IMG/VR virus record: IMGVR_UViG_3300025324_000023
Location: 1 to 38,319 of that record
Origin: a virus
Lineage: Duplodnaviria; Caudoviricetes
Strand: one strand, 5' to 3'
Length of the DNA stretch: 38,319 bases
Below the pieces are notes generated by a model. That model was not told where the DNA came from and did not search any database. It worked only from the letters and a program-made list of their open reading frames with translations. Positions 1-38,319 of this stretch are shown piece by piece. Positions within the stretch are counted from its first letter, which is position 1. Each line of letters starts with the position of its first letter. A program made the position numbers and the translations under genes.

Positions 1-155
1 CCCGTTGGAGCTGAGGCTTGAAAAAAAGCTGTTTTCGTACTTGTAGCCCAACCATTATCTTTTAAAAAATCATCATTCTCAGCCAAAGTATCAAGTTTCG
101 ATGCAAAGACAGGATCTTTATAAACGAAAGAACCGACTAAACTTGTATAAGACAA
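1..155 (-). CDS. Tail fibre/collar-like protein, N-terminal part only (runs off the window edge)
   Basis: Manual translation: GGAGGA SD then TTG at 155 gives MSYTSLVGSFVYKDPVFASKLDTLAENDDFLKDNGWATSTKTAFFQASAPTG. The FxQxxAPTG motif is typical of tail collar-like domains, and it follows the tail tip gene. Confidence 0.55.
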   Translation of the reverse strand, partial: MSYTSLVGSFVYKDPVFASKLDTLAENDDFLKDNGWATSTKTAFFQASAPT

Positions 156-197
156 ATTCTTCCTCCATTGGATCGTCGTCCATCGGACAATTGTCCG

Positions 198-1946
198 TTA
201 AAACATTCTATAATCCGGTGTTTCTGTTGCTGCGCTTCCAAAATAAGCGAAAAGTTTATCCATATCCGAGGCAGTATCATAATCATCAGACTGCGGACTT
301 AATCCGTCCCCCTCATCCGCCTCAGAACCGATAAATCCAAAAAGAATGTCTATGGAAGCATCTCTCCTAATCCTAAGATCGACTCCTTTAGGTTGACTAT
401 CGAGATTGATTCGAACAGTTGTGACTTCTCCTATTTCTTCTGAAAAATTATATTTCGTATCTGTTATTCTAACCAAATCACCGATCTCCGTTGTTATTGC
501 ATCAAGTCCCGTTGTGAGATCGATATTTAAAACAGGTTCGGAATATCGAGCTACCAATTTATTCGAGAAATCTTCCGCATGTGAACCTCCGGTTGAATAC
601 CAATGAGATTCAAATTCAAGACCGATTTCTTTATATTTCCCAATTGAAGTCGAATCTTTTTTTACATAGAGACCATCAAACTCAATATCTCCGTCTGAAA
701 AATTCCACGAATCTGTCTCCTTGAATTTTACGGATACTGCATTGATGATTTCATCGACACTTCGAATATAACCCAATAAACTTATTTTTCTGTGATCTCC
801 AAATTCTTTGCTTGGTATTCCAAAAGAAGGAACATAGGCCTTTATCTTGATACGACCATCCTTTCCTGAATAAAGAGAACCAAGAACATGGACCAATAAA
901 TTCTGAATGAATTCAATCGCATCCGTTTCATAAGGAATCATACCGGTCAAATCAAGTGTATTGATGGCATCAATCAAATCTATGAAAGTATCAAAAGAAT
1001 TATAATCGATAGTCACGTTGGCGTCGCTTTGCGTTCTATCAAAATCTAGAACGAAATCTGACCATGCTTCCTCTGTATCCGAATCCCAATTATAACCTGT
1101 CAGAATCGACCATATGATTTTCCCCATATTGAGAGTCGTCCATTCTGGGTATTGGTTTGTTGAAAATGTGATTGTATCGTCAATAACCCAATTTACACCG
1201 CCAGCCTTTATAGTAAATTTTATGCCACCTGCTCCCGTCCCTGTCGAAAATTCAGTTCCACTCGTCGCCGTTCCAACATTGCCGGAAACAGATCCAACGA
1301 CTGAAAAGGTGGCCGTTGAATCTCCTCCCCCTAACGTACAAGTTAACGTCCAATTTTCGTTTACTGTTTTAAAAGGGCGTGTCTTTATGACATTAATTGT
1401 TCCATTCCCCGTATTTGTCGATGTCACGACAGGAACTTCATCTGCTGGATGGGAATGGAGAATTTGATCCATAATACGCCACATAATATCACGACATCTA
1501 AAAGTAACAATAGATTCTTGATTGCCCATCACCAATTGATCAATATATCCCACAGCCTGAGTTTCGTATGATGTTGTTCCATCAGGAAGAATGAATCCGA
1601 GAGAGACTCTTATTCTTGCGCCATGGTATTGTTTATCTTCAAGGAAAGATCCAGCTACATATTCGGAGAAATTATCATCGTGATTGGCTAAAATAATATC
1701 GAAATTTCCAGCTTGTATTTCATCTGGCGCTCGTTCTTTGACTTGTTCAAAATTCGCGCCTGATAAATAATAATCAGTAATATCTGTTACCGTTCCGGTT
1801 ACTTCTATAAATTCTATTTTGATGATAGGTTTTGAATCTTGAAGTCGTCTTGCTTCGGTGTTGAAATGAAAAGGAGTATCGGTTCCATTGTTGAGGCGTG
1901 TAGAATTGAGACCAAAGGCATTTAGTTTGGCTGTCGAACCTGCCAT
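198..1946 (-). CDS. Tail tip / baseplate hub-like protein
   Basis: 582 aa, downstream of the tape measure gene. Beta-rich with an internal Gly/Thr-rich insert; the C-terminal 'EIGDLVRITD' segment is typical of hub proteins. Confidence 0.65.
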   Translation of the reverse strand: MAGSTAKLNAFGLNSTRLNNGTDTPFHFNTEARRLQDSKPIIKIEFIEVTGTVTDITDYYLSGANFEQVKERAPDEIQAGNFDIILANHDDNFSEYVAGSFLEDKQYHGARIRVSLGFILPDGTTSYETQAVGYIDQLVMGNQESIVTFRCRDIMWRIMDQILHSHPADEVPVVTSTNTGNGTINVIKTRPFKTVNENWTLTCTLGGGDSTATFSVVGSVSGNVGTATSGTEFSTGTGAGGIKFTIKAGGVNWVIDDTITFSTNQYPEWTTLNMGKIIWSILTGYNWDSDTEEAWSDFVLDFDRTQSDANVTIDYNSFDTFIDLIDAINTLDLTGMIPYETDAIEFIQNLLVHVLGSLYSGKDGRIKIKAYVPSFGIPSKEFGDHRKISLLGYIRSVDEIINAVSVKFKETDSWNFSDGDIEFDGLYVKKDSTSIGKYKEIGLEFESHWYSTGGSHAEDFSNKLVARYSEPVLNIDLTTGLDAITTEIGDLVRITDTKYNFSEEIGEVTTVRINLDSQPKGVDLRIRRDASIDILFGFIGSEADEGDGLSPQSDDYDTASDMDKLFAYFGSAATETPDYRMF

Positions 1947-1950
1947 GGCA

Positions 1951-3165
1951 TTAATTAGGAATCCTTAAAAGTTTATATCCAGCTCCTCCTGAATCAGAGA
2001 TCCCGACACTAACACGTTCCTGCGTCGCATTGTCGTTATCATAAACGAACATCCTCGTATTTCCGGCAACTGCATTATTATCAAATCCTCCTGCTAATAA
2101 ACCTGCGGCAGCAATATAAAATCCTCCCGTTGCTCCCAAATAAGCACCTGTGTCGAGATCATTAAAAAAAGCTAGACTTGGATTTGTTACCGTCCCATTT
2201 AATACAGCAAATCTAGCACTATCAATAAACGCTGGATTGGTTCCACCAGTCGCAAAACTGATACTATCACTTCCGCCATAGAGTCCTGTATTTAAGTCCG
2301 CACGAAAACTGATGCTGGGATTTGTCACTGTTCCTGCTGAAAAAGCGAACCTGGCATTATCGACAAAGGCTCTTTCTGCTCCGCCAGTTACAAAACTAAC
2401 ACTGTCCGTTCCTCCCACTAATCCTGAATTGGTATCTGAATTAAAAAATAATCCTGGATTGGTGACGGTTCCGACGGGAATCCCGAATCCAGTTGTTTTC
2501 CATTGTGTTATCAAAACACCGTTGACAGCCATGGCAGGATTTGAAACAGCAGGAAGATAGAATCCGGTTGCTGTATCAGTCACCCATGAATATGAAGGAT
2601 TTGTGACAGTACCGGCGACATTTTGGATACCAGTGCTGCTTGATCCAACCCATGCACCATTAGCGTCGAGTTGCCATCGTAACAAAGCATTGGTTGAAAA
2701 ATTTATTGTATTGGCTACAGTTCGAGAAAGTCCCGAATCTAAATCATTGGCCCAAGAATAAGCGGGCGCACTTACGGTTCCATTAACTGCTTTTAATTGT
2801 GTTGCCCCGAGTCCGATTCGATCACTCAAATTTTGAGCAATAGCAATCATTTCTTCAACACTTCTATTGTGATGGTTGGCAATCCAATAATGATTGACTG
2901 CGTCATTATCGGAATGGGTTGATGCAGTTGTGCTATCCGCCCCACGCGTGCAACCTGTAAATGAAGTAGCCGTTTTCCCAGTGTATGAAACGGCTTCCGT
3001 TCCTATTGTGATATAACCAGTAGTAGGGAAACTGCCCGCATCATCCACATTAATAGTTGTATTTGAAGTTCCAATATCTCCATCAAGAAGAGTGGAAAGG
3101 TTATTGACAAGATTGCCGTAAAGTTGAGCCGTCGTCGGAACCGTAGTAGGAAATGATGCTGCCAC
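1951..3165 (-). CDS. Tail fibre/spike-like repeat protein
   Basis: 404 aa, GTG start. N-terminal 'TINVDDAGSFPTTGYITIGTE..YTGKT..SFTGCTRG' structural domain, then five GTV(T/S)(N/A)P..(F/W)..D..(S/T)G repeats. Confidence 0.65.
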   Translation of the reverse strand: MAASFPTTVPTTAQLYGNLVNNLSTLLDGDIGTSNTTINVDDAGSFPTTGYITIGTEAVSYTGKTATSFTGCTRGADSTTASTHSDNDAVNHYWIANHHNRSVEEMIAIAQNLSDRIGLGATQLKAVNGTVSAPAYSWANDLDSGLSRTVANTINFSTNALLRWQLDANGAWVGSSSTGIQNVAGTVTNPSYSWVTDTATGFYLPAVSNPAMAVNGVLITQWKTTGFGIPVGTVTNPGLFFNSDTNSGLVGGTDSVSFVTGGAERAFVDNARFAFSAGTVTNPSISFRADLNTGLYGGSDSISFATGGTNPAFIDSARFAVLNGTVTNPSLAFFNDLDTGAYLGATGGFYIAAAGLLAGGFDNNAVAGNTRMFVYDNDNATQERVSVGISDSGGAGYKLLRIPN

Positions 3166-3167
3166 AA

Positions 3168-3863
3168 TTACACCTCCGTGAAAGAAAGTCTGCCCTCATA
3201 AAGATCGGGTCTTCCTGCTGCAACCATCGTCATATCTGGATCTTTTTCAAATTGAACCTTCCAAATATTTTGAACCGTATCAGTTTTATTTGATTTGTAT
3301 GTAGCCAAGAAAAATGTTTTTATTTCCTCATTGAATCTTTTTAGAGCATTGAATTGATTGATCAAGATATAATGATTTCTGCTTAAGTCCATTTCAATCC
3401 TTCCCTTGACTGTGAGATATTCTGATAAAAGAGTGCCCAGCCGATTGCGGGTTGTTAGTCTCTGCATTTTCTCGTTTGTAACTTTATAAAGCGGGAATAA
3501 ATCGAATGTGTATATATCAGTTAATGCATCAGGATCAATCAAAGCCCATGTATCCGAACTCAGGGTAATATCCGTGCTTCCTGCCGTATTAAGCCAATAA
3601 GAACCCACTTCCTGCCATTCACTCCATGTCGATCCCGCATCTGTTGAATATCTCCACCGCCAATAACGCTTTCTATCATTCGTCCCTGAATCAGTGAATG
3701 TTTTTGTTGAAGCGGCTAACGTTGCATCATTTTGTTGAAGTGTCGCTGAAAAATCAGGTTTATCGACGGACACCTGTAGATGATATAGATTTGCGCCGGA
3801 AACATCGGCCCAATCAAGAGTGATCGAAGTATCATTTGAATAAACGGAATTTGTAGCTGACAT
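3168..3863 (-). CDS. Distal tail-like protein with N-terminal FN3/Ig-like domain
   Basis: Immediately after the tape measure gene; 'ITLDWADVSGANLYHLQVS...YWRWR....WSEW' resembles FN3. Confidence 0.55.
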   Translation of the reverse strand: MSATNSVYSNDTSITLDWADVSGANLYHLQVSVDKPDFSATLQQNDATLAASTKTFTDSGTNDRKRYWRWRYSTDAGSTWSEWQEVGSYWLNTAGSTDITLSSDTWALIDPDALTDIYTFDLFPLYKVTNEKMQRLTTRNRLGTLLSEYLTVKGRIEMDLSRNHYILINQFNALKRFNEEIKTFFLATYKSNKTDTVQNIWKVQFEKDPDMTMVAAGRPDLYEGRLSFTEV

Positions 3864-3864
3864 G

Positions 3865-5988
3865 TTATGCGGCTCCCCGTCTTCTTATAAATGGACCGGT
3901 AGGATTTGTCATGGTGTATCGTTGGATTTCAGGAACGATCCGTTGACGGATGAGTTTTTGCCATTTGCTTTCATTCCCTTCGATAAATTGACCGGTAATA
4001 TTTACATTTATATTGATTGAACTATTCTCAGCCCCAGCAAAAGCAGGAGATAATCCACCGGTTCCACCCGGATTAAAGGGACGAAGACCGCCTTGCCCAA
4101 CAGGCTGAATAACCTCAGGGCCGGCTTCACCTGCAATTCCTCTTGCCCCGGATCTCATCCCGACCAAAAGAGTCGGCTCAGAAATAATTCCGCCATGCTG
4201 AAATCGTCTTAAAAATCCACCGGCTCCACCGGTAAGAGCCATGAAAACCAACCATCTCGCCGTCATTTCGACGATAGCCGCTATGACGGCCCTTAAAAGA
4301 TCTTTCCATATGTTTTTCATTATTTCGGAAAATCGCTTTCCTTCAACAATCATTTTGGCAACACCATTGCTAAATTGGGTGAAAACCTGATCGCTCACAC
4401 CCTTCGCTATATTGCCCCAATTTTGTTCTTGCAAATTTAAAAAATCATATGTTTTTTGCGCAATCTGAGTCCGTTGGCGTGCCTCTTCTTGGCCAGCGGC
4501 TAATCGAATATTTACCCCTTGTTGATAAAGTGTTAAATGTTCTTCCTCCATTTTTCGCATGTCCGAATCAGTTTGTACAGCTACTCCTTTCATACCCTCC
4601 ATAGCTTCCTGGAAAGAAGTTTTCACACCATCTATCATTAACGTGAAATTGGAGCCCATTCTCCCGAATGCTTCCCTTATTTGAGTGACCGCCGTTCCGC
4701 CTGTCGAGACAATATTGGATAATGCCGTCTTCCAAGAATTTGGAAGAAACATCGAAACTTTTTCAACAATCCAATTAACAACGTAGATCATTTTTTCGAA
4801 TAGAAAAGAGATGACGGTACTAAGATCATTGCTGAGATTATGGGATTTCGAAAAAAGCTCCGTGAAGAATTCGCTTATTAAACCACCTAAAGAAAATATT
4901 GAATTCGGCAAAACGATCATTACGAAATCGCCTATGGCTTTAAAGACAGGAATGATCGCATTCCATGAAGCGATAAGTGCATCTCGAACGCCCATAAAGT
5001 TTGTTGCAATTCCGACAATGGCTGCGATAAAGACGCCGATGATGGCAACTGTTGCGCCAATCCATGAAAAGATAGTTCCGAAAAAAGCGATGAAGGCTCC
5101 CTTGAAAGCCAGGATGCCACCAATACTGGCTAATAAACCGGATAATCCAGCGATAAGACCGCCTACAAAAACGATGGCCTTCTGAACCTGCGGACTGATA
5201 GAAGATAGAAAGATCGTAAATTTATTCGTCAATTCAATCAGCCAGTTCAGTAATTGACCGGCACTTCCAGCCAACATTTTTCCAATCTCTTCCTGGAGAT
5301 CGCTTATCGCATTTTTAAATCCGGTAAATTGGCCGAGTGTCGTCTGGCGTTGAGCCTGAGCTTGGCCGCCGAACATCTCGTGCATCTTTTTCGAAGCAGC
5401 GGCAAATTTTTCTGTTTTCGATAATCCCTCATCGATAATAATTCCATACCGGCTCAACATGCTCGTCTCTCCAACAAAAGCTTTTCCGACGAGAGTGGCC
5501 GCCGAATTCAAATCAATTCCCTTGGCTGCTGCCAGATCCAGAGTCAAACGGGTTGATTCTTTAAGAGCCTCCCCCGTCAAACCAAATGCGGCAAGCTGGG
5601 CTTGAGAACTTATAATTTGCTCGTCTGCGAATGATGTAACGGCCTGTAAACTTGTTGCATAATCAGACAAATTCTTCACAACCGATCCGCTCGTAATCCC
5701 TTGATTACGAAGAGCCTGGGTTAGTTTTGTTACCGCCAATTCCTGCTCTCCAAAATTCTTAAGCGATGTAACAGCAAGCGCGGAAAAAGATGCAAAAACA
5801 CCGGCAAAGATGAATTTGGATTGTTCGATTTGTTTACCGAGGTTGGCAAAACTAGATTTAATCCCGTCAACCGATTCAGATCCTTTTTTTCCGAAAGAAC
5901 TGACCTGTTTCAGTGCATTGGTCAATCCTTTTTGGAGGCCTTCCAGGTTGGCTTTTAAATTTATGACTAGTTCATTATCATCGGCCAT
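3865..5988 (-). CDS. Tail tape measure protein
   Basis: 707 aa, Ala/Gly/Leu-rich and helical, with a central hydrophobic segment and a C-terminal 'FQHGGII...GEAGPEVIQP' motif; follows the chaperone genes. Confidence 0.9.
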   Translation of the reverse strand: MADDNELVINLKANLEGLQKGLTNALKQVSSFGKKGSESVDGIKSSFANLGKQIEQSKFIFAGVFASFSALAVTSLKNFGEQELAVTKLTQALRNQGITSGSVVKNLSDYATSLQAVTSFADEQIISSQAQLAAFGLTGEALKESTRLTLDLAAAKGIDLNSAATLVGKAFVGETSMLSRYGIIIDEGLSKTEKFAAASKKMHEMFGGQAQAQRQTTLGQFTGFKNAISDLQEEIGKMLAGSAGQLLNWLIELTNKFTIFLSSISPQVQKAIVFVGGLIAGLSGLLASIGGILAFKGAFIAFFGTIFSWIGATVAIIGVFIAAIVGIATNFMGVRDALIASWNAIIPVFKAIGDFVMIVLPNSIFSLGGLISEFFTELFSKSHNLSNDLSTVISFLFEKMIYVVNWIVEKVSMFLPNSWKTALSNIVSTGGTAVTQIREAFGRMGSNFTLMIDGVKTSFQEAMEGMKGVAVQTDSDMRKMEEEHLTLYQQGVNIRLAAGQEEARQRTQIAQKTYDFLNLQEQNWGNIAKGVSDQVFTQFSNGVAKMIVEGKRFSEIMKNIWKDLLRAVIAAIVEMTARWLVFMALTGGAGGFLRRFQHGGIISEPTLLVGMRSGARGIAGEAGPEVIQPVGQGGLRPFNPGGTGGLSPAFAGAENSSININVNITGQFIEGNESKWQKLIRQRIVPEIQRYTMTNPTGPFIRRRGAA

Positions 5989-6320
5989 TAAAGAATCCTT
6001 TTCCCGGTCCGGCGTGAAATTATCTTCGAGATCTTATTCCCTGTATCTTTAAATGCATACCTTGATGTGTTGGTGGATGCGGCGATGGGGGATTGAATTG
6101 CTAATTTACCGATATCGGCGTTGGCGCCAATCGAGCGGAAAAATTCACAAACTAGAATATTGAGCGGTGGATAATAACGAATCTCCTCCAATAGTGACAG
6201 AAATTCATTGGCGGTTAAAGAATCAATCTGATCCAGCGTCCATCCATAGGCTGAGCTGAAAATATTATAAGCCTTGGCCCATTCTTTTGTTAATTCTGTC
6301 CGCTCGATTGTTTTGTCCCC
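5988..6320 (-). CDS. Tail assembly chaperone, gpT-like C-terminal frame (probably expressed by -1 frameshift)
   Basis: The frame is open from 6320 and reads GDKTIERTELTKEWAKAYNIFSSAYGWTLDQIDSLTANEFLSLLEE.... There is no ATG/GTG, and the first TTG (6191) lies downstream of the conserved-looking YGWT motif. It overlaps the end of the upstream chaperone in the -1 frame. Confidence 0.65.
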   Translation of the reverse strand, partial: GDKTIERTELTKEWAKAYNIFSSAYGWTLDQIDSLTANEFLSLLEEIRYYPPLNILVCEFFRSIGANADIGKLAIQSPIAASTNTSRYAFKDTGNKISKIISRRTGKRIL

Positions 6321-6661
6321 TTAAGCACGATATTCTTCAGAACGGGAAAAATGTCCTGGAGATTATTGATGACAATAGATTCTTCCAACATGGCCCGATA
6401 ATCGACGAAGAGAATTTCTTTACTGTAAAACTCCTCTGTCAAGAAATCGAAATTAGGGCCGGGAAATAATATCCGAAGTATTTCATGCCCCTTGGAGAGA
6501 ATCGTATCACCAAGAGAAGTGAATGATGAATTCGTGTCTATCGCTTTAAACTCAGTCATCGAACGATCTAGCAATTCCGTTATCTGCCGGATTGCCCCCA
6601 TTTTAAGACGAGGCATTTCATATTCATGCTCACCCAATTTGAAACGTTTTATTTCAGCCAT
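6290..6661 (-). CDS. Tail assembly chaperone (gpG-like)
   Basis: 123 aa, between the tail tube and tape measure genes; GGAG SD. Confidence 0.75.
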   Translation of the reverse strand: MAEIKRFKLGEHEYEMPRLKMGAIRQITELLDRSMTEFKAIDTNSSFTSLGDTILSKGHEILRILFPGPNFDFLTEEFYSKEILFVDYRAMLEESIVINNLQDIFPVLKNIVLKGTKQSSGQN

Positions 6662-6681
6662 GTTTTCTCCCTGGTATTTTT

Positions 6682-7446
6682 TTATGCTTCCCGAATTAGT
6701 TTAAACAAGGATCTTCCTTCCGGCAGAGTTGTATCGCCAAGCGCGGAAAATGTGATCTGGTATTGCGTATATTCATTCATTGCGAAAGGAATTTCGAGGC
6801 CGCCATTAATCGTCGCTCGCGGCATTTCAATGGTGATAAATTTCCCGGACTGAGGTTCCTTGAATGTGTATTTCAGATCAACAATCTGAAGTGTGAATTT
6901 ATCGCCAACTCTCATGATCGTCGCGCTGGCATCTTTGTAATCATAAGCCGCCCTTACCCATTTGCTTCTGAAGCTCGCAGACTTTGGGGCTAAATGTTGG
7001 GCTATGCTTGACGAGTAATGTGTTCCCTTTACGAGAACCGCCGATTCATCCAATTCCGTAACAACGACGCTTGTCATCGAAACCGGCAATCGGCTTAAGG
7101 TGACTTCCGTTGTCGTCGAGGCCCCGAGCTGGATTTCTTCCCAGACGCGGAGTGTCGATGTAAGCGTGAGCTGTGTTGTCGATATGGATTGACCGAGAGC
7201 AGCAATGAGTTGGCGTATTTTGAAATCGCAAACACTTCCAGTCAAACTCGCTTTCTCGCTGATTTTATCTCTCCTTACCATCGTCAATTTATTTCCCGGC
7301 TGCTGTTCCGCAAATTCGATTTCATGATTGAATGTGACAGTCCCCTTTAACGATCCAACTTCGCGATATTTTCCACTAACATCATCTACCCTTTTAAAAA
7401 ATAGTTTACCCTGGCCGATAAGCAAATTATTCGCCTGAACTGACAT
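6682..7446 (-). CDS. Major tail (tube) protein
   Basis: 254 aa; 'LLIGQGKLFFK...VGSLKGTVTF' N-terminus and 'YQITFSALGD' C-terminus; strong AAGGAGG SD; precedes the chaperones; has a Ser/Thr-rich internal insertion. Confidence 0.8.
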   Translation of the reverse strand: MSVQANNLLIGQGKLFFKRVDDVSGKYREVGSLKGTVTFNHEIEFAEQQPGNKLTMVRRDKISEKASLTGSVCDFKIRQLIAALGQSISTTQLTLTSTLRVWEEIQLGASTTTEVTLSRLPVSMTSVVVTELDESAVLVKGTHYSSSIAQHLAPKSASFRSKWVRAAYDYKDASATIMRVGDKFTLQIVDLKYTFKEPQSGKFITIEMPRATINGGLEIPFAMNEYTQYQITFSALGDTTLPEGRSLFKLIREA

Positions 7447-7459
7447 AAGCTATTCCTCC

Positions 7460-8719
7460 TTAGATGGAATTAATTTTCCTACGGGCCTCGACATATCGAT
7501 CCCCAGTTTTTGGTTTCAAATTCTCAATAACGTCTTGAAATTTGATGTTGGGAATTTCTTCTAAAATTCCGCCTTCCGTTGAATTGATAATGTCAAAGCC
7601 TCGTTTGTTACGTAAATCGTAAAGTGTTTCTCTGTATTGAAGAAAAGGGACATACGTTTCATTATCTCCGACTTTCACTCTTCCTGTTCTCTCGAATAAC
7701 ATTTTTTCGTGATCATCTCGTATCTCGCGAACACTCCCGTCCTTCTCGATCTCGAACCGTTGTGCGTGCATTCGCCCGCCCGTATAGGCATAATCATGGC
7801 CAATCATAACGATAGGGCTGAGTCCGATATAATCGGCGAACAGGACACTCGAATTCCCGACATTCCCGGAATTTATAATCCCATGGAGATCAGGGAAAAG
7901 AGCAGGTAGAATCTTGTCCATAAACTGGACCCCGTAGTGGATCATGTTGTAATAGAAAATGGGCCCTTTCCAATGCTTTGATATTTCAGGATCAGACGAC
8001 GAGTTGAGAATCAATTTCGTGTGAAATCCATAGGGGACTCTCAGCATATCGGAGATAATATTCGGATGGCAATCAACGCTAATCACGAAATCGGGAATTA
8101 TATTTCTCGCCAAAAGCATCTTGAAAGACTTATCCGTCGAGATCACAATACCGGGGAATTCGTGGACGAGATGCACATTCGCATCCAGACTCGGGCCCGC
8201 GCCCACGCAAAGGGCCGGAATATCATGATTTAAAAGACCCTGTAATTCCTGTATTTTCCTTCCGTTTTTTATCTCATCATAATGGGCAACGATGTTTTTG
8301 ATATAGAGTCCAACCCAGTCATTCAGATAATCTTCACTGGCATAGTCGCGCTGGACAATCGGCCTTGTCACCCCATATTCGATATGACATCCAAGAGCCT
8401 CAAGTTTCTTAACCTGAGTCTCGAATTCATTGTGTTTTGTAATGGCGACCTTGAATTTTAGGTCATCCAATTCATGTTTCTGGACGTTCAGCACGTCATA
8501 GACTTTTCCGTCGGAGAAAATACGATCTTCCTTTTTAAATTCATTCGGTGATCCATTGAGGGCGAAAAGAATTGTTCCATTCTCGTTATCAATAATATCG
8601 GCTTCGTCATTGGAAAAAAAAGCGTATATCTCGCGAAATTCGTTCATGATCCGTTTTCTCTGTTTTCGATGAATCTCTATTTTCGTCTTTAGATGTTCGT
8701 CTTTAAGAGATAATGTCAT
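7460..8719 (-). CDS. Maf/DUF115 (MptE-like) family putative nonulosonate glycosyltransferase 3, with an extra N-terminal domain
   Basis: Motifs VGAGPSL, ISTD...L...IIPDFVISVD, SGNV, IVMIGHDYAY, INSTEGG. Confidence 0.8.
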   Translation of the reverse strand: MTLSLKDEHLKTKIEIHRKQRKRIMNEFREIYAFFSNDEADIIDNENGTILFALNGSPNEFKKEDRIFSDGKVYDVLNVQKHELDDLKFKVAITKHNEFETQVKKLEALGCHIEYGVTRPIVQRDYASEDYLNDWVGLYIKNIVAHYDEIKNGRKIQELQGLLNHDIPALCVGAGPSLDANVHLVHEFPGIVISTDKSFKMLLARNIIPDFVISVDCHPNIISDMLRVPYGFHTKLILNSSSDPEISKHWKGPIFYYNMIHYGVQFMDKILPALFPDLHGIINSGNVGNSSVLFADYIGLSPIVMIGHDYAYTGGRMHAQRFEIEKDGSVREIRDDHEKMLFERTGRVKVGDNETYVPFLQYRETLYDLRNKRGFDIINSTEGGILEEIPNIKFQDVIENLKPKTGDRYVEARRKINSI

Positions 8720-9176
8720 CGTCCCTCACCCACGCGCGATAAGATTTTGTTTGAAACCATACTTGCCAATCATCATCGAATGTCGGCGGCCTTTCTGAAT
8801 CCAAAAGGAGTTGATGAAGTTCCGCCTGGCTCGTCGGTTTGGTTACATTATTGAGAAGATAAAGACGTTTTTTTATCCTTCGATGGATATCTTCCAGCGT
8901 ATCAAGAGATCGATGATAGGCCGTAATATCATAGAGATCTTCGCTGATGATCGTCGATTTCGAATGGACAGTCTTATCCGGCGTTCCAGAAACGAAATTG
9001 TAGACAACGATTCCCTTATTCCCGGAGGCTGGAGAAAAATCAAAATTATCTGGGAAAAAAGCATGGTAAACATTATACGGTGTTGTCGTTGTATTTCCCA
9101 ATAGGGCCCTGATTCCGACGGTCGCCTCCGAATCGTCGCGAAGAGCTAAATATATGGCCGAATCTATCTTTTCCAT
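8703..9176 (-). CDS. Tail terminator/completion protein
   Basis: 157 aa, 'AIYLALRDD....IRALLG....VY' N-terminus; lies between the neck and tail tube genes. Confidence 0.65.
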   Translation of the reverse strand: MEKIDSAIYLALRDDSEATVGIRALLGNTTTTPYNVYHAFFPDNFDFSPASGNKGIVVYNFVSGTPDKTVHSKSTIISEDLYDITAYHRSLDTLEDIHRRIKKRLYLLNNVTKPTSQAELHQLLLDSERPPTFDDDWQVWFQTKSYRAWVRDDDIIS

Positions 9177-9177
9177 T

Positions 9178-9645
9178 TTAAAAAATAAGCTTCAGTTCTT
9201 TATTTAATTTCTGAACTATCTCCGGTTTTTTCGCTTCGAGAGCTGGTCGCATAAACGGGAAGGCCCGTCTTCCAGGGCCACCGAATTCAATATCGTTCGC
9301 ATATTCAACACCGGCAACTACCTGAAGAATGATTTCATCATCTTCTATTTTCACCTCCCGTTCCTGAATGTTATCCCTGAGATTGCTTGTCCTGACTTTA
9401 AACCGTAATGTCCCATCTGGATTTTTAAATTTGAATTCACCTTTCTCGGCTTTGGCAGCTGCTCCTTTTCCGGTCCCGACGAAGAAATGACGTTGCTTCG
9501 CATGTTTCGCAATCTCAGCCTCTCCCCAATCCATCACCTTCATAAACATGGTCGCTGTTTTTTTAACGTCATTAGCAAATGATTTTCTCAGTAAATCCAA
9601 TGTTTCTTTATCAAGCTCAAGAGTGAAATCGAGTTCTTTAGCCAT
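9178..9645 (-). CDS. HK97 gp10-like neck/tail completion protein
   Basis: Motifs 'RTSNLRDNI', 'VEYANDIEFG', 'FPFMRPALE'. Confidence 0.8.
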   Translation of the reverse strand: MAKELDFTLELDKETLDLLRKSFANDVKKTATMFMKVMDWGEAEIAKHAKQRHFFVGTGKGAAAKAEKGEFKFKNPDGTLRFKVRTSNLRDNIQEREVKIEDDEIILQVVAGVEYANDIEFGGPGRRAFPFMRPALEAKKPEIVQKLNKELKLIF

Positions 9646-10201
9646 GACCTCTCACTCGCTGAGCGTAAGCTTCCACATGTCCCGCTTCATCCATGACTTG
9701 ATTAACCACATATTCATCATTCCCAGCGATCCAATTCTCCGGCCTAATTCGATCACCTTGTTGTATATCACGCCCACACGCAAAATAGAATCGATGACTC
9801 GATGATTGCATCTGGCCAATTGCTTGTGTTGCCAGAGAACCAGGAGAAATGGGCTGCATTTCCGAATTAAAGCTTCCGACCGATTGCCAATCATCTGTTG
9901 CAATTCCGGTATCACTATAAGTCGGAAAATTTCTGACGACGGAAACAGTTTGTCCCCATAAATCGGTATCAATTAAATCAACCGTATCATTGGCCAAACC
10001 GCTGTATTTGGATTGACAATGACTTGAAATTGCAAGAACATTTGGAATACTTAAGGTCAAGGTCAATGGTGAAACGACTGCCGTATGTTGAACGTAACTT
10101 GCCGTTACTGTCGCAATTGTAAATAGTGCAACAACCGGAGAAACAGCAGCGGTAAATACTCCAGGTGCTTTAAGAATAGGTCTTTTTAAAAAAGAAAACA
10201 T
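9638..10201 (-). CDS. Head closure / head-tail adaptor-like protein with N-terminal extension
   Basis: The C-terminal half 'GQTVSVVR...SHRFYF...DIQQGDRI...YVVNQV...HVE' resembles head-closure proteins. Confidence 0.6.
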   Translation of the reverse strand: MFSFLKRPILKAPGVFTAAVSPVVALFTIATVTASYVQHTAVVSPLTLTLSIPNVLAISSHCQSKYSGLANDTVDLIDTDLWGQTVSVVRNFPTYSDTGIATDDWQSVGSFNSEMQPISPGSLATQAIGQMQSSSHRFYFACGRDIQQGDRIRPENWIAGNDEYVVNQVMDEAGHVEAYAQRVRGHG

Positions 10202-10202
10202 T

Positions 10203-10964
10203 TTAAATCACCCCTGGATAACCTTTCGGTGCCAGTAAATATAAATATTGCATTTCTTCCGCACTTAAAGCTCGATACATAATGCGAACATCATCAATTT
10301 GCCCTGTATAATCAAGAGTAGTTATCGTCCCGTATCTTCCTATTTGAGGACCAAGATTTCCATAAATATCACCATAACCGGCACCGATATTTTCCGTACC
10401 GGTTAAGGCTCCATCAACATATATTTTTATGTTCGTTCCATCTCGAACCCCTGCAATAAATCGCCAGGTATTATCGTTTAAATTAGTTATACTGGAATTG
10501 ACCGTTATATCAGCCGTATTATCATCAACAATAAATTGAGGTCTCCCGGAAACACTAAGATTCATTTCTAGCGCAAACCATTGTCCTTCGGTTGTTTCAT
10601 AATTAGCAATGATAGCTTGCCTGGTAGTATCGGATGTTTTTATCCAACAACAGACCGAAAAATCATTATTGTCTATACGAATATAATTTGGAATTGAGAC
10701 ATAATCATCAGAAGCATCTAGAAAACTTAATGATCCCCAACTGCCAGATCTGTCTCTTCCTTTCCAATCAGCAGCGGTTAAATTAAATATATCTCCATGA
10801 TTCCTATTGGTTAAATCACGGAATATGTTTCCACCTCTACTATTGGGCGTCACCATCCACCAACCAGCCAAACTTCTATTCAATGGATGATTCATATTAA
10901 CGGGTCGAGCCCAATTAATTAATCTTGGATCACGTAATTTAGGCATTATAAACATCCAAAACAA
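10203..10964 (-). CDS. LamG / concanavalin A-like lectin domain virion protein
   Basis: 'FSVCCWIK', 'NDNTWRFIAGVRDG..IKIYVDG', 'GQIDDVRIMYRALSAEE'. Confidence 0.85.
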   Translation of the reverse strand: MFWMFIMPKLRDPRLINWARPVNMNHPLNRSLAGWWMVTPNSRGGNIFRDLTNRNHGDIFNLTAADWKGRDRSGSWGSLSFLDASDDYVSIPNYIRIDNNDFSVCCWIKTSDTTRQAIIANYETTEGQWFALEMNLSVSGRPQFIVDDNTADITVNSSITNLNDNTWRFIAGVRDGTNIKIYVDGALTGTENIGAGYGDIYGNLGPQIGRYGTITTLDYTGQIDDVRIMYRALSAEEMQYLYLLAPKGYPGVI

Positions 10965-10976
10965 TCTCGAATTGGA

Positions 10977-11531
10977 TCACTGAATTTCGTCTGTCACGGG
11001 AGTTAGTCTGACACTCATTTCAACCGCATCGGCTATGAATGCTTGGCTTGCATCATTTTGAACGACAATCATTCCATATTGTTGCTCTGGTATGAAAACA
11101 CCAAGATGGCCGATATGAATATCGGCGTCATTCGAAACCGGAATTGATCCGATAAAAATTAGTTGATTAATGGCTTCATCAGCATCACCAGCCGCCACAC
11201 CATAACCATAATAATCACCATCTGCTCCAGCTAGATTCCCAGGATTGCCAGTACCGGCTGTTGCAGAATGTGAAAATCCGATCCAGACCTTAACCGTTCC
11301 GCCGGCAGTCGGAGCCACGGAATATTCAAATGCGCCCGTAACAGCCCACATGGCAGCCCGTGTCGCCCCTAGGTTAAATTTCGTGCTTTGTTTATAACCG
11401 CCCGCAATGGTTGAAGTCAAATCAATCTGATCCGTTCTTGTTCCTAGATTATTACCAGCCGCCGGCGCATGATCGGTAGTATCAGCTAAAATGATCGATG
11501 TTCCTGTTTTTATTAAACTTTCATTTGCCAT
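10977..11531 (-). CDS. Hypothetical virion structural protein
   Basis: 184 aa, Gly/Ala/Thr-rich, GGAGG SD, in the neck cluster. Confidence 0.55.
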   Translation of the reverse strand: MANESLIKTGTSIILADTTDHAPAAGNNLGTRTDQIDLTSTIAGGYKQSTKFNLGATRAAMWAVTGAFEYSVAPTAGGTVKVWIGFSHSATAGTGNPGNLAGADGDYYGYGVAAGDADEAINQLIFIGSIPVSNDADIHIGHLGVFIPEQQYGMIVVQNDASQAFIADAVEMSVRLTPVTDEIQ

Positions 11532-11556
11532 TTAAACCTCCATGGAATTGTTTGTG

Positions 11557-11862
11557 TCATCCATAAATTCCGCCTGCAATTAAAGCTGTAACCGCACTAT
11601 CTACATTAGTCTGAATAACCGCATCGGAAGATGACTCTATTTGCGATTTTGTTGCAGATGAATTTGCAGCAAGAATATAATTGAATATTTTATCTGCTTC
11701 AGGAATCGGATTAATGAATGCTTTGTTCGAAAATGAAACCTGAGCGGTGGTCGGGGTTGCCCCATCCAGAAGTGATTGAGCTTTTTTTATAACAGCAACC
11801 GCTATTTTATTTCGAATAGATGAGTTTGAACTGATATCATAAATTTCAGAATAAGTCGCCAT
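11557..11862 (-). CDS. Hypothetical protein (probably structural)
   Basis: ORF track gives 11557..11898; the GGAGGAG SD favours the ATG at 11862 (MATYSE...). Confidence 0.6.
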   Translation of the reverse strand: MATYSEIYDISSNSSIRNKIAVAVIKKAQSLLDGATPTTAQVSFSNKAFINPIPEADKIFNYILAANSSATKSQIESSSDAVIQTNVDSAVTALIAGGIYG

Positions 11863-11901
11863 GATGAAATCTCCTCCGTTTTGTAAATTAGTTTCCAAAT
11901 C

Positions 11902-12339
11902 CTAGCTTAATTGTAAAATTCCTTCGCTATTCCAGGGGATATCAATTTGCGTCGCTGTTGATGGAATATCTGCCGTGAAATCGACAAAACAAATGGGAAT
12001 AGAATCCGTATCATCCGTTACATGTTTATATACAAGCACTCCCTGAATATCGCGTGATGCATTCCCACCCAGACCTGTAAAGGAAACATCATTCGCGTCG
12101 AATTCAGCTCGATCATTGGTATCATCCGTATTGACTGCTTCTCCGGTTAAAGCGACTCTCGCATAACCGGAAGAATTACATTCATCCAAAGTCGTGATGG
12201 CAGACACAGTATCAACATCAGTATCCGTATCTGCTGTTGTATTCGTCATGAGAAGTGCACAGCGGATATCATGCGAATTCAAATCAATCGTTCCATCCAT
12301 TAAACCGGATTTTGCTATGTTAAATACTAAACTTGCCAT
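11902..12339 (-). CDS. Hypothetical virion structural protein
   Basis: 145 aa, acidic and Thr-rich; AAGGAG SD; the pattern 'GYARVAL', 'FDANDVSF', 'IPWNSEGILQL' is common in phage minor structural proteins. Confidence 0.6.
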   Translation of the reverse strand: MASLVFNIAKSGLMDGTIDLNSHDIRCALLMTNTTADTDTDVDTVSAITTLDECNSSGYARVALTGEAVNTDDTNDRAEFDANDVSFTGLGGNASRDIQGVLVYKHVTDDTDSIPICFVDFTADIPSTATQIDIPWNSEGILQLS

Positions 12340-12407
12340 ATAAAAATCTCCTTGGAAACAGTCATTTCTTTTCCGTTGTAAAAGACATACGTGGAAACAT
12401 ATTTAAT

Positions 12408-12701
12408 TCACTGATCTCCAATTAATTCTGTTTCGTTAAATCCGGTTCCGTCTTTTACGGAATAGCCATGATCCCTAATTGTTATTGACGGTATTTTGTT
12501 CAATAATTTCTGATACATTTCACGCATTTCAATCAATTGCTTAAGGCGACCCGTTCCATCGACAGTTTTTGAACCAATCGTATAACTCAAGTTGGCTACA
12601 TTTCCGGCTCCCGATGTAGCTAGTTCACTAATAACAGTAGCAATCGCCGTATCAATATCATTTATTTTTGTGATGATCTGATCTTGGGTCAGTTCCGCCA
12701 T
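12408..12701 (-). CDS. Head-tail joining protein (lambda gpW-like)
   Basis: 97 aa; helix, then 'SYTIGSKTVD' hairpin, then 'LKQLIEMREMY' helix. Confidence 0.6.
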   Translation of the reverse strand: MAELTQDQIITKINDIDTAIATVISELATSGAGNVANLSYTIGSKTVDGTGRLKQLIEMREMYQKLLNKIPSITIRDHGYSVKDGTGFNETELIGDQ

Positions 12702-12705
12702 TCTG

Positions 12706-13530
12706 TTATCCTTCTACCGTTTCCTTTTTCAACGCTTCATCAATTTTTTCCCAGGCGATTTTCATTCCCTTAAAATTGTCTTTCTCTGACTGCCACACCT
12801 CGGGCACGAAACCGATTGGCATTGGTTCAAAATATCGGAGGATACTTCTCCAATCTAAATCGCCCGTATCCATTTGAAGTCCTTCCCCGTCAACTCCCTT
12901 TGCATCCGATATGTGCATATGTGCCGTTACTGGACGAACCATCTGGGCGAATTTCATGATTGATATTTCATTCTCAATTGAATTTACGAATAAGCTCGCA
13001 TGGCAAATATCAAAACAAAAACCGTATCCTAATCCTGATGCAAAATCGATGCAGTCGCGCGGGTTCATAAAGATGTTTCCATACCAATTCCCCCCATAAA
13101 AAACGCAGTTTGGAGGAAGATTCTCAAGCAACAGATCCACTCCCAGCGAGTTGATCTCGCTCAACGATCTTCCAAGTTGCTCATACATCTCCCGTTTCTG
13201 CAAAGCGTTCGTTGGCTCGATACTAATACCCCCAGGATGGAGCACGGATTTTGGCGTTCCGCGAAACCGCTTGCTCCAATTGCGGGTCACGTTCATTGCA
13301 TTGTTATAGAACTTCACCGCCTGAATTCGTTTCTTCTCATCCAGGGAAGACACATCTATAAGTTCAGATTGATCATATTCTGGAAGATGTACAACTAGAG
13401 GAAGATTGTAGTCTTTGTTAAATTCTTTCTTGAGATCTTCCGAGCTTGCGTGAATCTCAATCAGTTCAGGTTTAAATATGTCAATAACCTGGTCGATATC
13501 GTGTGGCCTTGCTTTGCATCCTCGTTTCAT
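12706..13530 (-). CDS. Xylose isomerase-like (AP endonuclease 2) TIM-barrel protein, NeuB-associated
   Basis: Motifs EIH, VVHLP, LENLPP, CFDICH, HMHISDA..DGEGLQ, FVPEVWQ. Resembles the C-terminal domain of long NeuB fusion proteins; overlaps the neuB stop (TAATG). Confidence 0.8.
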   Translation of the reverse strand: MKRGCKARPHDIDQVIDIFKPELIEIHASSEDLKKEFNKDYNLPLVVHLPEYDQSELIDVSSLDEKKRIQAVKFYNNAMNVTRNWSKRFRGTPKSVLHPGGISIEPTNALQKREMYEQLGRSLSEINSLGVDLLLENLPPNCVFYGGNWYGNIFMNPRDCIDFASGLGYGFCFDICHASLFVNSIENEISIMKFAQMVRPVTAHMHISDAKGVDGEGLQMDTGDLDWRSILRYFEPMPIGFVPEVWQSEKDNFKGMKIAWEKIDEALKKETVEG

Positions 13531-14585
13531 TAGTTTTCTCCCTTTTTCCCATAAGTCAATTCAGTTTCAAAAACAGGTTCACCGGCCCTGACGGGCTTGG
13601 TCGTCACCAAGTGCATATCCACAAACTTGGGGCCTTTGTAGACCGGAACACCATAGCCTGGGCTCGAAGCCATGAACGAATGTGCGCCTACTGGCGAATC
13701 CGCCCCAAGATCCTGAGCCCAGGTTAAAATCTTCCCCAATGTCTCCCTGGCCATATACTCGCCACGATTAACAACCTTCTTATCACCCAATGCCTCTTCA
13801 ACGGCCCTAATGTGCCTTACAAGCGTCTCTAGGCCGTGTGGTTCAAGGCTAGCAGCATGATCTGGCCCGGGAAGGGTTCTATCAAGGGTAAAGTGGCGCT
13901 CAATCATCACTGCCCCCAGTGCTACCGCCGCTACCGTGATAGGAATACCCCTCTCATGGCCAGAAAAGCCAATAGGTAAATTGTATTTTTGACGCATCTT
14001 TACCATATAATTTAGATTTATATCTTTATTGGATGTAGGATAGCTAGAAACACAATGCATCAACGCCAATCGATCAGGGAAAAGTGTTTTGTAATAAGGA
14101 ATCAATTCGTCAAGCTCATCCTCGTAATGCATTCCTGTTGAAATTATCACAGGCTTACCAGTTTTCGCCAAATACTCCATGTGAAAAATATCGGAGAATA
14201 GAGCACTCGGCACTTTATAGGCCTCGACCCCGAGTGATTCCAGGAATTCTATCGAAGGGATATCCCACGGTGAGCAAAAATAAGGAATGCCTATTTCATC
14301 ACAATGCTTTTTCAGCCGGATGTGTTCGACCTCGGTCAACTCGCATTTCTCAAGGATAGGAATATAAACCCCAAGAGAATGAGCCGAATCAGAAGGATTT
14401 TCAAGAACGGGTTTTCTGTAAAGATGTTTGAGCGACCGTTTTTGGAACTTTACGATGGTAGCTCCTTTTTCTTTTGCAATATCAATCATTTCAATAGCAC
14501 GTTGATAAGAACCATTGTGATTCAGACCGATCTCACAAATAATAATCGCATTGTCTTTACCGACCGTTTTTCCAAAAATATTCAT
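13530..14585 (-). CDS. neuB: N-acetylneuraminate/nonulosonate synthase (NeuB family)
   Basis: EIGLNHNG, VKFQKR, KPVIISTGM, LMHCVSSYP, IGFSGHERG, IERHFTLDRTLPGPDHAASLEP; C-terminal SAF-like segment. Confidence 0.95.
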   Translation of the reverse strand: MNIFGKTVGKDNAIIICEIGLNHNGSYQRAIEMIDIAKEKGATIVKFQKRSLKHLYRKPVLENPSDSAHSLGVYIPILEKCELTEVEHIRLKKHCDEIGIPYFCSPWDIPSIEFLESLGVEAYKVPSALFSDIFHMEYLAKTGKPVIISTGMHYEDELDELIPYYKTLFPDRLALMHCVSSYPTSNKDINLNYMVKMRQKYNLPIGFSGHERGIPITVAAVALGAVMIERHFTLDRTLPGPDHAASLEPHGLETLVRHIRAVEEALGDKKVVNRGEYMARETLGKILTWAQDLGADSPVGAHSFMASSPGYGVPVYKGPKFVDMHLVTTKPVRAGEPVFETELTYGKKGEN

Positions 14586-14590
14586 TTTAA

Positions 14591-15628
14591 TTACCCATTA
14601 CCAAAAACATGAAGCCCAAATTTATAAAAATAAATATTCGTCTTATTCGAATTTGGATTCATGTAATTAACAACAATGATATTTCCATCATCTAATTGGC
14701 AAGCACCTGTATATCCTTGATCACCTGATACATTTTCGCAGTGATCAAGTGGAGCAAATAACATATTTTGATAACAAAGAGGTGAAAACAATGAATGCGG
14801 TGATATTAATGCCATCATTGTGTTTTGATTGGCTCCACCACCAAAATAGGGACGAAAGGAAGAAAAATAACGACCATCTATCAATCGAAATAAATTTGGA
14901 CGATGACATCCGGCTGGAAGAATAAAATAATCTGGTTTTGTCCATGATCCAGAATCTAGATAACTCCGTTTTCCCTGTCTCCTCCAATTATCTGATCTCA
15001 TAATAACAACAGGAACGCCTAATGATGAAAAAATTATTTCCCCTTCCGTCAATGAACAAGATTCATCTTCTATCGTATTATTATTCTCTGTTAATTCATC
15101 AGATTTAATATCAACAACAAATTTATTCTTAGATAAATCAAATTTCGATATAGAAATATATCGAGTATTTTTATCATTAAATGAAATAGATGGGCATATG
15201 CCTCTTTCATCAATGTGTTCATTTTTTAAAATTTCAATCCCACTATTTTTGGGAACCAACGAAAGAAGTCTAATCCGGCATGAATTATTATCATACATAC
15301 TATTGAAATCAGGAAATGATTTGACAAGAGGCAACTCATCCACAATAACGACGAAAAGATTGTCTAATTTAGAAATTGCCATTCTTGGACTATTCCATGA
15401 ATATCCATTTTCAGAAGATAATCTCAAAACCTCTTTCCAATGTTCTCCTTCATCTATCGAAAGACAAAAAATAAGTTCATTTTGTCCACGCCTTGTATGA
15501 TTAATTGCCGTAATGAAACAACATAATATATGCTTCCCAATACGATCCACATCTGGGAAAAAAAGCCCGTATTGGTTATCTGTCGCAAGCAATCTTCTTT
15601 CAATAGCAATCATTTGATACCTCGACAT
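14591..15628 (-). CDS. Sialidase/BNR-repeat beta-propeller protein
   Basis: N-terminal FPDV (FRIP-like), Asp-box SIDEGEHW, degenerate YLDSGSW, HRP, and GDQGY near the C-terminus. Confidence 0.7.
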   Translation of the reverse strand: MSRYQMIAIERRLLATDNQYGLFFPDVDRIGKHILCCFITAINHTRRGQNELIFCLSIDEGEHWKEVLRLSSENGYSWNSPRMAISKLDNLFVVIVDELPLVKSFPDFNSMYDNNSCRIRLLSLVPKNSGIEILKNEHIDERGICPSISFNDKNTRYISISKFDLSKNKFVVDIKSDELTENNNTIEDESCSLTEGEIIFSSLGVPVVIMRSDNWRRQGKRSYLDSGSWTKPDYFILPAGCHRPNLFRLIDGRYFSSFRPYFGGGANQNTMMALISPHSLFSPLCYQNMLFAPLDHCENVSGDQGYTGACQLDDGNIIVVNYMNPNSNKTNIYFYKFGLHVFGNG

Positions 15629-16251
15629 ACAGCCAATAGAAAATCATGTGGTATATTCCATTTCTTCTGATCATCGAATTTAATATCCTTGAAATAAGTC
15701 GATAGAAAATCCTGAAACTCTGATTTTGTAAATTCATGTTCATGATACTCAGTCCAAATGACATTTGTCCCCTTTTTGATAGGCGTTGTGATCAACAAAA
15801 GAGCATCTTCTTTTCTAAAGAAAGCGTTTTTCATCCCAGCCATAAATGCGTGCTGATTTTCTTCTGATAGATGTTCAATAACTTCAATACAAACAATGGT
15901 ATGGAATCTGGATGGATTCGCCATATAATCTTGAAGTGTAGAGACGCCATATTTGATTCGTTTTTCATTAAGTGATTCAGCTTTGTAGATTGCATATTCG
16001 ATTGCTTCCGCTGATTGATCAATAGCCATTACTTTAAGACAATTGTTCAGTAAAATATAATCTCCATAGCCAGAACCACATCCAGCATCTAGTATATCCA
16101 TTTCACTCGTCAGATAATTAGCCGCCCACTTATAACGGTTGATATGGCGACGATACAAAGCCATTCCATGCTTCATCATGTGATCAACATAGAATCTCTC
16201 TTTCGTGAATGCGGGCCTTGGTCTTCCTCTCATCGTTTCCGTCTCAATCAT
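15610..16251 (-). CDS. Class I SAM-dependent methyltransferase
   Basis: 'HINRYKWA', ILDAGCGSGYG, 'CIEVIEHL', 'ITTP', 'HEHEF'. Confidence 0.9.
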   Translation of the reverse strand: MIETETMRGRPRPAFTKERFYVDHMMKHGMALYRRHINRYKWAANYLTSEMDILDAGCGSGYGDYILLNNCLKVMAIDQSAEAIEYAIYKAESLNEKRIKYGVSTLQDYMANPSRFHTIVCIEVIEHLSEENQHAFMAGMKNAFFRKEDALLLITTPIKKGTNVIWTEYHEHEFTKSEFQDFLSTYFKDIKFDDQKKWNIPHDFLLAVCRGIK

Positions 16252-18002
16252 TTCATCTCCAATATTTTTTCTATCTGTCCATTCGCTATATGATGTCTTG
16301 TCTCCATGAATTGATCTTCCGTTAACTCTCCGTAATTCAAGATTCGCCCCTGCTGATCTTTCATAATTTTATCTGCATCGTCCAACTCTAGAACATAATA
16401 TTTCAGATTGTCGTCGATGATCGGGCTCCCGAATTGATCGTAATTGATTCCGAAATTATCATGAAGTTTTTGCCGAACGGTTGGATGCTTGAACATTTCC
16501 GTTCCCGGATAACTAGTTGCTATGAACATATTTTTATTCACCGAATCAGGGGCATCGCCAAACTGGGAATAAAATTCCTGTTGCCATAAAATAAAGGCGA
16601 CAGTCGTCTTAAGCTGTTCCAGCGTCTCTCCTGGATAGGCCTCTATAAACGTGCAATTAGAATGGATTCCAGCATATTTTGTGTTCTTTATTCCCTCGAC
16701 CATCGTTCGCGGAAATTCGAATCCCCGCCAGTTGACGAATCCGTTGACCAATATGAATCCACCTTTTCCCATGTTTTCGAGAGTTGTTTTATGTGCGCTT
16801 TCAGCTCCGAATCCGATATAGATACATCCCGACTTTGCCATAGAATTGACCCGCAGTGGATTATTGATGACATAACCTGGGCCATGTTTATTCGGACCGA
16901 GATCTGCGGCTTCATCCAAACGCGCATGAGTTCCCCATCTAATGTTTGAGTTTTGTATGAGAGGAATGAAATAGGGTTCCATGTCGAAGATACGTTGTCT
17001 TTTGACGGCGAAATTATCATCTGTTACTCCAATAAAGTCGACATTATATTGATCAATGTAATGAACAAATTCAGTGGCTAAATTTTCAGCTGATCGAATC
17101 GAATAATTTCGCTCACCTGTTGATCCACGGAAACAAAAATGACATGCATGTGGACAACCTCGGCTGGAAACTGTATTGATCGACCGCTTCATTGTGAATG
17201 GCGTCGCGCTTGAGTTATTGGCTTTGAGTCCCCATATCTCATTTTTGATATAGGTTTCTAGAACCGGAAATCCATTCACATCTTTTTCTAGAAGATCATA
17301 GGCTGGAAACGGAAGATCATCTAGATTCTTAGGACGCCCGCCGTCATAGAGAAATCGATACTTTGATCCAGCTAGACCGAGACAATAGGGATCGAGACTC
17401 CCTGAGAGATAAGCCCCATGTTGACCGAGACGTTTGATTTGAACAGCATCGTATGTCATCTTGATAATCGAGAGATCGCCCTCCGAGTGGGCCACGCCAT
17501 CGAGTTCCGGTATCCACTGGAAAAGACCTTCTTTGAATTCAGTTGCCAGACCATTCCCCGTTACCAGGAAAACATCCGGCATGAGATTCCTGACAATTTT
17601 GGCAATAACCATTTGCCATCTAAGAGTTGTAATCATGCCTGACATGGCCACCATATCCGGCATCCCATGGGCACGGATGTGTCCTCGAATGAGATCCGCC
17701 GCCTCAACCTCATTTATCGTTCGCCCGTTTTTAAGTCCACGCAGATCTGCATTCATATCTTTGAATCGATAAGCATTTAAATCGATCATTGTTGGGATGG
17801 CTTCCCATTGTCGCAACATGGAAGCTAGCAAGGCAGGTCCGAGAGGTAAACAGTTTGGGACTGCTGTTTCCCGAAGGGGCATATTGATAAAAAGAATTTT
17901 GGCGTTCTTTATACAGTTACGATCTAGTTTATCGACGATATTGCCAGGATAGACATAAGATTTTACATTAGTAAGAACAGAAGGCATAGGAATCCTTCGC
18001 AT
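16248..18002 (-). CDS. Cobalamin-binding radical SAM protein (class B methyltransferase-like)
   Basis: N-terminal B12-binding 'PLGPALLASML', 'LDDLPFPAYDL', SRGCPHACHFC (CxxxCxxC), 'DDNF', 'GAES', 'PGET', 'YPGT'. Confidence 0.9.
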   Translation of the reverse strand: MRRIPMPSVLTNVKSYVYPGNIVDKLDRNCIKNAKILFINMPLRETAVPNCLPLGPALLASMLRQWEAIPTMIDLNAYRFKDMNADLRGLKNGRTINEVEAADLIRGHIRAHGMPDMVAMSGMITTLRWQMVIAKIVRNLMPDVFLVTGNGLATEFKEGLFQWIPELDGVAHSEGDLSIIKMTYDAVQIKRLGQHGAYLSGSLDPYCLGLAGSKYRFLYDGGRPKNLDDLPFPAYDLLEKDVNGFPVLETYIKNEIWGLKANNSSATPFTMKRSINTVSSRGCPHACHFCFRGSTGERNYSIRSAENLATEFVHYIDQYNVDFIGVTDDNFAVKRQRIFDMEPYFIPLIQNSNIRWGTHARLDEAADLGPNKHGPGYVINNPLRVNSMAKSGCIYIGFGAESAHKTTLENMGKGGFILVNGFVNWRGFEFPRTMVEGIKNTKYAGIHSNCTFIEAYPGETLEQLKTTVAFILWQQEFYSQFGDAPDSVNKNMFIATSYPGTEMFKHPTVRQKLHDNFGINYDQFGSPIIDDNLKYYVLELDDADKIMKDQQGRILNYGELTEDQFMETRHHIANGQIEKILEMK

Positions 18003-18747
18003 TCATTGTATGATTCGAATAAATTAATTTGGCCGGTATTTTTTTTGAAAGATAATGCTCTGCAATTAAAATATCTTCCAGCGTATCTATCTCTAGACTG
18101 CTTATTTGGTCCATGACATATGGGATAGTTGATTTTGTAAAAAGCTGAGAATTTATTTCTTTCTTTAAAATAACATCTTTTGGGATGATATATATAGCAC
18201 CATTCGCTCTATAATCAATAGGTTGATTTTGACTTTGATAAAAAAGTTCGCCATATGGATGTTTGCATTTCAAGAATCCATTCGATTGTATTTCCATTAG
18301 CCCATAAGGTCTATAAAGAACAGGGCAAACGCTCATCAATGTTTTCATTGAACTATTATTTTTGCGCCCATTGCTTGTTTTCCAGATAGTAATAGCTTGT
18401 TTAATGTGATCAGCTTTTCGAAGAGGACTTGTCGGATAAAGAACACAGATATCTTTTTCATCAAATCTCAATAATCTTGCGGCATCAAAAATGACATCTG
18501 ACATCTTCGATTTATCTGAACATAGATCATCCTTTCGTTTATCCCAATTAAATCCATACTTTTTCGCAATACTTATAATCGTTTCATCATCCGTCGAAAC
18601 GTAAACAGATCCAGTATAAGATTCATCTTTAATCACATCGGAAACAACATCAAGGGTATATTCTATTAGAGATTTCCCTAATATTTTAAATGTATTTTTA
18701 TTGGGAATTCGTTTTGAATCTTTTCTGGCCGGAATGAAATAAATCAT
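17968..18747 (-). CDS. neuA: CMP-nonulosonate synthetase (acylneuraminate cytidylyltransferase)
   Basis: IPARKDSKRIPNKN, VSTDD, LYPTSPLR, NGAIYI, SLEIDTLED. Confidence 0.92.
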   Translation of the reverse strand: MIYFIPARKDSKRIPNKNTFKILGKSLIEYTLDVVSDVIKDESYTGSVYVSTDDETIISIAKKYGFNWDKRKDDLCSDKSKMSDVIFDAARLLRFDEKDICVLYPTSPLRKADHIKQAITIWKTSNGRKNNSSMKTLMSVCPVLYRPYGLMEIQSNGFLKCKHPYGELFYQSQNQPIDYRANGAIYIIPKDVILKKEINSQLFTKSTIPYVMDQISSLEIDTLEDILIAEHYLSKKIPAKLIYSNHTMNAKDSYAFCSY

Positions 18748-19052
18748 GGGGTTACAAATCCAATACAGTTAAGCGTTTGGTTTCCAGCACTGATATCGAT
18801 CACCATCGATTCGTTGTCATTTGTATAGAGAGGATCTGTATCAGGCCAATTTAAATCAATATTTTCATCGGCTGTAAGACCAAGTTGAAAAACAGTTGTG
18901 CTTCCACTCTTTACGGTAAGAGTAGCAGCTCCATCTGTTTCTCCTGAGAGATGGGTAAGACAATTCCTTTTCCCGGCTCCTGGTGCAGCAATGGTTATAG
19001 TCGATGTTCCAGTTTGCCTGATTTTTGATGACTTTTGTATTAATTGGTACAT
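18744..19052 (-). CDS. Hypothetical protein (small, beta-rich, possibly structural)
   Basis: 102 aa, AGGAG SD, ATGA overlap with neuA. Confidence 0.55.
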   Translation of the reverse strand: MYQLIQKSSKIRQTGTSTITIAAPGAGKRNCLTHLSGETDGAATLTVKSGSTTVFQLGLTADENIDLNWPDTDPLYTNDNESMVIDISAGNQTLNCIGFVTP

Positions 19053-19080
19053 GGAAATCTCCTGTCAACAAAACAAAATC

Positions 19081-19347
19081 TCAATTAAAAAATAATTTTA
19101 ACGTCCGTGATGCTAAAGGTCGCATTTGAACAACCACCGGTTTATCGTGATAATAAATCTGAAAAATATTCCCACCTCCACATAATAAATCTCCGTTTGT
19201 ATTTTTTTTATTCATATCGACACGAGCTTTACTTTCAATATCATGAATTGGGAACTCCGACATCGACCGACCAGCCTTTAAATCATTCCGTATTTGATCC
19301 GAACACCATCGTTGGGCAGCCAATTGATCAGGATGTTTTGTCTGCAT
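19081..19347 (-). CDS. Hypothetical protein
   Basis: 88 aa ORF continuing the operon. Confidence 0.5.
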   Translation of the reverse strand: MQTKHPDQLAAQRWCSDQIRNDLKAGRSMSEFPIHDIESKARVDMNKKNTNGDLLCGGGNIFQIYYHDKPVVVQMRPLASRTLKLFFN

Positions 19348-20020
19348 TTTTCCTTGGTCTTCCTCTTTTTCTTTTCACGATAATAGTTTCACTCCCGTCA
19401 ATAGATTTATGCCCATTCCCATTTGATTTTACGGTTTTTAATTCATTGATCAATCTCTTGTTATCTTCGAGCAGATTAATTTTTCGATTTAATAATTCTG
19501 ATTCTCCAGCATAATTTGTTGAATCATCCCAAAGGTGACCACCTAATTCAGAATTCATTCCTTCAAGCATCTTGATTTCTGATCGGAGTTCCAATGATCT
19601 CTCAAGCGGTGATGGAATATTAATCGACCCAGTTGAAAATGATGTGCGTGGAGTTTCTTTCTGAAACCGTGGAGATAATTCTATATTTTGTTCAACTGCA
19701 GGATTAAGATCTCCCGTCGCTAATGTATTTGAAACTCTTATACCGTAAGGATTGAAATGACTGACCTTCCATTTTTCAGGCGCAGTAGATCTTCGAATAG
19801 GCTCATTACGATCTTTTGGATTTGATTTTGCAATAACAGGGCCTTGCGGCTGCTGTCGTCCTTCCCATTTATTCAATTGATTCACATGTTTTTGGCTTAA
19901 TATTTCACCAGCATTAACTAATACTTTACCACCATATCCAATGACATCTTTTTGGACCTTCATCCCCGCTTTAAGTTCTGTAACGGGGAGATCTTTAACT
20001 TTTCCAATTTCGGCTACCAT
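19328..20020 (-). CDS. Hypothetical protein with C-terminal AT-hook-like motif
   Basis: GGGAGG SD; N-terminal 'LKAGMKVQKDV...GKVLVNAGEILS' domain; C-terminal KRKRGRPRK. Confidence 0.65.
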   Translation of the reverse strand: MVAEIGKVKDLPVTELKAGMKVQKDVIGYGGKVLVNAGEILSQKHVNQLNKWEGRQQPQGPVIAKSNPKDRNEPIRRSTAPEKWKVSHFNPYGIRVSNTLATGDLNPAVEQNIELSPRFQKETPRTSFSTGSINIPSPLERSLELRSEIKMLEGMNSELGGHLWDDSTNYAGESELLNRKINLLEDNKRLINELKTVKSNGNGHKSIDGSETIIVKRKRGRPRKNADKTS

Positions 20021-20053
20021 TTATAATTCCTCCCTAGGAAGCTATGCTTCCAC

Positions 20054-20116
20054 GATTTTATCCGCATGGCTAAAAATCAAGAGGGAGTTCCAGATCTCAG
20101 CCACGCGGGAAAAATC
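20054..20116 (-). promoter_or_regulatory. Long-stem, large-loop hairpin after the major capsid gene
   Basis: Minus strand GATTTTTCCCGCGTGGCT-27 nt-AGCCATGCGGATAAAATC: 18-nt arms with one G.U and two mismatches; no U tract. Confidence 0.5.
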
Positions 20117-20125
20117 ATAATTAAT

Positions 20126-21100
20126 TTAAGATACTTTCATCCATCCGCGCCAATTGAGGACGGTTGTCGCCCAACGAGATCGCGATTTCCATCTTCGAAC
20201 ATCCCGCTCGAATCGGCTTCCTGCTTCCGCCGGTTCCTCGAATAACCCAAGTTTCTGCCTCCATTGGAAAACAATTCCAATAAAGTCTGTTTTTATATAC
20301 CAGTCTGTCGTCGATGTTTGATCAAGACGTGGAGAAGAAATAACTTCCAATCCTTCTTCAGCTAATACATTCTTACCCTGTCCAACAGAAGCTGCAGGAC
20401 CTAATGTGCCGGCGGCATAAGCCCATGGAGCAAATGCACTTTTAGTTATGAGATTTGCAGTATATTTCAGATTTGTCGGAACAACCAAATGTGTAGCAAC
20501 AACATCTAAAAGATCCTCTGTTGTATGGCCTGTCCATCCGCCAATTATACCCAGAGCGACCGCTAGAGCATTAGCCGATAATGTTACATTTGTATAAATA
20601 TTGTCGTTCACACCGATAGCCGATCCGCCGGTATAACCAGGATGATTCAAACTGAAAAAAGCATTCGCATCATAGATCGTTGGATTCCCATTTATGATCG
20701 AATAAACAGTTTTATCCTCTTTTTTAGCATGGGCATTCCCAAGATCCATCGGCAATCTTTTTATCTGATTAGTTTTATCATCTTCAATCAATTCTTCTGT
20801 AATTGCAATGATCTCACCGTATTTGTGATTTGTAATCTCAACAAAATCCTCCGGCGGAATAGTCCTTTCGACAAACGGTGCGCCTTCCAGAATCTTTTCT
20901 GGAAGAGCTACATTACCGAGGGATGGATATCCCTCCTTCGCTTTATCAGATTCCTCGAATGTGACGATAGACGAATAAGTCGTCTTGGCTGTTCTATATG
21001 CCTTGAACATAAGATCTTTTAATCCAACATTCAAAAACTGATAGAACTCTGACCGAGACGAAGCTTCCCGTATAGATTTTAAATCCCATATTTCATTCAT
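20126..21100 (-). CDS. Major capsid protein (Mu gpT-like, HK97 fold)
   Basis: 'NHKYGEIIAITEELIEDD', 'YDANAFFSLNH', 'HLVVPTNL', 'ISSPRL....DWY', 'NWRG'. The AAGGAGG SD favours the ATG at 21100 rather than the track start 21154. Confidence 0.88.
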   Translation of the reverse strand: MNEIWDLKSIREASSRSEFYQFLNVGLKDLMFKAYRTAKTTYSSIVTFEESDKAKEGYPSLGNVALPEKILEGAPFVERTIPPEDFVEITNHKYGEIIAITEELIEDDKTNQIKRLPMDLGNAHAKKEDKTVYSIINGNPTIYDANAFFSLNHPGYTGGSAIGVNDNIYTNVTLSANALAVALGIIGGWTGHTTEDLLDVVATHLVVPTNLKYTANLITKSAFAPWAYAAGTLGPAASVGQGKNVLAEEGLEVISSPRLDQTSTTDWYIKTDFIGIVFQWRQKLGLFEEPAEAGSRFERDVRRWKSRSRWATTVLNWRGWMKVS

Positions 21101-21102
21101 TT

Positions 21103-22011
21103 TCATTTCCTCCTTGAGCCGGCTAATACCGGATTGATATTTAAAATCGTGCAACTCGTTCTATTGTCAATTCTGTGTTTCATATAACGAGTTGATTCTT
21201 CATGCCATCTAGCGAATTGTTGCAACGAAAGATTTGTAAAAACCTTTTCTCCATTTGTATTAATATCCTCGAAAATTGTTCCGGCTGTCCCTTCTTTTTC
21301 CATCCTTTCTTTTTCGAGTTCCTTAAATTCTCCACCTGCATAAAAATCACCATCCGGCTTCCAGCAAAAGTCGTGTCCGTACAAAAGAAGTTTATTGTAA
21401 TTTCTGACTGAGAGTCCGAATCCAAGCGCAATTGAGCTGACATTTCCGCCAGGAGCAAGTTTCGCTCCCACCTTTGTTTCCAGCGCATGCATATCATCAA
21501 TAAATTTCTGATGATCGATATCATAAACATTGTTCATCATGACAAACCAATAAATTTCTCCTTCCCATGCTTCTATTACTTTTGGGTGAGTAATGACATT
21601 AGCCACCAATTTTATATGAGATGTGTCAATCAATGAACCGTCTTTCCCTTCAAGCATAAAAAGAATCTTATCTGAGAAATCTGTTGTTACGCAAAAATCA
21701 GGTGTCAAGCCTTTTTGAATAAGAAATTTAAGGGAAGCGTCTACACAAATCAATTCACGATGTTTCCTCATCTTCACCAAATCATTAAAATCATTTTCCA
21801 ATGATGGTCCAGCGGCGACAGATATTCCCTCGCCATAATCTTTTGTCTTCCATAGATCTGCTATTGTCTTATTAATTCTGCCTGAGTTTTCTTTGGCATT
21901 TTTAATCCATTCGCCCTTATGTTTCTTTAAAGTCCGAATTGTTCGAGCTTTATGAATGACATCGAATTGTTCATTAATCGGTTTATTTTCAGTTTCCAAA
22001 AGCTGGATCAT
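21103..22011 (-). CDS. Maf/DUF115 family putative nonulosonate glycosyltransferase 2
   Basis: VAAGPSLE, ICVDASL..L...GLTPDFCVTTD, PGGNVSS, LLLYGHDFCW. Confidence 0.8.
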   Translation of the reverse strand: MIQLLETENKPINEQFDVIHKARTIRTLKKHKGEWIKNAKENSGRINKTIADLWKTKDYGEGISVAAGPSLENDFNDLVKMRKHRELICVDASLKFLIQKGLTPDFCVTTDFSDKILFMLEGKDGSLIDTSHIKLVANVITHPKVIEAWEGEIYWFVMMNNVYDIDHQKFIDDMHALETKVGAKLAPGGNVSSIALGFGLSVRNYNKLLLYGHDFCWKPDGDFYAGGEFKELEKERMEKEGTAGTIFEDINTNGEKVFTNLSLQQFARWHEESTRYMKHRIDNRTSCTILNINPVLAGSRRK

Positions 22012-22021
22012 ATTTTCTGTT

Positions 22022-23098
22022 TCATAATTCTAATTTGTCTTTTCCGTTTGGAGAATATTGTTTCGTCAAATCGGTTCCTGATACATATTCAATATCTTTT
22101 GTTTTTGTTAAATTTAAGTTTTCGCTAGGCTGATTAATCCATTCTTTTGGCGTGTATTTTTTAATTGCGTCTTTCAAATCCATTATTTCAACATACTCGA
22201 AATGTTCACCTTGTTGTCCTACACCAAGGATTCCACCTTCTGTCGCATTCACGACAGATCCTTTCATTTGTTTAGCCATAGCCTCATGCCAACGTTTAAA
22301 TGCAAGCAGAGACAAGTTTGTCTTAACTTCTTTTTTGTAAATATCGTAATGCGTCCCGCCAGGTGTGAGCGTGCGTGCACGCGTATTTTCGATATGTTCA
22401 TGCCCCGCATAATGATGTGAATCATATTCCCATGATAGATCAAGACCGACAAACACAATCTGCTGTGATTTTAAAAATTGCATTGCGAAATGATGGGCCG
22501 CCGTTGATACATTCCCACCCGTTAAAATCAAAGAATTGATCCCATCAAATTCAACTTTATAATTATCATCGGCAATAACTTCTTCTCCTTCTTTGATATC
22601 ACGGGTTGCTTTAACAATCCTAGTCAAATGAAAATGATTGAATCCTTTCTCGGCTCTTGCATGCGGTGTGTGAACAAAAAATAGAGGACCTTTCCATGTG
22701 GAAATAACATCTGGCGCCGCCGATGGAGTCGCGACCAAAGTCGTTCGACTTGTATCAATACCATCAATCATAGCGATCATTTTTTCTGAACCATCTATTG
22801 AAATACAATATTCTGGATAGATTTCATTATGAATCAAATATCGTAAAGCCGCATCAACACAGACAATAACACCCCTGGCAGATATTGTTTTAAGAAGATG
22901 GATATTTTTCTCAAGGCTTGGACCTGCAGCTACTACGTATGTAGTCAATCCAGTCAAATCAGGATTACCTTTTGAAAAGTATTTTCTATTCTTTAATGTA
23001 TTCTCACGCCAAAGATTATTTTTGCCTCCTCTAGTAGATTGATTAGTTAAATCTCCTATATAGTCCATTGCCATTGATTGTTCAATTGTCAATTCCAT
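22022..23098 (-). CDS. Maf/DUF115 family putative nonulosonate glycosyltransferase 1
   Basis: VAAGPSLEKN, VCVDAAL..L....IYPEYCISID, TGGNVSTAA, IVFVGLDLSW, VNATEGG. Confidence 0.82.
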   Translation of the reverse strand: MELTIEQSMAMDYIGDLTNQSTRGGKNNLWRENTLKNRKYFSKGNPDLTGLTTYVVAAGPSLEKNIHLLKTISARGVIVCVDAALRYLIHNEIYPEYCISIDGSEKMIAMIDGIDTSRTTLVATPSAAPDVISTWKGPLFFVHTPHARAEKGFNHFHLTRIVKATRDIKEGEEVIADDNYKVEFDGINSLILTGGNVSTAAHHFAMQFLKSQQIVFVGLDLSWEYDSHHYAGHEHIENTRARTLTPGGTHYDIYKKEVKTNLSLLAFKRWHEAMAKQMKGSVVNATEGGILGVGQQGEHFEYVEIMDLKDAIKKYTPKEWINQPSENLNLTKTKDIEYVSGTDLTKQYSPNGKDKLEL

Positions 23099-23123
23099 GA
23101 ATTACCCTACTTTCTATATTTGG

Positions 23124-23177
23124 GATAGACGAGCCGGAGAAAAGGACGCCGAACCCGAAAACTCCGGCCCGCCCATC
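23124..23177 (-). promoter_or_regulatory. 16-bp stem-loop between the decoration gene and Maf 1
   Basis: Minus strand GATGGGCGGGCCGGAG-22 nt-CTCCGGCTCGTCTATC. Its three G.U pairs work only on the minus (mRNA) strand; no U tract. Confidence 0.6.
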
Positions 23178-23186
23178 AGATCTAAT

Positions 23187-24167
23187 TTACAGATACCACG
23201 TATCGTGATCGAATACTTTTGTTCCATTCGGAAGATTGAGCCCACCAAGATTCAATATTCGTGTTTCATTAATCGACACTTCCGTATTTGACCATCCAAC
23301 AAGCAAAGCAACTGGAATAAGATTCGATTGCCATGTTATCGGAATCATCATCCCTGCGCTCACTGCAGAATTTGTCCAACTTGCAAGCGCGGTAAACGGA
23401 CCTGAGCATGTTTCTTTAGTGAATGCGGCAGCCCCACCTGTAGTAGATAATTTAACGGCGACCCAATAGAAACGAAGATCAGATGCACCAGGATTTAATT
23501 GTCCGACAGTAAAATCTGTTACGCGAGCAACGGAATTTAATTTTCCTTTGATCATGAACAGATTGACTTCACCTGTGGCTCCAGCATTGACTTGGCTTGA
23601 AGCCTGAGTATTTACAGAATGTTTTTTGATTTTGCATCCCTGAACTACTCTATTACCGAGCCAGAAATAAACATCTCTTCCATGCAATGGTTTCTCATAG
23701 AGAATAACTCCTTGAGTATCATTTGCAGTCGCACCGGAAAAATCTTTCTCAATTTCACCAACGCCAACATCTCTACGAAAATTATTGATCGTAAAGATTT
23801 GAGCTCCCGTCGCTCCACTCGAATAAATAACATTATCTCCCGCTTTTCCAGCCGTCTGAGCTATTCGAAATCGCACAGCCCCCTTACGAATAACTGGTAA
23901 TGCTTCATTAGCTGTTGGTGTTGCATAAAGAGTTGATCCAACAATATTCGTATCAAAATCAGCATCAACGACACCAACACCCCATTGACAAGCATAAGCA
24001 GATCCAGCGGGACCTATTCTCGATTCAGCACCGAGAACAGCTCGGCTAATGGGATCTGAATTTCTGGGAGCAACAACATAATCACCAGAAGTGATGTCTG
24101 TGCTTGCTTTTGGAATAATATTCTCTATCTCACCCCGATGGGCATAGCCTAGATTAATCTCTGCCAT
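23187..24167 (-). CDS. Head decoration/cement-like protein
   Basis: 326 aa, between scaffold and capsid genes; strong AAGGAGG SD; Gly/Ala/Thr/Ser-rich; N-terminal 'DITSGDYVV...GVGVVD...PVIRKGAVRF' resembles cement proteins. Confidence 0.6.
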   Translation of the reverse strand: MAEINLGYAHRGEIENIIPKASTDITSGDYVVAPRNSDPISRAVLGAESRIGPAGSAYACQWGVGVVDADFDTNIVGSTLYATPTANEALPVIRKGAVRFRIAQTAGKAGDNVIYSSGATGAQIFTINNFRRDVGVGEIEKDFSGATANDTQGVILYEKPLHGRDVYFWLGNRVVQGCKIKKHSVNTQASSQVNAGATGEVNLFMIKGKLNSVARVTDFTVGQLNPGASDLRFYWVAVKLSTTGGAAAFTKETCSGPFTALASWTNSAVSAGMMIPITWQSNLIPVALLVGWSNTEVSINETRILNLGGLNLPNGTKVFDHDTWYL

Positions 24168-24208
24168 AACTTCCTCCTTCTTTCATCACATTATGTTTCA
24201 TACTAACC

Positions 24209-24277
24209 GACATTCCCCGGCTCCGATCAAGGTTTCATTGTGACGAAGATTTGCGACATTCGTCGCTTGGGACATTC
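24209..24277. repeat. Three copies of GACATTC (GAATGTC on the mRNA strand)
   Basis: Exact copies at 24209-24215, 24255-24261 and 24271-24277 in the scaffold-decoration intergenic region. Confidence 0.6.
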
Positions 24278-24289
24278 ATCCCTTTAAAT

Positions 24290-24898
24290 TTACTTACCTA
24301 CCCCTACTTCTTTTTTCTCTTCCAAATCAAAATAAGGATCTTCTCCAAATAAATTCACGCAAAATTTCCTAACCTTTTCCTTCTCAGAAAGAGGTGACAA
24401 ATTTCTCTTGTCACCATCATTCGGAGATCCCACTTCTCCAATACAGACATTTTCCCGATCTTCGATCAAGGATTTTACCTGTGCTTCTTCGGTGATAATA
24501 GAATCGCCTTTTTTATATTCCTTGACGGATTGGAGAGTGGTTCTGAATGTCTCTGTGATATGAGCTTCTTTCAACTTTGAATCCTTTAGGAATTTATCAA
24601 TCATCCTCTCTTTGGATAATTCTTTTTCCTTCAGTTCATGAGCCTCAACTTTATTTTTGAGAGAATTATTTTCTCCTTCTAAAGCTGATATCTTTTCAGT
24701 AAATGATTTCATAACTCCTTTCGCTTCCTCTTTGATCGCATTAATTGATACGGAAAGCTCAGTAATTTTGTCATCATTATCTTTTGCCGGAACAGGAACG
24801 ATAAAAAGTTCTTTCAGATCCTGCCTCGATTCAATAACTGACTTAAGTTCATCTGCCGGTAAATCCTTCATCGCTTCTAAAATTTCATTAACAGTCAT
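24290..24898 (-). CDS. Nested in-frame scaffold protein (internal start, about 202 aa)
   Basis: GAGGAGGT SD at 24906-24913, 7 nt before the in-frame ATG at 24898, at the protease/coiled-coil boundary. Confidence 0.6.
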   Translation of the reverse strand: MTVNEILEAMKDLPADELKSVIESRQDLKELFIVPVPAKDNDDKITELSVSINAIKEEAKGVMKSFTEKISALEGENNSLKNKVEAHELKEKELSKERMIDKFLKDSKLKEAHITETFRTTLQSVKEYKKGDSIITEEAQVKSLIEDRENVCIGEVGSPNDGDKRNLSPLSEKEKVRKFCVNLFGEDPYFDLEEKKEVGVGK

Positions 24899-25639
24899 TG
24901 GTGTGACCTCCTCTTTCATTTTGTTGTTTTCTAAAATCTCAACACCCATCCCAGCATTACCAGGATAGTCGACCCAATTAACACCATTCACGTTCTCGAT
25001 TTCGTAAATAGCATTGTATGGTTTACCTTCAATCACTTCACTTCGACCCGAACCCTTGCCTTCGATGCTGACAGCCAATTCATCGGGAGCGACTTTCGCC
25101 CTCTCCCATAGCCAATTGTCGAATACTTTAACCCTAGCCTTAAGCTTTGATTTACCATCGGAATTATCAACCCAAGTTTCGACAATCGAGCTAGCCCAGT
25201 CGCGGACATCGCGATCAGGATCATCCACGTTTTTGGCATGATTGAAATACTGTTTCGGCCTGCTTTTCAATCGGCCCATTGCTGTTTCAAGTGCGGATTT
25301 CGTGTAGTAATTGTTATGAAATTTGTTTCCAGGTCCTTCTCGAAGGAGAGTGACGACCATTTCTTTCTTGCCTGTCGTATCGTTGAAAGTGGCTTCTGAT
25401 ATCTCAGCACGATTAAAATCGAATACGTCGGCATGGGAGGCTTTTTCGGAAATGCGAAAATTCTCTTGCATTGAACCATTCGCCATACGGAAAGCCATTG
25501 TTTCGCAATCCTTTCCGCCGTCTTTCGTGCATTTGCTATGGACAGAATTAAAGACGGAAATAAATTTGGATCGTTTGTTTATCGGCATCTTCTTTATGTG
25601 GTCAGGAAGTCCGGGATCATTTGGGCCGTTATATGGCAT
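24290..25639 (-). CDS. Prohead protease/scaffold with N-terminal ChaB-like domain
   Basis: GGAGG SD favours ATG 25639. 'MPY..PND..LPDHIKKMP...FISVFNS...ETMAF..A' is ChaB-like; protease core 'YFNH','SIEG','VDYPG'; charged coiled-coil C-terminus. Confidence 0.8.
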   Translation of the reverse strand: MPYNGPNDPGLPDHIKKMPINKRSKFISVFNSVHSKCTKDGGKDCETMAFRMANGSMQENFRISEKASHADVFDFNRAEISEATFNDTTGKKEMVVTLLREGPGNKFHNNYYTKSALETAMGRLKSRPKQYFNHAKNVDDPDRDVRDWASSIVETWVDNSDGKSKLKARVKVFDNWLWERAKVAPDELAVSIEGKGSGRSEVIEGKPYNAIYEIENVNGVNWVDYPGNAGMGVEILENNKMKEEVTPMTVNEILEAMKDLPADELKSVIESRQDLKELFIVPVPAKDNDDKITELSVSINAIKEEAKGVMKSFTEKISALEGENNSLKNKVEAHELKEKELSKERMIDKFLKDSKLKEAHITETFRTTLQSVKEYKKGDSIITEEAQVKSLIEDRENVCIGEVGSPNDGDKRNLSPLSEKEKVRKFCVNLFGEDPYFDLEEKKEVGVGK

Positions 25640-25694
25640 ATGCACCCTCCTGCATTGTTGGTAAACTTAATCGAAAATTCATACAATTGCTAGA

Positions 25695-26366
25695 ATGAGA
25701 AAAATAACCCCTGCACCAATTCATGAGACTAGAGTTTGTTTGAATTGCCATGGAAGTTATCGTTGTCATCCACGTGAATGGGCTAATAATTTTAGAAAAC
25801 GAAAATATTGCAGACAACAATGCGCGGCAACAGCTCTGGGAAAACTGAAGACATATTTGACGAAAATAAAATGCCACTACTGCAATAGTAGTTTTAAACA
25901 ACGAAACAGTAGCGATAAATTTTGCTCTAAAATTTGCTATTGGAAAAATAAGATTGGAAAACCAAATATTCATCCAAAGAAAAAGGTTAGGCGGGAAAAA
26001 ATAATTTGTCCTAATTGTGGGCAAGGAAGATTCTTCAGATTGAAAGAGATATCGCAGAAGAGACGATATTGCTCTCGCAAGTGTTACCGTTCTATTAAGA
26101 ACAAATACCCGGAAAATAGAAATATCGTGATAAATCAATCTCCGCGATTCGACAAAATTAAACTTTTTGTAAAAGAACGGGATGGGTATAAATGCCAGAA
26201 ATGTTTCCATGATTTCAATAAGAACCCTAAGAGAATGATTGTCCATCATATCAGAGACAGGAAATCCTTCGATGGGATAAGCCGTAAAATTCATCCAGTA
26301 GCGGATGATCCGTCGAATCTTATTCTCGTTTGTTACAGGTGTCATCAACTTGAACATACTCCATAA
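25695..26366 (+). CDS. Free-standing HNH homing endonuclease with three N-terminal Cys-rich repeats, antisense to the operon
   Basis: Three CxxC...(Y/F)CxxxC repeats; 'RDGYKCQKC','VHHI','NLILVCYRCHQLEH'. Confidence 0.85.
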   Translation: MRKITPAPIHETRVCLNCHGSYRCHPREWANNFRKRKYCRQQCAATALGKLKTYLTKIKCHYCNSSFKQRNSSDKFCSKICYWKNKIGKPNIHPKKKVRREKIICPNCGQGRFFRLKEISQKRRYCSRKCYRSIKNKYPENRNIVINQSPRFDKIKLFVKERDGYKCQKCFHDFNKNPKRMIVHHIRDRKSFDGISRKIHPVADDPSNLILVCYRCHQLEHTP

Positions 26367-26370
26367 AAAA

Positions 26371-26451
26371 GCGCATTAATCACGATGAACAATCAATTCG
26401 TGTTAATCTAATTGCGGTAATTAACGCGAAGTGTTCAACCGATTAATGCGC
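26371..26451 (-). terminator. Three-segment long hairpin followed by T6 on the minus strand (terminator/attenuator candidate)
   Basis: GCGCATTAATC/GATTAATGCGC (11 bp perfect), TGAACA/TGTTCA, TTCGTGTTAAT/ATTAACGCGAA; A6 at 26365-26370. Confidence 0.6.
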
Positions 26452-26488
26452 CTGGGTTCTTCCCGATAACGCTCAGTCTTTGCTAATA

Positions 26489-26707
26489 CTATCTTGCTCG
26501 GACCTCAGGATAATTTTCCCTTAACTCGATTCTATCTTTTTCTGTTATAACAACCACAACTCCCTGTTGATCATTTGATGATTGTGAAAATGTTTGAACT
26601 ACCTTAAAACTTATTAAGTCGCCGCGTTTGAAACTAAATTCAACAATGCCCCAGAATCCATTGCGATTTAATTCTGCCAATAATTCCTGAGCATTCTCAA
26701 TAATCAT
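26489..26707 (-). CDS. Small protein, weakly YezD/DUF2292-like
   Basis: 72 aa; helix plus 'GFWGIVEFSFKRGDLISFKVVQTF' beta pattern. Confidence 0.45.
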   Translation of the reverse strand: MIIENAQELLAELNRNGFWGIVEFSFKRGDLISFKVVQTFSQSSNDQQGVVVVITEKDRIELRENYPEVRAR

Positions 26708-26739
26708 GAGTATTTAAAATTTTATAGTCAAGCATTTTT

Positions 26740-26970
26740 TTAAATTATTATTTTTCCCGTCGAGGTTGTCTCTCTCAAGATAAAGCCATCGATCGGCTCA
26801 TGTTCCAGAATTGAAATCGCCTCATCTATTTTCTTCAGGACGCTGATCTTGTTGTAATTCTTCGTGATATGAATTCCTGTCGTCTCATTGAAATTAACGA
26901 CCAAATTGGCGATTTCTTTTCTTGCTTGCTCAAGATGGAAAATGGCTTCATTGATATTGTCCATATTCAA
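26740..26970 (-). CDS. Hypothetical protein
   Basis: 76 aa, 4-nt overlap with the upstream gene. Confidence 0.5.
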   Translation of the reverse strand: MNMDNINEAIFHLEQARKEIANLVVNFNETTGIHITKNYNKISVLKKIDEAISILEHEPIDGFILRETTSTGKIII

Positions 26971-27347
26971 TTCTCAATCAGCCAAAGACGAGCATTCCGA
27001 ACAGAAACTTGTTTTCCGGTTAAGCTTTTATAATTCAATTTCACATCTTGTTGCCCAGACGGTAAATTTCCAAATTCAAAACCTGTATTAATAACATATT
27101 CGTCTGGATTCGTATTCGAAATAACATTCTCGTTTATGATATTCGTATTGTTAGTTATTACTTGAATGACGACATTCTCTTTGGTTGCGGCTTTTCCTTC
27201 CACTGTCCAAAAAAGCATGAGCCTTCCACCATATGAAACGAATGGGAGATTAAGTTTCGTTTGCCAATACTTTGATGATGTTGTCGATTCGGCATTATCT
27301 TTCGCATAATCTTTTTGAATAAACAACTGCGATGATCTTATTCTCAC
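26967..27347 (-). CDS. Hypothetical beta-rich protein (possibly structural)
   Basis: 126 aa, coupled overlaps at both ends. Confidence 0.55.
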   Translation of the reverse strand: MRIRSSQLFIQKDYAKDNAESTTSSKYWQTKLNLPFVSYGGRLMLFWTVEGKAATKENVVIQVITNNTNIINENVISNTNPDEYVINTGFEFGNLPSGQQDVKLNYKSLTGKQVSVRNARLWLIEN

Positions 27348-27970
27348 ACTTTGAAGTAGCTGACCAATAATTTATCAGGATTTCCTGGTGATCCTTTTGG
27401 CGCATCGACCATTGTTATCGTTGACCCTGTTATTGAATAATCATCAGGATCTAATTGATCTATGCCATTTAATGTAACGGAGACGATAATATCCGGCGTA
27501 TTGGCCAGTGTGAAAGTAACATTTGTCCCATTGATGGCACCAGATGGGATTTCATTTGGAACCCATTTCGATTTAAATAAAACATCGGACGCATTGACGG
27601 TTGTCTTGATAAACGAAAGCGATGTTGTTGCCAGCGTTATCGGCGGATTAGTCGCCAATACAAAAAGAATATCTCCGTTTGTCGTCCCTTCCTGAACACT
27701 GATGATCGCACCAGAAACAATTTCACTAGATTCATCAAAATCGTCTGCTCGAACCCAGGCCGTTGTCTTTGCGAGATAGATTCCATTCTCTGATCCAACG
27801 GTTTGATCTTTAACCAACACACGATCATCGGCAACGAGTGTAAGACCATCAATCGTCAACAGTCCGCCAGTCGTTAAATCAATATCGGCTGTCGATGCGG
27901 CCCGTGCTGGTTTATGTAGACCTAGATCGAAACTACCTGTTTTAACTTGAGTTGAAAATCGTATTTTCAT
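27344..27970 (-). CDS. Virion fibre/decoration-like protein
   Basis: 'IDGLTLVADDRVLVKDQT..SENGIY....WVRADD' and 'EIPSGAINGTNVTFTLANTP...LNGIDQ...DYSITGSTIT' are common phage structural modules. Confidence 0.65.
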   Translation of the reverse strand: MKIRFSTQVKTGSFDLGLHKPARAASTADIDLTTGGLLTIDGLTLVADDRVLVKDQTVGSENGIYLAKTTAWVRADDFDESSEIVSGAIISVQEGTTNGDILFVLATNPPITLATTSLSFIKTTVNASDVLFKSKWVPNEIPSGAINGTNVTFTLANTPDIIVSVTLNGIDQLDPDDYSITGSTITMVDAPKGSPGNPDKLLVSYFKV

Positions 27971-28422
27971 GTTAAGCCTCCTGAATTCAATTTTTGAAGT
28001 TCTTCTGTATATCGTTCATGGGCGGCATGTTCCGTGTCAAAGTAGCCGAGATGTTTCCTAGCTTTATCAATCCTAATTTGTGCCCGCCAACGATTGACAC
28101 GTTTATGCCAATAACACCCCACCAATCGGCCTCGGCGATGAAGGCTTTTATTTTGCTGATTCTGCCGATTCGTCACAAATCGGAGGTTCTCACGGCGGTT
28201 GTTAAGCATGTCGCCGTCTATGTGGTCAACTTGAAATCCGTTCAAAGGAAACCCGGTGATATAGTGATGCATGAACTCGTGCCGCTGCTTGCCTTTGCCA
28301 GCAGGAATAACACATTTCGCATATCCTCCGCATAAAAACCACTTAACTTTGTTCAATACTGCAAACATATCATCATCAACAGTTGTAACCTTGTTTTGCG
28401 TTAGTTCAATTTTTTGAATCAT
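27967..28422 (-). CDS. HNH endonuclease with AP2 DNA-binding domain
   Basis: VDHIDGDMLNNRRENLRFVT..QNQQN, followed by GCYWHKRVNRWRAQI......HLGYFDTEHAA. Confidence 0.9.
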   Translation of the reverse strand: MIQKIELTQNKVTTVDDDMFAVLNKVKWFLCGGYAKCVIPAGKGKQRHEFMHHYITGFPLNGFQVDHIDGDMLNNRRENLRFVTNRQNQQNKSLHRRGRLVGCYWHKRVNRWRAQIRIDKARKHLGYFDTEHAAHERYTEELQKLNSGGLT

Positions 28423-28661
28423 ATTTCAACGCAATAGTGGACTTCTAATTTGTCACCAATTCGCATTTCTAAATCGGGATCAATGTAAATGATTTTACCG
28501 ATAAGAGAATAATCATTTTCTTCTTTATCTTGTCCAAGACCATTCAGAAAAACCTTTTCACTCTCGTTAATGAACGCAGATGGGAGATTGATTGTTCTGT
28601 CATCCAAATCTATTACCGATTTAAAAATTCTTCCGAATTGTACGTTATTATTCCCGTTCAT
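28419..28661 (-). CDS. Small protein paralogous to the C-terminal module of 27344..27970
   Basis: 'VFLNGLGQ....DYSLIGKII....GDKLEVHY' versus 'VTLNGIDQ...DYSITGSTIT....PDKLLVSY'. Confidence 0.6.
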   Translation of the reverse strand: MNGNNNVQFGRIFKSVIDLDDRTINLPSAFINESEKVFLNGLGQDKEENDYSLIGKIIYIDPDLEMRIGDKLEVHYCVEI

Positions 28662-28837
28662 AATTCATTATCCATAATGATTCGATTTGGTTTCTGGATA
28701 GGATTTATTTCCTGGCGAACATAAGTAAACCAACATTCGTTACAATAAAAAACCAGATAAAATCTAGGCTTGCCCCATGTTCTGATTTCGTAAAGAATAA
28801 CGTTTGCCAATTTTTTACAATGACAAATAACGTCCAC
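28658..28837 (-). CDS. 59-aa Cys-containing protein (not in ORF track)
   Basis: Manual translation from GTG: MDVICHCKKL...FYCNECWFTY...DNEL*; ATGA overlap with the next gene. Confidence 0.45.
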   Translation of the reverse strand: MDVICHCKKLANVILYEIRTWGKPRFYLVFYCNECWFTYVRQEINPIQKPNRIIMDNEL

Positions 28838-28839
28838 AT

Positions 28840-28926
28840 CTATTTATGGCCACCTTCACTATCTGCATTTGGACAATGGCCATTATTATCAAGTTCTTCT
28901 CCACAAATCGGGCATTCTACGTTCAT
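28840..28926 (-). CDS. 28-aa CxxC..C..H miniprotein, copy 2
   Basis: MNVECPICGEELDNNGHCPNADSEGGHK*; GAGGAG SD; ATGA overlap with the upstream ORF. Confidence 0.55.
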   Translation of the reverse strand: MNVECPICGEELDNNGHCPNADSEGGHK

Positions 28927-29102
28927 AATATTTTCTCCTCGGAAACAGTCGTTTCCTTTTTCCCATTTTCTGAAGAATTGTTTTTTATATTTTCGTCAAG
29001 CCATCTGAGGATTTCTCTAATGATAGAATGAGTTTCATTCGCTGGAAATGTATTCATCGTCTCTTTTACTCTTCCAAGAATAATCTCACTCGGCTTTTTC
29101 AT
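28923..29102 (-). CDS. 59-aa hypothetical protein (not in ORF track)
   Basis: MKKPSEIILGRVKETMNTFP...EEKIL*; starts immediately after the copy 1 stop (TAG ATG). Confidence 0.5.
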   Translation of the reverse strand: MKKPSEIILGRVKETMNTFPANETHSIIREILRWLDENIKNNSSENGKKETTVSEEKIL

Positions 29103-29189
29103 CTACTCATGATTTCCTTCGATATCTTCATTCTGGCATTTATCTTCTATATCGAATTCTTCTCCACAGATTGGGCATCGCGGCTTCAT
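29103..29189 (-). CDS. 28-aa CxxC..C..H miniprotein, copy 1
   Basis: MKPRCPICGEEFDIEDKCQNEDIEGNHE*; ATGA overlap with the MuF stop. Confidence 0.55.
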   Translation of the reverse strand: MKPRCPICGEEFDIEDKCQNEDIEGNHE

Positions 29190-31270
29190 TCTTCGCTCAG
29201 TCCGGGGATGAATGTCGATATAAAACACGAACAATTGCTTACTATTACTCTATTGCATGTGTATAATTTATAATCTGAACATTGGAGATCATAAACATGC
29301 CCGCGAAAATTGAACTTTCGAATACTGACGATATTTGCAGACGATATAAAGCTGGAGAATCTGTTAAGAAAATAGCGAATAGTCTCAATGTCTGTTTTAG
29401 GCCCGTCAAGCGTGTTCTTATCGAGAATAATATTAAATTGCGAACTATGAGAGAGGCTATGCAAAGTCGGTTTCTTTTCATTCCCTTCGAGAAGAGACAA
29501 GCCATGACGGCAGAAGCTCGAATCAGATCTCATCAAGTTACCCCTATCTTGATGAAGAAAAGATTTGCCGCGATGACCTTGGACCAACGTCGTGCTGTTA
29601 CAAAAAATGCGAACATTGCTAGCAGGGGAAGAAAAGCCGGATTTGAAGAACTCTGTTTTCGGGCTATCCGAAAAGAAGGATCTATTAAATTTTCCTCTCT
29701 TATCGAGATCGAATTGAATTCCCGCCTTCGTTCGTATGGTTTTATTACGACTCCACAAAAGGCGATTGGGCCCTATAATATTGATATCGCCATCCATGAA
29801 CCTCGCATCGCCGTGGAAATCTTCGGAGGAATGTTTCACTCTTACGGATGCCATTTGTTCAGACATAACAAAAGATTTAAATATATCCTCGATCAAGGAT
29901 GGGCCGTCGTAATTGTCTGGGTTGATGGAAAAAGATATCCGCTCGGGATCAGTTGCGATAATTACATTATCGCCTTCGCGAAGGAACTTCGATTTAATCC
30001 ATCCCTGTTGCGTCAATATAGGGTGATTCTCGGTAACGGAAATGCGGTTCCCACTGCTAAGAAGTATCTCAATACAAGGGCCATTATAAGAATTCTTCGC
30101 GCCAGCAATGGCATCAGGAGCATAAATTAATTGTCCCGGTAAAATGCAGCTAGGATGCCTCGGAATATCGACATTTTCTGGATCAAGAACTTTTCCATCC
30201 ATCGGCAAGCATATTGGGCAAGCTTCAGGGTTTGCATGCCACTGAACCTTATATCCCTTCTGCTTTACATATTCAAGCTGGGCCGAGACATATGATGAAT
30301 TCATTTCTGTGCGGGTTACACGGAGTGCGTTCTTATATGGCGAGGCATAAATTCCAGGTCCAGAAGGAGCAATCGTTTTCGCTTGTGCGGCGAGGCTGGT
30401 CCTTGTAAATTTTTCAATATCTTTTGCGACGGAAATAGCAGAACGTCCTTGGGCAATTCCATTAGCAACAATAGTTCTCATCTTGCTTAAATGTGATTGG
30501 CGTATATCCCAGATAAGACGGCTAAGAGGTTGGCCTGTTGCGTATGCTCCAATCTGCCGTGGCTTATGCTTAAAAGGGAATAAACCTTTTTCGATCCGCA
30601 TCTTTTTGACACGATTAAATATTTTCTGAAAAACACCGCTCGTCTTCAATATCCCAGGCTTTATCGGAGCTTCGATTAAATCGGATATTTGTTCTTCTCG
30701 ATTTACATCAATGTCAGAAAATCGTAAGGACACTTCCCTGTCATTACTTTCTTTTTGATCTTGGACGAAATCAGCACCGACTTGAGATGCGTCTCCCGTT
30801 TGGAAGATTCCATCTTTAATTGATTTTCTAACCGCGCTTTTGATAAGGACAGTAATTTCTGAATACGATTTATAAACAAAATCACGAATCCTCCCCAATA
30901 AGTGTCTTGATTTCGCGAACGGAATAATACCGGAATCATCCGACGCGTTCATAAGTAATTTAATAACTTTATCAGCCAATAAGTTATAAATATCCCCCAA
31001 TTCTTTTTCGATCTCAACCTGGAATTTCATCCAATCTCGCCGTTGTATTCGTTGATCAACAGCGATTTTATTATGCGCTTTTAAGTTTGGTTTCCGATCG
31101 AGAACATCCTTCGCATAGATCACGACTTGATCCTCATTCCCTTTCTTAATCAGTCCAATGAGGTCCGACTTATGTTTAGGGTTGGCCAGCACCGCAGGAT
31201 AGCGTGCACTGATTTTCTGAGTTATGCGGGAAATATCAAGCGTCGGCATCGCCGTTATTATTCTCTTCAT
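29186..31270 (-). CDS. MuF/SPP1 gp7-like head morphogenesis protein containing an intein
   Basis: 'NALRVTRTEM', 'ACPICLPMDG', 'IPRHPS|...|CSC'. Removing the intein gives 389 aa and restores the HPxCxC motif. Confidence 0.9.
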   Translation of the reverse strand: MKRIITAMPTLDISRITQKISARYPAVLANPKHKSDLIGLIKKGNEDQVVIYAKDVLDRKPNLKAHNKIAVDQRIQRRDWMKFQVEIEKELGDIYNLLADKVIKLLMNASDDSGIIPFAKSRHLLGRIRDFVYKSYSEITVLIKSAVRKSIKDGIFQTGDASQVGADFVQDQKESNDREVSLRFSDIDVNREEQISDLIEAPIKPGILKTSGVFQKIFNRVKKMRIEKGLFPFKHKPRQIGAYATGQPLSRLIWDIRQSHLSKMRTIVANGIAQGRSAISVAKDIEKFTRTSLAAQAKTIAPSGPGIYASPYKNALRVTRTEMNSSYVSAQLEYVKQKGYKVQWHANPEACPICLPMDGKVLDPENVDIPRHPSCILPGQLIYAPDAIAGAKNSYNGPCIEILLSSGNRISVTENHPILTQQGWIKSKFLREGDNVIIATDPERISFSINPDNYDGPSLIEDIFKSFVMSEQMASVRVKHSSEDFHGDARFMDGDINIIGPNRLLWSRNKTIRTKAGIQFDLDKRGKFNRSFFSDSPKTEFFKSGFSSPASNVRIFCNSTTLVQGHRGKSFLHQDRGNLMRSDSSFCRHGLSLLEGNEKKPTLHSLSHSSQFNIILDKNTLDGPKTDIETIRYFLNRFSSFISSANIVSIRKFNFRGHVYDLQCSDYKLYTCNRVIVSNCSCFISTFIPGLSEE
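29262..29287 (+). promoter_or_regulatory. Candidate promoter and SD for the antisense endonuclease
   Basis: Two perfect TATAAT at 29262-29267 and 29269-29274; weak -35 TTACTA 17 nt before the first; GGAG at 29284-29287, 9 nt before ATG 29297. Confidence 0.55.
29297..30130 (+). CDS. HTH + Vsr/DUF559-like (PD-(D/E)xK) endonuclease, nested antisense inside the intein
   Basis: N-terminal HTH 'ICRRYKAGESVKKIANSLNV....VKRVL'; nuclease 'S.IE..L...L...G....Q..IGPYNIDIA....IAVEIFGGMFH.......R...ILDQGWAVVIVW'; 277 aa from the ATG. Confidence 0.85.
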   Translation: MPAKIELSNTDDICRRYKAGESVKKIANSLNVCFRPVKRVLIENNIKLRTMREAMQSRFLFIPFEKRQAMTAEARIRSHQVTPILMKKRFAAMTLDQRRAVTKNANIASRGRKAGFEELCFRAIRKEGSIKFSSLIEIELNSRLRSYGFITTPQKAIGPYNIDIAIHEPRIAVEIFGGMFHSYGCHLFRHNKRFKYILDQGWAVVIVWVDGKRYPLGISCDNYIIAFAKELRFNPSLLRQYRVILGNGNAVPTAKKYLNTRAIIRILRASNGIRSIN

Positions 31271-32873
31271 CTTTTTTTAAAAACGGATTTTTTATTTCCG
31301 CATCTCTTTTCTCTTCCTCGTCATCGATGTCAGCGTCATCCGCCTTTGCCTGATTCGCGTCCCGTTCCATTTTCCGTTGTTCATCCTCCCAGTTGTATCC
31401 GAGTTTCTGTGCTAGGGTCTCATTCGAAACGATACCCATCGCCTGATGTATCTGATAGGCCTGAGAATCCTGTAACATATTCTGGGCAATAAGAGGTGGC
31501 CAGTTCACATCGATATCTATTTTCGTCTGGACTTTTTCTTTGACGACGATATTCCCGTTGCTATCATATGCTTCTTTGAAATCAAACCACTTTTTCATCC
31601 GTCGAACGAGAGTCACGTCATGAGCCTTCTCACGCATGACTGTCTCTTGCGACAGTGAGGGGAGAAACTTGTTTTGTATAGCGTAATTCAAAACCCATTT
31701 GAATATATCGCAAACATAGTATTCGATGAAATCCTGGAGATATTCGATCTTGCGCACGAAAGGATTTTGGGCAATCATCGTTGACGAATAATTACTATTT
31801 GAGGCATCGCCTAATAAAAACTCTGGAGCTTGTGCACCAGCTAAAATCGCCATGCGAATAGCTCGGCCATCTTCTTTCGCATCATCTGCTTTCACATCTG
31901 GAGAAAGCCATTTATATTCCACGGCGTCATTATGGACAAGAACAGTTCCTGGTTTCGGCATCCGTTTTATTTTCTTACCACCACGGCCTACACGCGTACT
32001 ATCGGGCGTCGCGTTATCCGCTGTCGTCACATCCGCCGGGGAACCTTTAACAATCATCTCAAGATAAAATGCCGTCTTCGTTCGGTTGAGCACAATGCGA
32101 TTAAATAACCAATCGGAATAATATTCACAAAATTTCATGATTGAGGCGAACGGAGGTTTTCCCCGTTCCTCATCTTTGCATCCGAATTTAATGTGAATCA
32201 TTTCGTTCCCCGGAATAATTTCTATATCCGCATCGCCCTTGATATTTCTATATGGCCTATGAAATTCAAGAATCTTTTCCCTGTTTTTCGGATCACGAAC
32301 GATATTGGTTATCTCCCAATAGCTATAAAGTCGCATCGCCGGATATTTTGCCGCGAGGTTATTGGCATCTGTTGTGAAGAATCGGACATAACATTCCCCT
32401 GCTTTTAGAAATTTCTCAACGAGATCCCGATCCCGTCCATCGAATTCGTTTATCTTTATCCATTCGTGGACATAATCCTGGACTTCCTGTGATTCATCGA
32501 GTGGTGAGATTTTCATTCCCTGACCTATCGTGAAGAATAGAAACCCATCGATCAGCCCACGATAATTTGGGTCGATCTCGTACCGTTGATAACTCGCATC
32601 TTTCCATTTACGCAAATCCTCAACGGTAGGAATAACGCCATCCGGTAATCCAGTTGTAATATTGCGCCATGTTCCGTCTGGATCATCCTGGATTTCCTGG
32701 CTCTTGGCACCCGGTATTATTCCGGGAAGAGCGAATTTCCGAACGTCATCTTCTTCTAGTTTGCGAATGTAATCGTTTTCGATGAGTTGAAAATTGTAAG
32801 GCTGGATTGGTTTATCTTCGATATCGATATCAAAATCTTTTAGAGGAATTGATGGCTTATGTCCATTATTCAT
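31236..32873 (-). CDS. Portal protein
   Basis: 545 aa, immediately after terL; 'GECYVRF','RGKP','APEFLLGDASNSNYSS','GIVSNETL...LGY'. Confidence 0.88.
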   Translation of the reverse strand: MNNGHKPSIPLKDFDIDIEDKPIQPYNFQLIENDYIRKLEEDDVRKFALPGIIPGAKSQEIQDDPDGTWRNITTGLPDGVIPTVEDLRKWKDASYQRYEIDPNYRGLIDGFLFFTIGQGMKISPLDESQEVQDYVHEWIKINEFDGRDRDLVEKFLKAGECYVRFFTTDANNLAAKYPAMRLYSYWEITNIVRDPKNREKILEFHRPYRNIKGDADIEIIPGNEMIHIKFGCKDEERGKPPFASIMKFCEYYSDWLFNRIVLNRTKTAFYLEMIVKGSPADVTTADNATPDSTRVGRGGKKIKRMPKPGTVLVHNDAVEYKWLSPDVKADDAKEDGRAIRMAILAGAQAPEFLLGDASNSNYSSTMIAQNPFVRKIEYLQDFIEYYVCDIFKWVLNYAIQNKFLPSLSQETVMREKAHDVTLVRRMKKWFDFKEAYDSNGNIVVKEKVQTKIDIDVNWPPLIAQNMLQDSQAYQIHQAMGIVSNETLAQKLGYNWEDEQRKMERDANQAKADDADIDDEEEKRDAEIKNPFLKKDEENNNGDADA

Positions 32874-32883
32874 GATTATCTCC

Positions 32884-34392
32884 TCAAGAAAAAATCTTGC
32901 TCAACTCTTCATCTTCGTCATAAAAATATTGTGCTGGCGGCGAGTAATTCCTTGGCTGAGCATTACAGAAACAAAGAGCAAGACTATCTGCTTCATCTGG
33001 AGAATCGAATCCACGTGATTTGTAATCGTCCTTCGGTTCTATTTTCTTTTTCCCATTAGATAATATTTTCATTCTGCGATTCAATAGTTGCGAATTCAAT
33101 TCCTCATCAAACGGGAAACCGATCTCCATACGTTGCATCAGTTCAGCAAGATTATCATACATCTGAGTTGAATAGTCAGCAAACTTTTCGGTATTTTTAA
33201 TTCCACTTCGTGGATCTTGATCATCAATTGGTTTGCCGCCAAAGTTAACCGGTATGGCTTTGTTATGAAATCCAAGTTCGACTAATCGATCATAAACACC
33301 TGTCCCGATACCAGTTACATCAAGATATACCCGATAATATCCCTCCTTGAAAAGACCAACGATCTTGCCTACTGTCTCCATCGTATTTCGGCCACTATAC
33401 TTCTCAACTGCAATAACTCGCATACCATCCCGTTTGGTGATCACTGTCTTATCCCCACCGATTGAAGCTATATCCACACCCGCTACTTTAATCCCATTCA
33501 TCCTAGAGTTTGACATTCCGGCCCCATTAGCATATTCAAGCCAATCAGTTTCGATAAAGGCGTCAACAGACCTAGCCGGAGCGATCCCATTTACCTTGGC
33601 CTTATACGTGGGATGGTTTTTGCCATATTTTTTGGCCATATCCTCTACCCATCGTTTAGTAACCATGCCGGGAATAATCTCTCTGCCAGTTATAACGTTA
33701 GGTGTTTTCTCGCAGTCGAGTCGTATATTATGCCACCCTGAATTTGGTTGGCATGCCTCATAGAATGGGCCATAGTTTATGATCGGGTTTCCGAACGCTA
33801 TAAAACGAGAATAAGAACCTGTCATAAGAGATTCAGACTGTTCCCATATGGCGCGTTCAATGGCCTGGGCTTCGGAAAATATGACCATTTGATTTGGACT
33901 ATGAAACCCATGAAGCTTACCTGGTTGATTCTTCACTTCTTTGGTAGCAAATCCCATGGCGTACCATTTGCGCGTTTCATCAATAACAAGTTTCTTGGTT
34001 ATGAAATGGCCTGGGAGTTTATATCTGGCATGATTAAATGCCTCAGATAATTCGCCCCATATAATGGCCGAAACTTGACGATCGCTAGCAGAGGTGGCAA
34101 TAACGATTGATGGTTCGAAGCAATAGAGAAACCAGAGGATCAAACGAGCTGTCGTATAATCTTTAGAGCAAGAATGCCCAGATGGAATGACAATCTTTTC
34201 GTGTTGGACAATGGCCTTACAGATATCATCTTGCCCCTTCCACCAATGCTTAACATCTAGGACACTACTTAAGAAGAGTTTCGGATCTTGCCGATATTCT
34301 TTAAGCTCTGGTGGTGGATGGTGAATATCCCAAATGGGTGGGCCACTGATCTCCGAGGCGATCTGAGATAAGAGATCTGAGATTGGATTCAT
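32884..34392 (-). CDS. terL: Terminase large subunit
   Basis: ATPase half with variant Walker motifs (SGHSCSKD, IFSEA) and 'GNP'; RNase H nuclease 'GVDIA..GGDKTV', 'DVTGIGTGVYDRL', 'SPDEADSL'. Confidence 0.92.
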   Translation of the reverse strand: MNPISDLLSQIASEISGPPIWDIHHPPPELKEYRQDPKLFLSSVLDVKHWWKGQDDICKAIVQHEKIVIPSGHSCSKDYTTARLILWFLYCFEPSIVIATSASDRQVSAIIWGELSEAFNHARYKLPGHFITKKLVIDETRKWYAMGFATKEVKNQPGKLHGFHSPNQMVIFSEAQAIERAIWEQSESLMTGSYSRFIAFGNPIINYGPFYEACQPNSGWHNIRLDCEKTPNVITGREIIPGMVTKRWVEDMAKKYGKNHPTYKAKVNGIAPARSVDAFIETDWLEYANGAGMSNSRMNGIKVAGVDIASIGGDKTVITKRDGMRVIAVEKYSGRNTMETVGKIVGLFKEGYYRVYLDVTGIGTGVYDRLVELGFHNKAIPVNFGGKPIDDQDPRSGIKNTEKFADYSTQMYDNLAELMQRMEIGFPFDEELNSQLLNRRMKILSNGKKKIEPKDDYKSRGFDSPDEADSLALCFCNAQPRNYSPPAQYFYDEDEELSKIFS

Positions 34393-35057
34393 TAAGCATC
34401 TTCCGAATCTCCGGCCATCGCATTGATGACCGACATCTCTTGTTTTTCGAACTTCTTGGATAAGTGCATAAGCTCTTCCGCGATATCCTTTTTCATGTCC
34501 AATCGATTACTACAATGCGGGCATGAATTGGGTAGCTTTTTCATAACATTAACGACCTGAAGTACTACTTCATAGGCGACCCGAATATCTACGGAAACCC
34601 GCTGGCTCTCACTGAATCCCTGGGTCTTCATTAAAAAAATAAGCAATGCGGTACTACCCTTATCTGTCCGATCCATTGATCTAGCGAAGGCAGTCTGAAA
34701 AAGGACCTCTCTCGTTTCAGAGATAATTGCTTTTACATATTTCTTAAATTCGGGATCACTTTTAATCCATTGACTGGCCACTTCCCTATCTACATTTGTC
34801 GCAAGGCAAGCACCATATATGGTTCTGTATTTCTTAAGACTTTCAAGAAAAGCAGGTTTAAGAAAATATTTATCTTGTTCCTGGTTAGTCGAATTGGATT
34901 TAAGCTTAAGTTTTGATTCGTCTATTGGTGGGAGAGTACTCTTAGAGACGTATTTATAATTATCGGCGAGATTAGGCTCATATCTTCCTGGTCCCGGGCT
35001 GGTACCTTTTTTTTCAATTTCCCTGGCGATACTTTTATCCTGTTTCTTTCGAGGCAT
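34392..35057 (-). CDS. terS: Terminase small subunit (putative)
   Basis: HTH 'FLESLKK..TIYGAC....V.R.....W...DPEF', 'TALLIFLMKT'; 1-nt overlap with terL. Confidence 0.7.
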   Translation of the reverse strand: MPRKKQDKSIAREIEKKGTSPGPGRYEPNLADNYKYVSKSTLPPIDESKLKLKSNSTNQEQDKYFLKPAFLESLKKYRTIYGACLATNVDREVASQWIKSDPEFKKYVKAIISETREVLFQTAFARSMDRTDKGSTALLIFLMKTQGFSESQRVSVDIRVAYEVVLQVVNVMKKLPNSCPHCSNRLDMKKDIAEELMHLSKKFEKQEMSVINAMAGDSEDA

Positions 35058-35108
35058 ACTTATTTATATATTAATAATTAACTAGGAATGTGTTTCCATA
35101 TTGGTTAT

Positions 35109-35360
35109 TTATCCGTCAGTATAATTAGACTTTTCCCGTATATTCTCATCTGTTATTTTCTGATATATTAAAAATAAACTGCTATTAAAATCTCTCGTAT
35201 ATCTAAGATCAATACAATCAAGATGAACTTGAATAGCTTCACAGATTCCATCTTCTTTTGTTCCGTCTATTGGTATTAAAATTGTTTTAATATCTGTTCT
35301 TGTTTGACAAACAGGACAGGGGATCGTATTGGTGTTAAAGTGATCAAAATATTTAAGCAT
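35109..35360 (-). CDS. Hypothetical protein (CPVC...HLDC)
   Basis: 83 aa ORF, overlaps the upstream gene. Confidence 0.55.
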   Translation of the reverse strand: MLKYFDHFNTNTIPCPVCQTRTDIKTILIPIDGTKEDGICEAIQVHLDCIDLRYTRDFNSSLFLIYQKITDENIREKSNYTDG

Positions 35361-35733
35361 TATTTATCGGTTCTTTTATATTTATTTTTATTCTTTTAAG
35401 TAATATAAATTTATGTATTGATATAGATGAAGCCAATTCCAGCTGATTGTCTATTTTCATATACTTTATAACAGTTTTAACAATTGGGCTATATAGAAAG
35501 AGGCAGAAAAGAAGGAGCCATAATATATAGGCGAAATTAAGCAATATAAGCAAAAGAGAAGATAGTGCAATCAATAAAATCATCGTGAAATTAATTAATC
35601 TGTATTGTCGGCATATATGGCGTTCTATTCTATATTGGAGAGAATCTAATTGAGCCATACGTTTACAGATTTTATTTATTTCTATCCACTCGTTGATATT
35701 TTTTCTCTTGTTTATGACAACGTGGGCATTCAT
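35353..35733 (-). CDS. Hypothetical membrane protein
   Basis: Long hydrophobic stretch (about two TM segments). Confidence 0.5.
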   Translation of the reverse strand: MNAHVVINKRKNINEWIEINKICKRMAQLDSLQYRIERHICRQYRLINFTMILLIALSSLLLILLNFAYILWLLLFCLFLYSPIVKTVIKYMKIDNQLELASSISIHKFILLKRIKINIKEPINNA

Positions 35734-35854
35734 ACACGAGTTCTAGTAATAGATCTGGCGGTCTATTTTTTTTCTCATTTATTTCAATAGAGCGGGCGCT
35801 AAGTGGGATGCTTTTTTCACATCTATTAAAAAAGCATATAAGGCGTGATTTCAT
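35672..35854 (-). CDS. Small Cys-containing protein
   Basis: 60 aa, CxxxxC ... CPRC. Confidence 0.5.
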   Translation of the reverse strand: MKSRLICFFNRCEKSIPLSARSIEINEKKNRPPDLLLELVYECPRCHKQEKKYQRVDRNK

Positions 35855-35856
35855 AT

Positions 35857-36123
35857 CTAATGGGATGTATTATTAAATTTATCGAGATAAAATTCAACCT
35901 GTTCCCGCCATTGTGCCATTGCGGTTCGTTCGCTTTCGAATAATGTTTGTTGTTTTAGAATCGTATTAACAATTCCGACGCCATCCAAGAGATATTTAAT
36001 AACCAACAATATTTCTTTCATACAGCAAGAGCATTCGTGTGTTACTTGATTATGAAGGTATTGTTGATGATCACAGGCGCATAAGGTAGAACCCACATAT
36101 GTTGGATAAAATTTCATTTTCAC
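35857..36123 (-). CDS. Hypothetical protein
   Basis: 88 aa with a Cys/His cluster. Confidence 0.5.
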   Translation of the reverse strand: MKMKFYPTYVGSTLCACDHQQYLHNQVTHECSCCMKEILLVIKYLLDGVGIVNTILKQQTLFESERTAMAQWREQVEFYLDKFNNTSH

Positions 36124-36126
36124 ATG

Positions 36127-36330
36127 TTATAACTTTCTAGCAATACGGTTCCATTTCTTTAATGCTTTTTTTAATGTTTTGCAGAGTCCTGTATCTTTCA
36201 TGCAAATTGGGCAATAAATTTTCCATAAGATTGTATTGCTATAAATTTGAACAGAGGATTTGATGTGTTGTGAACAGGGGATAATTTTTGATTCAAGTTC
36301 TTTAATTTCAGTAGCTTTTAAAAATGACAT
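36127..36330 (-). CDS. Lar (restriction alleviation)-like small protein
   Basis: 'IIPC....IYCPIC...TG......ALKKWNR' pattern. Confidence 0.5.
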   Translation of the reverse strand: MSFLKATEIKELESKIIPCSQHIKSSVQIYSNTILWKIYCPICMKDTGLCKTLKKALKKWNRIARKL

Positions 36331-36349
36331 ACTTTTATATTAAATAAAT

Positions 36350-36414
36350 AGGGGGAATCTCTGGTCAACCATATCAGGTCCCCTCCCTTTTAATGATTAA
36401 GCCAGAGATCCCCT
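36350..36414 (-). promoter_or_regulatory. Long hairpin with an SD-like loop
   Basis: Minus strand AGGGGATCTCTGG-C-TTAATCAT...ATGGTTGA-CCAGAGAT-T-CCCCCT, followed by ATTTATTT. Confidence 0.5.
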
Positions 36415-36423
36415 GATGTTCTG

Positions 36424-36612
36424 TTACATCACAGCTAAAGTATTATTCCGGTTTTTAGGATATGATTTCCTGTGTTTAGGAGTTTGAATAATATCTATAA
36501 ACTTCTTAGAAGAGAAATAATCCGTATGATTTCTTTTGACATGCCAATTTATATCGGCTTTACTTCTTAGATGGACATGGCAAGTTATAAAGGGGCATTT
36601 TAAACTTGGCAT
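36424..36612 (-). CDS. C2H2 zinc-finger miniprotein
   Basis: C-x4-C-x12-H-x4-H (CPFITCHVHLRSKADINWHVKRNH). Confidence 0.6.
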   Translation of the reverse strand: MPSLKCPFITCHVHLRSKADINWHVKRNHTDYFSSKKFIDIIQTPKHRKSYPKNRNNTLAVM

Positions 36613-36680
36613 TATTTTATCCCTGAGAATAGTCTTTCTATTTGTGGATAGTCATCCACTTTTATTATTTATTTGAATTA

Positions 36681-36788
36681 CTATTTTCCAAAACAACATC
36701 TTGCCGCAGCAAAAGTAAGCAAAACAGAAATATAAGAAAAGATTGATATAATAATACCATAGAGATCTTCTTTATTAAATTTTTTCAT
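36681..36788 (-). CDS. 35-aa single-TM miniprotein (not in ORF track)
   Basis: AAGGA SD; MKKFNKEDLYGIIISIFSYISVLLTFAAARCCFGK*. Confidence 0.45.
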   Translation of the reverse strand: MKKFNKEDLYGIIISIFSYISVLLTFAAARCCFGK

Positions 36789-36813
36789 TTAAGCAATCCT
36801 TTCATGTGGATAG

Positions 36814-37197
36814 TCATCCACCTTCGGAACATTTATTTTCTTTAATAATAAACGTATATCTTCCTCCGCGATGACTCGAATCCCAGCATTTAGCCCAGAA
36901 GAGTTTATTTTCTTTTAAGGCATAGACTAAATCTTCGTTGTCGGACCATCCTCCTGTACATAATTCGTAAGTATCGGCCATCGATTCAAAAGGTATTATT
37001 CCAAGGATTTCTATTCCAGGATGACTATCTATTCTTGTATGATTCCATTTCCCATAATTATGATTCCACAATTCATAAACGAAAGCCAACAAACTTGTCC
37101 AATTATCATCCTCCCATTCGATTATTTTTTTTAATTCATTTATGCGAGGATAGAGATTCATTCTGCAATTCCAACAGTCGTTTTCTTTTTTCTCCAT
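36814..37197 (-). CDS. Hypothetical phage protein
   Basis: 127 aa, Trp-rich, 'TGGWSDNE...W.SSHRGGRY.F'. Confidence 0.65.
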   Translation of the reverse strand: MEKKENDCWNCRMNLYPRINELKKIIEWEDDNWTSLLAFVYELWNHNYGKWNHTRIDSHPGIEILGIIPFESMADTYELCTGGWSDNEDLVYALKENKLFWAKCWDSSHRGGRYTFIIKENKCSEGG

Positions 37198-37370
37198 CCT
37201 TGGTCAAGCAGTTGGAATGCGAGTCGTCGTATCCATTCTGGATAAATTATCTTCTTTGGATTCGGCATATAACCAAGGAGATCAGCGACTAAATCCCGAA
37301 TTAGTATATCGACATCGATACTTGTATATTTTAAATCTCCTATATTTTTATTCTCATCATGCCAGCACAT
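37158..37370 (-). CDS. Hypothetical protein
   Basis: 70 aa ORF continuing the operon. Confidence 0.45.
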   Translation of the reverse strand: MCWHDENKNIGDLKYTSIDVDILIRDLVADLLGYMPNPKKIIYPEWIRRLAFQLLDQGWRKKKTTVGIAE

Positions 37371-37375
37371 ATTTT

Positions 37376-37585
37376 TTACTCTGCTTTCCAGCTTCTATAT
37401 TTCAGAATATCCCTGGTTGCGCCATAGGATAATCCAGATCTAGCGGCGACATGGGCAATTGAAATTGTATCTCGGACACGATTTTCATTCCAGTATTTTT
37501 GGCGATGTTGACCATAGAACTGGCGCATCCAATTAACAATTTCCCACGTAGCGACAGCTCTACCATTTTTCTCTCCTTCTCTCAT
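37376..37585 (-). CDS. Small HTH DNA-binding protein
   Basis: AAGGGAG SD, then MREGEKNGRAVATWEIV..MR...SIAHVAARSGLSYGATRDILKYRSWK; resembles the C-terminal HTH module of phage HNH proteins. Confidence 0.6.
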   Translation of the reverse strand: MREGEKNGRAVATWEIVNWMRQFYGQHRQKYWNENRVRDTISIAHVAARSGLSYGATRDILKYRSWKAE

Positions 37586-37862
37586 CTTGATTATCTCCCT
37601 TGTGTGGATAGTCATCCACCTGTGGATAGTCATCCACTTGTGGATAGTCATCCACTTCACTTAATTTATTTGTCATCTCCCAAATCTTTCTTTTTGCGTT
37701 AAAAAATTCCGTCATTTTTGCAAGATAATCTATTTTTTGGGAATCTCTTTCTTCCAAGGATTTAACAAATAATTGCATGCTGAAAAGTAATGTAAGATCA
37801 AAAGGATTCTCATTCCTATTTTGGTCATTCATATCATTAAGACTATTCTTGATATTAATCAA
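37560..37862 (-). CDS. Hypothetical protein whose C-terminus reads through the tandem repeat (VDDYPQ/H x3)
   Basis: 100 aa ORF. Confidence 0.45.
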   Translation of the reverse strand: MINIKNSLNDMNDQNRNENPFDLTLLFSMQLFVKSLEERDSQKIDYLAKMTEFFNAKRKIWEMTNKLSEVDDYPQVDDYPQVDDYPHKGDNQDERRREKW

Positions 37863-38169
37863 TGACAGGCCGAACCATATTATTGAGCCAATCTTTTTCC
37901 CTCACTTGCCCAAATTCCCAAATACCAGGATTAATTAGGATTTCTTTATGTTCATCATGTTTTAATTTAACTGGTTTTTCAACTTCAACAAAAAACATAT
38001 GATTTTCTGATTCATATATTTTTATATTGGTATCTTCTAATTGATGTTTATGCCCCGTTTTTTCCCCATATGCTAAAATACCATCTTCACGTATTACTTT
38101 TATTTTTTCCGGCATTCTATCTACTTTTTCCAGCCATACATCGCCTTGCTGTAATTGATTATTATTCAT
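37855..38169 (-). CDS. Conserved His-rich phage protein (QGDV...GExTGHxH...HxEH)
   Basis: AGGAGG SD; 'QQGDVWL','LAYGEKTGHKH','LKHDEH','PGIW...VRE.D'. Confidence 0.75.
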   Translation of the reverse strand: MNNNQLQQGDVWLEKVDRMPEKIKVIREDGILAYGEKTGHKHQLEDTNIKIYESENHMFFVEVEKPVKLKHDEHKEILINPGIWEFGQVREKDWLNNMVRPVID

Positions 38170-38211
38170 TAAGTCCTCCTATTTAATTTATTGAAATAGA
38201 CTTTTAAATTA

Positions 38212-38319
38212 TTAAACAAAATTCCTGATGCGATCCCTGATGCGATCCTTGATGTGATCCCTGATGCAATCACCGACGCTATTCCAGATGCGATCCCTCA
38301 TGCGACCCCTGATGCGATC
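38212..38319 (-). CDS. C-terminal end of a tetrapeptide-repeat protein (degenerate 12-bp tandem repeat)
   Basis: About eight degenerate CCTGATGCGATC units; translates as DRIRGRMRDRIWNSVGDCIRDHIKDRIRDRIRNFV*. Confidence 0.55.
   Translation of the reverse strand, partial: DRIRGRMRDRIWNSVGDCIRDHIKDRIRDRIRNFV

What the first reader, a model, noticed from the sequence alone, without database searches (positions are those of the whole stretch)
7460..23098. Phage-encoded nonulosonic (sialic)-acid synthesis and transfer system embedded in the virion operon: candidate virion sialylation
Seen: neuA, a B12 radical SAM gene, a SAM methyltransferase, a BNR sialidase, neuB and a TIM-barrel gene form a tightly coupled block (12706-18747) between the capsid and head-tail joining genes. 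Three Maf/DUF115 genes are interleaved with structural genes on the same strand. Established: NeuB condenses PEP with a hexosamine/hexose, NeuA makes the CMP-sugar, and Maf proteins are implicated in O-linking pseudaminic/legionaminic acids from CMP donors to flagellin. Virion glycosylation is known in some actinophages, through other glycosyltransferase families. Inference: this phage appears to have repurposed the flagellin glycosylation logic to coat its own particle with a nonulosonate, perhaps for shielding, charge, host-surface mimicry or evasion of capsid-sensing defences. I know of no described phage system of this kind.
Basis: partly seen in the sequence, partly recalled or inferred. 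Interest (0 to 1): 0.93.

Follow-up and report, generated by a model that had tools for sequence, protein, structure and literature searches.

The report
Phage sialic-like virion glycosylation kit
A group of uncultured tailed phages carries, inside its head and tail genes, enzymes predicted to make an activated sialic-acid-like sugar plus three transferases of the type bacteria use on flagella, one always beside the tail-tube gene, so these phages likely sugar-coat their own particles, which is untested.

Summary
Observation confirmed. All named genes lie on the late strand at the stated places, and the neuA–rSAM–MTase–(BNR)–neuB–TIM block is stop/start-coupled. It is a core module: neuA, rSAM, MTase, neuB and TIM occur in 10 of 10 long relatives (capsid identity down to ~40%), Maf1+Maf2 in 14 of 14, Maf3 beside the tail-tube gene in 8 of 8. 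The BNR propeller is accessory (3 of 10). Maf1 and Maf3 models fold like Maf 5MU5 rather than MptE; all three keep both catalytic acids. New here: a search on the tail-tube protein alone returned 20 viral loci, all with a Maf next to that gene; these tail-type Mafs group apart from head-type Mafs; Maf3 carries a phage head-closure-fold domain where bacterial Mafs use flagellin-binding parts; a Maf3–tube model passed weakly. Best reading (~0.7): late O-glycosylation of tail tube and head proteins with a methylated, probably non-amino (Kdn-like) ulosonate, not Neu5Ac. Acceptor, sugar and host are unproven; sister phages lack neuAB. Not found in print or among 50,697 GenBank phages. The scan noted this theme before on other DNA (205 notes, one on a relative with three Mafs).

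The parts
23187..24167 (-). 326-aa protein, likely capsid decoration/cement protein; candidate acceptor of Maf1/Maf2
   Evidence: Directly upstream of Maf1 in the clade; weak cement-family leads only (Atlas 0.85, PF09956 in 12% of cluster; PF22758 E 0.008 in 2 of 17 homologs)
22022..23098 (-). Maf1: stand-alone Maf-type (GT-A-like) transferase, head type
   Evidence: PF01973 102 bits; model best matches 5MU5, E 4.8e-9, TMq 0.51; D102 and D220 invariant in 57 of 57 homologs
21103..22011 (-). Maf2: second head-type Maf, ends 2 nt before the capsid gene
   Evidence: PF01973 75 bits; acidic residue at both catalytic columns in 17 of 17 (134); lacks the NATEGG motif of Maf1/Maf3 (54); not modelled
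20126..21100 (-). Major capsid protein (Mu gpT-like); candidate acceptor
   Evidence: PF25209/PF10124, PHROG major head; ends in Ser in 50 of 51 homologs
17968..18747 (-). NeuA-type CMP-ulosonate synthetase
   Evidence: PF02348; PseF 102 bits, under cut-off 206 (7); PDB 6ifd/1eyr E 4e-20 (64); 10 of 10 relatives
16248..18002 (-). B12-binding radical SAM enzyme, predicted C-methyltransferase-type tailoring enzyme
   Evidence: Pfam, NCBIfam class-B rSAM hits all under cut-off; 10 of 10 relatives, in two subfamilies
15610..16251 (-). Class I SAM methyltransferase, predicted sugar O/N-methylation
   Evidence: Pfam Methyltransf_25 (5); 10 of 10 (111)
14591..15628 (-). Accessory BNR/Asp-box beta-propeller (sialidase-like fold; activity unknown)
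   Evidence: Atlas BNR_2 0.96, TM 0.89 (123); Asp boxes, FPD in place of (F)RIP; 3 of 10 relatives; GC 0.33, GC3 0.22 (111)
13530..14585 (-). NeuB-family ulosonate synthase
   Evidence: PF03102 E 2e-78 (5); under NeuB_NnaB and PseI cut-offs; E18, H210, E229, H231 align to N. meningitidis E25, H215, E234, H236; 39% to an Ensifer CBS-NeuB-SAF-TIM fusion
12706..13530 (-). Xylose-isomerase-like TIM barrel, split-off partner domain of the NeuB-TIM fusion
   Evidence: PF01261 (5); 34% over 96% to the C-terminal domain of the Ensifer fusion; 10 of 10 (111)
8423..8719 (-). N-terminal domain of Maf3 with the phage head-closure (stopper) fold
   Evidence: All-beta in model; Foldseek hits to connector/neck chains 7z4w_1 (TMt 0.60), 2kz4 (0.63), 6tba_3A, 9mu3_C, 3f3b; hhalign to the clade's own head-closure family P 79.6, E 1.5e-5 over 36 columns; present in 6 of the 18 tail Mafs aligned
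7460..8719 (-). Maf3: tail-type Maf, ends 13 nt before the major tail protein gene
   Evidence: PF01973 94 bits; model best matches 5MU5, E 2e-9 (86); D216 and D309 align to 5MU5 E324 and D415 (91), invariant in 18 of 18 (134)
6682..7446 (-). Major tail (tube) protein with a Ser/Thr-rich insert (residues 84-172); leading candidate acceptor
   Evidence: phrog_807 E 2e-11 (6); insert S+T 29% here, mean 26% vs 13% in the core over 18 homologs; Maf adjacent in 20 of 20 loci

Best explanation
This phage lineage keeps, as a conserved part of its late virion operon, genes predicted to make a CMP-activated, methylated ulosonic (sialic-acid-like) sugar and three Maf-type transferases that likely attach it to Ser/Thr of its own particle proteins, Maf3 to the tail tube and Maf1/Maf2 to the capsid or decoration protein. 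Proposed steps: (1) inferred: the TIM barrel, and in half the relatives a GDP-sugar 4,6-dehydratase, supply a non-amino hexose; (2) family-level: NeuB condenses it with PEP to a Kdn-like or 9-deoxy-Kdn-like acid; (3) inferred: the SAM and B12 radical-SAM enzymes O- and C-methylate it; (4) family-level: NeuA makes the CMP donor; (5) inferred from fold, catalytic residues and gene linkage: the Mafs transfer it in the cytoplasm during assembly, finding their targets without the flagellin-binding parts, Maf3 helped by a head-closure-fold domain that would dock on tail/neck rings. The likely benefit is an anionic coat; which benefit is unknown.
For: Shown: (a) conserved core: neuA, rSAM, MTase, neuB, TIM in 10 of 10 records that span capsid to neck, Maf1+Maf2 between decoration and capsid genes in 14 of 14, Maf3 before the tail-tube gene in 8 of 8; dN/dS window vs L048 0.03-0.13 for Maf1, MTase, rSAM, NeuB and TIM, 0.04 for the capsid; dS saturated for Maf2 and NeuA. 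(b) Maf fold: 5MU5 is the best hit for both models, E 4.8e-9 and 2e-9; both catalytic acids kept, which are required for activity in bacterial Mafs (10.1101/2020.06.03.131540, passages). (c) A viral-contig search with the tail-tube profile gave 20 loci, and all 20 have a Maf directly next to the tube gene, upstream in 5 and downstream in 15. 14 of these loci were new and retrieved without regard to Maf (11 distinct after removing duplicates and the copy of L024). (d) The 18 tail-type Mafs lie on one side of a branch (SH-aLRT 93, with L037 inside) and the head-type Maf1/2 on another, together with capsid-adjacent Mafs of unrelated phages (120, quick tree). (e) Among 28 other viral Maf loci, 23 lie within 2 kb of a capsid, terminase or tube gene (these loci include related genomes). 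(f) The bacterial acceptor-binding parts (C-terminal TPR or GlfM, 10.1101/2023.12.03.569772, passages) have no counterpart in length or fold: the phage Mafs are 302-419 aa and Maf3 instead carries a stopper-fold domain. (g) Tube-Maf3 complex: weak support, score 0.43 vs best control 0.20; runs agree in at least 96% of contacts, partner pLDDT at least 83. The mark was reached by 116 of 157 solved and 2 of 215 mismatched pairs, but at 0.60 or under by only 18 solved pairs and both mismatches, and a stopper fold on a tube-fold ring resembles solved necks. (h) Precedent: glycans on capsid and tail-tube C-termini of mycobacteriophages (PMC12619734, passage citing Freeman 2023).
Against: No acceptor, sugar or activity is shown; no cultured member exists; the host is unknown. 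By sequence profile, Maf1 matches 5MU5 and MptE 8SD5 equally (E 6e-8 each); the fold also includes the regulator SteA. The Ser that CbMaf needs is Asn in Maf1 (57 of 57) and Maf2 (17 of 17) and Asn/Cys in this clade's Maf3. Five sister phages with the tail Maf have no NeuB or NeuA (0 of 5; 0 of 4 at least 90% complete), so the tail Maf need not use the phage-made sugar. The stopper domain is missing in 12 of 18 tail Mafs. The Ser/Thr excess has no Maf-less control, and beta-rich virion proteins are often S/T-rich. Kin share gene order, so adjacency counts are not independent events. Phage sugar clusters have been read as host-surface modifiers in other phages (PMC7824862, passage).
Confidence: 0.7

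Rival explanations
1. Two uncoupled uses: the Mafs glycosylate virion proteins with a host donor (CMP-Kdo or a host CMP-nonulosonate), and the phage-made methylated ulosonate serves only some of them, or goes elsewhere.
For: Sister phages have tube-Maf-GT-GT2-MTase without NeuA/NeuB; bacterial Mafs accept CMP-Kdo and CMP-Neu5Ac (passages); L011 keeps the same head module with a different, Pse-like pathway.
Against: In this clade the synthesis genes and Mafs always occur together, diverge in step with the capsid (Spearman 0.77-0.90, n=9), and no other glycosyltransferase that could use the CMP-sugar was found in G001 or G003 (59).
Confidence: 0.12
2. Host-surface conversion: the phage re-glycosylates host flagellin, pili, S-layer or LPS to block rival phages, with the BNR protein stripping the native sugar.
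For: All characterised Mafs act on flagellin; phage sugar clusters are interpreted this way in jumbo cyanophages; a sialidase-fold gene is present here.
Against: Late, lytic-phase location interdigitated with capsid and tube genes, not a separately promoted moron; no flagellin-binding module; invariant tube adjacency on either side; BNR in only 3 of 10 relatives.
Confidence: 0.08
3. The Maf-like proteins are not ulosonyl transferases. They are MptE/TPK-like nucleotide-handling enzymes or non-catalytic virion parts (Maf3 built into the neck through its stopper fold).
For: Equal sequence-level scores to MptE; Ser to Asn change; Maf2 lacks NATEGG; stopper-fold fusion; SteA shares the fold.
Against: Fold match to Maf covers about 290-300 columns against about 180-270 for MptE, with better E and TMq; the phage proteins have GNV where MptE has FTDGDR; linkage to NeuA/NeuB in several unrelated phage lineages; a separate head-closure gene exists.
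Confidence: 0.07
4. The module modifies phage DNA or makes a small molecule (for example an anti-defence metabolite).
For: Phage glycosyltransferases and methyltransferases often hypermodify DNA (10.1101/2023.12.21.572611 and PMC13326640, listing only).
Against: No base-modifying primer enzymes nearby; the genes sit in the morphogenesis operon, away from the replication genes in G001, G003 and G004; Mafs are protein O-transferases.
Confidence: 0.03

Closest known systems
Bacterial Maf flagellin nonulosonate O-glycosyltransferases (Magnetospirillum Maf 5MU5; CbMaf, GkMaf; Shewanella Maf-1, Maf-2/GlfM) with neuA/neuB-type islands
   Same: PF01973 domain, fold, both catalytic acids, linkage to NeuA/NeuB family genes
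   Different: On a phage, in the virion operon; 302-419 aa stand-alone enzymes with no TPR, GlfM or flagellin gene; Asn/Cys in place of the conserved Ser; three paralogs fixed beside head and tail genes; one fused to a head-closure fold; no amino-sugar pathway
Actinobacteriophage virion glycosylation (Freeman et al. 2023; seen only through citing passages)
   Same: Phage-encoded transferases glycosylating capsid and tail tube (the proposed outcome here)
   Different: Different enzyme family there (recalled: not Maf); here a predicted CMP-ulosonate donor made by the phage itself
Autonomous glycosylation of giant DNA viruses (PMC4691112, abstract start in listing)
   Same: Virus encodes both nucleotide-sugar synthesis and transferases for its particle
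   Different: Eukaryotic hosts; NDP-sugar pathways (recalled), not a CMP-ulosonate/Maf system
Bacterial CBS-NeuB-SAF-TIM fusion loci (example: Ensifer plasmid NZ_CP083371, L083)
   Same: NeuB 39%, TIM 34%; neighbours NeuA and methyltransferases
   Different: Fused and next to ManC and GT2/GT4 polysaccharide transferases there; split and next to Mafs here. Product of that locus not known from any call
MptE archaeal pterin pyrophosphokinase (8SD5)
   Same: Same Pfam family; shared N-terminal nucleotide-binding segment
   Different: Shorter fold match; FTDGDR motif absent; no folate context

Membership tests
Maf nonulosonate O-glycosyltransferase | Maf_flag10/PF01973 domain above cut-off | tested here: met
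   75-103 bits vs 34.6 for all three (5, 48)
Maf nonulosonate O-glycosyltransferase | Fold closest to Maf 5MU5 | tested here: met
   Maf1 E 4.8e-9, TMq 0.51; Maf3 E 2e-9, TMq 0.42; Maf2 not modelled
Maf nonulosonate O-glycosyltransferase | Two catalytic acids (5MU5 E324, D415) | tested here: met
   Maf3 D216/D309 (91); acidic in 57 of 57, 17 of 17 and 18 of 18 homologs
Maf nonulosonate O-glycosyltransferase | Conserved Ser/Thr 23 residues before the second acid (CbMaf S334) | tested here: not met
   Asn in Maf1 and Maf2, Asn or Cys in this clade's Maf3; Thr in 11 of 11 sister tail Mafs; Ser in 23 of 24 long Mafs
Maf flagellin glycosylation system | Flagellin acceptor and flagellin-binding TPR domain or GlfM | tested here: not met
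   No flagellin or TPR hit in the window; proteins end shortly after the Maf domain (24, 80); no dedicated GlfM search was run
Maf nonulosonate O-glycosyltransferase | Transfer from CMP-ulosonate to Ser/Thr | not testable with these tools
   Needs an assay
MptE pterin pyrophosphokinase | About 220-240-aa enzyme with FTDGDR segment; best fold match MptE | tested here: not met
   GNV at that segment; 8SD5 ranks below 5MU5
Neu5Ac / Pse / Leg pathway | NeuC, or PseB/LegB plus aminotransferase and acetyltransferase; synthase above equivalog cut-off | tested here: not met
   NeuB 273 vs 400 (NeuB_NnaB), 203 vs 340 (PseI); NeuC and aminotransferase queries hit no clade locus; a Gmd/LegB-like dehydratase in 5 of 10 long relatives, not in this window. 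The window is a fragment; G001 and G003 have terminal repeats but CheckV rates them 50-57% complete
Exo-alpha-sialidase (GH33) | Asp-box beta-propeller | tested here: met
   BNR_2, TM 0.89 (123); Asp boxes in alignment
Exo-alpha-sialidase (GH33) | (F)RIP arginine and full catalytic triad (motif recalled) | tested here: inconclusive
   FPD replaces RIP; EG, conserved Arg positions and GY are present in 3 of 3 (65); no PDB sequence hit
Phage head-closure (gp16/gpFII) fold, Maf3 N-domain | About 100-aa beta-barrel matching stopper chains | tested here: met
   TMt 0.55-0.63 to several connector chains, E about 1e-3 (86); phrog_25 E 0.007 in 1 of 6 members; hhalign
Virion glycosylation system | Glycan on purified virion proteins | not testable with these tools
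   No cultured member

The most novel reading that the evidence does not exclude
Tailed phages evolved module-specific Maf subfamilies, one for the head and one for the tail tube, by replacing the flagellin-binding domain with virion-derived targeting (including a captured head-closure domain), and coat the whole particle with a self-made C- and O-methylated sialic-acid-like sugar not yet described in any organism.
Probability: 0.45. Interest if true: 0.93.

Novelty: new variant of a known kind. Interest (0 to 1): 0.82.

Why it matters
If true, many uncultured phages build a sialic-acid-like coat on their particles with their own enzymes. That would extend virion glycosylation beyond actinophages to a different chemistry, affect how phages meet host surfaces, hydrolases and minerals, and add viruses as makers of environmental nonulosonates. 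It also yields small (300-420 aa) stand-alone Ser/Thr ulosonyl-transferases with a named candidate acceptor, so Maf acceptor recognition becomes directly testable without culturing the phage, and possibly a new methylated ulosonate made with a B12 radical SAM enzyme.

Tried and rejected
MptE identity: rejected on fold and motif, though sequence profiles tie. Tube-Maf gene fusions in L088, L091 and L092: an artefact of my ORF calling; they are separate adjacent genes. BNR as a core step: rejected, 3 of 10. Neu5Ac/Pse/Leg as product: no supporting genes found. Host assignment: only two MAG hits, a 1.6-kb Nitrospirae-bin contig and a 65.6-kb contig in a Sphingomonadales bin that is the phage itself; neither identifies a host. 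Cultured relatives: no match among 50,697 GenBank phage records for Maf1, Maf3, the tube protein or two other viral Mafs; NeuB hits 3 records at 29-35%, none examined further. Promoter/terminator scan: counts at chance level (52 vs 55.9; 13 vs 14.9), uninformative. Expression: no RNA holder listed. Decoration protein: no PDB hit, only weak cement leads. Cellular rSAM relatives: 23-25% only, uninformative. A Maf-less control for the tube insert's Ser/Thr content could not be found. VIA-align fold searches and the 1.8-billion-protein profile search were not obtained, so the fold calls rest on Foldseek alone and alignments are shallow. The careful tree did not finish; both trees are quick trees. 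Freeman 2023 was not available; I saw only citing passages. No supplementary files were read; large virome or phage-AMG tables could list these genes.

Full report
Setting. The window is one 38,319-nt viral contig (G000, linear, CheckV 40%) of a siphophage-like virus. Almost all genes are on the - strand, in the order terminase, portal, MuF, protease, a 326-aa protein, Maf1, Maf2, major capsid, three small genes, neuA, radical SAM, methyltransferase, BNR, neuB, TIM barrel, five further genes, head closure, Neck1, terminator, Maf3, major tail protein, chaperone, tape measure. Runs holding the DNA are labelled soil and groundwater metagenomes. The host is unknown.

Observation. The six-gene block is coupled by gaps of -35 to +5 nt; Maf2 ends 2 nt before the capsid start and Maf3 13 nt before the tube gene. 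The capsid, decoration and tube genes have strong AGGAGG sites; the enzyme genes mostly have weaker ones, as expected for minor products of one late transcript (inference). The 'sialidase' has no Pfam, PHROG, NCBIfam or PDB-sequence hit. It is a BNR_2 propeller in the Atlas (0.96; TM 0.89), with FPD where sialidases have (F)RIP (motif recalled).

It is a core module. From viral and metagenome searches I assembled 14 distinct records of this clade, capsid identity 39-100%. In the 10 that span capsid to neck, neuA, rSAM, MTase, neuB and TIM are in all 10 and BNR in 3; it is missing even from L048 (capsid 91%). Maf1 and Maf2 lie between the 326-aa gene and the capsid gene in 14 of 14. Maf3 precedes the tube gene in 8 of 8 that reach it. 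Identity to the window tracks capsid identity (Spearman 0.77-0.90 for the sugar genes and Maf1/2, n=9; Maf3 0.64, n=7, not significant). Window versus L048, dN/dS is 0.04 for Maf1 and capsid and 0.03-0.13 for MTase, rSAM, NeuB and TIM; dS is saturated for Maf2 and NeuA. In a 78-row quick tree, each paralog is one side of a branch (98-99), and Maf1 and Maf2 show the same three subgroups. The three copies are therefore old and kept, not a recent island.

Maf or MptE. Sequence profiles cannot decide for Maf1 (5MU5 and 8SD5 both E 6e-8). Models can: Maf1 (pLDDT 88) matches Maf 5MU5 at E 4.8e-9, TMq 0.51 over 292 columns, against E 4e-4, TMq 0.28 for MptE; Maf3 (pLDDT 84) matches 5MU5 at E 2e-9. 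E324 and D415 of 5MU5, reported as needed for activity (10.1101/2020.06.03.131540, passages), align to Maf3 D216 and D309. These columns are acidic in 57 of 57 Maf1, 17 of 17 Maf2 and 18 of 18 tail Mafs. One difference counts against strict membership: the Ser that CbMaf needs is Asn in Maf1 and Maf2 and Asn or Cys in Maf3. These proteins work like Mafs by fold and catalytic acids, but are a distinct variant.

What is the acceptor. Bacterial Mafs need a TPR domain or GlfM to bind flagellin (10.1101/2023.12.03.569772, passages). The phage enzymes are 302-419 aa and end soon after the catalytic domain. Four results point to the virion. First, a search with a tube-protein profile returned 20 viral loci and all 20 have a Maf immediately beside the tube gene, upstream in the 5 clade members and downstream in 15 loci of a sister lineage. 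The profile contained one sister sequence (L024), but the 14 new loci were retrieved without regard to Maf; 11 are distinct. In several sister loci examined, the order is tube, Maf, an unassigned 336-371-aa protein, GT2, methyltransferase, chaperone, tape measure. Second, the 18 tail-type Mafs group together (93, with L037 inside) apart from head-type Mafs, which join capsid-adjacent Mafs of unrelated phages. Maf and tube distances correlate (r 0.84), which shared ancestry alone would also give. Third, the first ~100 residues of Maf3 form a beta-barrel matching head-closure chains of SPP1, GTA, SaPI1 and others (TMt 0.55-0.63, E about 1e-3), and resemble the clade's own head-closure family; a separate head-closure gene exists. 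The domain is in 6 of 18 tail Mafs, so it is an add-on. Fourth, the tube protein has an insert (84-172) with 26% Ser+Thr against 13% in the core across 18 homologs, with many conserved positions; there is no Maf-less control. A tube-Maf3 prediction gave weak support: 0.43 against a best control of 0.20, runs agreeing in at least 96% of contacts, partner pLDDT at least 83. The mark was reached by 116 of 157 solved and 2 of 215 mismatched pairs, but at 0.60 or under by only 18 solved pairs and both mismatches, and likeness to solved necks could explain it. For the head, the candidates are the 326-aa protein (weak cement leads) and the capsid, which ends in Ser in 50 of 51 homologs. Mycobacteriophage glycans are reported at capsid and tube C-termini (PMC12619734, citing passage), but the Ser may be structural. 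More widely, 23 of 28 other viral Maf loci are within 2 kb of a capsid, terminase or tube gene (related genomes included; gene labels).

What is the sugar. NeuB keeps E18, H210, E229 and H231, aligned to the N. meningitidis residues recalled as catalytic and metal-binding, but scores under the NeuB and PseI cut-offs. NeuA matches CMP-Neu5Ac synthetases. NeuB plus TIM is a split form of a bacterial CBS-NeuB-SAF-TIM fusion found next to NeuA, ManC and methyltransferases on an Ensifer plasmid. Five of the 10 long relatives carry a Gmd/LegB-like 4,6-dehydratase before the protease; this window has an HNH gene there. NeuC and aminotransferase queries hit no clade locus. A Pfam scan of 81 of 117 unassigned ORFs from G001-G004 (36 overlapping or opposite-strand ORFs left out) found neither. 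G001 and G003 have terminal repeats, although CheckV rates them 50-57% complete. I infer a non-amino, mannose-derived (Kdn- or deoxy-Kdn-like) acid, methylated by the two SAM enzymes. That a Sinorhizobium makes an O-methyl-Kdn polymer is recalled, not from a call. 'Sialylation' in the strict sense is not supported. L011 shares the head module but has a Pse-like pathway, so the sugar is exchangeable while the Maf position is not.

Against. Nothing here shows activity. Five sister genomes with the tail Maf have no NeuB or NeuA, so host donors such as CMP-Kdo can serve (Maf promiscuity). Phage sugar clusters have been interpreted as host-surface modifiers (PMC7824862, passages). The fold also covers MptE and SteA.

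Literature and prior notes. Searches for phage with nonulosonic/neuB, motility associated factor with phage and capsid (31, zero papers), virion glycosylation, Maf with phage and virus-encoded sialic acid synthesis gave no description of such a system. A NeuB survey (PMC8208679, passages) has no occurrence of 'phage' or 'virus'. The library lacks most subscription papers, I judged most hits from listings, and supplements were not read. No GenBank phage matched the Mafs or tube protein. The scan's own notes hold 205 findings on this theme in at least 188 genomes, one on a look-alike genome with three Mafs. These are repeats of the idea, not evidence. A word search for the tube adjacency and stopper fusion returned none.

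Verdict. Real, conserved and not described in the papers I could search. It works like Maf-dependent flagellin glycosylation redirected to a virion, and in outcome like actinophage virion glycosylation; it is a member of neither as defined. Confidence about 0.7 for virion glycosylation with the phage-made ulosonate, about 0.8 for virion glycosylation by these Mafs with any donor. Interest 0.82.

Noticed in passing
window 29186-31270 (-): MuF/head morphogenesis gene holds an intein (Pfam Intein_splicing, residues 388-679); several relatives have a ~370-390-aa MuF without it, and G003 has it in two ORFs.
   Followed up: partly
window 25695-26366 (+) and 27967-28422 (-): Two HNH endonuclease genes in the head region; the + strand one lies where relatives carry the Gmd/LegB-like dehydratase, suggesting displacement.
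   Followed up: partly
window 19328-20020 (-): Conserved gene after the capsid gene: N-terminus resembles the NosR/HD-GYP N-terminal segment, C-terminus has an AT-hook-like KRGRPRK (label recalled).
   Followed up: no
window 9638-10201 (-); L079:6124-6924: Head-closure gene has a variable N-terminal extension (about 66 aa here, about 145 aa in G002, none in L048).
   Followed up: no
L088-L101, L024 (G006-G010): Sister phage lineage of 41-49 kb with tube-Maf-(336-371 aa)-GT2-methyltransferase inside the tail module and no neuA/neuB.
   Followed up: partly
L048:16478-17887: NeuB of the closest relative has an in-frame insert of about 118 aa, otherwise 91% identical in the best segment.
   Followed up: no
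L002/L048, L003, L059, L061: The 326-aa decoration-like gene upstream of Maf1 is tandemly duplicated in several relatives.
   Followed up: no
window 22540-22620 (-), Maf1 residues ~160-185: Inserted beta segment resembling a SAF/beta-clip half-repeat (likeness recalled); no Pfam hit at E 0.001 (79).
   Followed up: partly
L077:1949-2887 and 3534-4490 (G003): Two WD40-repeat proteins in a related phage genome.
   Followed up: no
L011; L030; L035/L036; L039; L021: Unrelated or distant phages pair a Maf with other sugar kits: Pse-like (L011, L039), NeuC-NeuB-NeuA (L035/L036), rSAM plus sulfatase (L030), GTs plus asparagine synthase-like (L021).
   Followed up: partly
window 5988-6290: 300-nt gap between tail assembly chaperone and tape measure genes, where relatives have a second small ORF (57); a possible chaperone frameshift extension.
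   Followed up: no
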